DNA of 64,000 bases, from the IMG/VR virus record IMGVR_UViG_3300042361_000498, one strand, 5' to 3'. The notes beneath the pieces are model-generated. The model had not been told where the DNA came from. It made no database searches and saw only the letters and a list, made by a program, of their open reading frames with translations. This DNA is from a virus. Lineage: Duplodnaviria > Caudoviricetes. Positions 1-64,000 of this stretch are shown here, piece after piece; the first letter of the stretch is position 1, and each line of letters begins with the position of its first letter. Position numbers and translations under genes: made by a program.

Positions 1-1
1 A

Positions 2-421
2 CATTTTTTAGATGATGTATTAGATAAACATAACATTCCTAAACGTGCAATCTCTTTAATGTGGAATCAACGTAGTTGTGATACATTTTTGGGATTACCT
101 TTTAACATAGCATCTTATGCATTACTATTAGAGATTATTGCGAAAGAAGTAAATATGGTGCCGGAAGATTTGATTGGTAATTTGGGAGATGTACATTTAT
201 ATAAAAACCATATCGAACAAGCCAAAGAACAAATCAGTAGAGAACCTTATAGTTTACCAAAAGTTGAAATCACCGAAAGGAATTGGTATCAGCACGAAAA
301 AGTAAAAGAGAATTTAGGACCAAAAACATTTAGAGATATAATACTATCTTATAGACCTGATTGTTTTGAATTAATAGGTTACGAATCACATCCAAAAATT
401 AAAGCACCATTATCAAATTAA
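2..421 (+). CDS. thyA: Thymidylate synthase, C-terminal part (5' end outside window)
   Basis: Frame open from position 2 (HFLDDVLDKHNIPKRAISLMWNQRSCDTFLGLPFNIASYALL...LGDVHLYKNH...YESHPKIKAPLSN): canonical ThyA QRS-D-LGLPFN and GD-H-Y motifs. Confidence 0.93.
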   Translation, partial: HFLDDVLDKHNIPKRAISLMWNQRSCDTFLGLPFNIASYALLLEIIAKEVNMVPEDLIGNLGDVHLYKNHIEQAKEQISREPYSLPKVEITERNWYQHEKVKENLGPKTFRDIILSYRPDCFELIGYESHPKIKAPLSN

Positions 422-432
422 AAAATAATAAT

Positions 433-1005
433 ATGAAAATTAAAAAAATTGAGCAATCGCCTGTTACAAAAGAAGATATTGCAAAGTATAAAGAATTGGT
501 ACAACATAGAGAAGGTATGATGCATACTGCTAATGATGTTGGAATGAATAAAAGAATTGTTACCTTTAGACCCGATACAAAAGATACCGAACTTACATTA
601 GTAAATCCTCGTATTGTAGAAGGTTCGGATAACGCAGTTGTTTATTTTGAAAAGGATAACTACAAAGATAAAATCCGCAAGACTGTTCGATTATCACATT
701 TAGTTATTGAAACTGATAATTTGGGTAAGATGGAATTCAAATCAGATAAAACAAATTGGAAAAACGCCGATGAGTTTATGGAAGATGCTGGTTTATTTGA
801 ATCGGTTCATATTCAAAAACTAATTGATGCTATTGATGGTATTGAATTAACACATCCATCTCGTCAATACAAAGAGACTGTGAGTGTAAAAACAAAGTTG
901 GGAAGAAACGAAAGAGTTATGTTACAATCACCGGAAGGTGAGATGGCATTTGTGAAAGCAAAACAAGCTGATTCATATTACCAAATGGGATATAGAGCAA
1001 TTTAA
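433..1005 (+). CDS. Peptide deformylase-fold protein with all catalytic motifs degenerate
   Basis: GMMHTANDVG / LVNPRIV / EKDNY / QKLIDAIDGI align by eye to PDF GIGLAAPQVG / LINP / EGCLS / QHEIDHLNGI, but the Cys and HExxH ligands are absent. Confidence 0.65.
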   Translation: MKIKKIEQSPVTKEDIAKYKELVQHREGMMHTANDVGMNKRIVTFRPDTKDTELTLVNPRIVEGSDNAVVYFEKDNYKDKIRKTVRLSHLVIETDNLGKMEFKSDKTNWKNADEFMEDAGLFESVHIQKLIDAIDGIELTHPSRQYKETVSVKTKLGRNERVMLQSPEGEMAFVKAKQADSYYQMGYRAI

Positions 1006-1008
1006 TTT

Positions 1009-1269
1009 ATGGCAAAGTTAATATTTAATATAGATAACGATAACTTCAGAGAAGCATCTAACATAGAACTTATTGTGCCCGATGATATGGATATTTGGGA
1101 ATACAAAATAATGTGTACCCGATTAGCCGCAGCAATGGGATATACCGAATCAACTATCAAAAGAGCATTCGGAGAAGAGAAATACAATCACACCGAAGAT
1201 GAGTTACGAATCAGAGAATTTTTAGAAATAATCAATGTTTACACCGGTTCACTAATAAACACAATATAA
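1009..1269 (+). CDS. Hypothetical protein (86 aa)
   Basis: ATG, tight spacing with neighbours, stop/start overlap at 1269. Confidence 0.75.
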   Translation: MAKLIFNIDNDNFREASNIELIVPDDMDIWEYKIMCTRLAAAMGYTESTIKRAFGEEKYNHTEDELRIREFLEIINVYTGSLINTI

Positions 1270-1514
1270 TGAACGAATTAGAAAGACAAATTTTATCATC
1301 ACAAATTTTAGTAGAATCGTTGGCAGATATACTAATCCAAAAAGGAATTATGACTCAAGTTGAAATTCAAAAGTTATGTCAAGAAAGAGTTGATTCACTA
1401 ACTTCCGAATTAAAGAAGGAACAAAAGAAGCAAGTAAAGAAAACAAAAACAAAACAATCCGATTCGGAGATACTTACAACTATGTTTATGGGTAATCAAA
1501 TTGGGGAAGCATAA
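1269..1514 (+). CDS. Hypothetical protein (81 aa)
   Basis: TAATG overlap with the upstream gene; helical, Lys-rich C-terminus. Confidence 0.75.
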   Translation: MNELERQILSSQILVESLADILIQKGIMTQVEIQKLCQERVDSLTSELKKEQKKQVKKTKTKQSDSEILTTMFMGNQIGEA

Positions 1515-1529
1515 AAACTTTCCCAATAA

Positions 1530-1561
1530 TTTGGTTTATTCGAAATAATGTTGTATCTTTG
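1530..1561 (+). promoter_or_regulatory. Bacteroidota-type housekeeping-sigma promoter (-33 TTTG, -7 TAnnTTTG)
   Basis: TTTG 1530-1533, 20-nt spacer, TATCTTTG 1554-1561, 21 nt before the ATG at 1583. Confidence 0.7.
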
Positions 1562-1582
1562 TAAGATATAAACAAATAAATT

Positions 1583-1849
1583 ATGATATTGTTATATACA
1601 ATCCTAACAATCTCCATTATTTTTAATATTATTCTTTTTATAAGAGGTATGATATTGGTGAAACAAAACGAAGAACTAGCTGATGCAATTTTAGAAGCTG
1701 ATGATGTAGTTGAAGAATCACAAACAACATTGGAGAAAATGTTAGATGAGATGAGAGCCTTAGATATAAAAGGTTCTTTCGAAGCAGATGATGAAGTAGG
1801 AGCGGTTTTTACCGAACTTAAAAACCTCATCGAAAAATATAAAAACTAA
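1583..1849 (+). CDS. Membrane-anchored hypothetical protein
   Basis: N-terminal hydrophobic helix (ILLYTILTISIIFNIILFI) followed by an acidic coiled coil. Confidence 0.75.
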   Translation: MILLYTILTISIIFNIILFIRGMILVKQNEELADAILEADDVVEESQTTLEKMLDEMRALDIKGSFEADDEVGAVFTELKNLIEKYKN

Positions 1850-1857
1850 TCTAACTA

Positions 1858-2607
1858 ATGCCAAGAAAGAAAAAAAGTAAAATATACTTTTCGCAAGATA
1901 CCGAAAACGCAATTATAGAGTATAATAAATCAAAAGATTATGTAAAGAGAAATAGGATATATGTGGAAAGTATTCAGTATCCTTTTGAAAAATTAGCAGA
2001 AAATATTCTAAACACATTTAAGTTCACATACTTTGATGTACCTAAAGCAGATGTTCAGAGAGAGGTGGTATCTACTCTAATTGAAAAGATACACATGTTT
2101 AAAGAAGGTAGAGGTAAAGCATTCTCTTACTTCAGTATTGTTGCTAAGAACCACTTAATCTTAAAGAACAACGGAAACTATAAGAGGTTTAAGAAAACTG
2201 CTCTACTATCCGAAATGCCGGAAACTTGGAATCCACCAAATGATTTTGAAGAAGTACAAACCGGTGCGGAGTTTATGGAGTTCAGAGATTTAATGTTGGC
2301 GTATTGGGATAAACATCTAACAAGAGTATTTACAAAGAAAAGAGATATCCAAATTGCAGATGCGGTATTAGAACTATTCCGTAGAAGTCAATACATCGAA
2401 AACTTTAATAAGAAACATCTATATCTCCTTATTAGAGAAATGACAGATTGTAAGACACACTACATTACAAAAGTGGTAAACGAAATGAAGAAACATCAGA
2501 CAAAGATGTTAAATGATTACTTAGACCACGGATATGTAAAGGATGAGAATAACGATTTTTGGGAAGAGGAATACTTATATGAAACGGAACAAATAGACGA
2601 AGATTAA
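1858..2607 (+). CDS. Sigma-factor-like protein, probable T4 gp55-type late sigma
   Basis: EKLAENILNTFKFTYFD...EVVSTLIEKIHMFKEGRGKAFSYFSIVAKNHLI resembles sigma region 2 of gp55 (NPFAYFTQII-type motif); acidic C-terminal tail. Confidence 0.6.
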   Translation: MPRKKKSKIYFSQDTENAIIEYNKSKDYVKRNRIYVESIQYPFEKLAENILNTFKFTYFDVPKADVQREVVSTLIEKIHMFKEGRGKAFSYFSIVAKNHLILKNNGNYKRFKKTALLSEMPETWNPPNDFEEVQTGAEFMEFRDLMLAYWDKHLTRVFTKKRDIQIADAVLELFRRSQYIENFNKKHLYLLIREMTDCKTHYITKVVNEMKKHQTKMLNDYLDHGYVKDENNDFWEEEYLYETEQIDED

Positions 2608-2609
2608 AA

Positions 2610-2981
2610 ATGGAAGATATAGCATCAATGTTTTTTCATAGTAGAACACAAGCTCACCAATTTCATACATTGACAACTGGTGAAGGTTCATACGCAAGAC
2701 ATAAGGCATTAAAAAAATATTACGAAGAAATCGTACCATTGATTGATGGAATTATAGAAGCATATCAGGGTATGTATGGTTTAATTTCTTACAAAAAAGT
2801 TGCAGGTGTTGATAATGATGCTACTAAAGAAAACATATTAAATTATTTTGATGATTTGATTAAGTTTTTGGAAACAAAAAGAAAAGATGAAAAACTACAA
2901 GTAAGTTGGATTCAAAATGAGTTAGATAATTTGGCAAAACTCTTATACTCAACTAAATATAAACTAACTTATTTAGGATAA
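2610..2981 (+). CDS. Ferritin-like four-helix protein (DUF5856-type phage family)
   Basis: HSRTQAHQFH...SYARHKALKKYYEEIVPLIDGIIEAYQG...QNELDNLAKLLYSTKYKL pattern. Confidence 0.6.
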   Translation: MEDIASMFFHSRTQAHQFHTLTTGEGSYARHKALKKYYEEIVPLIDGIIEAYQGMYGLISYKKVAGVDNDATKENILNYFDDLIKFLETKRKDEKLQVSWIQNELDNLAKLLYSTKYKLTYLG

Positions 2982-3007
2982 TAAAAAAATAAGAAAGTAC
3001 TAAAATT

Positions 3008-3043
3008 AAGGTGTTTGATATTTATATTCGGACACCTTTTTTT
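3008..3043 (+). terminator. Hairpin plus T-tract, putative intrinsic terminator
   Basis: AAGGTGTTTGA...TCGGACACCTT stem (G-U pairs) then T run; loop contains TATTTATA. Confidence 0.5.
3018..3026 (+). promoter_or_regulatory. ATATTTATA putative late promoter
   Basis: Same 9-mer recurs upstream of many operons; here ahead of the envelope cassette. Confidence 0.5.
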
Positions 3044-3102
3044 ATGTCCTATCAATATGTTACATAGTTAAAAAATTAGACAGGGATTGTACCCTATATT
3101 TT

Positions 3103-3774
3103 ATGAAAAATAATGTAACATCAATTGGTTTAAACGTTAGTGAGTTAGGTACTAACTTTCTATTGTTCATCGTATCTTCTATTGTAGCAATAGGATTATG
3201 TACTCAAGCATATTTTATATATCTTAATGTTTCTGGTAACAACGAAACTGCTAGAAACTTATCAACTAAATTTGATGAGAAGTTTAATGGGTATTACAAA
3301 AACACACCAGGCAACATATTCTATAATGATGATGATACAATATATCATATGGAAGAAAACGAAGTGTGGGTTGACGGTGTAACTAATCAAGTTAAAATTG
3401 GTAAGTTAGCCGGAAATCGTAATTTAGAATTTGGAGTTAAAAACATATTGGAAGAGTATATTCAGGAAACCGGATTTGCTCTAACTGAAAACGCAAGTAA
3501 AAAAATTAAAGTTGAGATAATATATTTAGATGTACTCACAACAAAAAAGAACATATCGGTTTTTCATAGTAATGAAGAAGAGGTAGTTATTCGTTTACGT
3601 GGAATGTTATATAAAGATGGTAAAAAAGTGAAAGATGTTATAGTGGAGGAATCATCATCGGAAGTATCAATGTCAACGCTGATAGTAGACGGTGGTGGTA
3701 AGTTCAATCAAACTTCTTTAAGCAATGCGCTGAAGAAAGGTTCTGGTAAACTTATTACTAAACTATTTCAGTAA
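3103..3774 (+). CDS. Membrane-anchored CsgG-like protein (paralogue of 10085-10804)
   Basis: N-terminal TM helix; GVKNILEEYI and KFNQTSLSNALKK match GVANISMEYL and KFNQSTIGTSTKK in the 10085 protein. Confidence 0.5.
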   Translation: MKNNVTSIGLNVSELGTNFLLFIVSSIVAIGLCTQAYFIYLNVSGNNETARNLSTKFDEKFNGYYKNTPGNIFYNDDDTIYHMEENEVWVDGVTNQVKIGKLAGNRNLEFGVKNILEEYIQETGFALTENASKKIKVEIIYLDVLTTKKNISVFHSNEEEVVIRLRGMLYKDGKKVKDVIVEESSSEVSMSTLIVDGGGKFNQTSLSNALKKGSGKLITKLFQ

Positions 3775-5400
3775 ATGAAAAATTTCTTATTGGCTGTGGT
3801 ACTTTCATTGGTATCACTTACATCTTTTGGTCAATTGATTATTAACCAAGAGGTAGTAAACTCAAAACCTTATAGAGTTGGTGATACACTAACTATAAGA
3901 TATAACATTATCAAAGGAACTACAAACCCTAGATACCTTTGGATGCGTTATCAATACTCAAACAAACACTTACAAAAATTAGGTCAAACTGTATTCTCAC
4001 AAGGACAAACTGCTCAAAACTTTGAAGCAACTTGGCCAAATTATATGTTTGGTCAAAATCCTACAATCGGAGTTGGTGAATTGGATAAACAATATGGTTC
4101 AACACCTTGGAACTATACCGCAAACAATGATTGGATAGCAAAGCAATTTACAACCCAAAGAGCGGATGCGGTAATTGATGGATTATGGGCAACTGAAAAG
4201 TATATCTTATTAGAAAATACATCTTATCAAGCAATACACAAATTGGATTTAGCAACTGCAACTGGAACAAACGATGCGGCAATCACACCAATTGGTTCTC
4301 AAGTTCTTCAATTATCATTTGCTACTGGAGATGTAAAATACGTTGCGGCATTTAGAGTAAAAGTTGGGTATCCATCCGGATTTAACCCTACATCATTATC
4401 TGTTTTAATTCAACCATTGAATACAGATGGAACTACTAATTTTACTGCTCCACAAATAGCAAAGAAAGCATTAAACTCAGCAGGAATTGCAGATTTTGAA
4501 CAATTTAACATTGGTGATAAGTTTGGAGTATATATTGTTCCAACTACTGGAGCAGATTACCTAAACAATGTGGTAACTGTTACGGATGCTTATAGAGCAT
4601 TCTTAGCAGTAACCGATGTTGGATTAAATGGAACATCATCAGTATTCCAGTATCCTGCAATTGAAAAGGTGATTGGTAATGTAACAATTGGTGATGGTGA
4701 TTTTAATACAAATGATGCTTATTATTTATTTGCACACATTTTAGGACAAGATGTTGCTTCAAAGGCAAATATAACAAGACAAGCGGCAAATCCATTACAA
4801 TTTATATCGGTAAAACAATCGGCATTTCCAAACTTTGCAGCTGCGGCAACTAACAATTCTGTTACTATTGCATCGGCAAATCAAACAGAATTGTTCTCTT
4901 ATGCGTTTAGTGGTGATTTGGATTTCTCTCACTCATCTAACCCTGGTAACCCAATAACGGCAAATAGTGTAGGTGGACAAGGAACAATGAATAGAACGAT
5001 AGCTAACACAGGTATCTACGCAAATCAAGTTACTAAAACTGCAACATTAAGTTTATCATCTAAAATTGAAAACAACAAAGTTATCCTAAGTGGTAACTTA
5101 ACACAAGAAGGATTGGCAGGTTTGGAAGTTATTTTGAAATACGATGACTCTAAATTAACTTTGGATGGTATTGTATTTGATGCTGGTTCAACTGTAACTA
5201 ACTTCTCAACTAACAAAGATGGTAGATTAACATTTGGTTCTATGGACCAAATTAAAACTGGTAGAATTAAAACTGGTACACCATACAAATTAACTTTCAC
5301 ATCTAATGTTCCTTTAACAAATACCGCTGGTTTATTCTATACTGAATTAGCAGATGCAGTTGATGGAAAAGGAAATAAGATTGGATTAAATGTAGAGTAA
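3775..5400 (+). CDS. Secreted protein with dockerin-like and C-terminal cohesin-like domains
   Basis: Sec signal peptide; duplicated dockerin-like helices TVTDAYRAFLAV and GDGDFNTNDAYYLFAHILG; cohesin-like GLAGLEVILKYDDSKLTL...LTFGSMD; possible second cohesin at the N-terminus (VGDTLTIRY...YQYSNKHL). Confidence 0.6.
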   Translation: MKNFLLAVVLSLVSLTSFGQLIINQEVVNSKPYRVGDTLTIRYNIIKGTTNPRYLWMRYQYSNKHLQKLGQTVFSQGQTAQNFEATWPNYMFGQNPTIGVGELDKQYGSTPWNYTANNDWIAKQFTTQRADAVIDGLWATEKYILLENTSYQAIHKLDLATATGTNDAAITPIGSQVLQLSFATGDVKYVAAFRVKVGYPSGFNPTSLSVLIQPLNTDGTTNFTAPQIAKKALNSAGIADFEQFNIGDKFGVYIVPTTGADYLNNVVTVTDAYRAFLAVTDVGLNGTSSVFQYPAIEKVIGNVTIGDGDFNTNDAYYLFAHILGQDVASKANITRQAANPLQFISVKQSAFPNFAAAATNNSVTIASANQTELFSYAFSGDLDFSHSSNPGNPITANSVGGQGTMNRTIANTGIYANQVTKTATLSLSSKIENNKVILSGNLTQEGLAGLEVILKYDDSKLTLDGIVFDAGSTVTNFSTNKDGRLTFGSMDQIKTGRIKTGTPYKLTFTSNVPLTNTAGLFYTELADAVDGKGNKIGLNVE

Positions 5401-7334
5401 TGAGAAAACTACTTGTTGTAATATTAATATTATTATCCAGTAGTATATCCATAGCACAATCCATTACACAACCGCTCTCTAAAAAGTTTGAATTAAACGT
5501 AAGTGGGCAGGCGTGTAGTGGATTTGTTTTGAATGGGTTTACTTCTACTGATATTTTATTGGCATCAATAGGGTTTATCAATCCACCCGCGGGTACAACA
5601 TTTAACATAACCACAACAACTGGTTTAACACCAGCATCTGGATTTACTTTAACTGGTAATAAAGCTAGATTAGTATTTACAGGTACACAAGCAAACATAA
5701 ATGCAGCATTAGCAACGTTAAGAATAAATACAGGTACAACTGCTGGTAGTGTTCAGATATCGGTATCGGCAACTGTAAATCCACCAGGATATTATTATAA
5801 TCCAATCAATGGACACTTTTATTTACCAGTAACTCCGGGAGCATCTTATACGGCAGCTAGAGCAGCATCTCTATTAACTACATTTAAAGGTCAAACGGGA
5901 TATTTGGTAACGATTACTTCTGCCGATGAAAATGCATTTATATTTGCTAATGTACCACAAGCTAATATATGGTTTGCGGCAACGGATGAAGTTAAAGATG
6001 GAACTTGGGTAATTGATGCTGGGCCTGAAAAGGGAACGATAATGAAAACATCAAATGGACAATTTACAGGAAACGTTTCGGATGTGTATAATAACTGGGC
6101 ACCTGGTGAACCAAATGGAAATAATGGTAGCGAAAATTATGCGGTAACAAATTGGAATGGACAATCAACTTGGAACGATTTATCAAATAATTGGACTAAT
6201 CCATACATAATTGAATATGGAACTTGGACTAACCCTAGTGCACAAACATTTACAAACTTCTTTTCGGCAAACGTAATAAACCCAATAGATGTACCAACCT
6301 CAAAGGTTAATTTTTATTTTGGTGGTGGTATAAATCCAGCACAATGGACAGTAAAAAGCTATACTGCAAATGGTACAACTGCTGTAAGTGCAACTACTGG
6401 TTTAGCTTTGGGAGCAAATGGTAGTGTAAATAACATTAGTGATTTTAACAAAACTAAAACGGATATGGTAATGTACCTATCCAAATTACCATCTACTACA
6501 TTATCTAATTTGTATGGAAGTGTATTAACTGTGGGAGATGCTTATTTAGCATTTCAAGAGTTAGCAAATAGAGGATTAAGTGGAACTGAAAGTAATACTT
6601 TTACAAGTGGAGTACAATTCTTAAACGCAGATGTGGATGGTAATAATATATTTAACGAATTGGATTCATATAGAATATTACAACACGTTATAGGTGGTAC
6701 ACCAATAGTTTCAACTTGGAGTGAAGATAATTTATTTAGGTTAATAAATAAAACTACATTTGATGGGATAACCAAAGCAAATTGGGCAACTATAAATGTA
6801 CCATACAAAGCAAACTATCCATTGGCAGTTGATGCTGGTATAAGTGATTATGTTTATAATGTGGTTGTTGCACCAAAGGGGGATGTAAACCTTTCACATA
6901 CAATAGCACAAAATAGACCGGCAACTCAAAGTACAAATCGTACAATGAATTTAAGTATGCCTATGGAAGTATCAACCTATGTATCAAGCGAAATAGTGGA
7001 TGGTAAGGTAGTAGTAACTATAAAAGTTAATACATTGGGGCAATTGGTAAAAGGGATTCAATTAAAGTTAAACTATGATAGTGATATTTTAAAATATGAA
7101 AATACCGAATATACAACTTCTGGTAATCCTTTAAACTTTTCAAATGATATTGGCAACTGCATAAGTTTTGGTTCTTTAATTTATAATAGTAATGGTTTAT
7201 TAAACAATAATACGGAATACAAATTAACATTTACACCAAAAGAAGTCATAACTAATACAATTGGTTTAACATCAATTGAGGGAATTGATGCGGTGAATGT
7301 GAGTGGTTCAACTCTTAAAATTAAAAACTTATAA
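5400..7334 (+). CDS. Secreted adhesin-like protein: cadherin-like + C-type lectin + dockerin-like + cohesin-like
   Basis: Signal peptide; LVFTGTQANINAALATL; NGHFY...GYLVTITSADENAFI...NNWAPGEPN...WNDL (C-type lectin); TVGDAYLAF...ADVDGNNIFNELDSYRILQHVIG; VKGIQLKLNYDSDILKYE. Confidence 0.7.
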   Translation: MRKLLVVILILLSSSISIAQSITQPLSKKFELNVSGQACSGFVLNGFTSTDILLASIGFINPPAGTTFNITTTTGLTPASGFTLTGNKARLVFTGTQANINAALATLRINTGTTAGSVQISVSATVNPPGYYYNPINGHFYLPVTPGASYTAARAASLLTTFKGQTGYLVTITSADENAFIFANVPQANIWFAATDEVKDGTWVIDAGPEKGTIMKTSNGQFTGNVSDVYNNWAPGEPNGNNGSENYAVTNWNGQSTWNDLSNNWTNPYIIEYGTWTNPSAQTFTNFFSANVINPIDVPTSKVNFYFGGGINPAQWTVKSYTANGTTAVSATTGLALGANGSVNNISDFNKTKTDMVMYLSKLPSTTLSNLYGSVLTVGDAYLAFQELANRGLSGTESNTFTSGVQFLNADVDGNNIFNELDSYRILQHVIGGTPIVSTWSEDNLFRLINKTTFDGITKANWATINVPYKANYPLAVDAGISDYVYNVVVAPKGDVNLSHTIAQNRPATQSTNRTMNLSMPMEVSTYVSSEIVDGKVVVTIKVNTLGQLVKGIQLKLNYDSDILKYENTEYTTSGNPLNFSNDIGNCISFGSLIYNSNGLLNNNTEYKLTFTPKEVITNTIGLTSIEGIDAVNVSGSTLKIKNL

Positions 7335-8233
7335 TGAAAAAGTTTATAATTACTCTTATCTTTATACTTACAGTACAAATGTGGGGATATTCTCAAACTG
7401 TATCAATACCGGATACTATGCAACTATCCGCAAAGGAATTATTTGATGAAAGTGATGATTGGAATGATTTGGGTATATTAGAATCTTATATTGATTTTTC
7501 AAAAGATGTTCTATCATCATCTAATCTATCAGTTGGTATAATTGGAAGGCAAGTATCAACTACTATAAATTTAGGATATAGTAAGTGGTCTAAAAATGGT
7601 ATGTATGGGCATTCATTTTCAACATCAATAAATCCAATATGGAAATACTATGGGTTGGGTTATGGATTTAGTAAAAATACGGATAAAAGAACAACAACTT
7701 TACAATCATTTTATTCAACCGATTTTGATTTTCAAAAAGATATTAACCTTTCATTCATAGATGTTTATAGAACTAAAAAGTGGGGAACATTTGGATATAG
7801 TTTAATAGCATCAAAAACATTTTGGGGTTCTTATGAGGGAGAATGGGAAGGAAAATATACAATAGATTCGGATGGCAACTTTTTAGATTTAATATATCCA
7901 ACTATTCCTGCATCATCTCAATTAACTTATAAAGGAATGTTGATGTACACTTATACATTTAAAACAAAGATGATTGATATATCGCCACAACTATTTGGTA
8001 TGAGTGATGTTTATGTAGATTTTAAAGATGGTACTGAATCTGATTTGGCTTATGTAAATGATTTCAATTTAGACTTGTATTATGGTACATCTTTGGATTG
8101 GAAAATAACTAAGAGATTCGTATTGAATACTAACATTAGATTTAATAAGACTTGGGATAGATTATCCGAATCCGCTGGTTATAAAAAGAGTAACCCAATA
8201 ATGTTTATGATTGGAACAAACTTTCAATTTTAA
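7334..8233 (+). CDS. Outer-membrane beta-barrel protein
   Basis: Signal peptide; alternating aromatic strands; BAM-type end FMIGTNFQF; GTSLDWKITKRF shared with the 18420 protein. Confidence 0.65.
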   Translation: MKKFIITLIFILTVQMWGYSQTVSIPDTMQLSAKELFDESDDWNDLGILESYIDFSKDVLSSSNLSVGIIGRQVSTTINLGYSKWSKNGMYGHSFSTSINPIWKYYGLGYGFSKNTDKRTTTLQSFYSTDFDFQKDINLSFIDVYRTKKWGTFGYSLIASKTFWGSYEGEWEGKYTIDSDGNFLDLIYPTIPASSQLTYKGMLMYTYTFKTKMIDISPQLFGMSDVYVDFKDGTESDLAYVNDFNLDLYYGTSLDWKITKRFVLNTNIRFNKTWDRLSESAGYKKSNPIMFMIGTNFQF

Positions 8234-8236
8234 GGT

Positions 8237-8581
8237 ATGAAGTGGAGTAAAATTATAATTTGGTGTTGTGTACTTTCTATAATATCTTGTCAAAACGAAG
8301 ATATGGTAGAGCCACAAATAATTGATATTTTTAAGGTAGAGCAATCTATGGTATCAAATAAAAGTGAAATTAGTTTTAATGTGCAAAAGGAAGGGATATA
8401 CATTGTAACTATGGTAGATAAAAATACCAATCAAGTTCTAAGTAGAGAAAAAATAAAATGTATTATAGGTAAAAATAAAATAAAGGTTTATACGAAAACA
8501 ATACCAAGTCAATATTTATATTTGACATTGGAAGATAGTTTTGATAATCAGTTAGGAAAAACAACAATAACAATAAAATAA
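8237..8581 (+). CDS. Lipoprotein consisting of a T9SS-CTD-like Ig domain
   Basis: Lipobox IIS-C then QNED; YIVTMVDKNTNQVL...IKVYTKTIPSQYLYLTL pattern. Confidence 0.55.
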   Translation: MKWSKIIIWCCVLSIISCQNEDMVEPQIIDIFKVEQSMVSNKSEISFNVQKEGIYIVTMVDKNTNQVLSREKIKCIIGKNKIKVYTKTIPSQYLYLTLEDSFDNQLGKTTITIK

Positions 8582-8583
8582 AG

Positions 8584-8955
8584 ATGAAAAAAGTATTAGG
8601 ATTATTAGCAATGATTTGCATAGTTGCAAGTTGTACCAATGAAGATTTGTTAGTACCAACAACAACGGAAGTAACTGAAAAATTACAAATAGTTGGCAAT
8701 ATGGGTATTAAAGTAGAAACTCCATTTGTAAAAAATGAAGTTGCTATGAATGTAAAAGCTGAAACTGCTGGAACATATGTAGTAAAGATATTAAACATAG
8801 CAAACAAATCAGTATCAAAAGAAGAAGTAACTATAAAAGCTGGTAACAATCTATTAAAGATTTATGCAAACGCTTTACCATCTTCAGCATATAGAATTGG
8901 TCTATTCGATTTAGAAGGAAACTTACTTGGGATAGCAGATTTTAACAAGTTATAA
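8584..8955 (+). CDS. Lipoprotein consisting of a T9SS-CTD-like Ig domain (paralogue of 8237)
   Basis: Lipobox VAS-C then TNED; ETPFVKNEVAMNV...VVKILNIANKSV...KIYANALPSSAYRIGL...FNKL parallels type A CTD YPNP...IYD..GK.V...L.SG.Y...K. Confidence 0.6.
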   Translation: MKKVLGLLAMICIVASCTNEDLLVPTTTEVTEKLQIVGNMGIKVETPFVKNEVAMNVKAETAGTYVVKILNIANKSVSKEEVTIKAGNNLLKIYANALPSSAYRIGLFDLEGNLLGIADFNKL

Positions 8956-8982
8956 TTAAAACAAATATAAATAAAGAATAAA

Positions 8983-9312
8983 ATGTCAGAGGAAACAGAA
9001 AACTCAGGAGGAGGTTCATTAAAGAGTATTTTAATTGGACTTGCTAGCACAATCGCATTGGGAGTTGGTGGTTATGTAACCAAGCAACTAACAGGTGAAA
9101 AAGATGAACCGGCAGCAGCAACATCAGCACCAGCACCGGTAATTAACATTACTAACTCAAACCAACAATCACAGAGAGCAGCCGGAGGCGGTGGAACTAA
9201 AGTGATTGAGAGAGTAATAGAAAAACCAGCAGCTCAAACTCAACCAGCACCTGCTCCTAAACCAAAGAAAAAAGAAGGAGACGAGTTCAAAGAAGAAAAA
9301 CCTCAATGGTAA
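8983..9312 (+). CDS. Single-TM protein with Pro/Ala-rich linker
   Basis: TM ILIGLASTIALGVGGYV; PAAATSAPAP and PAAQTQPAPAPKPKK segments. Confidence 0.7.
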   Translation: MSEETENSGGGSLKSILIGLASTIALGVGGYVTKQLTGEKDEPAAATSAPAPVINITNSNQQSQRAAGGGGTKVIERVIEKPAAQTQPAPAPKPKKKEGDEFKEEKPQW

Positions 9313-9318
9313 TATAAT

Positions 9319-9654
9319 ATGGAGAATCAACAACCTGATGGATTTAAGCAACTCTTAAATCAAATGATGAAACGTAGGTGGTTAATTACATTAATTGTGT
9401 TAATTACTTTTATGTTTACTACATTTGGAATTATGATTTCTATTCATATAGATACGGCTGTTGGACAAGAATGGAAAGAATTATTACTTTTATTATTAGG
9501 GGCATTTATTGGTTCTTATGGTAAAATTATAGATTACTGGTTTTCTGATACTGATAAAGATAAGATGTTAGTTCAGAAAATGGATGAAGAAGATGGAGTA
9601 TCTCTTTCAAATACCGGTGGAGCAGCAGAATCATCGGAAGAAGAATTAGGTTAA
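9319..9654 (+). CDS. Two-TM membrane protein with EEELG tail
   Basis: Two hydrophobic helices; ends AAESSEEELG. Confidence 0.75.
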   Translation: MENQQPDGFKQLLNQMMKRRWLITLIVLITFMFTTFGIMISIHIDTAVGQEWKELLLLLLGAFIGSYGKIIDYWFSDTDKDKMLVQKMDEEDGVSLSNTGGAAESSEEELG

Positions 9655-9728
9655 ATTTTATAATAATAAGTTATACCCAAATACGTTTTAATAATTGGTT
9701 ATATAAAATAACAATTAAATAAAAGATT

Positions 9729-10016
9729 ATGGGATTTTTTAAAGAATTATTCAGCGATGATAACCAAATCAATGAGAAATCAGTAGTTGGATTCGCATCA
9801 TTCGCAGTAATGGTAATATGTATCGCTGTTGATTTAGTGACTGGATATTTGGGAAAAGAATTAGTGATTAACGAATATGTGTTTAACGCATTTCTAACAC
9901 TAACATTAGGTTCATTTGGTATCGGTTCAGTTGATAAGTTTATCAACAAAAAAGCAGAAAACGATAAAGCTAAAATTGAAGCAGATAGTTCAACCGATGA
10001 GGAAGAATTAGGATAG
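9729..10016 (+). CDS. Two-TM membrane protein with EEELG tail (holin-like topology)
   Basis: Two hydrophobic helices; ends DSSTDEEELG. Confidence 0.75.
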   Translation: MGFFKELFSDDNQINEKSVVGFASFAVMVICIAVDLVTGYLGKELVINEYVFNAFLTLTLGSFGIGSVDKFINKKAENDKAKIEADSSTDEEELG

Positions 10017-10017
10017 T

Positions 10018-10052
10018 AAAAAAGGGAGAAAGTTTTTTTCTCCCTTTTTTTT
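10018..10052. terminator. Bidirectional intrinsic terminator
   Basis: A6-GGGAGAAA-gtttt-TTTCTCCC-T8. Confidence 0.85.
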
Positions 10053-10061
10053 ATATTTATA
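10053..10061 (+). promoter_or_regulatory. ATATTTATA putative late promoter
   Basis: Immediately after the terminator, 23 nt before the ATG at 10085. Confidence 0.6.
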
Positions 10062-10084
10062 CATAAACAAAAACAAATTTATGT

Positions 10085-10804
10085 ATGAAAAAATTATTAG
10101 GATTATTAAGTTTATGTTTGTTAAGCAGTGTTGCAATAGGACAAACGGTAGGTAAAACTCAAACGGAAAACTATAAAGCATCGTTTGAAACCAAAGTAGA
10201 CATTAGTGAGTTAATGGATTATGATGGACCTACTATTCCAGTACAAATACTTAAATGTGGAATCAGCGATGAAATTTTGGAACAGTATCCGGAACTTAAA
10301 GAGAAGAAGGTGGGCTTGGGTGTTGCTAATATATCTATGGAATACCTTGAAAATCTCAATCGTTTTACTTTTACTGAAGATAAGACAGAGCTGAAAAACA
10401 GAATGGTGAAGCAATTCCAAGCTTCTCAATCGGGTATCACTCAAGACAAATTAGATGGTAGAGGTAAAATACGTTTAGCGCATTACTTTGTTACAATCGA
10501 AGTATATGATTTCTCCGTTTCCGAAGATGAGACAGTTAATCTAAAAGATGGAGTAAAGAATAAGATGGTTACTCGTCTGGGTTTGCAAGTTCGTTTTACT
10601 GATGCCGAAACTGGTGAAGTATTTGGAGCAAGTGGTTTAGGTGAAGCAACTACAACCAGAGAGTTATCTTTAATATCAGATGCAACAATTGATGATGTTA
10701 AATTTAACCAATCAACAATCGGAACATCTACAAAGAAAGCATTAGATATTGCTTGTAGTAGAATTCTTCTTCGTATGATTAAGAAGGGGAAGTTCCCAAA
10801 ATAA
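10085..10804 (+). CDS. CsgG/HfaB-family protein
   Basis: Signal peptide; LGVANISMEYLENLNRFTFTE...AHYFVTIEVYDFS...RLGLQVRFTDAETGEVFGASGLGEA follows the CsgG sheet/helix pattern. Confidence 0.7.
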   Translation: MKKLLGLLSLCLLSSVAIGQTVGKTQTENYKASFETKVDISELMDYDGPTIPVQILKCGISDEILEQYPELKEKKVGLGVANISMEYLENLNRFTFTEDKTELKNRMVKQFQASQSGITQDKLDGRGKIRLAHYFVTIEVYDFSVSEDETVNLKDGVKNKMVTRLGLQVRFTDAETGEVFGASGLGEATTTRELSLISDATIDDVKFNQSTIGTSTKKALDIACSRILLRMIKKGKFPK

Positions 10805-10810
10805 TTTATT

Positions 10811-11551
10811 ATGACAAAAAGAGAAGTAGTATATAATGCTAGTTTAGCAGTATTAGCTTATTCCCAAAAAGAACAAATTAAGTGGAGTGATTATGGGTTA
10901 GAGTTAGTGAAGTGGATTGAGAATAAAAAATCAGATACACAGGGTTTTGTAGCAACAAGAGATAAATCAATCTATGTTGTATGGAGAGGTAGTGAATCAA
11001 AGAAGGATTTCCAAAACGATGCTTCAATTGATAAAGTACCATTCTTAAACGAAGGTGAGAAAGTTCACATTGGATTTAAGAGTTGTTGGGAATCGGTAGT
11101 AGGTGATACCTATGATGCAATTGATATTGCATTAGAAAACCTACAAGGAGAAACTACGGATATTGTAGTTTGTGGACATAGTTTGGGTGGAGCAGTGGCA
11201 ACATTGTATGCACACTCAATTAAAAAACACTATCCACATTACAACATTAAATCCGTAACAATTGGAAGTCCAAGAGTTGGTAACAAAGTATTCAAAGATA
11301 ATTACGATTCGTATGAGATTGATACTTTGAGAGTAGTACATAATAATGATTTGGTAACACATACACCATACATTAGATTTTACCACGTAAACTATCAATT
11401 ACGATTGGATAATAATGGTAATGTATTAAAGAGAGATACATCATTAAACGCATTGTGGTTATACCTAAAAGCATTATTTTCAGGTAAAAATATCAAAGAC
11501 CATATGTGTGATGGATATATGACTGCATTACAAAACTGGGTAGCAAAATAG
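10811..11551 (+). CDS. Class 3 lipase (alpha/beta hydrolase)
   Basis: YVVWRGS, VHIGF, nucleophile elbow GHSLGGA, TIGSPRVGN, VHNNDLVTHTP, C-terminal DH. Confidence 0.92.
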   Translation: MTKREVVYNASLAVLAYSQKEQIKWSDYGLELVKWIENKKSDTQGFVATRDKSIYVVWRGSESKKDFQNDASIDKVPFLNEGEKVHIGFKSCWESVVGDTYDAIDIALENLQGETTDIVVCGHSLGGAVATLYAHSIKKHYPHYNIKSVTIGSPRVGNKVFKDNYDSYEIDTLRVVHNNDLVTHTPYIRFYHVNYQLRLDNNGNVLKRDTSLNALWLYLKALFSGKNIKDHMCDGYMTALQNWVAK

Positions 11552-11552
11552 T

Positions 11553-11861
11553 ATGTCAACAATAAGGGTTACATTATATGAAGATGAGGAAGTATTAGTG
11601 GAATGTGATTATCTTTTCAATAAAACTAAAATTGCTATGCATATAAGTTTTAATGAGGAAGTATGGTCACATTCTTTTTTTAAACGGATGATGGATATTT
11701 ATGAGGGTATTCTTCAAAACTTTAAGAATGAGGGTTATAACGAAATATACGGAGCACCCCCAAAAGGAAATATTAAAGCAAAGAAGTTAGCACAAATGTT
11801 TGGATTCAAAGATTGGTTTGAAAACAATGAGTTATACTTAATGAGAATGGAAATAAACTAA
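11553..11861 (+). CDS. Hypothetical protein, possible truncated GNAT-like fold
   Basis: GYNEIYG...GNIKAKKLAQMFGF recalls the GNAT N-x-x-A-x-x-L-x-x-x-x-GF motif. Confidence 0.4.
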   Translation: MSTIRVTLYEDEEVLVECDYLFNKTKIAMHISFNEEVWSHSFFKRMMDIYEGILQNFKNEGYNEIYGAPPKGNIKAKKLAQMFGFKDWFENNELYLMRMEIN

Positions 11862-11873
11862 ACAACTAAAATT

Positions 11874-12674
11874 ATGGGAAGCGCTGGAAAAGCAATCGAA
11901 AAGGCATTTGTAGATGCCGGAAATGCAATTAATGATAATGTTATTCAACCAATTGGAAATGCGGTGGTGGATGCGGGTAACGCAATTAATGATGCTGTTA
12001 TTCAACCAATGATTGGTGGTGTTAATACCGCAATTGGTAGTGTAGAAGATGCATACAACTATTCAGTAGCATTTGCTACCGATAGTGCACATAGAGTAGA
12101 AAGTGCAGCTTGTACTATTGCAAGTACTACCGAAGAATTTGCAAAGGTGGGGTTCGATGTGACTCAAAACGAATTTGTTCAATTATCTAAACAAGCTGAA
12201 CAACAAATCGTAGCGGGTGTTGAAATTGTGGCAGCAGGTGCGGTAGCTGCATACAATTGGGCAGATGCAAATGCTTGTACAATTGGAATAACTGCGGCAA
12301 TCTCTATGGGTTGTGTTGCAGCATTTACACCGGCTCAACCTGCTGGAGCAGCAACTTCAACCACATTGTCTTTAATGGCTACACCTGTTCTTTATACGGC
12401 AGATATGGCAGCTAAAATGGCAGTATCAACTGAAATGGGAAAAATAGTTGCTGATGGATTTTTATCAATACCCGGTGTTGGTGGAAATGTTGATACACAA
12501 TTATTAAGAAATGTATGCTCAAATTGTATCTATTATAGTTTAGATTCAGCTGCATTATGGGCAACGCCTGCTGGAGTTGGTATCGCAATCGGAGCTGCAG
12601 TAGCACCAGTTGTTGCATCTTTAGTATGTACTAGAACTTGCCCTAATGGATTTAGTAAAGCATTGGGTGCATAA
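11874..12674 (+). CDS. Ala/Gly/Cys-rich hydrophobic protein with N-terminal 19-aa repeat
   Basis: VDAGNAIND-VIQP repeated; long hydrophobic helices; several Cys (CSNC, CTRTC). Confidence 0.75.
   Translation: MGSAGKAIEKAFVDAGNAINDNVIQPIGNAVVDAGNAINDAVIQPMIGGVNTAIGSVEDAYNYSVAFATDSAHRVESAACTIASTTEEFAKVGFDVTQNEFVQLSKQAEQQIVAGVEIVAAGAVAAYNWADANACTIGITAAISMGCVAAFTPAQPAGAATSTTLSLMATPVLYTADMAAKMAVSTEMGKIVADGFLSIPGVGGNVDTQLLRNVCSNCIYYSLDSAALWATPAGVGIAIGAAVAPVVASLVCTRTCPNGFSKALGA
11910..12010 (+). repeat. Two-copy 57-nt-period coding repeat
   Basis: gt(a/g)gatgc-gg-aa-gcaattaatgat--tgttattcaaccaat at 11910 and 11967. Confidence 0.8.
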
Positions 12675-12681
12675 TACAAAC

Positions 12682-12696
12682 TTAACAATTTGTTAA
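12682..12696. promoter_or_regulatory. Dyad TTAACAA-n-TTGTTAA, possible operator
   Basis: Perfect 7-bp inverted repeat upstream of the TonB receptor. Confidence 0.4.
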
Positions 12697-12732
12697 TACT
12701 AAAAGTATAATTTTATTAAGGTAGTTTCCTAT

Positions 12733-12760
12733 ATATTGATGAAAATTAAAACATCAATAT
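12733..12760. promoter_or_regulatory. 9-bp inverted repeat overlapping the TonB receptor start codon
   Basis: ATATTGATG-n10-CATCAATAT; right arm includes AT of the ATG at 12759. Confidence 0.4.
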
Positions 12761-15242
12761 GAGGAAACTACTTTTATTATTAACGTTACTAATTCCTACA
12801 ATATCCTTTTCACAAACCTTATCGGGTAAAACAAAATCAAATAAAGAAGAACTCATTGGAGTTACAATTTGGCTAACTAACAAAGATACAAATAAAAAAG
12901 TTGGAAGTACATCTGATATTGAATCCAAATATCAATTCCAAAATGTAGTAGTTGGAAACTATTCAATTAAAGCATCATTTGTTGGATATAAAGAATACAC
13001 AAAAGATATTACAATTAATGGAGATACCAATTTAGATATCCTAATTGAAGAAGATACAAAGGTATTGCAAGAAGTTGTGGTAAAGCAAGTAGCAAAGAAA
13101 GAAACTGCAACTGCACTTATCAATACACTTAAAGCATCTTACATTGTAGCAGATGGTTTATCAATTGAATCAATAAAGAAAACACCAGATAGAACTGTTG
13201 GAGATGCACTTAAAAGAGTTAGTGGTGTAACAATCCAAAACGATAAGTTTGTTTTAGTTAGAGGTTTAGCTGATAGATACAACTTGGCTCTACTAAACAA
13301 ATCAATCCTACCATCAACCGAACCTGATAGAAGAGCATTCTCATTTGATATTATCCCAACATCACTAATAGATAATATCATCATCAACAAAGGAGCATCT
13401 GCAAACCTACCCGGTGATTTCGCAGGAGGTTTAGTACAAATAACAACAAAAGAAGTTAGTGGTGATTTCTTTAATATATCATTGGGGGGCAGTTGGGGTT
13501 CACTATCAACGGGACAGGATTTTAGGTTGGTAGACGCTATACAATTCCCAACATCATTTCCATCAACAAATGGATATAGAATTGCGGGATTAGGTGATAG
13601 AAGAGCATACACTAAACTAATAGGTTCTCCGCAAACCGAAACATCAACATCTATTCCAAACTTAAATGGTAACTTATCATTTGGTGTTGTTAAAAACAAA
13701 TGGAACATCTTATTCAGTTCAACTGCAAGAAACACATACTCTGCCAACACAACTAAAAGAATTGATTACCAATCATCAACTGAATTAGCATACAACTATA
13801 AAGACCAGAACTATTCAAATGTACAATCATTAAATGGATTATTAAATATAGTTTATTTAGGTGAGAATCGTTATAGTTGGAAAACACTTGCTAACTACCA
13901 AAACGAAAAATCATTTTTAAGTAGAGTTGGTGAGAACTACGATAATGTTCAGTATGTAGATAGTAAATCATCCAACTCAATTCAAAAGTTAGTATTCAAT
14001 ACACAATTCGAAGGTAAGTTTAAAACATTTGATTTTAATTTAGGATACAATCTTATGTTAAGAGACCAGCCCGATTATAGAGTAACACCTTACATATCAT
14101 CTTTATATACAACAACTCCTTACTCAATAGCATGGAGAGACACGTATCGTTTTTGGAGTGTAATGGATGAAAACTCATTCAATGGGGGATTGAACAAATC
14201 CATAGGAGATGTTCGTTTAGGAGTGGGTTACTTGAAGAAATTTAGAAACTTCAAAGCAAGAATATTCAGATACGAATCAACTGATTTATTAAATGAGATT
14301 ACAAACAATACTGATAGATATACTGCCGATTTTGATTTGGCAAATGCATATGTGATGTATGAAAAAGAAATTGATAAATTAAAAATAAACACAGGTTTTA
14401 GAACGGAATACAATTTATTTAAAGTTCAAACATCTGATTTTGGTGGACAACGGATTTCAGTAGATAGAGAGTATTTGGATTTACTACCATCATTAAACGC
14501 AACCTATTCTACATCGGAAAAAAAAAAGGTTAGATTATCCGTAAGTAAAACATTAGCAAGACCAGAGTTTAGAGAGGTAGCTAATTTTGCATATTATGAT
14601 TTTGTTAGAAACGCACAACTATTAGGAAATCCAAACTTACAAAAAACGGATATATTCAATTCAGATATAAAGTTTGAGTTGTATCCTAAATCAGGTGAGA
14701 ACATATCAATCGGTTTCTTTGGTAAAAAGTTCTTCAATCCAATTGAGCAAGTTGTAGCAGATGGTTCAGTTCCATCAAACCTTTTACTAACATATAAAAA
14801 CCCAAAAGAAGCATTGGTATATGGAGTTGAGATTGAACTTCGTAAGAAATTAAATGATTGGATAGATTTATATTCAAACACATCGTTTATCAATTCGGAA
14901 GTACAAATCGGTTCAGTAAAAAGACAATTGCAAGGACAATCAAACTATGTAGTAAATGGTGGATTGAACTTACATAAAAACAACAATACATTCAACATAT
15001 CATACAATAGAGTTGGAGATAGAATATCAGCAGTAGGATTTCAAGGATACCCTGATATATTTGAAAACTCTCGTGATGTAGTTGATATTGTTATTCTTCG
15101 TAAAATTAAAAACGGAGAAATTAAATTAGCAGTATCGGATATATTCAGACAACCATTTGAGTATTATCAAAAACCAAATAGAACTTTAATTAAAACAAAC
15201 AACGAAACAACAGTTTCACTAACACTAAATTACAACCTATGA
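12759..15242 (+). CDS. TonB-dependent receptor with N-terminal carboxypeptidase-regulatory-like domain
   Basis: Signal peptide; GNYSIKASFVGY; LQEVVV TonB-box region; plug DALKRVSGVT...VRGLADRYN...DIIP..LIDNIIINKG...FAGGLVQITTK; barrel ending VSLTLNYNL. Confidence 0.93.
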   Translation: MRKLLLLLTLLIPTISFSQTLSGKTKSNKEELIGVTIWLTNKDTNKKVGSTSDIESKYQFQNVVVGNYSIKASFVGYKEYTKDITINGDTNLDILIEEDTKVLQEVVVKQVAKKETATALINTLKASYIVADGLSIESIKKTPDRTVGDALKRVSGVTIQNDKFVLVRGLADRYNLALLNKSILPSTEPDRRAFSFDIIPTSLIDNIIINKGASANLPGDFAGGLVQITTKEVSGDFFNISLGGSWGSLSTGQDFRLVDAIQFPTSFPSTNGYRIAGLGDRRAYTKLIGSPQTETSTSIPNLNGNLSFGVVKNKWNILFSSTARNTYSANTTKRIDYQSSTELAYNYKDQNYSNVQSLNGLLNIVYLGENRYSWKTLANYQNEKSFLSRVGENYDNVQYVDSKSSNSIQKLVFNTQFEGKFKTFDFNLGYNLMLRDQPDYRVTPYISSLYTTTPYSIAWRDTYRFWSVMDENSFNGGLNKSIGDVRLGVGYLKKFRNFKARIFRYESTDLLNEITNNTDRYTADFDLANAYVMYEKEIDKLKINTGFRTEYNLFKVQTSDFGGQRISVDREYLDLLPSLNATYSTSEKKKVRLSVSKTLARPEFREVANFAYYDFVRNAQLLGNPNLQKTDIFNSDIKFELYPKSGENISIGFFGKKFFNPIEQVVADGSVPSNLLLTYKNPKEALVYGVEIELRKKLNDWIDLYSNTSFINSEVQIGSVKRQLQGQSNYVVNGGLNLHKNNNTFNISYNRVGDRISAVGFQGYPDIFENSRDVVDIVILRKIKNGEIKLAVSDIFRQPFEYYQKPNRTLIKTNNETTVSLTLNYNL

Positions 15243-16441
15243 AAAAATTATTAGTATTGTTCGCAAGTTTAACAATCTTTGGATGTTCTAAAGATTTGGG
15301 TGGAGAAGTTACACCAATCAATGTACCAACCTCAACAACTTTGAGTGGTAATATCACATCAACTACAACTCTTACATCGGATAAAGAGTGGGTATTAAAA
15401 GGATATGTTTATGTAACCGATGGTGCTAAAGTTATCATTCAACCTGGCACAATTATCAAATCTGATATAAGTGAGAAAGGTGCATTGTGTATTGAAAGAG
15501 GAGCACAAATTGTAGCAGAAGGTACTGCATCAAAACCAATCATATTTACATCTGGTAGACCCGCAGGAGAAAGAACTCCCGGTGATTGGGGTGGTATTGT
15601 AATATTGGGTAGAGCAAAAACCAATAGAACATCCGAACCAACTATCGAAGGTGGTATTGGTAGAGCATATGGTGGAACAAACGATTTAGATAATAGTGGT
15701 ATCTTAAAATATGTTCGTATTGAATACGCTGGTATTGCGGCAATGCCAAACTCTGAAATCAACGCATTAACATTGGGTGGTGTTGGTAGTGGAACAATCA
15801 TTGAGAATGTTCAAACTATCTACGCTAACGATGATGCATTTGAGTTCTTTGGTGGAACTGTAAATGCAAAAAACTTATACGCATATGGAACTGCGGATGA
15901 TGATTTTGATTTTGATTTTGGATATAGAGGTAAAGTATCTAATTCAGTTTCTAAAAGAGACCCACAATTTGTAGATAATGGTGATGCAGGAAATGGTGTA
16001 GAGTGTGATAATGATGGTACAGGTTCATCAGCAGAACCATTCACACATCCTATATTAGATGGTGTAATTTTAATTGGACCAAATGATGCAGCATCTTTAC
16101 CAAACCATAATTTAGCAATGAGATGGAGAAGAGCAACTCAATTTGAGGTTTACAATTCTACAATCATTGGATATATGAAAGGTGGGTTCTCAATGGAAAG
16201 TAACGAAACTGCACAATTCTACAAAGATGGTGTAAGTAAATTTCAGAACAACAAAATTGGTTCATTTAATTTATTAAACTTTATCAGTAAAGCAACTACT
16301 ATTATTACATCTGATGCGGTTAAAACAAAGGCGTTGAGTGAGGGTAATACTGAAATAACTTTAACTGCTAGTGAAATAGAAACTTTATCTAAACCAAATT
16401 GGACGAATGGTTGGACAAAATTCCCAACAAAAGGAAATTAA
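15239..16441 (+). CDS. Beta-helix lipoprotein, partner of the TonB receptor
   Basis: Lipobox IFG-C; GDWGGIVILGRA, DNSGILKYVRIEYAG, NDDAFEFFGG, ADDDFDFDFGY repeats; ATGA overlap with the receptor. Confidence 0.75.
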   Translation: MKKLLVLFASLTIFGCSKDLGGEVTPINVPTSTTLSGNITSTTTLTSDKEWVLKGYVYVTDGAKVIIQPGTIIKSDISEKGALCIERGAQIVAEGTASKPIIFTSGRPAGERTPGDWGGIVILGRAKTNRTSEPTIEGGIGRAYGGTNDLDNSGILKYVRIEYAGIAAMPNSEINALTLGGVGSGTIIENVQTIYANDDAFEFFGGTVNAKNLYAYGTADDDFDFDFGYRGKVSNSVSKRDPQFVDNGDAGNGVECDNDGTGSSAEPFTHPILDGVILIGPNDAASLPNHNLAMRWRRATQFEVYNSTIIGYMKGGFSMESNETAQFYKDGVSKFQNNKIGSFNLLNFISKATTIITSDAVKTKALSEGNTEITLTASEIETLSKPNWTNGWTKFPTKGN

Positions 16442-16481
16442 ATGATAACAATAATATAACAATAGAAAGAATATAATTGTG

Positions 16482-16490
16482 ATATTTATA
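16482..16490 (+). promoter_or_regulatory. ATATTTATA putative late promoter
   Basis: 20 nt before the ATG at 16511. Confidence 0.6.
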
Positions 16491-16510
16491 TATACAAACT
16501 AAACAAATAA

Positions 16511-17551
16511 ATGTCATCCTCAAAAACCCTGTTTATATTAAAAAGAAAACAAAACTATAATCTTTCAACCGATTATAGTATTGGTTTAAGTACCGGCCTG
16601 TACAATTCAGCTCAATTTATGAATCAAATGCTATTAGATGGCGGGTTTGATTCTCAAATGGTAGTTGTAAATGATAATAACGATATAGATAGAGAAGTAA
16701 CTCTACACAAACCAACCCACGTTATTATTGAAGCTCTTTGGGTTGTTCCATCTAAATTCGAAGTTCTTTGCAAATTACATCCAAACGTTAAATGGGTAAT
16801 TCGCTTACATAGCGAAATACCATTTTTAGCAAATGAAGGAATGGCAATGGATTGGATTGGGGAATATAGTAAATTTGATAATATTATTATTTCTTGCAAC
16901 TCACCACAAACTACCAAAGATATTGAGTTTTATATGAGTACAAAATTAGGTATTAAAAAACATATAGATTTTTTACCAAATTTTTATCCACAACAATACA
17001 AAACTAAATCATTCAATAAGAAAGGTGATACGATTCACATAGGATGTTTTGGTGCAATTAGACCTCTAAAAAATCATCTTATACAAGCATTTGCAGCAAT
17101 TAAGTTTGCAGATGAAATTGGTAAAAAATTACATTTCCATATCAATTGCGATAGAGTTGAACAAAAAGGAGAACCAATATTAAATAACTTAATAAGTATG
17201 TTCAATCATTTGGAACATAAAGGTCATAAGTTAGTTCATCATGAGTGGAGTGTTAGAGAGCAATTTATTCAATTATGTTCTACGATGGATATTGGAATTC
17301 AGATATCATTTAATGAAACTTTTAATATTGTAGGAGCTGATATAGTTTCACAAGGAGTTCCTTTGGTATCTTCACCTGAAATCCCTTGGGCTAATTCATT
17401 ATTTACTGCAAGACAAACTAATACTGATGATATTGTAGATTCACTATTATGTACTTACGCATATCCAAAAATAAATGTATTATTAAATCAAAGGGGTCTT
17501 GAAAAATATACAAATAAAACAAAACATATTTGGTTTAAGTTTTTCAAATGA
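16511..17551 (+). CDS. GT-B glycosyltransferase (GT4-like)
   Basis: IGCFGAIRPLKNHL...DIGIQISFNETFNIVGADIVSQGVPLV (variant of the E-x7-E motif). Confidence 0.75.
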   Translation: MSSSKTLFILKRKQNYNLSTDYSIGLSTGLYNSAQFMNQMLLDGGFDSQMVVVNDNNDIDREVTLHKPTHVIIEALWVVPSKFEVLCKLHPNVKWVIRLHSEIPFLANEGMAMDWIGEYSKFDNIIISCNSPQTTKDIEFYMSTKLGIKKHIDFLPNFYPQQYKTKSFNKKGDTIHIGCFGAIRPLKNHLIQAFAAIKFADEIGKKLHFHINCDRVEQKGEPILNNLISMFNHLEHKGHKLVHHEWSVREQFIQLCSTMDIGIQISFNETFNIVGADIVSQGVPLVSSPEIPWANSLFTARQTNTDDIVDSLLCTYAYPKINVLLNQRGLEKYTNKTKHIWFKFFK

Positions 17552-17559
17552 TATTTATA
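17551..17559 (+). promoter_or_regulatory. ATATTTATA putative late promoter
   Basis: 20 nt before the ATG at 17580, supporting 17580 rather than 17499 as the start. Confidence 0.55.
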
Positions 17560-17579
17560 GTTATAAAATAATTATAGCT

Positions 17580-18389
17580 ATGAAACAAATATTATTATTT
17601 TTTTTGTTATTACCAACATTATTGTTAGGGCAGATATCCTCTTGGAGAAGTGGTGCAACAACCGCACCACAACAAAGGAGTAGTGTAAATGTACCATCCA
17701 ATAGAGAATACTCACAACCAAATCGTAATGATAATGTGAGTAGATGGAGAAGTACACCACAATATAGGCAATATCCAAACACACCATATTTTCGTAATAG
17801 AGAAGTTTGGGTAGGTGGGATGTACCCTTGGTTTAATGGATTTGGATATTACAATATGTATCCATATTATTTCTATGATGATTTTGGATATAGACAAAGA
17901 GGTAGAGTTCGTATCTATAACGATGGTAAGAGGGATACTATAAGTGTTAAACCAATGCGTTGGGCATTTGGTTTACAAACATCAAAAGGTAATCAAATTG
18001 GTGGTTGGTTGGCAATAGGACATGTAAACTATGTCTTATTAGAATACCAGCAAACAAATCAAATACATTCAGCATCTTATTTCCCACTTGGACATTTAGG
18101 TATTGTTGATTTTCCATTAGTAGAAGATTGGATATCTAACAAAGTATTCTACGCAGGTATTGGTAAGAGGTATGGTAGAAACGGAATGCACATATCTTTG
18201 GGTTTGGGAAATGAAGAAGTAAGATTTCAGGGAAAAGATAAAATAGGATACATAACATTCCCAAAATATAATTCGGACTTTATGACAATGAAATTTGGTA
18301 TAATACACGACTTCAAATATGTTACTCTTAAATTAGATTATGACCCTATACGAAGAAATGGTATTGTTGGGGCTGGTATAAATCTGTAA
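17580..18389 (+). CDS. Exported protein: Arg/Tyr/Gly-rich disordered region plus small C-terminal beta-barrel
   Basis: Signal peptide MKQILLFFLLLPTLLLG; YYNMYPYYFYDDFGY region; amphipathic strands ending GIVGAGINL. Confidence 0.65.
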   Translation: MKQILLFFLLLPTLLLGQISSWRSGATTAPQQRSSVNVPSNREYSQPNRNDNVSRWRSTPQYRQYPNTPYFRNREVWVGGMYPWFNGFGYYNMYPYYFYDDFGYRQRGRVRIYNDGKRDTISVKPMRWAFGLQTSKGNQIGGWLAIGHVNYVLLEYQQTNQIHSASYFPLGHLGIVDFPLVEDWISNKVFYAGIGKRYGRNGMHISLGLGNEEVRFQGKDKIGYITFPKYNSDFMTMKFGIIHDFKYVTLKLDYDPIRRNGIVGAGINL

Positions 18390-18419
18390 GTTACACTTTT
18401 TAATCAAAACAGCATATGA

Positions 18420-20024
18420 TTGAAAAAGTTAAAAGTTTTATTAAGTGTATTATTCATATTCTGTCTAGCTTCCAAAGCTAACGGACAAACAACATTTACA
18501 CAAACATTTATAGATAAGTGTACTGGAGAAGTAAAACTCGCCACTACTACTTATGTCAACGGAAGAGCATTTGTATCTTTCTATGACCAAATGAGAGTAT
18601 TTACACCGGATGAAGTTACAAGTGGTGTAATGCAAATGTGGTTACAATCCGTATATGTTGCATATTCAACGCAAGGGTGTGCTACAAACCAGGTAGTACA
18701 ACAAACTATACAACAAACAGTAAACCAAGCAGTTCAGCAGGCAGCAGCTCAAGCGGCTCAACAAGCAGCTTCGGCAGCAGCAACACAGGCTGCATCTCAA
18801 GCAGCTTCGGCAGCAGCTTCGCAAGCAGCCTCATCAGCAGCAGCTTCAGCAGCACAATCAGCCGCAAGTTCAGCTGCATCATCTGCCGCTTCTTCTGCAG
18901 CAAGTTCAGCTGCAAGTTCAGCTGCATCATCTGCCGCTTCTTCTGCGGCTAGTGGAGCGGCTTCATCGGCAGCTGGTTCTGCCGTTAGTGGAGCAGCAGC
19001 TTCGGCAGCTGGTGCCGCAGTACCACCACCCCCACCAACCCCATCCGCACCTGCTCCTTCTGCTTCGGCTCCGTCTGGTGGAGGTTCAACCACACCGGCA
19101 TCAAATAGTTCTTCTGGTGGAGGAAGTGGCGGTAGTAGTTCATCACCAAAAGCAGAAGCAAAAGCAGAAGCTAAAGCTGAAGCAAAAGCAGAAGCTAAAT
19201 CCGAAAGTAAGAGTGAATCTAAATCAGAATCAAAATCCGAAAGTAAGAGTGAGGAAAAGAAAGAAGAAACTAAATCGGAATCTAAAAAAGAAGAGAAGAA
19301 AGAAGAATCTAAAAAGGAGGAAAAGAAAGAGGAGAAAAAAGAAGAAAAGAAAAAAGAAAAAATAGCACCAATAAATCCATTATTATTAGCATCGGATTTA
19401 AGTGTAGTAGAATCATCTCCATCTAAATTTGATGCTATCTTAACAACCGGTGTATCTCGTTCATCAATGGCTGGGGATGAAAGTTATTCAGCAACATCTA
19501 TGATATGGAGTAACTTAAAACAATTTGCAGTAAGTGGTGGTTATACTAAAATGAACTTTAAAGATGGCTCATTGAATTCTATGAACTCATACTCCGTAAC
19601 TGGAGCATATCTAAATAGAACCTATATGAGTTTGGTTGGATTGACCGTAATTATACCAAACCCAAATATTGGTGTATATGGATATAATGTTGGTTTAGTT
19701 AATTTATTCTCACCAAAAGCAGATGGTGGATATGGATATAGTGTAAGTAATTCTGGTGTTGTATTTTGGACTAAACCATATCAAACTACAAAAAAACTAA
19801 CTCTTTCACCACAAATATTTACAATGTTACCTGGTGGTAGTTGGGATACAACTAACGGAGAATTCACTTATAGTTCTGATGTTGGGTTTTTATTGGGTAC
19901 TTCAATTGATTACAAAATCAGTAAACGTTTTGGATTTAGTTTTAATTACAAAATCAATACGTCTACTGCTGCAGGGGCTCCGATATTAAGTAACTTTTTA
20001 ATTGGTTCTAGATTGATGCTTTAA
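18420..20024 (+). CDS. Outer-membrane protein with long low-complexity stalk and C-terminal beta-barrel (paralogue of 7334)
   Basis: TTG start, signal peptide; Q/A, (SAAS)n, poly-Pro, (AEAK)n, (SESK)n, (EEKK)n; barrel GTSIDYKISKRF...FLIGSRLML. Confidence 0.7.
   Translation: MKKLKVLLSVLFIFCLASKANGQTTFTQTFIDKCTGEVKLATTTYVNGRAFVSFYDQMRVFTPDEVTSGVMQMWLQSVYVAYSTQGCATNQVVQQTIQQTVNQAVQQAAAQAAQQAASAAATQAASQAASAAASQAASSAAASAAQSAASSAASSAASSAASSAASSAASSAASSAASGAASSAAGSAVSGAAASAAGAAVPPPPPTPSAPAPSASAPSGGGSTTPASNSSSGGGSGGSSSSPKAEAKAEAKAEAKAEAKSESKSESKSESKSESKSEEKKEETKSESKKEEKKEESKKEEKKEEKKEEKKKEKIAPINPLLLASDLSVVESSPSKFDAILTTGVSRSSMAGDESYSATSMIWSNLKQFAVSGGYTKMNFKDGSLNSMNSYSVTGAYLNRTYMSLVGLTVIIPNPNIGVYGYNVGLVNLFSPKADGGYGYSVSNSGVVFWTKPYQTTKKLTLSPQIFTMLPGGSWDTTNGEFTYSSDVGFLLGTSIDYKISKRFGFSFNYKINTSTAAGAPILSNFLIGSRLML
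18864..18946 (+). repeat. Coding tandem repeat within the Ser/Ala stalk
   Basis: 35-nt gcaagttcagctgcatcatctgccgcttcttctgc at 18864-18898 and 18912-18946, with a 12-nt partial copy between. Confidence 0.9.
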
Positions 20025-20161
20025 GAAATAACTTCTTTATCTATATGTAGAGGTTCAGTATGTTGTCTTTGTTTTCTAACACCATAATGAGTTGTTGTTT
20101 TAGCAATTGTAGCTCCTAAAGAACCACAAATTAGAATTATTGTAATTAATAAATTTATCAT
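20021..20161 (-). CDS. Small membrane protein (46 aa), not in ORF track
   Basis: MINLLITIILICGSLGATIAKTTTHYGVRKQRQHTEPLHIDKEVIS*; fills the gap, stop overlaps the 20024 stop, own ATACTTATA motif upstream. Confidence 0.6.
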   Translation of the reverse strand: MINLLITIILICGSLGATIAKTTTHYGVRKQRQHTEPLHIDKEVIS

Positions 20162-20199
20162 TTTTTTGTATTATTTGTATTGTTTTATCACTTTTCTAA

Positions 20200-20208
20200 T
20201 ATAAGTAT
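20200..20208 (-). promoter_or_regulatory. ATACTTATA putative late promoter on the minus strand
   Basis: tataagtat on +; same variant as 62932-62940; 38 nt before the ATG at 20161. Confidence 0.45.
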
Positions 20209-20343
20209 TGGAAAAATACTAAAAATATAATAAAAATAGGATTTTCCCAATAAGTTGAAAAAGGTTCTTTATATAATACAAAAATATTATAATTTTATTG
20301 ATTATTAAGTATTTAATATTTATTGGTGTAAAAAATATACATT

Positions 20344-20970
20344 ATGAACACGTTTCTTAAATTAGGTGTAATCGTTATAGCAATCGCAGTTGGGATATTT
20401 ATATTCCGTGAATGTTCTTCATCGGATACACCGGGTGAAACTGTGAATGTGGATGGTAAAAAATATGAGTTGATAAAACACAAAATTGATACTTTTGTTG
20501 TTGAGCATACTCAAATTAAATATAAAAGAGGACAGGATATCTACCACGAAACAATTGTGGAAAAAGAGAAAAGAGTAGAAGTACCAATTTATATTAAAGC
20601 TGATAGTGAAAGAATTGTCAGAGAGTATCATCAAAAAGTTTTGTATAAAGATAAGTTAGTATTAGATAATGATTTGGGAACAATTGAATTAACCGATACT
20701 ATATCTATGAATAAAATTATTGGTAGAAAGTGGAACGCTCAAATAAGGGAAAGAACCATAACTGATACCAAAATAGTAAAAGAGTTACCAAAGAATCAGA
20801 TTTACGTTGGAGCACAAACTATAATTGGAAATTCGAATGTATTGGTTGGTCCACAACTTACATTGAAAACTAAAAAAGATAATATGTATGGTGCCGGAAT
20901 GTTAATTGATGGTGATGGTAAAAAGTACTTAGGAGTTTCAGTTGGTTGGAAAATTAGACTTAAAAAATAA
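20344..20970 (+). CDS. N-terminally anchored protein with four C-terminal amphipathic beta-strands
   Basis: TM LGVIVIAIAVGIFIF; C-terminus QIYVGAQ...LVGPQLTL...MYGAGML...YLGVSVGWKI. Confidence 0.65.
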   Translation: MNTFLKLGVIVIAIAVGIFIFRECSSSDTPGETVNVDGKKYELIKHKIDTFVVEHTQIKYKRGQDIYHETIVEKEKRVEVPIYIKADSERIVREYHQKVLYKDKLVLDNDLGTIELTDTISMNKIIGRKWNAQIRERTITDTKIVKELPKNQIYVGAQTIIGNSNVLVGPQLTLKTKKDNMYGAGMLIDGDGKKYLGVSVGWKIRLKK

Positions 20971-20971
20971 A

Positions 20972-21778
20972 ATGCTCAACGAGTGTATCATTGTATCGAA
21001 AGAAGTTGGTGATAAGTTTATCTTAGCAAAGAATAGAGATAGAGCTTACAAACCAAAATTAGAAATTATCCACACTATCATAAATGGTGTGGAAGTTGCA
21101 TACATTCACGATATGATTACCGATTGGAGTGAAGGTATGAATGAGTTTGGAATTGGTATTGTGAATTCAGCTCTAATGGTGGGTCACGATGAGGCAGAAG
21201 CAAAGTTAGTAAAGAAGAGTGGTAAACCATCCAAAGATGGGAAAAAGATTAGAACTGCACTTTCACAAAAAACTTTAAGAGAAGCAATCAAAGCAGCAGT
21301 ATTAACCGATGGTGGTGTTAATGGACATACATTTGTTTCATCCCCAAGGTATATGGTTAGTATTGAGAAAACATCAAAACATAAACCTAATATTATTTTA
21401 CATAATATGGAAAATCCAGTTGTTCGTACAAATCACGGACATATGTTTACTAATGCTGGATACACACATGGAGAAAAATACTTATCATCTAAAATGAGAA
21501 AAATATCGGCTGAAAAATCAGTTGATAAAGTTGAAGATTGGAAAGAGATTGCAAATGCAATGAGAAAAGAATTCTTTCCAAAACAATCTCAACTTAATAT
21601 GGCAAGAAAAGCCAAAGAGATGTTCACATCATCTCAAACTGTACTTAACCTTACTGATAGAATATTACAAGTAGAATATTTTACTGATAACGTTGAGGAA
21701 TTTGTTGGTATAACTAATAAGTTACCAAAGGACTACAAAGCTAAAATTAGTATTGTGGTTAAACCAATTCAATCCTAA
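20972..21778 (+). CDS. N-terminal nucleophile (Ntn) cysteine hydrolase, C45/C69-like
   Basis: C-IIV...ILAKNRDR...WSEGMNEFGIGIVNS...VRTNH; ATG at 20972 preferred over 20942. Confidence 0.7.
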   Translation: MLNECIIVSKEVGDKFILAKNRDRAYKPKLEIIHTIINGVEVAYIHDMITDWSEGMNEFGIGIVNSALMVGHDEAEAKLVKKSGKPSKDGKKIRTALSQKTLREAIKAAVLTDGGVNGHTFVSSPRYMVSIEKTSKHKPNIILHNMENPVVRTNHGHMFTNAGYTHGEKYLSSKMRKISAEKSVDKVEDWKEIANAMRKEFFPKQSQLNMARKAKEMFTSSQTVLNLTDRILQVEYFTDNVEEFVGITNKLPKDYKAKISIVVKPIQS

Positions 21779-21793
21779 CTTTTTATAGTTTAG

Positions 21794-21802
21794 ATATTTA
21801 TA
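21794..21802 (+). promoter_or_regulatory. ATATTTATA putative late promoter
   Basis: 27 nt before the ATG at 21830, start of the baseplate module. Confidence 0.6.
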
Positions 21803-21829
21803 TACAAACAATATATAAATAGAATTACT

Positions 21830-22222
21830 ATGTCAACCGAATTCGAATTATTCAAAGGTAAAACATTAGGTTCACTTTTTGAGGATATCTATAATAACCA
21901 AACACAAAAGAAAGCCAAAATATCCGAACTAATCATTGAACTAAAAAAAATGGTTAGGCATGCTGGGGATATGGCTGTTATAGGTCCTTTAATTAGAGAC
22001 CTTATAGATACTTCCGTTAAGAATGATGACCAATTAGTTAAATTAGCAAACCTTGCTCAAAAACTAATAGCATCGGAAAAGAAATCGGAGGGTGATGATG
22101 GATTCCTTTCAGCATTTGAAAAAGAACAACTACTTAAAGATATTGAAGATACTCAATTGGAATTAGAAAGAGTTGATGAATTGGAAAACGAAATAGAAGA
22201 ACTTAAACTAAAAGTAAAATAA
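21830..22222 (+). CDS. Helical protein, possible gp16-like small terminase
   Basis: Two long amphipathic helices then an acidic coiled coil; similarity to gp16 is tentative. Confidence 0.3.
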   Translation: MSTEFELFKGKTLGSLFEDIYNNQTQKKAKISELIIELKKMVRHAGDMAVIGPLIRDLIDTSVKNDDQLVKLANLAQKLIASEKKSEGDDGFLSAFEKEQLLKDIEDTQLELERVDELENEIEELKLKVK

Positions 22223-22223
22223 A

Positions 22224-23462
22224 ATGACATTACAAAATTCAAGTGTTGTATCTACGCAAATAACACAAACAGGACCGATAACTACTAGCGTAAGTAAGGG
22301 AATGGGATTTGTATATAGTGTTATATTAGATGAAACACATCCTGCTATAAAAGATAGTAATGGTAATAGAAAAATATCATATATAGGAGCAATTGAATAT
22401 AGGTTTGCAAATAATGTAGCATCTGATGATGCAAATTTACCAATTGCATTTCCATTTGATAAAAATTTTAAAAATTTACCGGTTGTAAACGAAAGTGTTG
22501 AAATTTATCAAAATGGTAGTGTGTCTATGTATAGGCGTGTTGGACAAGATATAACACCAAATATAAATTCAGACCAAAAAGCTATAACAAAACATTATGG
22601 TGAAAAAACAAAATTAGATAATAAAGGTAATGATTATAATAAAGTACAAACCACTGGTATAGTTAAAACAAATGTAAACGAATCATTGCAATTAGATGGG
22701 TTTGGAAAATATTTTAAAACAGAAAGGGGAATACACAGATTAAAATTATACGAAGGTGATAGTTTGGTTGAAACACGGTTTGGACAATCTATAAGATTCT
22801 CTGGATACAATAATCCTAAAAATGTATTCTCACCAACTGTAATAATTAGAAATGGCGAAAGTCAGATAACAAGAAAAAAACCAATAACAGAATCTATATT
22901 AGAAGATATAAATAAAGATGGCAGTATCATTGCTATGACATCTGACCAATATGAGTTATCGTTTTTACCTGGTACTGTTAGTGAAACTGGTACAACTGAT
23001 TTTCAAACAGCTCCAACATCATTTCAACAATATCCATCTAAATTAATTGGTGACCAAATTCTAATCAATTCTGGAAGATTGATATTTTCTGCAAAAAGTG
23101 CGGAAATGATATTTTATTCTAAAAAGAATTATGGGTTTATATCAGATGGTGCCATGTCAATTGATAATGCATTGGGGATTGATGTTAGTGTGGGTGGTGA
23201 TATAAATGTATTAACTAACGATAGGAGTGTTCATTTATATACAGGAAATGGTTCTATTATATTGGGTAGTCAGGGATTAGAACCATTGGTAAAAGGACAA
23301 ACTTTAGTAGATATATTGGGTGAGTTAATAGATACAATTGTAGCACAACAATATCTAACTCCATCCGGCCCAACTAAAATAGGTCCTGAAAATGTACCAA
23401 AATTTGCATCTATAAAGTCAAAACTTAATTCAATGTTAAGTAAATTAAATCAAACTGCTTAA
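22224..23462 (+). CDS. Baseplate central spike/hub (gp5/VgrG-like, no lysozyme domain)
   Basis: N-terminal OB-like region (LPIAFP...LPVVNESV); EGDSLVETRFGQSIRFS; C-terminal beta-helix-like strands QILINSGRLIFSAK; position before wedge genes. Confidence 0.55.
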   Translation: MTLQNSSVVSTQITQTGPITTSVSKGMGFVYSVILDETHPAIKDSNGNRKISYIGAIEYRFANNVASDDANLPIAFPFDKNFKNLPVVNESVEIYQNGSVSMYRRVGQDITPNINSDQKAITKHYGEKTKLDNKGNDYNKVQTTGIVKTNVNESLQLDGFGKYFKTERGIHRLKLYEGDSLVETRFGQSIRFSGYNNPKNVFSPTVIIRNGESQITRKKPITESILEDINKDGSIIAMTSDQYELSFLPGTVSETGTTDFQTAPTSFQQYPSKLIGDQILINSGRLIFSAKSAEMIFYSKKNYGFISDGAMSIDNALGIDVSVGGDINVLTNDRSVHLYTGNGSIILGSQGLEPLVKGQTLVDILGELIDTIVAQQYLTPSGPTKIGPENVPKFASIKSKLNSMLSKLNQTA

Positions 23463-23466
23463 ATAT

Positions 23467-24042
23467 ATGGCAACGATAATTCAACCACCATTACCAAAAT
23501 TTGATACTACATCACTAAATGCGGATTTGGCTAATAAAATAAAAGCGCCTGAATTGCAAGAAATACCTGATGGTAGTGGTAATTTACGTTCTATGATAAA
23601 AGACCAATCTATGCAATTGGGTACTAATATAGAAGGTACTTTAGACCAATTTGGAGAAAACATAGAAGCCGAAGCAGAGAGAAAAGCTGCAGAATTAGAA
23701 GCTGCTGCAAAACAAATAGAAGCGGCAGCATTAGCAGCTGCTAAAATGATTGAAGAAGAATTAAAAAGAAAAAAAGAAGAAGCAAAGAAAGCAATTGAAG
23801 ATGCAAAAAAAGAAGCAAAGGAGGCATTTCAAAAAGCACTAACCGCAAAAGAACAGGCGGAAGATATGATAGCAAAATTACGTGGATTTAAAATACCCAG
23901 ATTAAAAAAATTAAAACCCATACCAACAAAAGATTTACCAGCACCTCCTCAATATGCTAAATATATGGATGCTGATGCAAAACGGGAATACGCCGAAAAT
24001 GCTAAAAGTTCGGCAACAAAAGGAGAACCACCAATAGTATAA
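23467..24042 (+). CDS. Coiled-coil hypothetical protein
   Basis: A/E/K-rich heptads EAEAERKAAELEAAAKQIE... Confidence 0.7.
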   Translation: MATIIQPPLPKFDTTSLNADLANKIKAPELQEIPDGSGNLRSMIKDQSMQLGTNIEGTLDQFGENIEAEAERKAAELEAAAKQIEAAALAAAKMIEEELKRKKEEAKKAIEDAKKEAKEAFQKALTAKEQAEDMIAKLRGFKIPRLKKLKPIPTKDLPAPPQYAKYMDADAKREYAENAKSSATKGEPPIV

Positions 24043-24045
24043 ATT

Positions 24046-25110
24046 ATGTCTTGGGAAATATTTAAACAAAATATTGTAAGAATTTCAAATAGACCAGGTA
24101 GTATACCTGATATAGATACTGTGGCTAGGGCTTATGCAGTTGAATACGATGCTGCAATTAAAAGAGGATTTGATACTTTAAATAATATAGCAATTCAGCA
24201 AGGTGATGTTGCAACAATGGAAAGATTGTTTAAAATTGCTTTACAAAAAGGATTATCATCAACAGGTCCATATGATTTAGTTGGTGAAATGGGAAAGGGT
24301 GTAATTGCGTATTGGAGTGCACCAGGTGGGCCTGCTAGTATAGCTGATAATGCGGATGGTATTGATGCGGTGGAGGCTGAAGCAATTCAAACCGATATTA
24401 ATAGAGAATACCCAAAAACTCAATTAGAGTATGAAAGACAGTTTCCATCAAAAGAAGCCGCAATGGCAAATAATAGTAATGTTTCACCAAAAGAAGCATT
24501 AGATTCTGTAAACGATTTTAATAATGAAAAATCCCAAAGTAATGCTGATACTAAATTAGTTGGAAGGGGTGATACTGCATTATTTAATAAATGTGGAAAT
24601 GGAATATGGCCTGCATTGGGAACTGCTCCAAATTTTGAAATAAGAAGTATAGAAAATGCTGACTCAGATTGTCCTAGAAAATGGTACAAAACAAATCAAG
24701 AATATCTAACAAAAAATTGTACTCAAATAATGTTTCCAACTGCCAAAGGTAGTTCTAAAATATTAGTTCATAAAAATTTGGCAGCAATTATAAAACCCGC
24801 ATTAGAAGAAATAAAAGCAAAAGGATTGCAAAGATATATTGAAAATTGCGGAGGTGGGTTGGCTATTAGAAATGTAACTTGTGGTACTAGATTATCAAAT
24901 CATAGTTGGGGAACTGCGATTGATATGAATACGGGAATATACCCATATGGTGTAAAATTTAAATCAGATGGAATTTATAGTGGTAAGAAAAAACTTAGAG
25001 AACTTAATGAATTTGATAAAGGATTCCAACAAGTAGCAGCAATATTTAAATCAAAAGGAATGACATGGTTAAGTAATAATGACCCAATGCACGTTTCTAT
25101 ATATGAATAA
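24046..25110 (+). CDS. Virion-associated M15-family (L-Ala-D-Glu/D,D-type) peptidase
   Basis: R...LSNHSWGTAIDMN and DPMHVS zinc-binding motifs; separate ~90-aa N-terminal domain. Confidence 0.85.
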   Translation: MSWEIFKQNIVRISNRPGSIPDIDTVARAYAVEYDAAIKRGFDTLNNIAIQQGDVATMERLFKIALQKGLSSTGPYDLVGEMGKGVIAYWSAPGGPASIADNADGIDAVEAEAIQTDINREYPKTQLEYERQFPSKEAAMANNSNVSPKEALDSVNDFNNEKSQSNADTKLVGRGDTALFNKCGNGIWPALGTAPNFEIRSIENADSDCPRKWYKTNQEYLTKNCTQIMFPTAKGSSKILVHKNLAAIIKPALEEIKAKGLQRYIENCGGGLAIRNVTCGTRLSNHSWGTAIDMNTGIYPYGVKFKSDGIYSGKKKLRELNEFDKGFQQVAAIFKSKGMTWLSNNDPMHVSIYE

Positions 25111-25120
25111 TTATTAAGAT

Positions 25121-25957
25121 ATGGGAGCTATAATGAGAAACTTTCCAATACCACTTATACCAGCACCAGGCTCAACTGCCAATGTTGCTGTAATAAATAA
25201 TGTGGTTTTAAGTCCGGGAGTTTGGGGACCACCACAACCATCGGTAGGAGCAAGACAGGGAGATACTTTATCCGAAGAGGAAAAAGCTGGTGCACAAGAA
25301 GATTTGGATGTTGCAAAAAAAGATTTGCAAGAATTTCAAAATGACCCAACACCCGAAGGACAGGCTAAAGCACAAACTGCAAGAGAACAAATAGCATATC
25401 AATCGGAAAGATTGGGAAGTGGTGAGAATGCATCTTCATCGGATGTATCAAATGAACCAAAGCAAGAGATTATAGCAGATTTGCCACCTGATATGGAAAT
25501 AGGATTAAAAATAGTTCAATATGCTTTAAGAGATTTAGGAGTAACTGAAAATCCACTACCACCGGGAAAACCTGAAAATTCCGGTCCAAGAGTTTTACAA
25601 ATGTTAAAAGGTGTTGGATTTAATACACCCGCATATTGGTGTGCTGCTGCGGTATCTGCTTGGTATAAGAGTGCTGGTGCAAAATCACCCAATAGTGCAT
25701 CATGTGATGTTTGGATGAGTTGGGCAAAACGAAATGGATTGTTTAGTAGCAAACCTGCAATTGGAGCAGCTATTTTATATGGTAGTTCGGCAGATGCACA
25801 TCACATAGGAATTGTTGAGGCAATAAGTGGGGATAGAGTAACTACAATAGAAGGTAATACTTCTGGTGGTGGTTTTAGTAGAAACGGAGTAGGTGTATTC
25901 CGTAAATCAGCAAGAATTGCAAAAGCAGTTGGATTTGTATTACCAATAAAAAAATAA
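25121..25957 (+). CDS. Virion-associated CHAP-domain amidase/peptidase
   Basis: YWCAAAVSAWY (Cys), HIGIVE (His), TIEGNT. Confidence 0.85.
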   Translation: MGAIMRNFPIPLIPAPGSTANVAVINNVVLSPGVWGPPQPSVGARQGDTLSEEEKAGAQEDLDVAKKDLQEFQNDPTPEGQAKAQTAREQIAYQSERLGSGENASSSDVSNEPKQEIIADLPPDMEIGLKIVQYALRDLGVTENPLPPGKPENSGPRVLQMLKGVGFNTPAYWCAAAVSAWYKSAGAKSPNSASCDVWMSWAKRNGLFSSKPAIGAAILYGSSADAHHIGIVEAISGDRVTTIEGNTSGGGFSRNGVGVFRKSARIAKAVGFVLPIKK

Positions 25958-25961
25958 TAAA

Positions 25962-26894
25962 ATGTCAGCAGTTAGACCTACGGATAATACTGGAGTAATA
26001 GTTGATGAGTTCATTCGTTATGCAACTCAACATTTAACTACTGTAACCGGCGTTATATCAACAACATCTTTATATCCACCTTTGGGTACACCCGGACCGG
26101 GTATTATAAATTGGACAGGTTATACAGTTCCCCCAGCAGCACCATCAATACCTATTGGTCAAGTTGATACATCTGCAATAGAAATGACACCTGAACAAGA
26201 AGCAATAGCTGAAAGAGCATCACAAAGGGGAGCTGATTTAAATTCTGCAACCGCAGCTGCACTATCTGGTGTGGAATATACAGGCGGTTCTTCTGGTGGA
26301 GGTGGTGGAGGTGGTAGTGATTCTGGCGGTGTAGTATCTTTATCCGCAGATAAATTGCCGGTTGATGGTGTTGAAAAAATACCTAATTACAAAACAAGTG
26401 TAAAAGTTCCACCCGAAATAGTTGTTGCTATGAGAAAATATGGAGTGGGTAGAAGTCCTTTGGAAAGAGCACACTTTTTAGCACAATGTGCTCACGAAAG
26501 TGGAGGATTTATTTATAGAGAAGAATTGGCAAGTGGAGCTGCATATGAAGGTAGACGTGATTTGGGTAATACACAACCTGGCGATGGTGTACGATATAAA
26601 GGTAGGGGATATATTCAATTAACGGGTAGAGCAAACTATACAAAATTTGGACCTGTTGCTGGTGGTGATTTTGTAGGAAATCCAAGAGTAGTTGCACAGC
26701 AATATTATGCTGATACCGCTTGTTTATTTTGGAAATCAAATAGTTTAGGTCCAAAATGTGTTAATTCATCGATTGATACTATTAAAGTTGTAACTAAAAG
26801 AATCAATGGTGGTTATAATGGATTGAACGATAGAGTAAGTAGATTTGCAGTTTATTGGAGAGAATTACAAAGAGACCCGACACTTTGGGCATAA
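25962..26894 (+). CDS. Virion-associated GH19 lysozyme/chitinase-like glycosidase
   Basis: AHFLAQCAHESGGF, YEGRRDLGNTQPGDGVRYKGRGYIQLTGRANY, KRINGGYNGLNDR. Confidence 0.92.
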   Translation: MSAVRPTDNTGVIVDEFIRYATQHLTTVTGVISTTSLYPPLGTPGPGIINWTGYTVPPAAPSIPIGQVDTSAIEMTPEQEAIAERASQRGADLNSATAAALSGVEYTGGSSGGGGGGGSDSGGVVSLSADKLPVDGVEKIPNYKTSVKVPPEIVVAMRKYGVGRSPLERAHFLAQCAHESGGFIYREELASGAAYEGRRDLGNTQPGDGVRYKGRGYIQLTGRANYTKFGPVAGGDFVGNPRVVAQQYYADTACLFWKSNSLGPKCVNSSIDTIKVVTKRINGGYNGLNDRVSRFAVYWRELQRDPTLWA

Positions 26895-26916
26895 ATCCCA
26901 AAAATAAACAAATCAA

Positions 26917-26925
26917 ATATTTATA
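26917..26925 (+). promoter_or_regulatory. ATATTTATA putative late promoter
   Basis: 24 nt before the ATG at 26950. Confidence 0.6.
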
Positions 26926-26949
26926 TTAACAACAACGAAAGATAATCAA

Positions 26950-27456
26950 ATGAATACGGATAAATTATTAAAAGCTATTCAAATTCTTATCAAAGAGGAG
27001 TTAAAACAACAACTCCCTGCTTTGATTAAAGAAGGAGTGAAAGCGGAAATGAAAAAGGTTTTAGCGGAAGGAAATACTAAACCACAACCTAAAAAAGAAA
27101 GTGAAGGATTTTCAATGGCTAAAGCAATATTGGGGAATGATACTATTAAGGAATCGGTTGAAACTAAAGTAGTAGAAACTAAACAATTTAGTAAAAACCC
27201 AATTATTAATCAAATTTTAAATGAAACAAGAGGTGGTATCCCACAAGGTGATGGTGGTTTTAGAACAATGAATTTTGGACAAGGTGATATGGGGTCTGTT
27301 GTAGGTAGAACTGCAGTAGCTGATAAAATGGGATATGGTGATTTAGCTAGAGGACCTCAACCAAGTGGATTAGGTGTTCAAACTGGGGTGCCTGAATTGG
27401 ATAAAGCATTGAACAGAGATTATTCAGAATTAGTAAAACGATTTAATAAAAAATAA
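26950..27456 (+). CDS. Hypothetical protein, possibly an internal head/core protein
   Basis: Repeated hydrophobic-x-E sites (LIKE, VLAE, IKES, ILNET). Confidence 0.6.
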   Translation: MNTDKLLKAIQILIKEELKQQLPALIKEGVKAEMKKVLAEGNTKPQPKKESEGFSMAKAILGNDTIKESVETKVVETKQFSKNPIINQILNETRGGIPQGDGGFRTMNFGQGDMGSVVGRTAVADKMGYGDLARGPQPSGLGVQTGVPELDKALNRDYSELVKRFNKK

Positions 27457-27878
27457 TGGCAGTATTATTAGGTCAAAGGATGGTTAAAGATACAATTGCA
27501 TATAACGATTATGCTATTGGTATTACATTGCCATTACAAATAGGAAATAATGCATTTAATCAATCATTTAAAACAATTGACCAAGTAAAAACAAATATTA
27601 AAAACCTTTTATTAACAAAAAGAAAAGAAAGAGTAATGCAACCGGAATTGGGTAGTGGCTTACAAGAATTACTTTTTGATTTTAATGATGACTTTTTAGC
27701 TGATGAAATAGAAGAAGTTATTACAAACAGTATGGAAAAGTGGTTGCCATACGTTACTATTGAAGAAATTGATGTTAGACAGACTGATGAATTTAAGGAT
27801 ACCAATCGTGTTGAAATTTCATTAACATTTAGTATAACAAATAATGTAGGTATGGAGACAGTAACCTTTACAGTATAA
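27456..27878 (+). CDS. Baseplate wedge subunit, gp25-like
   Basis: QVKTNIKNLLLTKRKERVMQPELGSGLQELLFD...EKWLPYVTIEEI. Confidence 0.88.
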   Translation: MAVLLGQRMVKDTIAYNDYAIGITLPLQIGNNAFNQSFKTIDQVKTNIKNLLLTKRKERVMQPELGSGLQELLFDFNDDFLADEIEEVITNSMEKWLPYVTIEEIDVRQTDEFKDTNRVEISLTFSITNNVGMETVTFTV

Positions 27879-27882
27879 AAAA

Positions 27883-29919
27883 ATGGCATTAACTACAATA
27901 AATAAGAATTTTAAAAACAAAGGAAAAGATATAAAATATCTAAATAAAGACTTTGCTGCATTTAGAGAAAACTTAATTGAATTTTCTAAAACATATTTTC
28001 CAAAAACATATTCTGATTTTAATGAAACATCACCTGGTATGATGTTTATTGAATTAGCATCGTATGTTGGTGATTCATTATCTTATTATGTAGATGATAC
28101 TTTAAAAGAATCATTAATGCCATACGCTGAAGATATTCAAAGTGTAATTGCATTATCTCAATTTTTGGGATATAAACCAAAAGTAACATCTCCAGCAATA
28201 ACAAATGTATCGGTATATCAATTAATTCCATCAATTGGAAGTGGTGTTAATAACAAACCAGATGAAACATATTTTCTTAGAATAAAAGAAGGTATGCGAT
28301 TACAATCTACTGAAAATGATATTTTATTTAGAACAACAGACGTAGTTGATTTTAATGATGAAAACAATAGAGAGATTACAATTTACGAAAGAGATGTAAA
28401 TACTGGAGAACCTACTTTTTATTTGGTTAAAAAATATGTACAAGCAATATCAGCTATCACATCGGAAAGAACATTTACGTTTGGAGCATATCAACCATTT
28501 CAATCAATAACATTAGATGAAACGAACATTATTCAAATATATGATGTTAGGGATTCGAATGGAAACAAATATTATGAAGTTCCATATTTGGGACAAGAAA
28601 TGGTGTATATTGAACAACCAACAACAGAATCAAATGATGCTGAATTATATCAATTTAAAACAACAGTTCCATATATTCTTAAAACTATAAAAACACCAAG
28701 AAGATTTGTAGCAAAAGTAAATCAAAATAGTACAACTACATTACAATTTGGAGCAGGTGACCCATCCGCATCGGATGAACAATTAATACCAAATCTTAAA
28801 AATGTAGGACTTGGTTTACCAAACTCAATTAGTAGATTGGAAGAATCATTTGACCCAACTAATTTTTTAAAAACAAAAACGTATGGAACATCTCCATCAA
28901 ACACAAGTATTATTGTTAAATATTTTGTAGGTGGTGGTATTAGTTCAAATATAGTTAAAGGTGATTTGACTAGAATAGTTGGAATAGAATATGAAGATGA
29001 TATTGATTCATTTACAAATGCACAAATAGCAACATATAATAGTATTAAAAATTCAGTAGCAGTTGATAACGAAATACCCGCAACAGGTGGTAGAGATGGT
29101 GAAACTATTGAAGAGATTAGACAAAACGCATTGGCAAACTTTGGTGCACAAAATAGAGCAGTAACTGCAAAAGATTATCAAGTTAGAGCATTATCATTAC
29201 CATCAAAATATGGTGGTGTTGCTAAAGCATTTGCAACTGCAGATGGTACATTGGATAATAATTCACCTGCTTCTATATTAGCATCACCAAATCATTTACA
29301 AGAGTTTACGGATTTGGTTATGAGTTTTGTTAATAAGCCTGATTCAGAAGAACCAACTATACAATCCGTTAAGCAAGATATTACAACATATTTAATTGGT
29401 AAAGATTCCAACTTAAAGGAAAAAAATAATCCGTTTGCAATTAACCTCTATTTGTTGGGATATGATTTAAACGGAAATCTTACAAATCTTAATAAAGCAG
29501 TAAAAGAAAATCTTAAAACTTATATGAACGAATACCGAATGTTGACAGATGGTGTTAATATAAGTGATGGGTATATTATAAATATTGGTGTTGAGTTTGA
29601 TATTATCATATATAACAACTACAACAAAAGTGAAGTACTTACTAAATGTATTACTGAATTGAAAGATTATTTTAATATAGATAATTGGACATTCAATCAA
29701 ACAATTAATTTAAGCGAAGTAGAATTACTAATAGCAAACGTTGAAGGTGTATCATCAGTACCAATGATGAAAATAACAAATAAATGTGGTGGAAATTATT
29801 CACCAAATTCATATAACGTAGATGCTGCAACTAAAGATAAAATTGTATATCCATCGTTAGACCCATCTATTTTTGAAATTAAGTTTCCGGATTCAGACAT
29901 TAAAGGACGAGTAAGATAA
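27883..29919 (+). CDS. Baseplate wedge subunit, gp6/baseplate-J-like
   Basis: KDFAAFRENLIEF...SDFNETSPGMMFIELASYVGDSLSYYVD; GGRDGETIEEIR...QNRAVTAKDY. Confidence 0.88.
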   Translation: MALTTINKNFKNKGKDIKYLNKDFAAFRENLIEFSKTYFPKTYSDFNETSPGMMFIELASYVGDSLSYYVDDTLKESLMPYAEDIQSVIALSQFLGYKPKVTSPAITNVSVYQLIPSIGSGVNNKPDETYFLRIKEGMRLQSTENDILFRTTDVVDFNDENNREITIYERDVNTGEPTFYLVKKYVQAISAITSERTFTFGAYQPFQSITLDETNIIQIYDVRDSNGNKYYEVPYLGQEMVYIEQPTTESNDAELYQFKTTVPYILKTIKTPRRFVAKVNQNSTTTLQFGAGDPSASDEQLIPNLKNVGLGLPNSISRLEESFDPTNFLKTKTYGTSPSNTSIIVKYFVGGGISSNIVKGDLTRIVGIEYEDDIDSFTNAQIATYNSIKNSVAVDNEIPATGGRDGETIEEIRQNALANFGAQNRAVTAKDYQVRALSLPSKYGGVAKAFATADGTLDNNSPASILASPNHLQEFTDLVMSFVNKPDSEEPTIQSVKQDITTYLIGKDSNLKEKNNPFAINLYLLGYDLNGNLTNLNKAVKENLKTYMNEYRMLTDGVNISDGYIINIGVEFDIIIYNNYNKSEVLTKCITELKDYFNIDNWTFNQTINLSEVELLIANVEGVSSVPMMKITNKCGGNYSPNSYNVDAATKDKIVYPSLDPSIFEIKFPDSDIKGRVR

Positions 29920-30986
29920 TGATATATTTTTTAACAGCATCTAAAGATGCAACATTGTATTTACAGCAACCCAATCAAAATACTGGGCTTGATGAGATAT
30001 TGGAAATAAATAAAGTATATTATGGAAATATAAAAGATATAACCCATGCTTTACTTAAATTTGAAATGGGGTATCTATCATCTTCAATTGTAAGTGGTGA
30101 TGTATCAATGAGTAATGCAACTCTTATTTTGAGAGAAACCGAAAGTAATGAGATACCATTAGATTACACAATATTTGCAAATGCATTATCTGGCAGTTGG
30201 GAAATGGGTAAAGGTAATCGATTTGATGAAATTGAAACCGCCGGTGTAACTTGGAATTATAGAGATGGTGATAATAGTGTTGAATGGTTAGAAAACACTT
30301 TTAACACAAACACAACTGCTAGTGTAAATAATGGAACTGGTGGTACTTGGTGGACTAATTATCAGGCATCTCAAGGATATAGTTATCAAACTGCTGATAT
30401 TGAAATGGATGTTAAATCTATTTTAAGAGGATGGGTAAGTGGTTCTATTCCAAACGATGGTTTTATTTTAAGGAGAGATGTTGACAAAGAAAGAGATACA
30501 AATGATTACGGTCAACTTAAATTCTTTTCAAAAGAAACGCATACAATTTATCAACCAAAAATTAGAATAGGTTGGGATGACCAAAAAATTGTAACTGGTT
30601 CACTAACCGAATTAACAACCGAAGATATAAAAGTTAGTATATCTAATTTAAAGAAAGAATATAAATTAAATAGTATTCCAAAATTAAGAGTGTTGGGTAG
30701 AGAATTATATCCATTAAAAACATTTACAAGCACATTTGCATATAATGATGTTAAGTATTTACCCGAAACTACATATTATCAAATAAAAGATTTACATTCA
30801 AACGATGTAATAATCCCCTTTTCGGAATATTCAAAAGTAAGTTGTGATTCAATTGGTAACTATATAAATTTAAATCTTTCCAATTGGGAGGTTGATAGAA
30901 AATATAAAATAGAATTTAAAATAGATAGAGATGGTTCTATTTCTTATTTTGATGATAATATAATATTTGGTGTAATTAAGTACTAA
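29919..30986 (+). CDS. Structural protein with DNRLRE-like beta-sandwich domain
   Basis: KDATLY...NTG...ALLKF...ATLIL...GWVSGSIPNDGFIL...FFSKE...QPKIRI. Confidence 0.45.
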   Translation: MIYFLTASKDATLYLQQPNQNTGLDEILEINKVYYGNIKDITHALLKFEMGYLSSSIVSGDVSMSNATLILRETESNEIPLDYTIFANALSGSWEMGKGNRFDEIETAGVTWNYRDGDNSVEWLENTFNTNTTASVNNGTGGTWWTNYQASQGYSYQTADIEMDVKSILRGWVSGSIPNDGFILRRDVDKERDTNDYGQLKFFSKETHTIYQPKIRIGWDDQKIVTGSLTELTTEDIKVSISNLKKEYKLNSIPKLRVLGRELYPLKTFTSTFAYNDVKYLPETTYYQIKDLHSNDVIIPFSEYSKVSCDSIGNYINLNLSNWEVDRKYKIEFKIDRDGSISYFDDNIIFGVIKY

Positions 30987-30987
30987 G

Positions 30988-32076
30988 ATGATAAAAACAG
31001 GTTTACAAAATGAAGCAATAATATCCGAACTTTTAGTTAGTGGTTCGCAAATCATTGATACTAAAAATGATTTTGGAGTTTATATGTTTGAAGATAAAGA
31101 AACTTCGGATGGTATTGTATTTGGTAAATTACAAAAACCAAAATATAATGAAACAGAAATAATAAAATCAATTGATACAACTATTGTAGAATTATTACCA
31201 TTAGAAGTACCAAATTTACCAGAAACTGTTCTTAAATTTATCTATGATGCTAAAGTTGCGGAAGTTGCGGATTTGACGGAAAATATTAGAGAACTAAATA
31301 CTGAAATATCATCTTTAGAGGGAACTATAAGTGGTTTAGAAACCGAACTTGAGGCAATGAGAATTGATATGGATAATAAAGATTTGTTACTTGCGGTTGC
31401 GGAAAACAATGCACAACAATCAACAACTAAAGTTCAGAGTTCAATACAAGAATTACAAAACGCTATCCAAAGAGCAACTGCTGAATCTGTACAAAGAGTT
31501 TCGGCATATGCTAGAAATGAATCTTTAAAAGGACAGGTAACACAATATGAAGAGCAGGTAAGTACATCTACAAAACAAATAATTTCATTAAATGAATCAA
31601 TACGTCTGCAAAATAATACCATTTTTGAAAAGGATAGTGCAATAGATGCATTAAGTAGAGATAACTCCGCACTTCAAACAAATTTAATAAGAAGTACTAC
31701 CGCCAATAAGAAGGGAAAAATTATTTGTAACATGCTTTATGAGCAAGGATTTATACCTCAACACATATGGGCAGCAGATGAGGCATTTGGTGAGATGATG
31801 TTGAAAGAAAATAGACACGTTGCTATGGGTTACTTAATGTGGGCACAATCTGTTGTGGATTATTTTACTAAAAACTCACAATATTCTAAGTATCTATATG
31901 TAGCAGTTAAACCTTGGTCAGAACATATGGCACACATAATGGGTGTATTACCAAACGATAATTTAATTGGTAAAGGATTGCACTTTGTAGGTTGCCAATA
32001 TTCATTGATTATTTATAATGTAGTTAAATTAAAAAGAAAATATAAAAAGAAAAAATTATCATTGGGATGGCTATAA
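30988..32076 (+). CDS. Coiled-coil structural protein with C-terminal KIIC...GY..WA domain
   Basis: Central ~150-aa coiled coil; KIICNMLYEQG...WAADEAFG...GYLMWAQSVV. Confidence 0.6.
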   Translation: MIKTGLQNEAIISELLVSGSQIIDTKNDFGVYMFEDKETSDGIVFGKLQKPKYNETEIIKSIDTTIVELLPLEVPNLPETVLKFIYDAKVAEVADLTENIRELNTEISSLEGTISGLETELEAMRIDMDNKDLLLAVAENNAQQSTTKVQSSIQELQNAIQRATAESVQRVSAYARNESLKGQVTQYEEQVSTSTKQIISLNESIRLQNNTIFEKDSAIDALSRDNSALQTNLIRSTTANKKGKIICNMLYEQGFIPQHIWAADEAFGEMMLKENRHVAMGYLMWAQSVVDYFTKNSQYSKYLYVAVKPWSEHMAHIMGVLPNDNLIGKGLHFVGCQYSLIIYNVVKLKRKYKKKKLSLGWL

Positions 32077-33575
32077 GAACATTTAAAGAGATTATAGATA
32101 ATAAAGGATATCGTATTGAAGCCAGAGATAGAGAAATTTTTGAGCAGGGAAACCTACAATCTTTTTTTGGATTAGGTGACCAAGATGCTATTGAGTTTAT
32201 TATGTACGATACAAATGATAATCAACTTCCTCAAAAAAATGGAAATTTGGTTACATATGTTACACTATCAACCCAAAACATAAAAGATTACATACTATTA
32301 CCAGAAGGTACTATATTCCAAAGATATCAGTTTCCAAAAGAATATTTTGTAGATATTGAACGATTGATTAAAGAAGCTGGATACGATAGTGGTATTTTTA
32401 AAACTCAAATAACTTTAATAAATAAAAGAGTTGGTAGTGAGCAAAAATACAATAAACTTTGGATAAATGAAATATCACCATCAAGAACTGAAATTAGATT
32501 AGTTCCATTAAAAAAAGGATTAGAAACTAATCCAGAATTAAGAGAACGATTTAATTTAATGATAAGAGATGGTAATTTTAGAGATGATACTATATATTTT
32601 GTATTTAAATTTATTGAAAATATAACTCCTACAAAAATATCATCTTATATGAGAGATAGATATTCAGAGAAATTTTTAGTTAGATTAAAAACAGAATTTA
32701 AAATACAGGATTTTGAAACATTTGTAAGTAGAGTATATGATACATTTGTAGAATCTTCTGCCTATGAATTTACAAATAGAATATCTGAATTAAATAATGT
32801 AAACTATGGAAAACCAAAAAATAGTAGACCTTCAATTGAATTAACTAAAAGTACCATTGTATCAATTTGTCAAAGATTATTAATAGCATCTTTAGATTAT
32901 CATTTGTTAAGACCTGATGTTAAAACAACAACTACATTTGATGCAGGTAATGATGCTAGTTATGATGAAGTGGGTAAAGTTTTACAAAGATTAAATTCAG
33001 ATACTAGAATTGATACAAGAAGTCCTATTATTGAATTAGTAAAGCAATCTCCACCAGTACTTACGCCTGTTCAAGAAAAAATACGAATTGTAATTAGAAA
33101 GGAAACTCCTATTGATAAAACACTTCCAATATCAACACCTGTTGATTTTCCGGTCGTAGAACCCGAACCACCAAGACAAGAACCTGAAGTTATTGTAATG
33201 AGAAAATATATGGTTTCTAATTTGGCAAGACAAAGAGATGGGGCTGGTCAAATGGTAGTTGTTAGATATCAGAACGAATTTAAAGATGGTAAACAAATAC
33301 AATTGCAAGGTGGGGATTCAATTGATATTTGTGCTTTGCAAAATAGTATAAATATTGAAGACCCTGATGTTAGGATGATGGTAAAAGATGTAGGTCCTTG
33401 TGATAAAGCCTATGAACGAGTATCACCAGCAATCCCTACCGATGAACCTCGTGGAGGCGCAGCCGCTGGAAGCGGTGGTGGGGGTACGACCGGTGGGGTG
33501 ATTGGGAGAAATGATAGATTTGAAACTGGTAATACTACATTCTTTGAAGACCCATCCGTACAAAATATGATATAG
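32067..33575 (+). CDS. Baseplate-region structural protein, function unknown
   Basis: Co-oriented in the wedge operon; LWINEISPSRTEIRL. Confidence 0.65.
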   Translation: MAIRTFKEIIDNKGYRIEARDREIFEQGNLQSFFGLGDQDAIEFIMYDTNDNQLPQKNGNLVTYVTLSTQNIKDYILLPEGTIFQRYQFPKEYFVDIERLIKEAGYDSGIFKTQITLINKRVGSEQKYNKLWINEISPSRTEIRLVPLKKGLETNPELRERFNLMIRDGNFRDDTIYFVFKFIENITPTKISSYMRDRYSEKFLVRLKTEFKIQDFETFVSRVYDTFVESSAYEFTNRISELNNVNYGKPKNSRPSIELTKSTIVSICQRLLIASLDYHLLRPDVKTTTTFDAGNDASYDEVGKVLQRLNSDTRIDTRSPIIELVKQSPPVLTPVQEKIRIVIRKETPIDKTLPISTPVDFPVVEPEPPRQEPEVIVMRKYMVSNLARQRDGAGQMVVVRYQNEFKDGKQIQLQGGDSIDICALQNSINIEDPDVRMMVKDVGPCDKAYERVSPAIPTDEPRGGAAAGSGGGGTTGGVIGRNDRFETGNTTFFEDPSVQNMI

Positions 33576-33591
33576 GATAATTTAAAATAAA

Positions 33592-33600
33592 ATATTTATA
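33592..33600 (+). promoter_or_regulatory. ATATTTATA putative late promoter
   Basis: 28 nt before the ATG at 33629. Confidence 0.6.
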
Positions 33601-33628
33601 AAATAACAATACAATAATAAAATAATAA

Positions 33629-36600
33629 ATGGCTGCACCAAAACAAATAGGATATGATGATTATGGAAATCCATTATTGGATGAATCTGGCGCACCTTTA
33701 TTTATTGGTGAGGGTAGTGGTGGGAATCCAATAGGTTCACCAGCATTCGCACCCACTCCACCACCTGCTACTCTTCCCCAGTCCACATCATATACATTTC
33801 GTCTTGAAAACATAACTGGTGATGATGTAGTATTTTCTTATCAAGCTCCTAATTCTGTTTATAAAAATGTAACTGTTTTTGCATATTCAAACAGAGAAGT
33901 TTGTGCTATACCAGACACATTTACATATCCACCTGGTTTAGATGTTACTCAATTAAGTCCCTGTGATAATCCAACTGGTGGAACTCCATCAACACCGGGT
34001 GGAAGTACCGAACCGATTGATGGTATTGGGCGAACTCCTGCACCTGTATCTGCAACTAAATTTAATCTTAGAATTATAAGTGCAAATGCTGCTGGTAGTA
34101 CTCAAAAATATGTAATAAATGGAAAAGAATATTCCGAAGCAACTAATTATGAGTTTGATATAAATGATTTTAAGAATGCAGTTGAAATTATACCAAATTA
34201 CAACAATAAATTATATAATTTAAAAAACGCGTTTAGAATACATACACAACGTAGTGGAACATTAGCTATTTTTGAAACTCTAACAAAGTATGGTTCTGAT
34301 AATTCTGGTTCCGAAATTAATAGATTTTTTGATACATTCCCAACAGATATTACAGTAACATTTGATTATGAACCATTTGCATTACCACCCCCAACAAATG
34401 ATTCTGTTGAATTACAACTTGAATTGGATGGTCAAAGTGAGTCTGCAGTAGTTTTATTAGATAGTGGAGTGGAATATCTTGTAAAATCTGGATATTCGGT
34501 AATAAATGTTAAATTAGGCAGTACTTTTAAATTATATTCCAATGGTAGCGATTATAATGTAACAAGATTACTTGGTATAGAATCACAAGGTGATAGAGAT
34601 GTTACTGCATTTGATTTAAATGCCAATGCAACAACACCCTCACTTGAATTAAGTTATAGAGTAAAACAATCAGTAAAAGTTTTCATAACAACTAATTCGG
34701 TACAAAGGGTTGAAAGTAGACCAAAAATAGTTCCTGGTATTAGTTTTACTGCTGGTGATAGTAGAGAATATAATACAAATTCTGAAACTGGTGTTGCATT
34801 TACAATCGGAAAATCTGGCGGTGTAAGCAGAATTAGAGTATCTGTAAATAATCAAGAATACACATTTAGTGATTTAGGCAGTGATGGTGAAACAATAATT
34901 TATTTACCTGATGCAGCATTCCCAACACCTGGTCAATATAGAATTATAATGGTCCCATCCAATGGAAATGGTGATGGGAATCCAATAGAAGGACTTGTAA
35001 GTGCATTTGCAGATTTTTGGGTAGGTGTTCCTGATATTAGAGATATTGTATATCCATCGGTATTAAGAGGACCTGATTATACTGGAACTAATGTTGATTT
35101 TGATTTAAGTTATAAAACAGTTAATGCTGATTTTGTTAGAATATCAAAAGAGGGTAGTTCACAATATATTCAAGGACCTGCATCTGGTACTATAAAATTA
35201 AATGTACAACAAATTTTAGATTTAGATAATACTCTTACTTCGGAAGATGAAGATAAGATTTCATTTACTTTAAAATTAGTTGCATATAACATAAGTGGGT
35301 TATCACCTGTTATAAGTAGAGAAGAATTTATTACAATTCTATTTGATAAGGGTGATTTAATAATCCCAAGACCATTAGCAATGAATAGAATTGCCGATGG
35401 TTTCTTTTCACAATTTAATACAAATGTATTTGCAGATGAAACTTCAAAATATTTAACACACTTATTACATTTAGGCGATGGTGATAACAAAGTAGTTACT
35501 ACGTGGGTTGGAAGTGATAATAGTTTAATATTAAAATTATACGAACCATTAACAACGGCAGTACAAGCAAATCAACAAGTTTGGATTTCAAAATTACAAT
35601 CAAATCCAATTGTTGAAACTGTAACTTTAAAAAACGAAGTAGATGAATTTTGCCCTCCATTAAAAGGACCTAATTTCAGTTTAGATACATCCGTTGGTAT
35701 TGGATATAAAGTGTTTGATGAATTGACTGCAAGTGGTTCATATACTTCAAACGATATTGTAAACAAATATTTGGAGGGTAATGGAATTGATACATCTAAA
35801 TTAAATATATCATATGCAAGTGGTTCTGTTTATTTGTTTAATAATTTTGTAAATTTTAGTTCTGCTGAAGAAAGAGTAAATAACTTTTTTTATAAAGTAC
35901 AATTAATAGAAACTTATAAAGATAAATATACAAGATTAATAGCAGATACATTTACAAATCCATACATAGATTTACAATCAAATTTATTAGCAGAATATGA
36001 CGCTACAAATGCAGATGTATTTTTAACAACATATAGTTCTCAAAACAATGCAAATTTAATAACTGAAGATACTATATTTGATTTAATTCAATGGGAGATT
36101 AATCAACCAAAAGGTACTGCTCAAATTTCCGAAGCTAAAAATATATTAGAAAAAGCAAATGTTTTAATTAGAGGACTTGATGGATTTGAAAAATGGTTAT
36201 ATACGGATTTAATATATTCAGATAGTTTATCATACCCAAAAACTACTTCAACAAACGGTCTTACTGGTTTAACTACTTATGTTTTAAAACCAACTACCGA
36301 TAGTGAAGTTACTGCTTGGTATGAATCTTTAATTAATTTGGCGTATGAATTTGACAAATACAATCCAAATTATTTAGTAAACAATATACCTGAATTTATA
36401 AAAGAAGATTATGATAATAATGATTTCATACTTTTCTTAGATATGATTGGGCAACATTTTGATATTATTTGGGTTTATATTAAAGCATTATCTGGAAACA
36501 AATTATTAGAAGAAAAACAATTTAAAGGAGCTACAAATAATCTTATATATTACCTATTGGAATCAATGGGTTGGGATGGTAAGAGAGCGTTTGATTCACA

Positions 36601-38992
36601 ATTCCTTTGGGAGTATGCGTTTGGAACTGATAGAGAAGGTAATCAAAAATATGGAATGCCATTGGAAGATGCAAACAATCAAGTTTGGAGAAGAATCCTA
36701 AACAACCTACCATATTTATTAAAACATAAAGGTACATCCAGAGCTATGAAAGCAGCTATGGCTTGTTATGGTGTTCCCCAATCCATGTTAACAATTATGG
36801 AATATGGTGGACCGCAAGACCCAACAAAAGATGGTACTACTAAATTTACATTTGATGATAGAACTGCTGCAATTAAATTAAACTCTGGTTCATATAATTC
36901 TTCTGTTGTTGTTCCTTGGAAATCAATAAATGGTTCATATCCACAAGGTATTGAATTTAGAATAAAACCTGATAACGTACATAATACAACTATTATATCA
37001 TCATCTCAATTTAAATTAGATATAATACAAACAACAGGTTCTTTTGCAACTTTACGATTTGGATTGGGTGGTAATGCAATATCAGCAGGACCTTATATAG
37101 AAACGCCATTTACATCTGCATCCGTATCAACTACTTATTTTACAGCATCTATTGAATATGTGCTGGGGCCTGATACTGTTAGTGGTAGTTCTAATTTTCC
37201 ATTATCTACCGAATATTATAGTAATGTTTTAATAAATAGATATCAATTAGGAGGTCAATTTTCATCCGCATCACGTTATGAGGTATTACTAAAAACATCC
37301 GATGGACAACGAATTGTGAATTCCGTGAGTATGTCTTTTGTTAGTACAAAGGAATATTGGGAAAGTGGTTCTAATTTAACAATAGGTAAAGATTTTGATG
37401 GTAACTTAGATGAGTTTAGATTATGGAGAGTTCCACTGCAACCATCTAAATTAGAAAATCACACATTACACCCAGATGCTATAAATGGAAATTCATATAC
37501 TTCATCAACGGCTGATTTATTATTTAGATTAGATTTCGAATATCCAAAAAATAGAATATTAGACCCATATATTAAAAACGTTGCTATAAACACAACATAT
37601 GGTGAAAATTATGCTACGGCTAGTAATATGTACCCCGCTACACTATATCCGTATCAATACACTCCATATGATAGAACTGTAACAGCAACTGTACCATCGT
37701 TGGGATTAAATTATTCCAATAAAATTCGTTTTGAAGAACAAACTTTAGTTGGAGATTTATCTCATAAAGTAAGAGCAACTCAAAAAGCGTTTGATAGAGC
37801 ACCAATAGATTCAAATAGATTAGGTATATTCTTATCTCCAATTAAGGAGTTAAATATGGATATTGTAAGAGCATTTGGTGATTTTAATATTGATAACTAT
37901 ATTGGTGACCCATCGGATGATTATAAAGATAATTATACAGAATTAACTAATTTAAGAACTTATTATTTCCAAAGATTAAATAGAAACATATACGAATACA
38001 TTCAATTGGTTAGATATATTGATAAATCTTTATTTGATGTATTGGAAGATTTGGCACCAGCTAGAGCAAAGGTATCTAAAGGTTTATTAATTGAACCGCA
38101 TTATTTAGAAAGAAGTAAAACTAAATGGAGTAAGCCTGAATCCGAAAGAGGTGATTATGAAACATTAATAAACACATTTGAAGATAAGAAAATTGAATTA
38201 ACTTATGAATCTAAAGATGCTTTAATAGATGCATCTACTCAAGTTAATTTAGAAGGAGATACTCCAAACTATGATACTATAATAAATGCAGAAGATGTAT
38301 ATACATTGGAAGCAACTAATCCAAACTACGATACATTAATAAATACTAATGATAATATTATAATTGAAACCGAATATCCAACATACCCACCTACTGGTTC
38401 TGTTAATATTGATTGTAACTTGGGTTCAAAAATATTAGCTGAAGTAGATTCGTTTACAACTACTATTATTGGATTTGACCCTAACTCAATTGCTAATGCA
38501 GGATTTGGATTATATGCAGAAAATGGTAATAGTATTATTAGAAAAATAGAACCGGTATTTGGAAACTTTGAAACAACTGGTAGTAGAAGTAGTGTATTTT
38601 TAGTAAAAGAGCAATACAATACAAAAATATCAACTCAATTAAAAGGTTGGCCTACAATTGGTGCTTTACCTGGTGAGCAAGTATATTATGAAGATGTAGA
38701 TGTAACAAATTACAGATATAAAGTTTCAATTTTACCATTTAGTGGAAGTATTAACGTTGGAAACGATACTGTTGAAGTAGTGGCATTAAATGGATATTTT
38801 CCATCACACTATAAATTTGTAAATAATTTATCGGAAGGAATGCAACGTTCTTACTTTAAAGGTTCTTTACAAACATCGGGTTCAACGCCAGATGGTTTAG
38901 CTGCAGTTGAAACATTTACAACTAATCCTAACATACTTAGAGTATCTAAAACAGGTAGAGGAAGTGGTGAACCAATACTTGTTGTTGACTAA
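33629..38992 (+). CDS. Large baseplate wedge protein (gp7-like) with LamG-like domain
   Basis: 1787 aa; FLDMIGQHFDIIWVYIKAL...WRRILNNLPYLLKHKGT (tail protein I-like); FDGNLDEFRLWRVPL (LamG-like). Confidence 0.5.
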   Translation: MAAPKQIGYDDYGNPLLDESGAPLFIGEGSGGNPIGSPAFAPTPPPATLPQSTSYTFRLENITGDDVVFSYQAPNSVYKNVTVFAYSNREVCAIPDTFTYPPGLDVTQLSPCDNPTGGTPSTPGGSTEPIDGIGRTPAPVSATKFNLRIISANAAGSTQKYVINGKEYSEATNYEFDINDFKNAVEIIPNYNNKLYNLKNAFRIHTQRSGTLAIFETLTKYGSDNSGSEINRFFDTFPTDITVTFDYEPFALPPPTNDSVELQLELDGQSESAVVLLDSGVEYLVKSGYSVINVKLGSTFKLYSNGSDYNVTRLLGIESQGDRDVTAFDLNANATTPSLELSYRVKQSVKVFITTNSVQRVESRPKIVPGISFTAGDSREYNTNSETGVAFTIGKSGGVSRIRVSVNNQEYTFSDLGSDGETIIYLPDAAFPTPGQYRIIMVPSNGNGDGNPIEGLVSAFADFWVGVPDIRDIVYPSVLRGPDYTGTNVDFDLSYKTVNADFVRISKEGSSQYIQGPASGTIKLNVQQILDLDNTLTSEDEDKISFTLKLVAYNISGLSPVISREEFITILFDKGDLIIPRPLAMNRIADGFFSQFNTNVFADETSKYLTHLLHLGDGDNKVVTTWVGSDNSLILKLYEPLTTAVQANQQVWISKLQSNPIVETVTLKNEVDEFCPPLKGPNFSLDTSVGIGYKVFDELTASGSYTSNDIVNKYLEGNGIDTSKLNISYASGSVYLFNNFVNFSSAEERVNNFFYKVQLIETYKDKYTRLIADTFTNPYIDLQSNLLAEYDATNADVFLTTYSSQNNANLITEDTIFDLIQWEINQPKGTAQISEAKNILEKANVLIRGLDGFEKWLYTDLIYSDSLSYPKTTSTNGLTGLTTYVLKPTTDSEVTAWYESLINLAYEFDKYNPNYLVNNIPEFIKEDYDNNDFILFLDMIGQHFDIIWVYIKALSGNKLLEEKQFKGATNNLIYYLLESMGWDGKRAFDSQFLWEYAFGTDREGNQKYGMPLEDANNQVWRRILNNLPYLLKHKGTSRAMKAAMACYGVPQSMLTIMEYGGPQDPTKDGTTKFTFDDRTAAIKLNSGSYNSSVVVPWKSINGSYPQGIEFRIKPDNVHNTTIISSSQFKLDIIQTTGSFATLRFGLGGNAISAGPYIETPFTSASVSTTYFTASIEYVLGPDTVSGSSNFPLSTEYYSNVLINRYQLGGQFSSASRYEVLLKTSDGQRIVNSVSMSFVSTKEYWESGSNLTIGKDFDGNLDEFRLWRVPLQPSKLENHTLHPDAINGNSYTSSTADLLFRLDFEYPKNRILDPYIKNVAINTTYGENYATASNMYPATLYPYQYTPYDRTVTATVPSLGLNYSNKIRFEEQTLVGDLSHKVRATQKAFDRAPIDSNRLGIFLSPIKELNMDIVRAFGDFNIDNYIGDPSDDYKDNYTELTNLRTYYFQRLNRNIYEYIQLVRYIDKSLFDVLEDLAPARAKVSKGLLIEPHYLERSKTKWSKPESERGDYETLINTFEDKKIELTYESKDALIDASTQVNLEGDTPNYDTIINAEDVYTLEATNPNYDTLINTNDNIIIETEYPTYPPTGSVNIDCNLGSKILAEVDSFTTTIIGFDPNSIANAGFGLYAENGNSIIRKIEPVFGNFETTGSRSSVFLVKEQYNTKISTQLKGWPTIGALPGEQVYYEDVDVTNYRYKVSILPFSGSINVGNDTVEVVALNGYFPSHYKFVNNLSEGMQRSYFKGSLQTSGSTPDGLAAVETFTTNPNILRVSKTGRGSGEPILVVD

Positions 38993-39012
38993 TTGGAAAA
39001 TAAAAATAAGTT

Positions 39013-39021
39013 ATATTTATA
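39013..39021 (+). promoter_or_regulatory. ATATTTATA putative late promoter
   Basis: 24 nt before the ATG at 39046. Confidence 0.6.
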
Positions 39022-39045
39022 TAATATAGAATAAACGAATAAAAA

Positions 39046-39675
39046 ATGGCATATTTAGATAATACAGAAATAACAGTAGATGCAATACTTACCAAAAAAG
39101 GTAGACAAAAATTAGCATCTGGACAATCTCTAAACATCACAAAATTCGCATTAGGTGATGATGAGATTGATTATACATTGTATGAGCCGGCACACCCAAA
39201 AGGTTCGGCATATTATGATTCTGCTATCAGAGCAATTCCGGTAACGGAAGCAACTCCTGATGAGACTCAAATATTAAGATACAAATTAGTAACTCTTCCA
39301 AAAGGAACAACTCAAATACCAATAGTTAAATTGGGTGTAACAGCAATTTCAGTAAATCAAACTGAAGGTGGTGTATCGTTATCACCAACAACATCTCCTG
39401 CTGGAAATACAAACGCTGGATACACTGTGGTGTTGGCTGACCAAAGAGCTGGTACATTGACAGTAACCAATGGAACAACTGGAACTGGTACGGTACCTGT
39501 TTTCTTAGGTGAAGAAATTACAACAACTGCACAAGTAGTTAGTGGTTTAGAATTTAGATTTACTCCAAATCCTAACTTAACTATTGATGTTGCAACTACA
39601 TTGACAGTATATGGTAATGATACGGGTGGTTCTGAAACAATTCCAGTAACTGTGATATACAAACAAAGAATATAA
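39046..39675 (+). CDS. Tail-collar/fibre-attachment-like protein (DUF3751 N-terminal half)
   Basis: ILTKKGRQKLASG...ITKFALGDD. Confidence 0.55.
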   Translation: MAYLDNTEITVDAILTKKGRQKLASGQSLNITKFALGDDEIDYTLYEPAHPKGSAYYDSAIRAIPVTEATPDETQILRYKLVTLPKGTTQIPIVKLGVTAISVNQTEGGVSLSPTTSPAGNTNAGYTVVLADQRAGTLTVTNGTTGTGTVPVFLGEEITTTAQVVSGLEFRFTPNPNLTIDVATTLTVYGNDTGGSETIPVTVIYKQRI

Positions 39676-39687
39676 TAAAATAAGACA

Positions 39688-40938
39688 ATGGCAATAATTA
39701 ATGATATTAATATAACCTCACAAATTGCAGCATTGGCAAATGGTGGAAATTTGGATACCAACGCTTTGGTATCTTTATTAAACTCGGCATTACCAGCTGG
39801 ACAACAATTATCTTCAGGTGGTACTACCAACGCAATTGGTATCTACAAAAGATTTGGTGAGTTTGATAAAGTAAACGCAAAAGTAGAAGTTGTAACAACT
39901 GGATTATGGTCTAACGATTCTGGTTCATTAACTACATTTTTTACATCATCAACGCAAGTTGCACAAAATAGTGGACAATACTACTATAATGTATATGATA
40001 AAAATACAGCAACCGATTCAACTACTGAAGTTCAATTTGCAGTAGCATACGGACACGTAGATGGTAGTGGTTCAATGACATTGAATTTAAACGATAATTC
40101 ATTACAAGCATCCAAAGCAACTTATGCACAATATCGTTCAATTTTATTAGACCCAACAGATACTAAATTCTCATTTGAAAATAGTTCTACAACTTTAGTT
40201 GATTCGAATGATATATATGTTATCAATTTAAGTAGAAATAGATTTAGAGAGAAAATGGATGCTGGAAACTGGTCATTACCACTTTCTGGTTCTAATGGTT
40301 TATTTACTTTTATTGATAATAGTGGTAAGAAATTTAGTGATGAGAGTGGATTAAGTGGACGAGTATTTAAAGTTGTTGAAGGTAACTTAAATTTAGGTAC
40401 ACAAAGTGAAGCAACTATTACAAGTACAACCGATGCAACATCTGGTGAAGGATATGGTTTATTTTATCCTGATAGAGGTATTATTGTTCTTAATCCAAGA
40501 GCAATTGGTAATAAGGTAGGAAACGTTTGGAACGAAGCATTTCAAACTGTAGGTCATTTAGCACCTGGTGGTGCTGGAGCAACATCTGCACCTGATAATT
40601 CAACATCAACTGCGGCTGAACAATATTATCATAAGAGATTGTACTACGCAATTAAAAATGGTAAAGATTTTGAAGCAAGAAGAACTGAAAATGTATCAAC
40701 ACAACATTTCTTTGTAAGAGCAACAAATAGAGAGTTTAACTACTCCAACAATCCAACATATGTAAATGTAGATGGTACATTTAGTGAAACAACTTTTAAA
40801 ACTGACCCATATACTTACATTACAACGATTGGTTTAATGAATGATTCAAATGAATTGATTGCGGTGGCTAAAACATCTCAACCAATTGCAAAATCATTTG
40901 ATAAGGAAGTTTTAATTAAAGTTAAATTATCATTCTAA
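39688..40938 (+). CDS. Baseplate/tail-collar structural protein (DUF3751-like C-terminal motif)
   Basis: Ends YITTIGLMNDSNELIAVAKTSQPIAK; shares EFNYS-NP and GN-FYDRG-like motifs with 41026. Confidence 0.55.
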   Translation: MAIINDINITSQIAALANGGNLDTNALVSLLNSALPAGQQLSSGGTTNAIGIYKRFGEFDKVNAKVEVVTTGLWSNDSGSLTTFFTSSTQVAQNSGQYYYNVYDKNTATDSTTEVQFAVAYGHVDGSGSMTLNLNDNSLQASKATYAQYRSILLDPTDTKFSFENSSTTLVDSNDIYVINLSRNRFREKMDAGNWSLPLSGSNGLFTFIDNSGKKFSDESGLSGRVFKVVEGNLNLGTQSEATITSTTDATSGEGYGLFYPDRGIIVLNPRAIGNKVGNVWNEAFQTVGHLAPGGAGATSAPDNSTSTAAEQYYHKRLYYAIKNGKDFEARRTENVSTQHFFVRATNREFNYSNNPTYVNVDGTFSETTFKTDPYTYITTIGLMNDSNELIAVAKTSQPIAKSFDKEVLIKVKLSF

Positions 40939-40960
40939 TAGAATTAATTAGATAAAGTAT

Positions 40961-40993
40961 AAGACCCCCAATTCGTTGGGGGTTTTTCTTTTT
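40961..40993 (+). terminator. Intrinsic terminator
   Basis: ACCCCCAA-ttcg-TTGGGGGT followed by a T-rich tract. Confidence 0.88.
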
Positions 40994-40997
40994 ATTA

Positions 40998-41006
40998 ATA
41001 TTTATA
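40998..41006 (+). promoter_or_regulatory. ATATTTATA putative late promoter
   Basis: Right after the terminator, 19 nt before the ATG at 41026. Confidence 0.6.
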
Positions 41007-41025
41007 TAAAAGTAAAACAAATCAA

Positions 41026-41997
41026 ATGCTTAAACCAATACCAAAATCAGATATCATTGTTAGACCTATAACAGTTTACAAAGAATGGTCTTTGGATGAA
41101 AATGATGTATTTCCAATATTTGCTTTAAGTGGAAGTAGTGGTAATTTCGATGATGAGTTTGATGAAACAAGTAATGGATTTTCTAAAAAAAGTTTATACG
41201 CATCAATAAAATCACAATTTTACAGAAATTCTTCAACTGCATCAATTTTAACAGAAGTTGGTTTACGAAAATCATATGCATCTACCGATGAAAGAAATTT
41301 AGAAGATGAGGTGGTGGTATTTTCAATTCCACAAATATACATTGGTGAGGGTATTAAAATTGGTAGTGTTGTTTTATTAGATGATGATACTAATAGAACT
41401 TTAACGGATGATGGTTATTCAAACCTTATAGATTCTGGTAGTAATATTAAAGGTAATATATTTTATGATAGGGGATTAATAGTTGTGGCTAAAGATATTA
41501 CATCCGGCTCAAACTTTAATACTTTTAGATTAAATTATCGTTCTACTAAAACAATTTATGAAAACGAAATATTCATATCGGTTTTAGAGCATGAATTTAA
41601 TTATTCTCAAAATCCATCTGCTGTATATGAAGATGGGGCAACTTATGATATGATAACCGTTACTAATAGAAATGATGTAACTGGAGCTAACACATATTCA
41701 AAACCAATTTATAAAAGTGGTGTAAAATATGTAAAGAAAAAAACCAATTTACCAAATGGTGATGGTTCTTTGGATTTTAGGATACAATCAAATATAGACC
41801 CAACAAAATATGGTAGTTGGGATGATTATGATGAATATATTTCAACAGACCCTACCGGTTCATATTTAGCACCATATATTACAACAATTGGATTATATGA
41901 TGATGATTTAAATATGGTTGCTGTTGCAAAATTACCACAACCAATAAAATCATTGCCTGATTTTCCAGTAAACTTTATTATAAGATTTGATACTTAA
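41026..41997 (+). CDS. Structural protein, paralogue of 39688
   Basis: EFNYSQNPS; ends YITTIGLYDDDLNMVAVAKLPQPIK. Confidence 0.55.
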   Translation: MLKPIPKSDIIVRPITVYKEWSLDENDVFPIFALSGSSGNFDDEFDETSNGFSKKSLYASIKSQFYRNSSTASILTEVGLRKSYASTDERNLEDEVVVFSIPQIYIGEGIKIGSVVLLDDDTNRTLTDDGYSNLIDSGSNIKGNIFYDRGLIVVAKDITSGSNFNTFRLNYRSTKTIYENEIFISVLEHEFNYSQNPSAVYEDGATYDMITVTNRNDVTGANTYSKPIYKSGVKYVKKKTNLPNGDGSLDFRIQSNIDPTKYGSWDDYDEYISTDPTGSYLAPYITTIGLYDDDLNMVAVAKLPQPIKSLPDFPVNFIIRFDT

Positions 41998-42011
41998 AAA
42001 GTTATTGTGTT

Positions 42012-42020
42012 ATATTTATA
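42012..42020 (+). promoter_or_regulatory. ATATTTATA putative late promoter
   Basis: 17 nt before the ATG at 42038. Confidence 0.55.
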
Positions 42021-42037
42021 ATTAAACAATTAAAACA

Positions 42038-42226
42038 ATGGCATCTATATTAGAATTATTTGGTGAAAACGGTCCAAAAACTTCACAAATTAATAAAAAA
42101 GGTAAAGATAAAACTCCAATATCAGAAGATGGTGGAATGAATTTAGCAAACGAAGCAAATTTAGCAAAAGCTAGACAAGGAAAATTAAATTCAAAATTCT
42201 ACTCTGATTCGGTAGTAAAGAAATAA
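42038..42226 (+). CDS. Hypothetical protein (62 aa)
   Basis: Follows the promoter motif; 1-nt gap to the next gene. Confidence 0.7.
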   Translation: MASILELFGENGPKTSQINKKGKDKTPISEDGGMNLANEANLAKARQGKLNSKFYSDSVVKK

Positions 42227-42227
42227 A

Positions 42228-42635
42228 ATGAATTGGTTATATGAGGGAAATATTGTTACGGAGGAAGACGTGCCTGTTGGTGCGGTGGGATTCGTATATA
42301 AAATAATTCACACTCCAACTGGTAGATACTATATAGGTAAGAAATCACTTACATCAACTAGAAAATTAGCACCACTCAAAGGACAAAAAAGAAAAAGAAC
42401 AGTAACCAAATCTTCGGATTGGGAAAAATACTATTCTTCAAACGATTGGATTAAAGAGCAAGTAAAGGAAGGTAAAGCTGACGAGTTCAGTAGAGAAATC
42501 ATCCAATATTGTTTCTCTAAGAAATCATTAACATATTACGAAATCTATTGGCAGTTTCATTATAATGTACTTGCCGATGATAATGCAATAAACGAAAACC
42601 TAATGGGTAAATTCTATCGTAGGGATTTACTTTAA
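42228..42635 (+). CDS. GIY-YIG nuclease (Seg-like)
   Basis: GFVYKI...TGRYYIGKK...Y.SS...FSREII...YYE. Confidence 0.8.
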   Translation: MNWLYEGNIVTEEDVPVGAVGFVYKIIHTPTGRYYIGKKSLTSTRKLAPLKGQKRKRTVTKSSDWEKYYSSNDWIKEQVKEGKADEFSREIIQYCFSKKSLTYYEIYWQFHYNVLADDNAINENLMGKFYRRDLL

Positions 42636-42646
42636 ACACAAAAGTT

Positions 42647-42847
42647 ATGACAATACCTGAAATATCAAAAAAATACGGAATCTCCGAAGCATATTTAAAT
42701 GCAAAAGATGATGCAGTACAAATTGCGGCAGCATCTATATTAGATTTAAAAGCTATGGTTGAGCAAAATCATCCAAAAGAAGTTATCACAAAGAAAATGC
42801 AGTTTTTAGCAGATTTCTTATATGATGTAAAAAATTCCAATCATTAA
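42647..42847 (+). CDS. Hypothetical protein (66 aa)
   Basis: MTIPEISKKYGISEAYL suggests a short HTH-like start. Confidence 0.65.
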   Translation: MTIPEISKKYGISEAYLNAKDDAVQIAAASILDLKAMVEQNHPKEVITKKMQFLADFLYDVKNSNH

Positions 42848-42879
42848 TTTGGAATTGTAAAATAATCTTCGTATATTTG
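42848..42879 (+). promoter_or_regulatory. Bacteroidota-type housekeeping-sigma promoter
   Basis: TTTG 42848-42851, 20-nt spacer, TATATTTG 42872-42879, ahead of the replication genes. Confidence 0.75.
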
Positions 42880-42898
42880 TAAGATTATAATCCAAATT

Positions 42899-43837
42899 AT
42901 GCTATCTGGTAAAAATAAAATTGTAGTTATATCGATTTTAGACACAACGCTTGGTGTTGGTTCATCTCTTAAAGGAAATGAGCAACAACACCATTGTCCA
43001 TTTTGCCATCATCACAAAAAGAAACTACAAGTCAATTTAGATACACAGCAATGGCATTGTTGGGTGTGTAACTCCAAAGGTCGTTCCATCTCATCTCTTC
43101 TTCGTAAACTAAATGTTGATAGGAGGGATTTGGATAGATTACATAAAATCTATGGAGATGAACCAGCATACTCACCAACGGAAGAGTATGTAATCAAACT
43201 ACAATTACCAAAGGAGTTCAAACAATTACATTTTAAACCATCGGGTCTATTTAATCCAATTTACACCAAAGCAATCCATTACCTAAAACAAAGAGGTATA
43301 AAGGATTCGGAGATTGTAAAATATAACATTGGATATTGTGAAGATGGATTATATGGGGGTAGGGTTATTATACCATCCTATGATGAGAGTGGTGAGTTAA
43401 ACTATTTTATTGCTCGTTCTTTTTATGAGGATGAAAAGATGAAATACAAAAACCCACCTGTCAATAGAGATGTTATTGTATTTGAGAATCAAATAAATTG
43501 GAATGAACCTATCACATTAGTTGAAGGAGCATTTGATGCATTTTCCGTAAAGAGAAATGTAATTCCTTTATTGGGTAAATTCCTATTAAGTAAATTGAAG
43601 AATAAGATTTTTGAAAAAGGTGTAAAAGAAATCACCATAATGTTAGATTCGGATGCTATTGAAGATTCCACAAAGCATTCAGAATGGTTTATTAAAAACG
43701 GAATTAAAGTTAAGAATATAATACCTAACGGCAAAGATGCCGGAGAGTTGGGATACGAAAGAGTAAACGAACTTATTAAAACTACTACTGAAACTGGTTG
43801 GGATGATTTAGTCCTTGCCAAATTAAACAACGTATGA
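42899..43837 (+). CDS. DNA primase (DnaG/gp61-like)
   Basis: Zn finger CPFCHHH...WHCWVC; GRVIIP; TOPRIM LVEGAFDA and MLDSDA; KDAGE. Confidence 0.9.
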   Translation: MLSGKNKIVVISILDTTLGVGSSLKGNEQQHHCPFCHHHKKKLQVNLDTQQWHCWVCNSKGRSISSLLRKLNVDRRDLDRLHKIYGDEPAYSPTEEYVIKLQLPKEFKQLHFKPSGLFNPIYTKAIHYLKQRGIKDSEIVKYNIGYCEDGLYGGRVIIPSYDESGELNYFIARSFYEDEKMKYKNPPVNRDVIVFENQINWNEPITLVEGAFDAFSVKRNVIPLLGKFLLSKLKNKIFEKGVKEITIMLDSDAIEDSTKHSEWFIKNGIKVKNIIPNGKDAGELGYERVNELIKTTTETGWDDLVLAKLNNV

Positions 43838-46800
43838 GTATAAAAAGAATATATCACATTGCAGATGTTCATATCCGTAATGTAAAAAGACACAACGAAT
43901 ATAGACAAGTATTTGAAAAAATGTTTGAGGAGATTCGTAAGAGGGGAACTGAAGATTCACTCATTTATTTAGCTGGAGATATTGCCCATGCTAAATTGGA
44001 AATGAGTCCTGAATTATTAAAAGAAATTAGTTGGTTATTTACGGAGTGTTCTAAGCATTGTGAAACTATCCTTATTGCGGGAAATCACGATTGTAATATG
44101 AACAACTCCGATAGATTGGATGTTCTGACTCCAATCGTAGATGCATTGAATCTACCAAACTTTCATTACCTTAGAGATACGCAAGTATATTCAATTGGAG
44201 GAATTGATTTTTCAGTATTCTCTATTTTTGATAAAAGAGATAATTGGATTACAGCAGATAAACTATTTGGTAACAAAAAGATTGCACTATTTCACGGACC
44301 ATTAGATACATCCACAACCGATGTAGGATATGTGGTAAGTAGTAGACACTTTAAGCCGGAGATATTTGATGGGTTTGATTTGGCTCTATTAGGTGATATT
44401 CATAAGAGACAAGAAATCATATCGGAAGCTGGATGTAAGATTGTATATGCTGGTTCATTGGTACAACAAAACTTTGGAGAGAGTTTAGATAAGCACGGAT
44501 TTGTAGTTTGGGATATGGATACTCTAAACTATGAAGAGGTTGATATCCAAAACGAATACGGATACTACACTATGAATGTGGATAATGGTATTGTGCCGGA
44601 TGTAACGGATATGCCATTAAAACCTCGATTGAGAGTTAAGTTATCCAACACCGATACTGCGGATACTAAAAGAGTGGTAACGGAAATTAAGATGAAGTAC
44701 AACGTAGATGACTTCACAATCATTCGGACAGACTCATTCTCAAAGAGTAAGACGGGTAATAGAAGTAGTAAGTTGGACTTCGAAGATATATCGGATATTA
44801 ACCACCAGAACTCTCTCATATCGGAGTATGTTAAACGAATGATGCCATATACTACCGAAGAGGATTTGAAGGGCTTAGAAACGATAAATAGAGATGTAAA
44901 TAGTAGAATCGTAACGGAAGATATTCATAGAAACATTCATTGGAAACCTGTAAGATTTGAATTCAGTAATATGTTTTCGTATGGGGAGGATAATGTAATT
45001 AACTTTGATAAGGTAGGTGGATTGATGGGATTGTTTGCACCAAACGCAGCTGGTAAATCCTCACTATTTGATGCAATATCATTCTGCCTTTTTGATAAGT
45101 GTAGTAGAGCATTCAAAGCAGGAAACATTCTAAACAATCGTAAGGATACCTTTAGTTGTAAGTTGGAGATTGAGATTGATGGGGTAAGGTACTTTATTCA
45201 AAGGGAAGCAAAGACAGTGAGTAAAGGTAAGAGTGTTAAGGTAGATGTACAATTTTGGAAAGAGAATGGTGATGGTACGGAAATTCTAAATGGAACGGAA
45301 CGTAGAGATACCAATAACATCATTGAACAATATGTTGGTAGGTATGAAGATTTTGTACTAACTGCCTTATCATTGCAAGGAAACAACGCCCTATTCATTG
45401 ATAAATCTCAAAGTGAAAGAAAGGAATTACTTTCTCAATTTATGGGATTAACTATCTTTGATAAATTATATGAAACGGCTAGTGAAGATATTAAAGAGGT
45501 AACAACACTTATTAGAAATTTTAAGAGGACCGATTTTACTTCCGAATTAGCAGAAAAACAAAGTGAACTCAAAGAAAAGAAAGAAGAGTTTGATACATTG
45601 GATACTGAATCTAAAGAGTTGGAAACTGAAAAGAGTGAGTTGGAAAAAGAAATTATCCAGTTATCACAACAATTGACTCCAATGGATGGTAATTTAAACA
45701 TTGATAGTTTGAATACCAAAAAATCAAATTTAGACCAAAACATTGAGAAGCAGATTGAAAAGATGACAGATAAGGCATCTAAGTTGGAAGAGTATGAATC
45801 TGCATTAAAACAAATTGGAGAGGGTATTGAAGAAAGTAAATTGTATGATGATACTGCAATTGATTATATGTACACAAAATTTACAACTCTACAATCCACA
45901 TACACATCATCACTACACTCTATTGATAAGTTACACATATCATTGGATGCCAACAAAGAAAAGTTATCTCATTTAGAAAAGCATGAGTATGACCCTAATT
46001 GTAACTTTTGTATGAACAACGTATTCGTAAAGGATGCAAAGGAAACTGAAAAGATAGTTGGGGAGCAGTTGATTGTATTGGAAGAATTGGAAAGAGGTTC
46101 AAAAACAATTACTCAAAATCTACAATCATTAAAGGATGTTAAATCTCAATATGATTTGTGGATTTCTTTAACCGAAAAACAAAAGAAAGGTAACACATTA
46201 TGCGATAGTACCAAATTGGAGTTAGAGCAGATGGAAACTCAACTACAACTATTCCAACATCAATTGGAAGGAGTTGAGGGGGATATCCAACGTTACAATG
46301 ATAATTTGGAAACCATTTCTAAAAACAAAGAGATACAAACTAAAATATCAGAACTAACAACATCTAAAAAAGAAATTGAGGGTAAGATAGAAAGTGCTAA
46401 AAAGAAACTTTTAAAGTTATCATCCGATACCGGTTCTATTAACACATTTATCAAAGATATGAAAGCTAAGATGGGGGAGGTTAAGGATTTGGAAACAAAG
46501 AATCAATTGTACACATTTTATTTAGATGCGGTTAAGAGAGATGGAATTCCATACGAATTGATTACTAAGGCTCTGCCTGTAATCGAAGAGGAAATTAACA
46601 ACATATTAGGACAGGTTGTTGATTTTGGAATCGTAATGGATACGGATGGTAAGAACATCAACGCTAAGATAGTTTACGATGACCAGGAATGGGCATTGGA
46701 AATGTGTAGTGGTATGGAGAAGTTTGTTAGTGGATTGGCAATTAGAGTTGCACTTATTAACATATGTAACTTACCTCGTCCAAACTTCTTAGTAATCGAT

Positions 46801-46977
46801 GAGGGATTTGGTACGTTAGATAGTGATAACCTGTCATCCCTATTTATGATGATGCAATATCTCAAAACTCAATTTGATTTCATTTGGATGATTTCGCATT
46901 TAGAACAAATGAGAGATATTGTAGATGGTTTAATTGAAATCAAAAAAGATAATGGGTTTAGTAAGATTAATTTTTAA
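43834..46977 (+). CDS. Fused SbcD/Mre11 nuclease - SbcC/Rad50 ATPase (gp47-gp46 fusion)
   Basis: ADVHIR, AGDIAH, AGNHD, FHG, LGDIH (metallophosphoesterase); APNAAGKSS Walker A; coiled coil with CNFC hook; CSGME signature; VIDEGFGTLD; ISH. Confidence 0.92.
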   Translation: MSIKRIYHIADVHIRNVKRHNEYRQVFEKMFEEIRKRGTEDSLIYLAGDIAHAKLEMSPELLKEISWLFTECSKHCETILIAGNHDCNMNNSDRLDVLTPIVDALNLPNFHYLRDTQVYSIGGIDFSVFSIFDKRDNWITADKLFGNKKIALFHGPLDTSTTDVGYVVSSRHFKPEIFDGFDLALLGDIHKRQEIISEAGCKIVYAGSLVQQNFGESLDKHGFVVWDMDTLNYEEVDIQNEYGYYTMNVDNGIVPDVTDMPLKPRLRVKLSNTDTADTKRVVTEIKMKYNVDDFTIIRTDSFSKSKTGNRSSKLDFEDISDINHQNSLISEYVKRMMPYTTEEDLKGLETINRDVNSRIVTEDIHRNIHWKPVRFEFSNMFSYGEDNVINFDKVGGLMGLFAPNAAGKSSLFDAISFCLFDKCSRAFKAGNILNNRKDTFSCKLEIEIDGVRYFIQREAKTVSKGKSVKVDVQFWKENGDGTEILNGTERRDTNNIIEQYVGRYEDFVLTALSLQGNNALFIDKSQSERKELLSQFMGLTIFDKLYETASEDIKEVTTLIRNFKRTDFTSELAEKQSELKEKKEEFDTLDTESKELETEKSELEKEIIQLSQQLTPMDGNLNIDSLNTKKSNLDQNIEKQIEKMTDKASKLEEYESALKQIGEGIEESKLYDDTAIDYMYTKFTTLQSTYTSSLHSIDKLHISLDANKEKLSHLEKHEYDPNCNFCMNNVFVKDAKETEKIVGEQLIVLEELERGSKTITQNLQSLKDVKSQYDLWISLTEKQKKGNTLCDSTKLELEQMETQLQLFQHQLEGVEGDIQRYNDNLETISKNKEIQTKISELTTSKKEIEGKIESAKKKLLKLSSDTGSINTFIKDMKAKMGEVKDLETKNQLYTFYLDAVKRDGIPYELITKALPVIEEEINNILGQVVDFGIVMDTDGKNINAKIVYDDQEWALEMCSGMEKFVSGLAIRVALINICNLPRPNFLVIDEGFGTLDSDNLSSLFMMMQYLKTQFDFIWMISHLEQMRDIVDGLIEIKKDNGFSKINF

Positions 46978-47134
46978 CAGAAGGTAATATATTTTTTGGT
47001 TGAGGTTTTGGTAATACTTTTTCTTTTATCAAAGCTTCAACTAAACCATTTAATTTATAACCTTTATCTTTACAAAATTCTTTTAACATAAGATGTACTT
47101 CTGCATCAATTTGTATCATTGCATATTTTTTCAT
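46967..47134 (-). CDS. Ribbon-helix-helix DNA-binding protein (55 aa), not in ORF track
   Basis: MKKYAMIQIDAEVHLMLKEFCKDKGYKLNGLVEALIKEKVLPKPQPKNILPSVKN*: alternating beta strand, helix-G-helix. Confidence 0.75.
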   Translation of the reverse strand: MKKYAMIQIDAEVHLMLKEFCKDKGYKLNGLVEALIKEKVLPKPQPKNILPSVKN

Positions 47135-47189
47135 AACGATTATTTAACTTTCTTTAATTTTATTTATATTTCTTTAGATAAGTATTAAC

Positions 47190-47214
47190 ATAAATATTTA
47201 TCGTAATATTTATA
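47190..47214. promoter_or_regulatory. Divergent promoter region
   Basis: 12-bp palindrome ATAAATATTTAT (47190-47201) carries ATATTTAT on both strands; second ATATTTATA at 47206-47214 before the tail fibre. Confidence 0.55.
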
Positions 47215-47236
47215 TTGAGAACTAATAGAAATTTCA

Positions 47237-50200
47237 ATGGCAAGAATTAAAAAATACGCTAGTAACCAAACAACAAATTTACAGCCACAATTAACTGAAT
47301 ATGGTACTTTTGTCACAGACCAGTTACCATCATCAATATATTTTAGAATATCTGAATTTAAAGATACATTTACAGGTGGTAAAAACGGATTTCTTATTGA
47401 AGGTTCTGAACATTTATTAGAATCTACTGAAATAAAAATAGAAATAATAGATGTAAATGGTAATCCAATTTATTATGAACCAGGTGATGGTATACCTGAA
47501 TATTATGAAGGACTATCTAAATTAGTAGCTGTTTACATTTATGAGGATACTCCAATTGGTATTGCCAACATAACTATATTAGGAGAATTAAAAACTTATA
47601 TAGATAGTGAAGGAAATGTACAACCAATACCAGAAGAATGGAAAGGTATTTATAATGTAAAATGGCAAAAAGAATTTAAAGTAAATCGTTTAATAGCAAA
47701 CGAAGATAGAGTTAGATTTTATAAAAGACCTCAAGTATCAATTACAGAATTAATAAAACCATTATATTCAAATGTAGTTGCTCAAAAAACAAATAATGGT
47801 ACTGTTAGTGGTATTCCATTAGCACCATTAGAAAATCAACCATTATCCGAATATAGTTTACCAACATCCTATTTATTAACTATAACCGATAATGGTGTAT
47901 ATAATGCTTGGAGTAGTTCGGTTGTTGGAAATACTATAAGTGTACCATCATTGGGATATACAACAACTGCAGATGATATAATAAATAAAACTCAATTAGT
48001 TGTAACAAATCCATACACAGATTCCAATGGATTGGTTCAGCCATTTGTAAGTGCACCATATACTACAACTTTTAATTATTTAGAAGGTGTTAATGATTTA
48101 GCAACTGCATTAACTGGTTCATTTGCAAAAATAAGTCTTACTGATTTAACATCATTTGTAGGAGATGTTGCTAGAGTTAAAGTATTTAGAAAATCGCAAT
48201 CAGACTTATCCGACTTTCAATTTATTCAAGAAATTCAATTGGAAGCAAATGAATTACTTTTGGATTTGGATATACCAACTAAAAATCAAGAAAACTACGG
48301 AATATTTACATCGGATATTATTAAAGATTATTGGGTAACATCTTCTAATAATTTAACAGCAACATTTAATCAAAGTTATTTATATAATTCGGTTAAATTA
48401 AATAGTAATTCTTCGGTTTACAAATTCCATACATCAAAATCAATATCAATTACCGAAGATGTTGAATATACTTTGGATTTTAAAGTTAGAAGTGAAACAT
48501 CAACTGGTAATGGTTATATTAAAGCATTTTTAAGTGGTTCTAGAGATGGTACAAACGGTAAAGTACAAGTAGAACAACAAATAATAGCTGTACCAGCACA
48601 AACGGCAGTTTTACAAAAATCAACTGTAACTAAAAATATAATTGCCCAACAAATGGCAACTGCTAGTTTGTATTTTGAAGTTAGTGGAAACGATTGGTAT
48701 GTGTCTGATGTTAGTTTAAAAGCATCTCAAGAAAGTTCATTTTCACCCGATGAAATAACATTTATACAATCAGTTCCAAGAACATTACCGGAGGAAACAT
48801 TTATATATCGTTTTGAATTCTATGATATTAATAACAACTATATACCTGTAAATGTAGAAGAAACAAAAACATTTAACGGAGGTAATTTACAAACAATTAG
48901 AAAAGGTTTACAATTACTACCATCATCTTTATATTTTCAATTTGATTCTGGTTCAAATCCAGTTCCCCCAACTTCTATAAACATTCAAGTTGTAAAAACT
49001 TTATTAACTGGTTCTGTACGATACACATCTCAATCATTTGATTATGATGGAAGTACTCATACGGCTTTACAATATGCAGGTGGGCAGTATCCTGGTGTTT
49101 TAAATCAAACAAATCCTGATAATGTAGTATTAACTGTTGGAAATTTTACTGGTAGTAGAAGTGATAAAAATGTACAATATTTAGAAATAACCGGTGAAGT
49201 GGAAGGATTTACTGATACTATTATTATAACAAAAGTATTAGATGGATTTGGTGGTGTAAACTATATTATTAGACCTTATAGAGGAACTCAAATCAGAAAT
49301 AGTAGTACTGCTTCTTTGGAAATTCAAGCGGTTAGAATTGATGGTATAAATGAGATTATTTTAAATGATACAATTGGAAAACCAAAAGGCTGGCCTACTT
49401 ATCAACTTCACGTATTGTCAGCATCGTTAGACCCATTGAACGAACCTGAAAGGTTTATCAATTTACAAAAAGCAGTCAATCAAAATTATATTAAAGGATT
49501 ATCTGTTGGGGAATTGGGTAGTAAACAAATAAACTACAATGCAATATTCAATAGAGATTCTATAAATAAAGTAAGAGTAGTTTATATATTATCGTCTGGT
49601 TCAATAACACAACAACCTGCTTTTATAGCATCCGCATCTGTATTGACATCTATAAATTTAGAGGATTTGCAAGATGGTTTGGATTCTGGATTTATGGTAT
49701 ATAATACGGATACGTTTACTATCAATCCAAGAACTCAAACAATATTTACACCTGTATCGGCAAGTGTTACGGGTTCATTTTATAAAAGAGGAACTAACGT
49801 AGAACCATTTACCGCATCATTTGAGGTGTTCCCATCAATGTCTTTAAACATAGATTTTGAGCCGGAATATTGGATGTATTATGTAACTGGTAAATTTCAT
49901 CCAAATATTTCAGTAGTAGCAATTGATGAAAAGAAAAGAGAAATACCATCAAGAGCAGTTTCTAATCATATATACTCACCATTATCACAAAGTAAAACAT
50001 TAACCGTAACATTAACTTATACCGAAGATTATACATCATCATCTATAAGTTTGGATAAGACATTTACAATTGTACCTGAAGGAAAGCCGGGTGATGAGAG
50101 TATTGTATTTGAAGTAGTACCTACCAATGTAACCTTAAACTCAAATGCAGAAGGTACTGTTTTAGATTACAAACCATCTATAACTGATATTAAATTAAAA

Positions 50201-53200
50201 CAAGGTAGTAGATATTTGATATTTACTGGAAGTAGAGCAGCTGGTACATTCCACATTGCATCATCCTCAATAAGTTCACAAAATATCACACCTGGTAATG
50301 TACACTTTACATCATCATTTGGGATACCATATACTGCATCATTAATTGTATCTCAATCTTCAAATCTTACTGATTTAAGTGGTAGTATAACATATCCATT
50401 GATTATACATCCGTACTATACATCATCAATCTACACACAAAGTATTGTTCAAAACTATACCAAAGCAGTTGATGGACCTCCACCAATTGATGTAATAATA
50501 ACTCCAACTAATATTACATTAAATGCCGATGAGAATGGTTTTGTATCAACTTTAGCTCCCGCACAAACTACAATTCAATTAAGAGAAGGTAGTAAATTTT
50601 TAACATTTAATAGTAATTCAGCAGAAACACCTGGTACTTTTAAATTTGGTAGTACACCTACTCAAAATATTACAATAAGTACTTTGCAGGGAAATGGTAC
50701 TAATTCGGCAACTGCATCATTTAGTTTATTTAATTATCCACATGTATCGGCAAGTGTAAATTATAATATAATTGCATTTCCATATTCATTGGGACCTGGT
50801 CATAGATTTACATCATCAGTATTTAATAGAACTCAAACTATAACGAAGAATGTGGCTGCAACTGCTGCTAGAACTATTAATTTAACATCAACTGCATATA
50901 CTATAACTTATGATTCGGATGGGCAAGTAGTTAATCCAACAGATGGTATTACATTAGTTGCAACTGCATTTAATACAACTGGTTCTAGATTTTATCAATT
51001 TTTTAAAGATGATGTAGCTCAAACACCAATACAAACTACGGCAACTAGAAATGTAGCTCCTGAAGATGCAGTTGCTGTTGGTGAAGTTGCAACTTGGAAA
51101 GTAACATTAAGAGATGGTAGTAATTCAGCATCGGCACCAATTAGAGCACAAGCCTCTGTAACAATTGCTGGTGTTGGGGATGGTACTAAAGCATATAACG
51201 CAGTTGTAAATCCCGAAAACACTTCTATTGTTTATAAAGTTTCTGGTGAGTTGGAAATAGCTAATACATCTGCAGTAATAACGGCAACAAAAGGTGGAGA
51301 AGCTCTAACACATAGACCATCTGGTTTTAGTGCACAATCACAAGACCCATTTGGAAATAATATAGGTTCATTAGGTGAGTATCAGGTAACTATTCATTCT
51401 AAATCAAATCATATAGTTTTGGGTGATAGTAAAGTTAGTGGTAGTGTATTGAATGGTAGTACTAACGCAACTATTAGTAATTTAGCAGGATGGGTAAATC
51501 CGATTGGAAATCCAACGGGACAGATTGTTTATAGAATTAATTTTGAAAACGGAAAACAAATAACTTTTAAAACACAATCAATTGCAATTCAATACGAAGG
51601 AGACACTGGACCTGGTATTGTAATGAGAGGTGTGTGGAATCAAACTACTAATTACATAGGTTCGGTTGAAACAACAAACTATCGTAGAGATGCGGTAATT
51701 TGGCCTGACCCTGGTAACTCTGGTGGTAACACTAGATATTATGCGGCAATTAGTGGTAGTGGACCAGGTACCGCAACTGGATATCATGAACCTGTTTACT
51801 CACCATCACCTGTTGATAGTGCATGGTGGCAATACTTAGGTGACCAAGAATTCTTTGTGGCAGCTAAGATTGCAATATTCGATGAATCATTTGTTAAAAA
51901 TACAATTAATATTGGTAACAATGCTGGTAGTCCTTTTGCAAACATTGTATTAGCTGGGGGTAGAGATGACCCTTATATGGCAATTGGACAAAACGGAACT
52001 GTTGGTGGAAACGGAATTCAATATGACCCATCTACACACCCTACTATAATTGGATATGATAAGATTGGTATATTTGCTGGTATGTACAATGGTGCAACAT
52101 ACGAACCACGTTTTTCATTAAGAGGAAGTGGTGGTAATTATTTAAGATGGAATGGCAGTACTTTGGATATTAGTGGTGCGATAACGGTAACTGGAGGTGA
52201 TGCGGCAACACAAACATATGCATCTCAATCGGCAGCAACTGCGTTATCATCGGCATTGACAACTGTAAACGCATTGGCCGCCGGTACTTACAATATTGGT
52301 ACAACTACATTCATTACAAACAATTTTATATCTGCACCGGTAATTGCTGGAACTGCTGGATATATACAAAAATTATTTAGGGTTGGCGATGATACAGCTG
52401 CATCAATTTATTTAGATGCTAGAAATATAGCCGATGGAGCAGCTGATAATTATCGTAGAATATGGATTGGTAGTGGTGCATATGGTATTTATGGTGATTC
52501 AAATACTTCATTTTATGTAGATAGTAATAATAGATTTTCGTTAGGTGATAAATTAACATTTACTGGTGGTAATTTAAGTGTAAGTGGTAATATAACTTCA
52601 ACCGGTGGAAGTATTGGTGGATGGACTATAGATTCCAATTCAATTTTTAGTGGAACAAAGGGTACTAATGGTGCTTATACCGCAGCGGCAGGTAGTGTAA
52701 CAATATCATCAGAGGGATGGATTTCATCAAAAAATTTCAGAATATCATCAACAGGCGCTGTAAATGCAGATGTTATTGATGTGAGTGATGTGTTAGCTTC
52801 ATCGGCCTATTTTGGTACTGCTCGAGGAAATTATACAATTGCAATTGATACCAATGCTATGACATTAGCAGGATATTCACGATTCGATTTGGGAGCAGTT
52901 GCTGGTATTGTGGGTACATATACATCATTCATTGCATTTACTGATGGTGGTGGTACTCCATCGGGTACCATATTAAGTTCATTTGGTGCAACTGGATTAA
53001 CTGTAAATGGTGCAATTACCGCAACTGGAAATATTACTGCTTATTACTCTGATGAAAGATTAAAAACAAAATTGGGTAATATTACTAACGCAATTGATAA
53101 GATATCACAATTAAACGGATTTTACTATACAAATAATGAGTTAGCAAATTCATTTGGATATACCGATGATAAAACTCAATTGGGTTTATCTGCGCAAGAA

Positions 53201-53407
53201 GTACAAAATGTATTTCCTAATATTGTATCACTAGCACCATTTGATATGAAGGTATATTTACCAAATGAAACTAAAACCGATACACCACCCGAATCTAAAT
53301 CTGGAGAAAACTATTTAACAATTGATTACTCCAAATTAGTACCTGTATTAGTTGAGGCAATAAAAGAATTGAAAGCGGAAATTGAAGAATTAAAAAGAAA
53401 TAAATAA
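47237..53407 (+). CDS. Long tail fibre/receptor-binding protein with C-terminal peptidase S74 intramolecular chaperone
   Basis: 2056 aa; repeated Ig-like segments; G/S/T-rich distal strands; YSDERLK...AIDKISQLNG...GLSAQEVQNVFP...IDYSKLVPVLVEAIKEL. Confidence 0.85.
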   Translation: MARIKKYASNQTTNLQPQLTEYGTFVTDQLPSSIYFRISEFKDTFTGGKNGFLIEGSEHLLESTEIKIEIIDVNGNPIYYEPGDGIPEYYEGLSKLVAVYIYEDTPIGIANITILGELKTYIDSEGNVQPIPEEWKGIYNVKWQKEFKVNRLIANEDRVRFYKRPQVSITELIKPLYSNVVAQKTNNGTVSGIPLAPLENQPLSEYSLPTSYLLTITDNGVYNAWSSSVVGNTISVPSLGYTTTADDIINKTQLVVTNPYTDSNGLVQPFVSAPYTTTFNYLEGVNDLATALTGSFAKISLTDLTSFVGDVARVKVFRKSQSDLSDFQFIQEIQLEANELLLDLDIPTKNQENYGIFTSDIIKDYWVTSSNNLTATFNQSYLYNSVKLNSNSSVYKFHTSKSISITEDVEYTLDFKVRSETSTGNGYIKAFLSGSRDGTNGKVQVEQQIIAVPAQTAVLQKSTVTKNIIAQQMATASLYFEVSGNDWYVSDVSLKASQESSFSPDEITFIQSVPRTLPEETFIYRFEFYDINNNYIPVNVEETKTFNGGNLQTIRKGLQLLPSSLYFQFDSGSNPVPPTSINIQVVKTLLTGSVRYTSQSFDYDGSTHTALQYAGGQYPGVLNQTNPDNVVLTVGNFTGSRSDKNVQYLEITGEVEGFTDTIIITKVLDGFGGVNYIIRPYRGTQIRNSSTASLEIQAVRIDGINEIILNDTIGKPKGWPTYQLHVLSASLDPLNEPERFINLQKAVNQNYIKGLSVGELGSKQINYNAIFNRDSINKVRVVYILSSGSITQQPAFIASASVLTSINLEDLQDGLDSGFMVYNTDTFTINPRTQTIFTPVSASVTGSFYKRGTNVEPFTASFEVFPSMSLNIDFEPEYWMYYVTGKFHPNISVVAIDEKKREIPSRAVSNHIYSPLSQSKTLTVTLTYTEDYTSSSISLDKTFTIVPEGKPGDESIVFEVVPTNVTLNSNAEGTVLDYKPSITDIKLKQGSRYLIFTGSRAAGTFHIASSSISSQNITPGNVHFTSSFGIPYTASLIVSQSSNLTDLSGSITYPLIIHPYYTSSIYTQSIVQNYTKAVDGPPPIDVIITPTNITLNADENGFVSTLAPAQTTIQLREGSKFLTFNSNSAETPGTFKFGSTPTQNITISTLQGNGTNSATASFSLFNYPHVSASVNYNIIAFPYSLGPGHRFTSSVFNRTQTITKNVAATAARTINLTSTAYTITYDSDGQVVNPTDGITLVATAFNTTGSRFYQFFKDDVAQTPIQTTATRNVAPEDAVAVGEVATWKVTLRDGSNSASAPIRAQASVTIAGVGDGTKAYNAVVNPENTSIVYKVSGELEIANTSAVITATKGGEALTHRPSGFSAQSQDPFGNNIGSLGEYQVTIHSKSNHIVLGDSKVSGSVLNGSTNATISNLAGWVNPIGNPTGQIVYRINFENGKQITFKTQSIAIQYEGDTGPGIVMRGVWNQTTNYIGSVETTNYRRDAVIWPDPGNSGGNTRYYAAISGSGPGTATGYHEPVYSPSPVDSAWWQYLGDQEFFVAAKIAIFDESFVKNTINIGNNAGSPFANIVLAGGRDDPYMAIGQNGTVGGNGIQYDPSTHPTIIGYDKIGIFAGMYNGATYEPRFSLRGSGGNYLRWNGSTLDISGAITVTGGDAATQTYASQSAATALSSALTTVNALAAGTYNIGTTTFITNNFISAPVIAGTAGYIQKLFRVGDDTAASIYLDARNIADGAADNYRRIWIGSGAYGIYGDSNTSFYVDSNNRFSLGDKLTFTGGNLSVSGNITSTGGSIGGWTIDSNSIFSGTKGTNGAYTAAAGSVTISSEGWISSKNFRISSTGAVNADVIDVSDVLASSAYFGTARGNYTIAIDTNAMTLAGYSRFDLGAVAGIVGTYTSFIAFTDGGGTPSGTILSSFGATGLTVNGAITATGNITAYYSDERLKTKLGNITNAIDKISQLNGFYYTNNELANSFGYTDDKTQLGLSAQEVQNVFPNIVSLAPFDMKVYLPNETKTDTPPESKSGENYLTIDYSKLVPVLVEAIKELKAEIEELKRNK

Positions 53408-54153
53408 TGGCACTACCAGCATCAGGACAAATTTCAATGGATAATATGAACACCGATAGAGGAATAGCATCTGGTACTCAAATTAATTTGGCAACTGCTG
53501 GTACTGCTTATAGTGTTTCTTATAATACAAGTGGAACTAACGATTTACAATTTTCTGAATTTTATGGATTAAGTATAACACCTGTATATACATCATATAG
53601 CAGTAGTCTATCTACTGGTGCTGAAGCTGGTTGCTATGCTGGAGATTTTTATACCGATTTTACTATAACATTGTTAGACCAATTTGGAAATCCAATAAGT
53701 TTAGGTTACGATGTTGATTTTGGAATAAAATTCCTTTTAAACGATGTACAAGATGTTGGTGGTGGTTATTATCCTGACACAATTACTAATGTAAGAATCT
53801 TTGCAGGATTTCCAACAGGATATCGAAGATTTTATGATAAACGATATCTAAATTGTAACTTTAGTTCATTATGTGATGGTAGTTGCTATGAAGAATCAAC
53901 TGGTATGTATATATTTGAAGGACCAATAACAGTAACTACAACAACTACAACAACTACAACAACCGCAGCACCCATATATAGTGGATTGATTTTGTGTGGT
54001 GAAACCAATGTAGATTATTATTATACAGGCACTATATCATCTGGTGACCATTTATATAGTGGTGCTGGTAATTGTTATGTATCAACCGGTACAATAGGTT
54101 CAATATTTGGTAAAGTTGAAATATTTGGCACAATAAATGGTTGTAGTTGTTAA
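53407..54153 (+). CDS. Tail-fibre-associated adhesin-like protein with poly-Thr linker and Cys-rich C-terminus
   Basis: MALPASGQISMDNMN...QFSEFYG N-terminus typical of genes following S74 fibres; T10 run; ends GCSC. Confidence 0.55.
   Translation: MALPASGQISMDNMNTDRGIASGTQINLATAGTAYSVSYNTSGTNDLQFSEFYGLSITPVYTSYSSSLSTGAEAGCYAGDFYTDFTITLLDQFGNPISLGYDVDFGIKFLLNDVQDVGGGYYPDTITNVRIFAGFPTGYRRFYDKRYLNCNFSSLCDGSCYEESTGMYIFEGPITVTTTTTTTTTTAAPIYSGLILCGETNVDYYYTGTISSGDHLYSGAGNCYVSTGTIGSIFGKVEIFGTINGCSC
53935..53964 (+). repeat. (ACTACAACA)3 tandem repeat encoding Thr10
   Basis: act aca aca act aca aca act aca aca acc. Confidence 0.85.
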
Positions 54154-54159
54154 TATATT

Positions 54160-55119
54160 ATGGTAAACACTACTAAAAAACTACGTTATATATGCGCTCA
54201 ACCTGCTATTACTTATTACATTTGGCAGGTTGAAGTAATGTTAAACAATTTTATGCAGATGGGTATCAATTTAAATAATATTGATATTGTATGCTGGCAA
54301 CAAAATGATGAACTACCTGAAGAATGGAGTAAACTATCTAACAATTATGAAGCTAGATTCTTTTTTTATAGGGATACTAGAGAAACTCATCATTACATTT
54401 CATCAATCCGTCCTAATATTTTAAAGCAACATTGGAAAGCGCATCCTTATCTTAAAGATGATACCATATTTTACCACGATTGCGATATTATATTTACCAA
54501 AAATATAAAGGAATGGATAACGGATGAGATGATAAATGATGATAAATGGTATGGTTCGGATACTAGATGGTACATATCACACTCTTATATCAAATCTAAA
54601 GGTGATGATGTAATACAAAAGATGTGTGAGTTAATGGAATTGCCTGAAACACTTATTGAAGGTAATGAACTAAACGCAATTGGTGCACAATATCTAATGA
54701 AAGGTGTTGATTATGATTATTGGAATAGAGTAGAATCGGATTCAGAAATGCTATTCAAAGAAATTACCGAACAATGTAATGAAAAAGTAAAGAAAGACCC
54801 TACACACCACCCTTTACAAATATGGTGTGCAGATATGTGGGCTGTATTATGGGGAGGTTGGAGATTGGGATATGAGACAGTATGTCATCCTAACTTTGAT
54901 TTTAGTTGGGCTACGTCTGGTATAGATGATTATTATAAAATGAACATCATGCATAACGCAGGTGTAACAAACTCAACATCAGGTATGTTTTACAAAGCAG
55001 ACTATATAAATAAACTACCATATAATGAAAACATAATTATTGATAAAAATTATGCATCTTATTATTATTGGAAAGAAATATGTAGAACTTCTAAAAAATC
55101 AGTATTAACAAAAAAATAA
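54160..55119 (+). CDS. GT-A glycosyltransferase, resembling peptidyl-Hyp/Ser O-glycosyltransferases (GT95/GT96-like)
   Basis: SIRPNILKQHW...IFYHDCDIIF (DxD); WCADMWAVLWG parallels the W-x-x-EMY-x-Y motif of HPAT/SGT enzymes. Confidence 0.5.
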   Translation: MVNTTKKLRYICAQPAITYYIWQVEVMLNNFMQMGINLNNIDIVCWQQNDELPEEWSKLSNNYEARFFFYRDTRETHHYISSIRPNILKQHWKAHPYLKDDTIFYHDCDIIFTKNIKEWITDEMINDDKWYGSDTRWYISHSYIKSKGDDVIQKMCELMELPETLIEGNELNAIGAQYLMKGVDYDYWNRVESDSEMLFKEITEQCNEKVKKDPTHHPLQIWCADMWAVLWGGWRLGYETVCHPNFDFSWATSGIDDYYKMNIMHNAGVTNSTSGMFYKADYINKLPYNENIIIDKNYASYYYWKEICRTSKKSVLTKK

Positions 55120-55150
55120 TAAATAATCGTTTTGATAAATAAAAAAACAT

Positions 55151-55159
55151 ATATTTATA
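55151..55159 (+). promoter_or_regulatory. ATATTTATA putative late promoter
   Basis: 22 nt before the ATG at 55182; within a 19-mer identical to 58846-58864. Confidence 0.6.
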
Positions 55160-55181
55160 TATAAACATATAGAATAAAATT

Positions 55182-55466
55182 ATGGCACAACGTAGTGAAC
55201 AATTAGCAGAAGAAACTTATAATAAATTAAGAAATCTGCAAGACGAAATAAATAATTTAGTTGTAACAATTGGACAAGCGCATTTGCAAATAAGAGATGC
55301 TGAAACTCAATTGAAAAACTTTAAATTCTCATTGGAAAATTTAGAAACTCAATTTGATGAAAAAAATGAAGAATTAAATGAGGTATTGTATGTAATGGAA
55401 AAGGCATATCCAAAAGGAGAGATTGATTTAATTAATGGTACAATCACTTACGAAGAAGCTGAATAA
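55182..55466 (+). CDS. Small coiled-coil protein (possible fibre chaperone)
   Basis: Heptads; ends YPKGEIDLINGTITY, paralogous to 58882. Confidence 0.65.
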   Translation: MAQRSEQLAEETYNKLRNLQDEINNLVVTIGQAHLQIRDAETQLKNFKFSLENLETQFDEKNEELNEVLYVMEKAYPKGEIDLINGTITYEEAE

Positions 55467-55469
55467 AAA

Positions 55470-55501
55470 TTAGGAAATACCAAAAAAGTTTCGTATATTT
55501 G
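55470..55501 (+). promoter_or_regulatory. Bacteroidota-type housekeeping-sigma promoter
   Basis: TTAG 55470-55473, 20-nt spacer, TATATTTG 55494-55501, 5 nt before the ATG at 55507. Confidence 0.55.
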
Positions 55502-55506
55502 TTATA

Positions 55507-64000: not shown

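Follow-up and report, generated by a model that had tools for sequence, protein, structure and literature searches.

Among the closest described counterparts of the locus analysed here are the csgG/csgF 'curli-like' genes of pelagimyophages (the HTVC008M group) and of the Methylophilales phage Melnitz, for which either 'sibling capture' or a part in lysis timing has been proposed (PMC7029224, PMC9004378). The likeness is that of a CsgG-family gene carried without curli subunit genes in a lytic aquatic myophage. However, those phages encode a recognisable CsgG pore together with CsgF and have Proteobacteria as hosts, whereas the present locus belongs to Bacteroidota phages, no match to CsgF was found in this phage, and its CsgG relative has neither a lipid anchor nor membrane hairpins and lies inside a module of about ten genes that also encodes lectin/cohesin proteins, barrels and lipoproteins. 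A second precedent is the Bacteroidota phage 'Cryophage' (PMC7468147), some of whose proteins bear a C-terminal sorting domain of the T9SS type and are presumably exported by the host system.

The window, a 64,000-nt stretch of DNA (IMG/VR record IMGVR_UViG_3300042361_000498), belongs to a 133-kb viral contig from a large lake-water phage of Bacteroidota, in agreement with the phage origin given in a preliminary description, and the reading frames listed there were all recovered at the same coordinates. Genes and their products are designated here by start position, and all lie on the plus strand. The description treated 3103-20024 as a single apparatus. A conserved core was recognised at 3103-10804 and 18420-20024, but the region 10811-17551 consists of variable inserts (encoding a lipase, a TonB-type receptor with a lipoprotein, and a glycosyltransferase-like protein) and falls outside the conserved module. 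Each core product carries a signal peptide, a lipobox or a transmembrane (TM) segment. The interpretation preferred here, for which the chances are about even, is that the core encodes a late-expressed surface-display or anchoring module in the envelope of the infected Bacteroidota cell.

Relatives of 10085 are encoded on 526 IMG/VR stretches. The core order 3103-3775-5400-7334-8237-8584-8983-9319-(9729)-10085 recurs, and the whole core, including 18420-20024, keeps its order in more than 100 fetched phage loci. The counts of loci overstate independence, since the loci, obtained by two anchor searches, are mutually related and partly duplicated. Among the 116 loci with both 3103 and 10085, a 3775 relative is present in 105, an 8983 relative in 109 and a 9319 relative in 105. 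Synteny, which the preliminary description had proposed as a check, was thus seen for the module families on many phage contigs. Identity across relatives is 66-78% for the membrane and periplasmic parts and 40-57% for the heads and lipoproteins, the most conserved members being 10085 (median 78%) and 7334. In reduced modules there is only one cohesin protein and only one barrel, the lipoproteins are missing, and the 18420 homologue immediately follows the 10085 homologue. One of these is found in the cultured Flavobacterium phage immuto, where lectin, cohesin, 8983-like, 10085-like (52.7% identity to 10085) and 18420-like genes are consecutive and located amid replication genes.

The inserts between 10085 and 18420 begin with a class-3 lipase that lacks a signal peptide (10811-11551). 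Next come an ORF of 102 aa (11553-11861) and a membrane protein rich in Ala and Gly (11874-12674), the position of which differs among relatives. These are followed by a cassette (12759..16441), present in about 20 of the 116 related loci, that encodes a TonB-dependent-receptor-like barrel (CarboxypepD_reg, Plug and OMP_b-brl_3) and, in an overlapping frame, a lipoprotein of 400 aa (PF28492). A rare insert (16511..17551), with a ATATTTATA motif upstream, encodes a cytoplasmic protein of 346 aa that gave a faint glycosyltransferase-like match. The product of 17580 (17580..18389; ATATTTATA 29 nt upstream), a further variable member 3' of 10085, has a signal peptide and a segment rich in Arg, Gln, Pro and Tyr; its C-terminal half is beta-rich, and it is probably an outer-membrane protein.

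Some phages are known to block receptors with a single envelope protein, as in the case of T5 Llp and lambda Lom/Bor. The whole block could likewise be a set of independent envelope 'morons' (exclusion proteins, receptor blockers or nutrient uptake proteins) that do not assemble and are clustered by a common promoter and an insertion hot spot, as would be suggested by the several positions in the block at which cassettes unrelated to one another are inserted (for the lipase, the TonB-type receptor and its lipoprotein, glycosyltransferases, a phosphoesterase and the Ala/Gly-rich protein). This is unlikely, as the core order survives down to 52% identity and in the different genome neighbourhood of immuto, and 8983-like, 10085-like and 18420-like genes adjoin each other even on short fragments. 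Furthermore, the genes are tied by tight start/stop overlaps; the intergenic gaps from 3775 through 9319 range from -1 to +6 nt, bearing out the translational coupling described previously.

The 'late motif' of the preliminary description, ATATTTATA, is real, with 24 copies on the plus strand and 2 on the minus strand of the 133-kb contig. Within the window, 12 of 16 sites lie 26-37 nt 5' of an ATG, and large structural genes are among those preceded. A promoter-like copy at 3018..3026 is located 85 nt 5' of 3103, an atypical spacing, and within a weak hairpin. A terminator-like hairpin with a T-run (10018..10050) closes the first transcription unit, and the next copy (10053..10061) is 32 nt 5' of the 10085 ATG. 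The occurrence of ATATTTATA ahead of both 10085 and virion genes suggests late co-expression, and the module genes are probably expressed late, as judged by this one motif common to them and the structural genes. The motif, together with the location of the block just upstream of baseplate/tail-like genes in this phage, would also fit virion components (fibres or decoration proteins) that merely resemble exported proteins. That is highly improbable, given that signal peptides, lipoboxes, barrels with a BAM-type terminal Phe and 2-TM proteins are not traits of tailed-phage virion proteins, and that the immuto module is situated among replication genes.

The product of 10085 (10085..10804) is a secreted, non-lipidated CsgG-family protein, as indicated by its fold match and by a cellular homologue with 38% identity. 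It shares the alpha/beta fold of the CsgG curli channel (PDB 4uv3/4uv2; Z 13.1), PelC (9.8), and LptE, PqiC and FlgT (about 8-9), and, like PelC with PelB and LptE with LptD, is encoded beside outer-membrane barrels, though these have 12 strands as against 16-26 in PelB or LptD. Unlike CsgG, it has an ordinary signal peptide without a lipobox and no amphipathic transmembrane hairpins; where CsgG has its first membrane hairpin the aligned segment is charged, and in place of the second there is a loop of only ~14 residues. Hence, lacking both a lipid anchor and hairpins able to span the membrane, 10085 is unlikely to act as a CsgG-type outer-membrane pore, contrary to what had been proposed for the CsgG-like proteins. 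The other protein so described, 3103 (3103..3774; 223 aa), is anchored in the membrane at its N terminus and has an LptE/Lipoprotein_16/CsgG-like domain of ~130 aa, with a below-threshold match to Pfam Lipoprotein_16, and its relatives occur in two forms, one of ~165 aa with a signal peptide and one of ~215 aa that is anchored. A BLAST comparison of 3103 with 10085 gave no match, and hhalign related 3103 to the 10085 family with 90% probability over only 25 columns. The CsgG fold of 10085 stands, but paralogy with 3103 is not demonstrable.

Pairing is better supported for the barrels. The product of 7334 (7334..8233) is an outer-membrane protein ending in Phe that models as a 12-stranded beta-barrel of the autotransporter/FapF/NanC class, the nearest structures being NanC, FapF and autotransporter beta-domains at TM-scores of only 0.45-0.62. 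That of 18420 (18420..20024) has a signal peptide and an N-terminal domain of ~80 aa with two Cys, which is conserved; a low-complexity spacer of ~220 aa (Ala/Ser/Gln, Pro, Gly/Ser, and KAEA/KSES/KKEE repeats) separates this domain from a C-terminal barrel that is a homologue of 7334 (BLASTP E 1.6e-5). The two families align along the full length of the barrel, the SPQ-F, GTFGY and KRF columns being invariant, and neither barrel matched a Pfam family. Autotransporter beta-domains (EspP, NalP, BrkA) and FapF are likewise 12-stranded, polypeptide-transporting barrels, and the order of N-terminal domain, long spacer and C-terminal barrel in 18420 is that of autotransporters and FapF; however, the 7334 model matches solute porins of the same size equally well, and there is no sequence-family membership.

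The secreted modular proteins 3775 (3775..5400; 541 aa) and 5400 (5400..7334; 644 aa) are also paralogues (BLASTP E 9e-15 across the C-terminal ~350 aa), each with an EF-hand-like segment, helical in 3775, and a C-terminal cohesin-like domain. The N-terminal head of 3775 is variable, and 5400 includes a C-type lectin domain (residues 165-270; 24.6 bits, above the Pfam cut-off of 22.6); in one relative, the head of the cohesin-type protein comprises lectin and LCCL domains. The two had been described as dockerin-cohesin proteins. Pfam Cohesin matches were obtained for 5 of 22 family members, all sub-threshold, and not for 3775 or 5400 themselves, and a PDB cohesin (4ums) was matched at E 0.008; no dockerin, on which the proposed lectin-bearing 'polymer' depends, was detected by Pfam or PDB profile searches. 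The C-terminal cohesin-like domain, with its sub-threshold matches, recalls cellulosome-type scaffolds, but profile searches detected no dockerin to go with it and the module includes no carbohydrate-active enzymes. Reduced modules carry a T9SS CTD (32 bits) on the cohesin protein, a tag comparable to those of Cryophage, and these proteins would be exported via the host T9SS. In contrast, 3775 and 5400 have no T9SS tag and could remain in the periplasm, and the window encodes instead two free-standing CTD-like lipoproteins.

These lipoproteins, 8237 (8237..8581; 114 aa) and 8584 (8584..8955; 123 aa), are paralogues (BLASTP E 2e-11). The former has acidic residues after the lipid Cys and a small beta-sandwich resembling DUF3244 or a T9SS CTD, and the latter matches Por_Secre_tail at 20.1 bits, under the Pfam cut-off. 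In 25 relatives, the lipobox Cys is invariant and followed by K/N-D/E-D, with matches to DUF3244 in 13 and to Por_Secre_tail in 10, and no similarity was detectable between 8237/8584 and the T9SS tags of relatives. By the surface-exposure rule for Bacteroidota lipoproteins, both are probably of the surface type.

The remaining core members are predicted inner-membrane proteins. As described earlier, 8983 (8983..9312) combines a TM segment with a Pro-rich linker; it is bitopic and N-in, and its Pro/Ala-rich periplasmic tail has conserved short motifs (PVINIT, KTVIIK and KKKEGDEFKEE-P-W). The 2-TM protein 9319 (9319..9654) is 71% conserved and truncated in this phage, and 9729 (9729..10016; 95 aa), which likewise has two TM segments and whose tail is acidic, is found in about half of the related loci. 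Both end in EEELG, but with 26% identity and an hhalign probability of 2.9% their paralogy is not shown, and the shared ending is peculiar to this phage, since 9319 relatives are ~200 aa long with a Cys/His zinc-ribbon-like cytoplasmic tail.

Three of the five proposed paralogue pairs (3775/5400, 8237/8584 and 7334/18420) are therefore statistically supported, and to speak of an apparatus of five such pairs implies more symmetry than there is, as 3103/10085 and 9319/9729 are not demonstrable paralogues. The model built on them is that of a hetero-oligomeric machine crossing the envelope, with mixed rings composed of the paired paralogues and with CsgG-like outer-membrane pores through which a dockerin-cohesin polymer bearing lectins would be exported. 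It draws on these true pairs, on the fold of 10085 within a superfamily rich in ring formers, and on parts predicted in every envelope layer, from the inner membrane through the periplasm to the outer membrane and, probably, the surface. It is nevertheless very unlikely, as neither the pore nor the dockerin is borne out and reduced modules manage with a single cohesin protein, a single barrel and no lipoproteins.

The small 2-TM proteins with charged tails, 9319 and 9729, could instead be holin-like parts of a lysis or egress device in which, as infection ends, the envelope is bridged or weakened by 8983, which extends into the periplasm, together with the lipoproteins, the barrels and 10085. 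These would replace spanins, which are seldom recognised in Bacteroidota phages. The motif in common with virion genes and the lysis-timing role put forward for phage CsgG/CsgF in the Melnitz paper (PMC9004378) point the same way. This alternative is judged rather unlikely: the module neither contains nor adjoins an endolysin gene, the lysins of this phage (24046-26894) being separate and the immuto endolysin ~8 kb away, and PHROGs gave no holin or spanin match across 8237-10016. Moreover, 8983 has no coiled coil, the lipoproteins, missing from reduced modules, are folded beta-sandwiches rather than short Pro-rich o-spanins, and it is not obvious what lectin and cohesin proteins would do in lysis.

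Under the preferred reading of a surface-display or anchoring module, the products would enter the envelope of the infected Bacteroidota cell via the host Sec pathway, probably late. The likely output would be modular proteins displayed on the surface, with variable glycan-binding heads and a constant cohesin-like end, so that the module would probably remodel the surface of the infected cell. The two surface-type lipoproteins, the 12-stranded barrels (7334 and the long-spacer protein 18420), 10085 and the small inner-membrane proteins 8983, 9319 and 9729 would probably form an anchoring or translocation platform, in which 10085, predicted to be soluble in the periplasm, may form a ring or plug beneath a barrel, as do PelC, LptE and PqiC. 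If this is correct, the phage may benefit because infected cells and their debris adhere or aggregate, or because surface glycans that serve as receptors are masked.

The envelope-protein genes, named here by their start coordinates, lie in a part of the window (bases 56730-120729 of an IMG/VR virus record 133 kb long and judged ~70% complete) where nine consecutive ORFs fill 3103-10016, with intergenic gaps of -1 to +27 nt and a single gap of 74 nt. A terminator-like hairpin (10018-10050) stands between this run and 10085, and the core resumes at 18420-20024 beyond a stretch of variable inserts (10811-17551). The GC content of the window is ~31%, and the + strand carries nearly all of its genes. 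A signal peptide, a lipobox or at least one hydrophobic segment was identified in each core product: an N-terminal membrane anchor was found in 3103, a lipobox in 8237 and 8584, one TM segment in 8983 and two TM segments each in 9319 and 9729, while 3775, 5400, 7334, 10085, 17580 and 18420 carry cleavable signal peptides. Megablast with the block as query gave no match in GenBank phages, and literature searches found no paper on the module. At least 84% of the words sampled from 3000-10900 are present in 17 lake-water metagenome runs from 17 studies, four of which may represent the source sample, and just 8% in two metatranscriptome runs.

The motif ATATTTATA occurs in 24 copies on the + strand and 2 copies on the - strand of the whole contig, and 12 of the 16 copies in the window are 26-37 nt upstream of an ATG. 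Sites are found at 10053, 16482, 17551, 21794, 26917, 33592, 39013, 40998, 42012, 47206, 55151, 58848 and 59256, and the genes preceded by the motif include 10085, 16511 and 17580 as well as structural-region genes of 1787, 2056 and 1204 aa; the copy at 3103 is 85 nt upstream. Given this company with structural genes, the motif appears to mark late genes, and it is probably a phage-specific, perhaps late, promoter element that differs from the Bacteroidota housekeeping consensus.

Relatives of 10085 are encoded on 526 IMG/VR stretches, in contigs of up to 335 kb, and the order of the core genes is constant in the fetched loci, which bears out the conserved synteny across phage loci. Co-occurrence was counted in the 116 loci that have both 3103 and 10085; these loci are interrelated, and some are from contigs fetched twice. 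Members of the 8983 family are present in 109 of these loci, 3775 and 9319 in 105 each, the 8237/8584 lipoproteins in 82, 7334 in 70 and 9729 in 63. A reduced module comprises 3103, a single cohesin protein, 8983, 9319 and 10085 as well as an 18420-like barrel. The cultured Flavobacterium phage immuto (host Flavobacterium sp. LMO8) encodes consecutively, in gp013-gp018, a lectin, a hypothetical protein, a cohesin protein and 8983-like, 10085-like and 18420-like products, and the neighbours of this module are replication genes, not tail genes. A set of unlinked envelope genes, one of the two main rival explanations, is set against this constant core order and is considered improbable. The preliminary description had treated 3103-20024 as one apparatus. 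The core part of that range holds together, but a lipase, an Ala/Gly-rich protein, a TonB-type receptor with its lipoprotein and a glycosyltransferase-like gene are confined to a minority of the loci, where their positions vary, and the range is therefore a mixture of core and inserts.

Adjoining 10085, the variable insert at 10811-11861 contains the gene of a class-3 lipase (105.6 bits) that lacks a signal peptide and, downstream of it, an ORF of 102 aa; at the corresponding hot spot, the related locus L154 has a GT2 glycosyltransferase and a metallophosphoesterase. The 266-aa Ala/Gly-rich protein (11874-12674) has several hydrophobic segments and no family match, and in relatives it occupies the interval from 8584 to 8983 or that from 5400 to 7334, as a mobile gene might. 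At 12759-16441, a TonB-dependent-receptor-like barrel is overlapped by a 400-aa lipoprotein (PF28492, from a precomputed table), a cassette found in ~20 of the 116 related loci. As judged by family matches, the Plug domain (36.8 bits) and the large barrel (OMP_b-brl_3, 86.2 bits) of a TonB-dependent receptor are present in 12759, together with CarbopepD_reg_2 (49.6 bits); its score against TIGR01782, 180.8 bits, is under the cut-off of 310. The barrel is matched in only 5 GenBank phage records, one of them a 635-kb uncultured phage. At least 7930 relatives of the PF28492 lipoprotein were found at E ≤ 1e-5 among the best 8000 scored candidates, and the homologue search with 15239 gave only close relatives among the matches listed. 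Just past the range, at 20344-21778, the gene of a 208-aa protein anchored in the membrane at its N terminus shares 29 nt with an ORF of 278 aa. No family match was found for either product, and the two, which lie between the module and baseplate-like genes, could be lysis or assembly factors.

A CsgG-type α/β fold is present in the AF2 model of 10085 (pLDDT 78.6). In Foldseek, the CsgG entries 4uv3 and 4uv2 rank first with a probability of 1.0, and VIA-align against CsgG gave a Z of 13.1 with an rmsd of 3.1 Å over 173 aligned residues, other families of the fold scoring lower. PelC, LptE, PqiC and FlgT, which are mostly ring-forming lipoproteins docking under or inside outer-membrane conduits, rank after CsgG in the comparison. 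The language-model neighbours of 10085 are CsgG/HfaB clusters. No Pfam match was found for 10085 itself at E 0.1, but the 20.8-bit cut-off of CsgG (PF03783) is passed by its homologues P0129 (24 bits) and P0150 (45.8 bits) and by an Ignavibacteriales protein 38% identical to it (28.6 bits). In 1.8 billion representatives, profile searching identified only 266 related clusters, the distant ones including proteins that pass the CsgG Pfam cut-off as well as others with a fused caspase or kinase domain; the family profile found nothing useful among PDB sequences. The 185,579 species genomes scanned contain just four relatives, namely a chromosomal Ignavibacteriales CsgG-family gene (38% identity) and three on short contigs (2.6-9.1 kb) in which the phage gene order is repeated. 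In distant cellular relatives (P0095, P0112, P0116, P0150 and the locus L163), a caspase (Peptidase_C14) or Ser/Thr kinase is fused to the domain, or a caspase gene adjoins it, which suggests that signalling or cell-death proteins, too, use the CsgG-like domain as a periplasmic module.

The preliminary description had counted 10085 among CsgG-like proteins and an outer-membrane pore among the components. CsgG is an outer-membrane lipoprotein with an N-terminal lipobox Cys, and its two amphipathic β-hairpins form a 36-strand membrane barrel, whereas 10085 has neither feature. No Cys is conserved among 15 aligned relatives, and the signal peptide stops right before QT(I/V)G. Reading of the model and sequence by eye found no amphipathic membrane hairpins of the CsgG type: the hairpin at residues 134-173 has a tip (~143-163) with charged and polar residues on either face, and the other candidate, at 195-208, is a low-confidence loop of 14 residues. 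Because the lipobox is missing and the hairpin positions hold a charged tip and a 14-residue loop, 10085 is concluded from its sequence and model to be a soluble, periplasmic CsgG-family member and is unlikely to be a pore. Curli families are absent from the Pfam matches of all block genes. The published cases closest to this one are the csgG/csgF genes carried by pelagimyophages and by phage Melnitz, for which 'sibling capture' or a role in lysis timing has been proposed (PMC7029224; PMC9004378).

The proposal that the module is built from five paralogue pairs was upheld by BLASTP for 3775/5400 (E 9e-15), 8237/8584 (E 2e-11) and 7334/18420 (E 1.6e-5), and the SPQ-F and KRF motifs noted in the last pair are invariant columns of the joint alignment. 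For 3103 and 10085, said to be two CsgG-like proteins, there is no BLAST match. With a deeper alignment, hhalign gave a probability of 90% for 3103 against the 10085 family, but over only 25 columns that correspond to a strand-helix motif typical of the fold, and with a shallower alignment the probability was 4%. The score of 3103 against Lipoprotein_16 is 20 bits (cut-off 25), its language-model neighbours, weak LptE/CsgG leads, score 0.87 or less, and its family profile gave only chance-level matches to PDB sequences; relatives exist in two forms, secreted and membrane-anchored. The pair 9319/9729 shares its topology and EEELG end, but the identity is 26% and the hhalign probability 2.9%. 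The 9319 product (9319-9654) is ~100 aa shorter than all its relatives and, as in the adjacent 9729, its C terminus is EEELG. The relatives are ~200 aa long (compare 11965-12642 in L154) and have at their C terminus a conserved Cys/His motif, the zinc-ribbon-like tail HRxCEHxWGDxDxDGxxECxKCG, and hence the short form is a peculiarity of this phage, which may have arisen by recombination between 9319 and 9729 or by truncation.

Residues 165-270 of 5400 constitute a C-type lectin domain (PF00059; 24.6 bits, cut-off 22.6), which scores 26-30 bits in relatives and to which gp013 of immuto aligns. The C-terminal domain shared by 3775 and 5400 is predicted to be cohesin-like. Cohesin (PF00963) matches were found in 5 of 22 family members, the best at 22.7 bits and all under the 24.1 cut-off, and not in 3775 or 5400 of the window; the family profile matches the PDB cohesin 4ums at E 0.008, and gp015 of immuto is annotated as a cohesin-domain protein. 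The dockerin also attributed to these proteins is not supported, as neither a Pfam scan of 22 excised segments at E 1 (PF00404) nor a PDB profile search with the excised segment gave a match; by eye, the second repeat of 5400 alone resembles an EF-hand loop. In one relative, what reads as 3775 followed by two copies of 5400 is not a set of three paralogues, the second protein being a single longer one (885 aa) with lectin and LCCL heads.

In the window, 3775 and 5400 have no match to the T9SS C-terminal sorting domain (PF18962). Reduced modules have a single cohesin protein with this domain at its end, as in the related locus L060 (residues 549-625; 32 bits, cut-off 27), and, as judged by this tag, that protein is cargo of the host T9SS. 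Phage-encoded T9SS cargo has a published precedent (PMC7468147). All 8 loci whose cohesin protein is tagged lack the lipoproteins and 7334, an exclusivity that is weak because 7 of the 8 ORFs have near-identical scores and coordinates and are probably near-duplicates.

In 25 sequences of the 8237/8584 family, the lipobox Cys does not vary and precedes motifs of the QNED, TNED, YKDD and TKDD type. In Bacteroidota lipoproteins, an acidic export signal after the lipidated Cys corresponds to surface exposure, and 8237 and 8584 are predicted to be lipoproteins of the surface type. The family has DUF3244 and Por_Secre_tail-like matches; 8584 scores 20.1 bits against PF18962 (cut-off 27), and the match is not C-terminal. 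A search of PDB sequences with the family profile found nothing useful. A derivation of the lipoproteins from the cohesin proteins, as T9SS tags that became separate, was rejected, since the lipoprotein HMM had no match among 132 ORFs of cohesin proteins up to an E of 10.

A role of the module in lysis or egress, the other main rival, is regarded as unlikely. PHROGs gave no holin or spanin match for 8237-10016, and no lysin was found with Pfam in 3103-20024. The product of 8983, in which a TM helix precedes short conserved motifs and an invariant terminal Trp, has no coiled coil, unlike an i-spanin, and the lipoproteins are ~95-aa folded domains, whereas o-spanins are short and Pro-rich.

The 7334 model is a 12-stranded barrel (pLDDT 69.6) that best matches NanC, FapF, BrkA and EspP (TM 0.40-0.52), with intimin β-domains also near, and reaches a TM of 0.62 against autotransporter clusters of the atlas. 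The number of strands is that of autotransporter and FapF barrels, but porins of the same size fit equally well. No Pfam match was found for 7334, and its homologue search gave only close relatives among the matches listed. Along its entire barrel, 7334 is homologous to residues 319-534 of 18420, a protein made up of a conserved two-Cys N-terminal domain, a low-complexity spacer of ~220 aa and this barrel. The spacer (18950-19370) passes from Ala/Ser/Gln repeats through Pro-rich and Gly/Ser parts to KAEA, KSES and KKEE repeats that resemble a charged single α-helix; its length and composition differ among relatives, in contrast to the conserved ends of the protein.

These barrels would be the conduit of a self-contained secretion or display apparatus placed by the phage in the infected cell. 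The CsgG-family protein would form a periplasmic ring and dock beneath the FapF/autotransporter-like 12-stranded barrels, 8983 and 9319 would tie this assembly to the inner membrane, and lectin-cohesin adhesins would reach the outside of the cell independently of the host T9SS. Such an apparatus, which would be a new kind of outer-membrane protein export system and would have been observed for the first time in a virus, is a rather improbable reading. We favour, with about even confidence, a late-expressed surface-display or anchoring module, given the lectin heads, the cohesin end, the T9SS tags in relatives, the surface-type lipoproteins and the divergence of the exposed parts: identity among relatives is 40-57% in the parts predicted to be exposed and 66-78% in the membrane and periplasmic parts. 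The hetero-oligomeric machine with CsgG-like pores and a dockerin-cohesin polymer envisaged in the preliminary description is a stricter version of surface display; it is contradicted by two tested features and is very improbable.

Lytic phages are usually held to spare the host envelope until lysis, yet abundant lake and marine Bacteroidota phages keep about ten envelope-protein genes, and the phage studied here recurs in lake-water metagenomes of many studies. As the cultured Flavobacterium sp. LMO8 and immuto provide a reduced module, the question is directly testable. If the module served in lysis, it would take the place of the spanins that are missing in Bacteroidota phages. If sugar-binding adhesins are displayed on infected cells or their debris, the aggregation of cells and particles, the odds of progeny phage meeting new hosts and the flow of carbon in lakes would all be affected.

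What the first reader, a model, noticed from the sequence alone, without database searches (positions are those of the whole stretch)
12759..16441. Complete TonB-dependent receptor plus beta-helix lipoprotein pair carried by a phage
Seen: a full-length 827-aa receptor with plug and barrel, coupled by ATGA to a 400-aa lipoprotein. It lacks the late motif and the TAnnTTTG box. Known: receptor-lipoprotein pairs import nutrients in Bacteroidota, and such receptors are common phage receptors. Inference: an auxiliary uptake module (my recollection that this pair occurs near phosphate-starvation genes is unverified), or a decoy that changes the surface receptor repertoire.
Basis: partly seen in the sequence, partly recalled or inferred. 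Interest (0 to 1): 0.65.

Follow-up and report, generated by a model that had tools for sequence, protein, structure and literature searches.

The report
Phage phosphate-starvation importer and lid
Large lake phages carry a trimmed two-part outer-membrane importer from their bacterial hosts' phosphate-starvation kit, behind what looks like the host's phosphate switch joined to a phage promoter, and this phage-type version appears to have replaced the native genes in some Aquirufa bacteria.

Summary
Confirmed, and not a chimera. The pair is a TonB-dependent transporter (plug, TonB box, 22-strand barrel) plus a beta-helix surface lipoprotein, matching the phosphate-starvation pair of Flavobacterium (Fjoh_0545/0546) and Caulobacter (ElpS). 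Bacterial relatives sit beside pit, oprP-like, plcP and phoBR genes. At least 47 phage lineages carry it under purifying selection, and a model seats the lipoprotein on the barrel (0.79, best control 0.00). The scan reported this pair before in other phages (e1-5391790, e1-5369959). Best reading (about 65%): an auxiliary importer for organic phosphorus during infection of starved hosts. Ligand, PhoB binding and expression are unmeasured. A decoy role is unlikely.

The parts
12683..12698 (+). Pho-box-like direct repeat TAACA-N6-TAATA (11-bp period), at -47 and -36 from the core element
   Evidence: Perfect double repeat before 22 of 47 phage copies against 0.46 in shuffles and 4 of 171 other upstream regions; same spacing as in Aquirufa and other Bacteroidota; triple repeats in the Aquirufa genome mark plcP, pit and this transporter. 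PhoB binding not measured.
12730..12737 (+). Core promoter element TATATATT, one mismatch from the phage late motif family TAnYTATW (TATTTATA before structural genes); stands where hosts have TAnnTTTG
   Evidence: Exact in 35 of 47 relatives, mostly 25-31 nt before ATG; the motif lies mostly 27-36 nt before late genes of this genome. Function inferred.
12759..15242 (+). TonB-dependent transporter, 827 aa, non-SusC, short form: signal peptide, N-terminal CarboxypepD_reg extension, TonB box, plug, 22-strand barrel
   Evidence: Pfam, model, Foldseek to PhuR/PfeA/FepA at E 1e-25 to 1e-23; dN/dS about 0.13 among phages.
13065..13082 (+). TonB box candidate LQEVVV (residues 103-108)
   Evidence: An EVVV/EVTI-like motif is kept before the plug in phage, Aquirufa and long bacterial forms, also in copies that lost the N-terminal domain.
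13467..15239 (+). Beta-barrel (residues 237-827); about 95 residues of loops present in long bacterial forms are missing
15239..15242 (+). ATGA stop/start overlap coupling the two genes
   Evidence: the 4-base overlap is present in nearly all phage copies, while Aquirufa has a 1-2 base gap.
15239..16441 (+). Beta-helix lipoprotein, 400 aa (ElpS / FII / BT4056 type, PF28492); lipobox Cys16; invariant acidic set D198 D199 E202 D220 D221 D222 D224 D226 E255 D257 N258; predicted lid on the barrel
   Evidence: 24 key residues invariant in 47 of 47 phage copies, dN/dS about 0.18; complex score 0.79 against best control 0.00.

Best explanation
An auxiliary phosphorus-scavenging importer. SHOWN by computation: intact transporter and lipoprotein, conserved in a wide phage radiation; orthologues belong to bacterial phosphate loci; a Pho-box-like repeat sits at host spacing before a phage late-type element; the lipoprotein is predicted to cap the extracellular loops. 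INFERRED: in a phosphate-starved Bacteroidota host, phosphorylated host PhoB binds the repeat and raises transcription while phage-type promoters are being read; the transporter is placed in the outer membrane and the lipoprotein on the surface by host machinery; the acidic face of the lid, probably through a bound divalent metal, captures a phosphate-bearing anion (an organic phosphoester or phosphate polymer); host TonB pulls it into the periplasm, where host phosphatases and Pit supply Pi for the DNA of a 200-330 kb genome. The phage thereby keeps or boosts a host function during infection, as cyanophages do with pstS. The ligand is unknown for the whole family.
For: Of 81 bacterial loci, 42 hold PHO4/Pit, 37 DUF47, 23 a histidine kinase and 20 an OmpR-type regulator (PhoR/PhoB-like), 15 a PlcP-like phosphoesterase, 15 its glycosyltransferase, 11 an alkaline-phosphatase-superfamily gene; Aquirufa adds Porin_O_P. 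Fjoh_0545 has the same three Pfam domains, and it and Fjoh_0546 rise log2 8.0 and 9.9 under Pi depletion only (PMC8115612). Promoter conservation. Purifying selection and invariant core. Complex score 0.79, best of 3 controls 0.00; the mark was reached by 58 of 80 solved and 2 of 110 mismatched pairs; runs agree in at least 88% of contacts, partner pLDDT at least 91. Four phages carry a GT2 plus PlcP-like gene pair, resembling phosphate-starvation lipid remodelling genes, right behind the pair. A 635-kb phage holds a separate, distant copy (28%/36%). Precedent: phage pstS under host PhoBR, absence of pstS delays lysis at low P (PMC10976474).
Against: No ligand or transport has been shown for any family member; ElpS was only associated with phosphatase activity and its receptor gene was constitutive in Caulobacter (PMC2996285). 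Pho-box prediction in phage genomes proved unreliable in a bench test (PMC10976474). About a fifth of phage copies show no clear repeat at that spacing. No expression data. No direct sequence comparison with Fjoh_0545/0546 could be run. It is not known that PhoB can activate a phage late polymerase.
Confidence: 0.65

Rival explanations
1. Phosphate-regulated, but not a phosphorus importer: the lipoprotein is itself a surface hydrolase, or the pair imports a metal or cofactor that host phosphatases need.
For: Invariant Asp/Glu cluster on a pectate-lyase-like fold; ElpS overproduction raised secreted phosphatase activity; the nearest long form P0246 lies beside a MauG-like gene, a family linked to PhoX in PMC8115612.
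Against: No solved enzyme stands out among the fold matches (top Z 23.8, ties across epimerases, lyases and tailspikes, 9-14% identity); the lid geometry over the pore fits capture and delivery. This rival shares the auxiliary-gene conclusion and differs only in chemistry.
Confidence: 0.18
2. Receptor decoy or superinfection exclusion: the phage pair dilutes, replaces or blocks a host receptor (for example by exchanging lids with the host's own pair) so that other phages cannot adsorb.
For: TonB-dependent transporters are common phage receptors (general knowledge). Aquirufa swaps two very different alleles at this locus, a pattern expected under phage pressure. The pair sits in a block of phage envelope genes, and the genome has a second transporter.
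Against: Lid-contact loop residues are more conserved (0.91) than the rest of the barrel (0.79), with no sign of diversification; TonB box and plug are kept; dN/dS 0.13-0.18; a phosphate-type operator is not needed for exclusion.
Confidence: 0.1
3. Direction of transfer, rival to the return-transfer reading: the short form arose in bacteria not yet sampled, and both Aquirufa and several phage lineages took it from them; or Aquirufa was the donor of the shallow phage group.
For: A tree with the shallow phages as one clade and Aquirufa outside is not rejected (p-AU 0.105) and is the best lipoprotein tree. The deep rows are long branches, and their phage status rests on gene context.
Against: All-phage monophyly is rejected (p-AU 2e-10 and 6e-4); Aquirufa short plus Spirosomataceae is rejected; Aquirufa's long alleles group with Spirosomataceae; the short form was not found in 400 other genomes of the phylum, and in only 3 of 201 of the family sample, all Aquirufa-sized; phage copies are far more diverse (down to 61%, deep ones 42-54% to the window) than Aquirufa short copies (82% or more).
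Confidence: 0.35
4. Virion part (tailspike-like beta-helix), or host DNA joined by misassembly.
For: Fold matches include tailspikes.
Against: Signal peptide and lipobox are invariant; same gene order in independent assemblies; 47 phage lineages in 28 different upstream contexts; phage-like GC3.
Confidence: 0.02

Closest known systems
Fjoh_0545 (TBDT) / Fjoh_0546 (lipoprotein FII), cluster PUSIV of Flavobacterium johnsoniae (PMC8115612)
   Same: Same Pfam trio on the transporter (PF07715, PF13715, PF14905), downstream pectin-lyase-fold lipoprotein, and the same kinds of neighbours in bacterial orthologues (phoBR-like, OprP-like porin, Pit, PF04101 glycosyltransferase).
   Different: Here phage-borne, about 100 residues shorter than typical bacterial forms, genes overlapped, no regulator or phosphatase alongside, host -7 box replaced by a phage late-type element. 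Not compared by sequence.
ElpS (CC0170) / CC0171 of Caulobacter crescentus (PMC2996285) and BT4055/BT4056 of Bacteroides thetaiotaomicron (bioRxiv 10.1101/2023.03.17.533168)
   Same: Beta-helix surface lipoprotein beside a non-SusC transporter; BT4056 was predicted to bind the outer face; the pair is adjacent in 621 genera.
   Different: No type II secretion genes; the paper reports few high-confidence contacts for BT4055/BT4056, whereas the phage pair gave a confident interface.
Cyanophage pstS under host PhoBR (PMC10976474 and work cited there)
   Same: Host-derived phosphorus-acquisition gene in a T4-like phage behind a host Pho box; patchy among related phages (8 of 35 full-length flanking loci).
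   Different: PstS is a periplasmic Pi-binding protein of an ABC system; this is an energised outer-membrane importer with a lid, in freshwater Bacteroidota phages.
psbA/psbD exchange between cyanophages and hosts (PMC1484495)
   Same: Host gene diversified in a phage pool with exchange back to hosts.
   Different: There the return is by intragenic recombination; here two whole reading frames appear to have replaced the native pair between unchanged flanks.
SusC/SusD and PusC/PusD
   Same: Barrel plus surface lipoprotein lid in Bacteroidota.
   Different: No SusC or SusD family match; the lid is a beta-helix.

Membership tests
TonB-dependent transporters | Plug domain | tested here: met
   PF07715 residues 134-224, E 6e-9
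TonB-dependent transporters | 22-strand outer-membrane barrel | tested here: met
   22 long strands counted in the model, pLDDT 89.7; 225 PDB matches at E <= 0.001, the best all TBDTs
TonB-dependent transporters | TonB box before the plug | tested here: met
   LQEVVV 103-108, motif conserved by alignment; function not assayed
TonB-dependent transporters | C-terminal aromatic BAM signal | tested here: inconclusive
   Ends in YNL; phage copies end in L, most bacterial ones in F
TonB-dependent transporters | TonB-driven import of a ligand | not testable with these tools
   Needs an uptake assay
ElpS / FII / BT4056 pair | Lipoprotein with pectin-lyase-like beta-helix (PF28492) | tested here: met
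   Cys16 invariant
ElpS / FII / BT4056 pair | Adjacent non-SusC transporter with PF07715, PF13715, PF14905 | tested here: met
   against Table 1 of PMC8115612
ElpS / FII / BT4056 pair | Orthologues in phosphate-starvation gene clusters | tested here: met
ElpS / FII / BT4056 pair | Direct sequence similarity to the named proteins | not testable with these tools
   The named proteins could not be fetched; PF28492 is not in the searchable Pfam copy
ElpS / FII / BT4056 pair | Induction by phosphate depletion | not testable with these tools
PhoB-controlled phage auxiliary genes (pstS type) | Host Pho box before the phage gene | tested here: met
   In silico only: conserved repeat at host spacing
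PhoB-controlled phage auxiliary genes (pstS type) | PhoB binds and activates during infection | not testable with these tools
   Needs gel shift and infection transcriptomics
SusC/SusD (including PusCD) | SusC family match and helical SusD lid | tested here: not met
   No SusC/SusD model hit; lid is a beta-helix
Superinfection-exclusion lipoproteins (T5 Llp, Cor) | Small lipoprotein that plugs a host receptor, no transporter of its own (from general knowledge) | tested here: not met
   400 aa, no PHROG match, travels with its own intact transporter and is modelled on its outer loops

The most novel reading that the evidence does not exclude
Lake phages captured a bacterial phosphate-starvation importer long ago, trimmed it by about 100 residues, rewired it to a hybrid promoter (host PhoB operator plus phage late element) so that it is made late in infection only in starved cells, and later handed the trimmed pair back to Aquirufa, where it displaced the native genes in place and now spreads between species.
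Probability: 0.4. Interest if true: 0.8.

Novelty: new variant of a known kind. Interest (0 to 1): 0.64.

Why it matters
It would extend phage phosphorus-scavenging from cyanophage pstS to an energised outer-membrane importer in freshwater Bacteroidota, a gene class for which the paper searches found no phage report (the library is incomplete). The promoter offers a direct test of whether a host regulator can gate a phage late promoter. The Aquirufa locus is a natural experiment: cultured species carry the phage-type pair, while sister genomes carry the long pair in the same slot. The compact pair, with a confident complex model, is a practical target for finding the ligand of the ElpS/FII family, which is spread over 621 genera and still unsolved.

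Tried and rejected
PHROGs and PDB sequence searches gave nothing for either protein; Foldseek gave no lipoprotein match at E <= 0.001, so no ligand could be borrowed from a structure. The sigma-70 scan's best hit (TTAACA-18-TATAAT) overlaps the repeat, but the TATAAT is not conserved in relatives: rejected. No terminator was found after the lipoprotein. GC3 of the Aquirufa short allele does not differ from its neighbours: no compositional trace of the donor. A clade of Aquirufa plus the window's group was not rejected on the lipoprotein (p 0.07) but is not its best tree. PhoH and the second transporter of this genome showed no such double repeat upstream. A PlcP homologue was not found in this 70% complete record. 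The second transporter (43-45% to many Spirosomataceae) does not name the host. Window 1858-2607 was considered as a late sigma factor; no PHROG match, unresolved. Tree rows left out: near-duplicates above 96%, fragments, most Chitinophagaceae.
Full report
Observation. The first has an N-terminal CarboxypepD_reg domain, a plug and an OMP_b-brl_3 barrel; its model has 22 barrel strands (pLDDT 89.7) and matches solved TonB-dependent transporters. The second is a lipoprotein (Cys16) with a right-handed beta-helix (PF28492; pLDDT 90.6; best Z 23.8, rmsd 3.7, 280 aligned, tied among epimerases, lyases and tailspikes). The contig is a 133-kb, about 70% complete virus record with baseplate, primase and SbcCD genes. 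An independent assembly repeats the gene order, and GC3 matches the neighbours, so it is not host DNA joined by error.

Spread among phages. About 74 proteins are 84-100% identical to the transporter. The lipoprotein alignment found 170 viral matches; after removing near-duplicates, 47 phage lineages remained, at 62-95% transporter identity, in 28 different upstream and 27 downstream contexts. Only 8 of 35 full-length loci around a conserved neighbouring gene hold the pair: it is a mobile accessory cassette. dN/dS is about 0.13 and 0.18, and 24 key lipoprotein residues are invariant in 47 of 47. The two genes also reassort: some phages pair a 95% transporter with an 83% lipoprotein. A 635-kb phage has a distant copy in the reverse gene order, probably a separate capture.

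What the bacterial version does. In 81 bacterial loci the commonest neighbours include Pit (42), DUF47 (37), a PhoR-like kinase (23), a PhoB-like regulator (20), PlcP-like phosphoesterase and glycosyltransferase (15 each); unrelated housekeeping genes recur too, through shared ancestry among Chitinophagaceae. Aquirufa adds a phosphate porin family gene. This is the layout of PUSIV in F. johnsoniae, where Fjoh_0545 (same three Pfam domains) and Fjoh_0546 are induced only by Pi depletion (PMC8115612); Fjoh_0546 is related to BT4056 and ElpS. Membership rests on architecture and context, since the named sequences could not be fetched. The ligand is unknown for all of them.

The promoter. A perfect TAAYA-N6-TAAYA lies before 22 of 47 phage copies (0.46 expected by shuffling; 4 of 171 other upstream regions). 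In the Aquirufa genome 5 of 6 triple repeats sit before plcP, pit and this transporter, so the repeat is very probably the Bacteroidota Pho box. Hosts place repeats at -58, -47, -36, -25 from the TAnnTTTG box. Phages place them at -47 (26 of 43) and -36 (31 of 43) from TAnYTATW, which is exact in 35 of 47 and belongs to the motif found about 27-36 nt before this genome's structural genes (TATTTATA). The window's copy, TATATATT at 12730, has one mismatch. The phage thus kept the operator geometry and changed the core element. Whether PhoB activates a phage polymerase there, or helps host polymerase read a degenerate box, is not shown; a bench study warns that predicted phage Pho boxes often fail, though those were single predictions, not elements conserved across lineages.

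The complex. Barrel (230-827) with lipoprotein (24-400) scored 0.79 against a best control of 0.00; the mark was reached by 58 of 80 solved and 2 of 110 mismatched pairs; runs agreed in at least 88% of contacts, partner pLDDT at least 91. Other transporter-lid complexes are solved, so likeness may help, but no close solved relative of either protein was found. Contacts ring the extracellular loops, and those residues are more conserved among phages than the rest (0.91 against 0.79; 0.93 against 0.85 in the lid). With the retained TonB box, this fits a working importer and not a diversifying decoy.

Direction of transfer. Typical bacterial transporters of this family are 920-990 aa and 30-45% identical to the window's; the short form lacks about 95 loop residues. 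Among bacteria it was found only in Aquirufa (70%), and only in 9 of 61 near relatives. Genomes with RpoB 99.0-99.6% identical to A. esocilacus hold the long pair in the same slot; DNA similarity stops at the lipoprotein's stop codon and resumes about 35 bases before the transporter's start, leaving the host Pho box in place. Long Aquirufa alleles group with Spirosomataceae; short ones fall inside the phage radiation, sister to the window's group (100/100; 99/97 under the mixture model), above deeper short forms in phage-like contexts. All-phage monophyly and vertical descent are rejected. A tree with Aquirufa outside the shallow phages is not rejected (p 0.105) and is the best lipoprotein tree, so the exact donor is unsure. 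I put phage-to-Aquirufa transfer at about 65%. It also suggests, without showing it, that Aquirufa is a host of this phage group.

Mechanism and verdict. Most likely the phage makes a lidded importer in phosphate-starved hosts to bring organic phosphorus into the periplasm for host phosphatases and Pit (0.65); a surface hydrolase or metal importer in the same regulon is the main rival (0.18), a decoy is less likely (0.10). Four phages carry GT2 and PlcP-like genes right after the pair, which fits a phosphorus theme. It works like cyanophage pstS but is a different protein class: a new variant of a known kind. Earlier notes of this scan reached the same basic reading on other phages; I had stated that reading before the look-up and tested it here. 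A word search of those notes found none on the Aquirufa replacement.

Noticed in passing
G000 C1:40421-43681 (-), outside the window (L101:2422-5682): A second intact TonB-dependent transporter (1086 aa, PF25183), on the opposite strand; it too forms a phage radiation (120 hits at 82-97%), is 43-45% identical to Spirosomataceae copies, and lies next to the pair in L264 and L294.
   Followed up: partly
L246:9545-10977, L270:9203-10632, L282, L300; L006:13685-14398: GT2 glycosyltransferase plus PlcP-like phosphoesterase (43-47% to Aquirufa PlcP) directly after the pair: a possible phage-borne phospholipid-to-glycolipid remodelling unit.
   Followed up: partly
L017, L242, L243, L245 and others: Over a third of phage transporters (747-752 aa) lack the N-terminal CarboxypepD_reg domain but keep signal peptide and TonB box; the loss appears in several branches.
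   Followed up: partly
L309:7920-7965: In a deep-branching phage copy the four-repeat array lies on the opposite strand, still before a TAGTTATC element.
   Followed up: no
window 16511-17551: GT4-like glycosyltransferase of viral clusters with its own exact late motif; not a regular neighbour of the pair.
   Followed up: partly
window, late promoters such as 16483-16490: The late motif TATTTATA is the reverse complement of the T4 late promoter TATAAATA (T4 sequence from memory).
   Followed up: no
window 1858-2607: 249-aa protein whose start recalls T4-type late sigma factors; no PHROG match.
   Followed up: partly
G000 C1:48938-49777 and C1:9619: PhoH gene without the repeat; a further TAACA-N6-TAACA double before a 167-aa gene with a signal peptide, inside the preceding reading frame, perhaps chance.
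   Followed up: no
L385:6605-8972, L390:8161-10555: The long Aquirufa allele has a 590-600 aa lipoprotein and an extra 180-aa gene of no known family that the phage-type allele lacks.
   Followed up: partly

What the first reader, a model, noticed from the sequence alone, without database searches (positions are those of the whole stretch)
24046..26894. Three tandem peptidoglycan hydrolases that appear to carry consecutive pieces of one split structural domain
Seen: M15 peptidase, CHAP and GH19 target different bonds. Each sits at the C-terminus behind an acidic or Gly-rich linker and a short non-catalytic leader. The leaders read as a continuous sequence: ...MGKGVIAYWS (24046-24318) | GAIMRNFPIPLIPAPGS...PGVWGPPQP (25121-25240) | AVRPTDNTGVIVDEFI...WTGYTVP (25962-26132). 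I recall single phage proteins with this continuous order, but that is unverified. Inference: an ancestral baseplate protein was fragmented so that each fragment carries a different enzyme and they reassemble by fragment complementation into a three-enzyme wall drill beside a lysozyme-less gp5-like spike.
Basis: partly seen in the sequence, partly recalled or inferred. Interest (0 to 1): 0.78.

Follow-up and report, generated by a model that had tools for sequence, protein, structure and literature searches.

The report
Split baseplate anchor carrying three lysins
A large uncultured lake-water phage has cut one small baseplate protein into three pieces, each attached to a different cell-wall-cutting enzyme; related phages keep the same protein in one or two pieces, so the pieces very probably snap back together to hold three enzymes at the tail tip.

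Summary

- **Genes.** Three adjacent genes, 24046-25110, 25121-25957 and 25962-26894, end in Peptidase_M15_4, CHAP and GH19 domains. They lie between a spike-like gene and the gp25/gp6 baseplate genes.
- **Leaders are collinear.** Their leaders L1 (about 91 aa), L2 (about 40 aa) and L3 (about 57 aa) are consecutive parts of one roughly 190-aa domain.
- **Relatives.** In 157 related IMG/VR loci, most phages have two genes: L1-L2-linker-enzyme and L3-linker-enzyme. Five loci and 15 further protein clusters have L1-L2-L3-enzyme in one chain. At least 23 clusters are bare 180-193-aa proteins in the same gene slot.
- **Fold and assembly.** The one-chain form is predicted as one compact fold (pLDDT 81, pTM 0.77) with no solved relative. 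The window's three leaders are predicted to assemble: ipSAE 0.65 against 0.02 for the best control.
- **Recurrence.** The three-gene form occurs in a second, distant lineage at the same L1|L2 junction, and the two lineages are not one clade (AU p 2e-44).
- **Cargo varies.** It includes CHAP, VanY, GH24, GH19, M15 and M23, and it differs between near-identical strains.
- **Untested.** Presence in the virion, physical assembly and enzyme activity.

It is a new variant of tail-associated lysins on an undescribed anchor family. First readers of this scan noted the same stretch in other windows.

The parts
22224..23462 (+). 412-aa central-spike-like protein. It has an OB-like beta-barrel at the N-terminus, a beta-rich middle and C-terminal helices, and no lysozyme domain.
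   Evidence: No Pfam or PHROG hit. Atlas feature search scores 0.90 to Gp5_OB clusters, which is a lead only. The AF2 monomer is poor, pLDDT 59. The best Foldseek rows are weak (E >= 0.014) but are mostly central spikes: P1 baseplate, VgrG, eCIS, pyocin R2, T4 gp5. It is conserved upstream of the anchor in about 100 loci.
23467..24042 (+). 191-aa coiled-coil protein. It is a variable gene between spike and anchor, absent from most relatives, where the anchor gene directly follows the spike gene.
   Evidence: Only weak coiled-coil type hits. tblastn finds it in only L009 and L010, at 28% identity.
24046..24318 (+). L1: anchor segment 1 (ORF1 aa 1-91), four helices.
   Evidence: 66-72% identical to the N-terminus of gene A in relatives, where L2 follows directly in the same ORF. 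It corresponds to H2-15, H23-40, H60-77 and H86-97 of the one-chain model.
24319..24645 (+). Acidic linker and conserved pre-domain of the M15 module (ORF1 aa 92-200). It travels together with the M15 domain.
   Evidence: The lnk1 segment always co-occurs with M15 in relatives, in either gene A or gene B. 24339-25114 is absent from the closest relative, L055.
24646..25110 (+). Peptidase_M15_4 (VanY-like zinc peptidase) cargo of ORF1, stop codon included.
   Evidence: Pfam PF13539, 33 bits against a cut-off of 25. The H-x6-D and terminal His motifs are visible in the translation. Nearest module is the gene-B cargo of L023, 76% identical.
25121..25240 (+). L2: anchor segment 2 (ORF2 aa 1-40), Pro-rich lead-in plus a long beta-strand or hairpin.
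   Evidence: Aligns with the residues that follow AYWxG in unsplit homologues. In the complex model, residues 2-38 contact L1 43-54 and 80-91 and L3 19-50.
25241..25495 (+). Acidic linker of ORF2 (aa 41-125).
   Evidence: Low-complexity, E/D/K-rich in the translation. No domain hit.
25496..25957 (+). CHAP cargo of ORF2, stop codon included.
   Evidence: Pfam PF05257, 30.6 bits against a cut-off of 26. phrog_9589 endolysin, E 4e-21. Cys (YWCAAAV) and His (AHHIGIV) are present.
25962..26132 (+). L3: anchor segment 3 (ORF3 aa 1-57), one helix plus a beta-hairpin.
   Evidence: Homologous to the N-terminus of gene B in 111 loci, and to residues of about 138-195 in one-chain anchors.
26133..26396 (+). 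Linker of ORF3 (aa 58-145), including a poly-Gly tract.
   Evidence: translation. The lnk3 segment co-occurs with GH19 in relatives.
26397..26894 (+). GH19 (lysozyme/chitinase-type glycosidase) cargo of ORF3, stop codon included.
   Evidence: Pfam PF00182, 31.5 bits against a cut-off of 25.5. phrog_181 endolysin, E 1.8e-40. About 50% identical to phage GH19 endolysins.
26950..27456 (+). 168-aa conserved protein of unknown family, always between the anchor gene(s) and gp25.
   Evidence: Syntenic in essentially all related loci, including those with a bare anchor. No family hit.
27456..27878 (+). gp25-like baseplate wedge protein.
   Evidence: Pfam GPW_gp25, E 1.5e-11. phrog_261, E 2e-22.
27883..29919 (+). 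gp6 / Baseplate_J-like wedge protein.
   Evidence: PHROGs 6, 219 and 10646, baseplate wedge, E about 1e-16 to 1e-17. 38-43% identical to proteins of Flavobacterium immuto phages (annotated baseplate wedge protein there) and Microcystis phage Mel-JY01 (annotated hypothetical protein).

Best explanation
**What it is.** L1, L2 and L3 are the three consecutive parts of one roughly 190-aa structural protein of the baseplate module, called the 'anchor' here. Its family has no Pfam, PHROG or solved-structure relative. In other phages the anchor is a bare protein, or carries one C-terminal peptidoglycan hydrolase on a flexible linker. Most often it is encoded as two genes (L1-L2-linker-enzyme and L3-linker-enzyme).

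**What happened in this phage.** A linker-M15 module with a stop codon, a 10-nt spacer and a new start codon sits exactly at the loop between L1 and L2. The anchor is therefore made as three polypeptides, each carrying a different enzyme.

**How it probably works (inferred).** The three leaders fold together. The L2 strand pairs antiparallel with the L3 hairpin and packs on the L1 helical bundle. The rebuilt anchor takes its normal place near the central spike. The M15 peptidase, CHAP and GH19 domains hang from it on acidic or Gly-rich tethers. On tail contraction they would cut the peptide stems and the glycan strands of the host's peptidoglycan locally, to let the tube through.

**Shown here:** collinearity, synteny, modular cargo, recurrence of the split, purifying selection, and support from independent metagenome assemblies.

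**Inferred:** co-folding, virion incorporation, the role in entry, and the direction of change (fission of one gene rather than fusion of several).
For: 1. **Domains and ORFs:**
2. **Collinearity in relatives.** Architecture counts over the fetched loci include [L1-L2][L3-GH19] 33, [L1-L2-M15][L3-M15] 10, [L1-L2-CHAP][L3-GH19] 8, [L1-L2-M15][L3-GH19] 7, [L1-L2-L3-GH19] 2 and [L1-L3-GH19] 3. In the last class the 41-aa gap is a diverged L2. Alignments A1 and A6 show the segments in register.
3. **One-chain forms are widespread.** 15 clusters carry GH19, CHAP or unknown cargo and 23 clusters are bare. A profile search of 1.84 billion representatives finds 343 clusters. Of the best 150, 55 are a full anchor with a C-terminal extension, 28 are bare, and 34 are L1-L2 only with an extension.
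4. **Same slot.** The bare anchor sits in the order spike - anchor - p188 - gp25 - gp6.
5. **One fold.** The AF2 model of the one-chain N-terminus has pLDDT 81 and pTM 0.77. Both cut points fall in coil between secondary-structure elements, at residues 98-113 and 128-142.
6. **Predicted assembly.** For the window's own three leaders the model supports binding but does not show it. Score 0.65; best of 3 controls 0.02. That mark was reached by 58 of 80 solved complexes and 2 of 110 mismatched pairs; these counts hold only roughly here, because my own alignments and three chains were used. The runs agree in at least 78% of contacts, and the partner's pLDDT is at least 61. No similar solved complex exists, so the pass is not from memory of a structure.
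7. **Recurrence.** L036 and L057 (spike 41% identical) have [L1-linker-M15][L2-X][L3-GH19 or GH24], cut at the same junction. Their relatives L109, L106 and L113 have L1-L2-X unsplit. The three-gene rows are not one clade on the spike tree, AU p 2.25e-44. The two M15 modules are not each other's nearest relatives.
8. **Selection.** dN/dS is 0.02-0.29 for L1, L2 and L3, including the bare 104-aa L1 of L055.
9. **Not an assembly artefact.** 20 lake-water runs hold at least 94% of the sampled words. Unitigs from runs X15, X16 and X18 bridge both L1->linker and M15-end->ORF2-start with no differences.
10. **Cargo is nearly always a wall hydrolase.** Of 99 cargo-bearing representatives: CHAP 19, VanY 10, Phage_lysozyme 6, GH19 6, M15_4 5, M23 2.
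Against: - There is no experimental evidence that any of the three proteins is in the virion, that the leaders bind one another, or that the enzymes are active.
- The anchor has no recognisable relative among solved baseplate structures: best Z 5.1, Foldseek E >= 0.12. Its place in the baseplate rests on gene order alone.
- No other peptidoglycan hydrolase was found in the 133-kb record, which is about 70% complete. A role in lysis from within cannot be excluded.
- The direction of change (fission or fusion) is not settled. The trees are midpoint-rooted, and a one-chain form (L117) nests among two-gene forms on a long branch.
- The complex prediction used unpaired alignments that I built myself, and a three-chain set-up unlike the tool's calibration.
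Confidence: 0.72

Rival explanations
1. The three proteins are the phage's endolysins, acting from within at the end of infection, or they serve both entry and lysis. In this reading the conserved N-terminal pieces are a regulatory or targeting device rather than a virion anchor.
For: M15_4, CHAP and GH19 are typical endolysin domains, and PHROGs calls them 'endolysin'. No other peptidoglycan hydrolase was found in the 133-kb record: Phage_lysozyme, Amidase_2 and SLT profiles, and tblastn with all cargo types.
Against: - The genes lie inside the baseplate block, between the spike-like gene and gp25/gp6.
- The N-terminal domain exists as a bare 190-aa protein in exactly that slot in phages that carry no enzyme there. 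That fits a structural protein, not an endolysin regulator.
- The record is only about 70% complete, so an endolysin elsewhere is not excluded.
- No holin or spanin lies beside the three genes.
Confidence: 0.15
2. The pieces do not reassemble. Each leader binds its own site on the baseplate independently, or some pieces, such as L1, are decaying remnants of a broken gene.
For: Baseplate proteins often bind through short extended segments. The closest relative, L055, has an L1 with no enzyme, which could be read as decay.
Against: - In one-chain homologues the three parts form one confidently predicted compact fold.
- L2 is a roughly 40-aa strand that contacts both L1 and L3 in the complex model, with controls at 0.00-0.02. 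It is unlikely to fold alone.
- L1 stays an intact ORF under purifying selection in L055 (dN/dS 0.29) and in L036/L057 (dN/dS 0.02).
Confidence: 0.1
3. The three-gene arrangement is an assembly chimera of co-occurring strains whose real genomes have two genes.
For: Unitigs break at the module borders (about 24297, 25066-25095 and 26920), and alternative continuations exist in the same runs. The population is therefore mixed, and the shared M15 body could mislead an assembler.
Against: - Both diagnostic junctions are bridged by unitigs with zero differences in three runs not flagged as the source. These are L1 directly onto the M15-type linker, and the M15 3' end followed 10 nt later by an ORF that starts with L2.
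- The L1|L2 split itself is present in L055/L083 and, independently, in L036/L057 from other samples.
Confidence: 0.03

Closest known systems
[quoted passage not shown]
   Same: A wall-cutting domain is joined to a structural protein at the tail tip and is encoded in the baseplate module. It presumably opens the peptidoglycan locally during tail contraction.
   Different: In those phages the carrier is the spike or the gp27-like hub, made as one polypeptide. Here the carrier is a separate roughly 190-aa protein of an unnamed family with no solved relative. It is split into two or three polypeptides and carries up to three different enzymes. The spike-like protein itself has no lysozyme.
Two-domain tail lysins such as phi29 gp13 (lysozyme plus M23 peptidase) and staphylococcal tail lysins (CHAP plus lysozyme) - recalled from established knowledge, not tested here
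   Same: Several bond specificities are combined at the tail tip.
   Different: Those enzymes lie in tandem in one chain. Here each enzyme has its own chain and tether, and they would be brought together only when the anchor pieces co-fold.
'Evolved' VgrG / PAAR / Rhs proteins of type VI secretion, and polymorphic toxin systems: a conserved N-terminal delivery domain with an exchangeable C-terminal cargo - established knowledge
   Same: A conserved N-terminal structural module is joined to highly variable C-terminal enzyme cargo. The cargo is swapped at linker boundaries even between near-identical strains: L023 against the window, and the unitig joint 25110->26891.
   Different: The cargo here is peptidoglycan hydrolases of a phage, not toxins. 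No homology to VgrG or PAAR was found for the anchor.
GH19 protein of Microcystis phage Mel-JY01 (WWT39505.1, annotated 'putative chitinase'), encoded between the gene that occupies the spike gene's position and gp25/gp6
   Same: It has the same position in a related baseplate block (gp6 43% identical) and the same GH19 cargo.
   Different: Its N-terminal 150 aa is low-complexity and shows no similarity to the anchor profile: hhalign probability 0.1%.

Membership tests
Unnamed ~190-aa baseplate-module 'anchor' family (bare members P0016-P0038; BFVD A0A6J5MBZ8) | Collinear sequence homology over the whole domain (L1, then L2, then L3) | tested here: met
   The window's three leaders align in order with one-chain members. 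tblastn finds L1, L2 and L3 in one frame in L118, L119 and L158-L162.
Unnamed ~190-aa baseplate-module 'anchor' family (bare members P0016-P0038; BFVD A0A6J5MBZ8) | Gene position between the spike-like gene and p168/gp25/gp6 | tested here: met
   Same order in the window, in about 100 IMG/VR loci and in loci with a bare anchor.
Unnamed ~190-aa baseplate-module 'anchor' family (bare members P0016-P0038; BFVD A0A6J5MBZ8) | One compact fold formed by the three parts together | tested here: met
   This is prediction only. One-chain model: pLDDT 81, pTM 0.77. It matches a 182-aa stand-alone viral protein model at TM 0.78/0.92. Three-chain model of the window's leaders: ipSAE 0.65 against 0.02 for the best control.
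Unnamed ~190-aa baseplate-module 'anchor' family (bare members P0016-P0038; BFVD A0A6J5MBZ8) | Structural component of the virion | not testable with these tools
   No cultured member was found: tblastn against 50,697 phage records gave no hit.
Peptidase_M15_4 (PF13539) | Profile match above the curated cut-off, and zinc-ligand motifs | tested here: met
   33 bits against a cut-off of 25, aa 280-351. SNHSWGTAID (H-x6-D) and DPMH are visible in the translation.
CHAP (PF05257) | Profile match above the cut-off, and catalytic Cys and His | tested here: met
   30.6 bits against a cut-off of 26. YWCAAAV and AHHIGIV are visible in the translation.
Glycoside hydrolase family 19 (PF00182) | Profile match above the cut-off, and a catalytic Glu in the AHE motif | tested here: met
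   31.5 bits against a cut-off of 25.5. phrog_181, E 1.8e-40. AHESGGF and GRGYIQLTGRANY are visible in the translation.
Virion-associated peptidoglycan hydrolase / tail-associated lysin | Encoded in the tail or baseplate module and joined to a structural domain | tested here: met
Virion-associated peptidoglycan hydrolase / tail-associated lysin | Present in the particle, and muralytic activity | not testable with these tools
   Needs proteomics or zymography; the phage is uncultured.
T4 gp5-type spike with built-in lysozyme | OB-fold plus beta-helix central spike | tested here: inconclusive
   Atlas features score 0.90 to Gp5_OB clusters. Weak Foldseek rows go to central spikes, E >= 0.014, from a poor monomer model of pLDDT 59.
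T4 gp5-type spike with built-in lysozyme | Lysozyme domain inside the spike polypeptide | tested here: not met
   No lysozyme or other hydrolase family in the 412-aa protein. No Phage_lysozyme match anywhere in the record.

The most novel reading that the evidence does not exclude
The anchor is a naturally split, self-assembling scaffold. Phages of this group cut one small baseplate protein at two surface loops, L1|L2 and L2|L3. The L1|L2 cut has been made at least twice independently. Each cut creates an extra C-terminus, so one anchor can carry one, two or three interchangeable wall hydrolases. This would be a combinatorial 'lysin rack' whose cargo is shuffled between co-occurring strains to track variation in host cell walls.
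Probability: 0.5. Interest if true: 0.78.

Novelty: new variant of a known kind. Interest (0 to 1): 0.68.

Why it matters
- **Undescribed family.** The scan turns up a widespread baseplate protein family (343 clusters at 50% identity) that serves as a docking module for cell-wall hydrolases.
- **Gene fission as a design principle.** Cutting a small domain at its loops multiplies the number of enzymes a phage can mount at the tail tip. If the co-folding is real, it is a rare natural case of three-fragment protein complementation.
- **Evolutionary series.** The forms run bare, one enzyme, two genes, three genes. That series can be used to study how split proteins arise.
- **Cargo and host range.** The cargo repertoire and its exchange between near-identical strains bear on how host range evolves in abundant lake phages of Bacteroidota.
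- **Practical use.** The roughly 40-90-aa leaders could serve as self-assembling tags, and the cargo set is a source of tail-type lysins for Gram-negative walls.

Tried and rejected
- **Isolated phages hold no anchor.** tblastn of the three whole proteins and of a bare anchor against 50,697 phage records found only the enzyme domains, never the leaders.
- **No fold relative for the anchor.** Foldseek against the PDB: best E 0.12. VIA-align over 48,161 chains: best Z 5.1, with only helical look-alikes. Profile against PDB sequences: one chance hit at E 0.094. Only unnamed viral models matched. This shows neither that the fold is new nor what it is.
- **No family name for the anchor.** Pfam, PHROGs and named atlas clusters gave nothing.
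- **Is the anchor T4 gp53?** The Phage_gp53 profile found nothing in the record, but it also found nothing in the control genomes, so the test is uninformative.
- **Spike identity.** The monomer model was too poor (pLDDT 59) for a firm match.
- **Mel-JY01.** The GH19 protein at the same slot has no similarity to the anchor.
- **A possible fourth pattern, [L1][L2-L3...].** Representatives P0141, P0148 and P0170 seemed to begin at L2. P0141 lies on a 721-nt contig. P0170 lies behind a 255-nt uncalled gap in a polished long-read contig, which could be a frameshift. I did not count them.
- **Paralogous repeats.** I considered whether the three leaders are repeats of one another. Their sequences and predicted secondary structure differ: helices, a strand, and a helix plus hairpin.
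- **Recoding.** Joining the ORFs by recoding was considered and dropped. The three frames differ, and relatives show clean start and stop codons at the same places.
- **Literature.** Full-text searches for split baseplate lysins found nothing relevant.
Full report
**Setting.** The window is part of a 133-kb IMG/VR virus record, estimated about 70% complete, with about 30% G+C. Near-identical sequence occurs in 20 lake-water metagenome runs. I confirmed the habitat but did not test the host. The finding lies in a co-directional structural block:
- a 412-aa spike-like protein (22224-23462);
- a 191-aa coiled-coil protein;
- the three genes in question;
- a conserved 168-aa protein;
- a gp25-like protein (Pfam E 1.5e-11);
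- a gp6/Baseplate_J-like protein.

**The observation.** The ORFs are 24046-25110, 25121-25957 and 25962-26894. They lie in three different frames, with spacers of 10 nt and 4 nt. Each ends in a different wall hydrolase above Pfam's curated cut-offs: Peptidase_M15_4, CHAP and Glyco_hydro_19. PHROGs endolysin families agree. The usual catalytic signatures are visible in the translations: H-x6-D and a terminal His; Cys and His; AHE and GRGYIQLTG. Against 50,697 isolated phage genomes only the enzyme domains find relatives. The leaders find none.

**Are the leaders pieces of one protein?** I fetched 157 related loci from IMG/VR using ORF1 and ORF3. I then mapped twelve segments onto them by tblastn: spike, L1, L2, L3, linkers, enzymes, p168, gp25 and gp6. 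Hits were grouped by the ORF that holds them. The result is clear:
- In the great majority of relatives, L1 and L2 are contiguous in one frame of one gene (gene A: L1-L2-linker-enzyme).
- L3 opens the next gene (gene B: L3-linker-enzyme).
- Five loci encode L1-L2-L3-GH19 as one protein of 448-455 aa.

A word-indexed search of 5.8 billion proteins adds 15 clusters of such one-chain proteins, with GH19, CHAP or unknown cargo. It also adds 23 clusters of bare 180-193-aa proteins that end right after L3.

A profile of the one-chain forms was searched against 1.84 billion cluster representatives. It finds 343 clusters at E <= 0.001. Of the best 150, 55 are a full anchor with a C-terminal extension, 28 are bare anchors, and 34 are L1-L2 only with an extension. 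Bare anchors sit in the same slot, in the order spike - anchor - p188 - gp25 - gp6, and include marine contigs.

**The fold.** The one-chain N-terminus (L118, 215 aa, alignment of 90 rows) is predicted with pLDDT 81 and pTM 0.77:
- four helices (L1);
- a long strand at 114-127 (L2);
- a helix and two strands (L3).

Both cut points fall in coil, at residues 98-113 and 128-142. No solved structure resembles the model: Foldseek E >= 0.12, VIA-align best Z 5.1, and nothing from a sequence profile. It does match unnamed viral models. One is a stand-alone 182-aa protein at TM 0.78/0.92. Others are Atlas clusters of 165-236 aa, or larger ones with CHAP or M15_4. The anchor has no Pfam, PHROG or named-atlas family.

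**Do the window's pieces reassemble?** I folded the three leaders as separate chains, each with its own alignment, and scored L2 as the partner. The model supports binding but does not show it:
- Score 0.65; best of 3 controls 0.02.
- That mark was reached by 58 of 80 solved complexes and 2 of 110 mismatched pairs. These counts hold only roughly here, because I used my own alignments and three chains.
- The runs agree in at least 78% of contacts, and the partner's pLDDT is at least 61.
- L2 residues 2-38 touch L1 43-54 and 80-91 and L3 19-50. The most certain pairs form an antiparallel ladder between L2 18-31 and L3 28-37.
- No similar complex has been solved, so the pass is not a memory of a structure.

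In the common two-gene form, L3 is already on a separate chain from L2. Inter-chain completion of this sheet would therefore be the norm in this group, and the window adds a second cut.

**How the three-gene form arose.**
- The closest relative (L055/L083, about 90% identical) has the same L1|L2 cut, but its L1 protein is only 104 aa. The window has about 775 nt more (24339-25114), which is the linker-M15 module. L055 keeps the first 13 residues of that linker, so it looks like a deletion derivative.
- A distant lineage (L036/L057, spike 41% identical) has [L1-linker-M15][L2-X][L3-GH19 or GH24], cut at the very same position. Its own relatives L109, L106 and L113 have L1-L2-X unsplit.
- On a spike tree the four three-gene rows fall in two places. 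Forcing them into one clade costs 321 log-likelihood units (AU p 2.25e-44).
- The two M15 modules are not each other's nearest relatives. The window's is 76% identical to the gene-B module of L023. L036's is 58.6% identical to those of L048-50 and 54.7% to the window's.

Two separate insertions of a linker-M15 cassette at the same loop are therefore more likely than one event, though an old transfer of the whole arrangement is not excluded.

All three segments are under purifying selection (dN/dS 0.02-0.29), including the bare L1. Whether the family began as one gene (fission) or several (fusion) is not formally settled, because the trees are unrooted. I favour fission, since L2 and L3 share one sheet and L2 is too small to fold alone.

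**Cargo.**
- Across the fetched loci the anchors carry M15_4, CHAP, GH19, VanY, Phage_lysozyme, Hydrolase_2, a weak M15_3 and several unnamed domains.
- Among 99 cargo-bearing representatives, Pfam finds CHAP 19, VanY 10, Phage_lysozyme 6, GH19 6, M15_4 5, M23 2, M15_3 2, and single cases of other families.
- Cargo changes between near-identical strains. L023 shares a 100% identical CHAP end with the window but has L3-linker-M15 where the window has L3-linker-GH19.
- In the lake runs, unitigs break at module borders. One joint links the M15 end (25110) directly to the end of ORF3 (26891), as expected for such a variant living alongside.

**Is the arrangement real?** In three runs not flagged as the possible source (X15, X16, X18), unitigs with zero differences bridge both diagnostic junctions. 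One is L1 onto the M15-type linker (for example 24279-24548 and 24279-25005). The other is the last 43 nt of ORF1 onto ORF2 (25068-25598, 25068-25848 and 25068-26926).

**Neighbours.** The 412-aa protein has no lysozyme. Its identity as a gp5-like spike rests on a feature-space lead (0.90 to Gp5_OB clusters) and on weak fold matches dominated by central spikes, obtained from a poor monomer model.

**Other hydrolases.** No other wall hydrolase was found in the record. The record is incomplete, which leaves room for the rival view that these proteins also serve in lysis.

**Comparison and verdict.** Enzymes built into baseplate core proteins are well known. Examples are the T4 gp5 lysozyme and the CHAP 'cleaver' of the phage 812 hub (PMC13433997). 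What differs here:
- the carrier is an undescribed small protein, distinct from the spike and the hub;
- it is encoded in one, two or three pieces;
- the cuts recur at the same loops;
- each cut adds a tether for another, freely exchanged hydrolase.

I found no description of this in two full-text searches. I class it as a new variant of a known kind.

My confidence is high for the collinear split, and fair for reassembly and for a virion-borne role in entry. First readers of this scan noted the same stretch in other windows.

Noticed in passing
L036:5328-8998 and L057:11143-13620: In the distant three-gene lineage, a TonB-dependent-receptor-like gene (825 aa) and a lipoprotein gene (398 aa) are inserted inside the baseplate block, between gene B and the p168 homologue. 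In the window a similar pair lies elsewhere, at 12759-16441.
   Followed up: no
window:24297, 25066-25095, 26920 (runs X15, X16, X18, X2): Unitigs of the lake metagenomes break at the module borders, with alternative continuations. One example after 24318 reads in frame as TQQAPTPLLP, which looks like an L2. One joint links 25110 directly to 26891. Several cargo and architecture variants of this phage therefore co-occur in the same lakes.
   Followed up: partly
window:23467-24042: The 191-aa coiled-coil gene between spike and anchor is not conserved. In many relatives the anchor gene starts a few bases after the spike gene. Others have an unrelated insert of about 900 nt there.
   Followed up: no
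L164:4930-5961 (Microcystis phage Mel-JY01, PP395634.1): A cultured phage with a related gp6 (43% identical) encodes a GH19 protein at the same slot. Its N-terminal 150 aa is low-complexity and unrelated to the anchor. This may be a different way of tethering the same enzyme.
   Followed up: partly
L165:3747-4435: On a 244-kb polished long-read contig, the called anchor gene (P0170) begins at the end of L1 and the start of L2, behind a 255-nt stretch with no called gene. This is either another L1|L2 split or a frameshift error.
   Followed up: no
L070:2717-3922, L036:3306-4241, L080:4821-5933, L047:1669-2634: Several recurrent cargo domains have no Pfam family. One is the '...GHIQVWTG...' type carried by L2 in L036/L057 and by gene A in ten loci. 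They are probably further wall hydrolases.
   Followed up: no
window:24074-24270: Contigs in three runs join 24074 to 24270, skipping 195 nt inside L1, with only 30 letters on the shorter side. This most likely reflects relatives that share the conserved ends of L1, not a real deletion.
   Followed up: no
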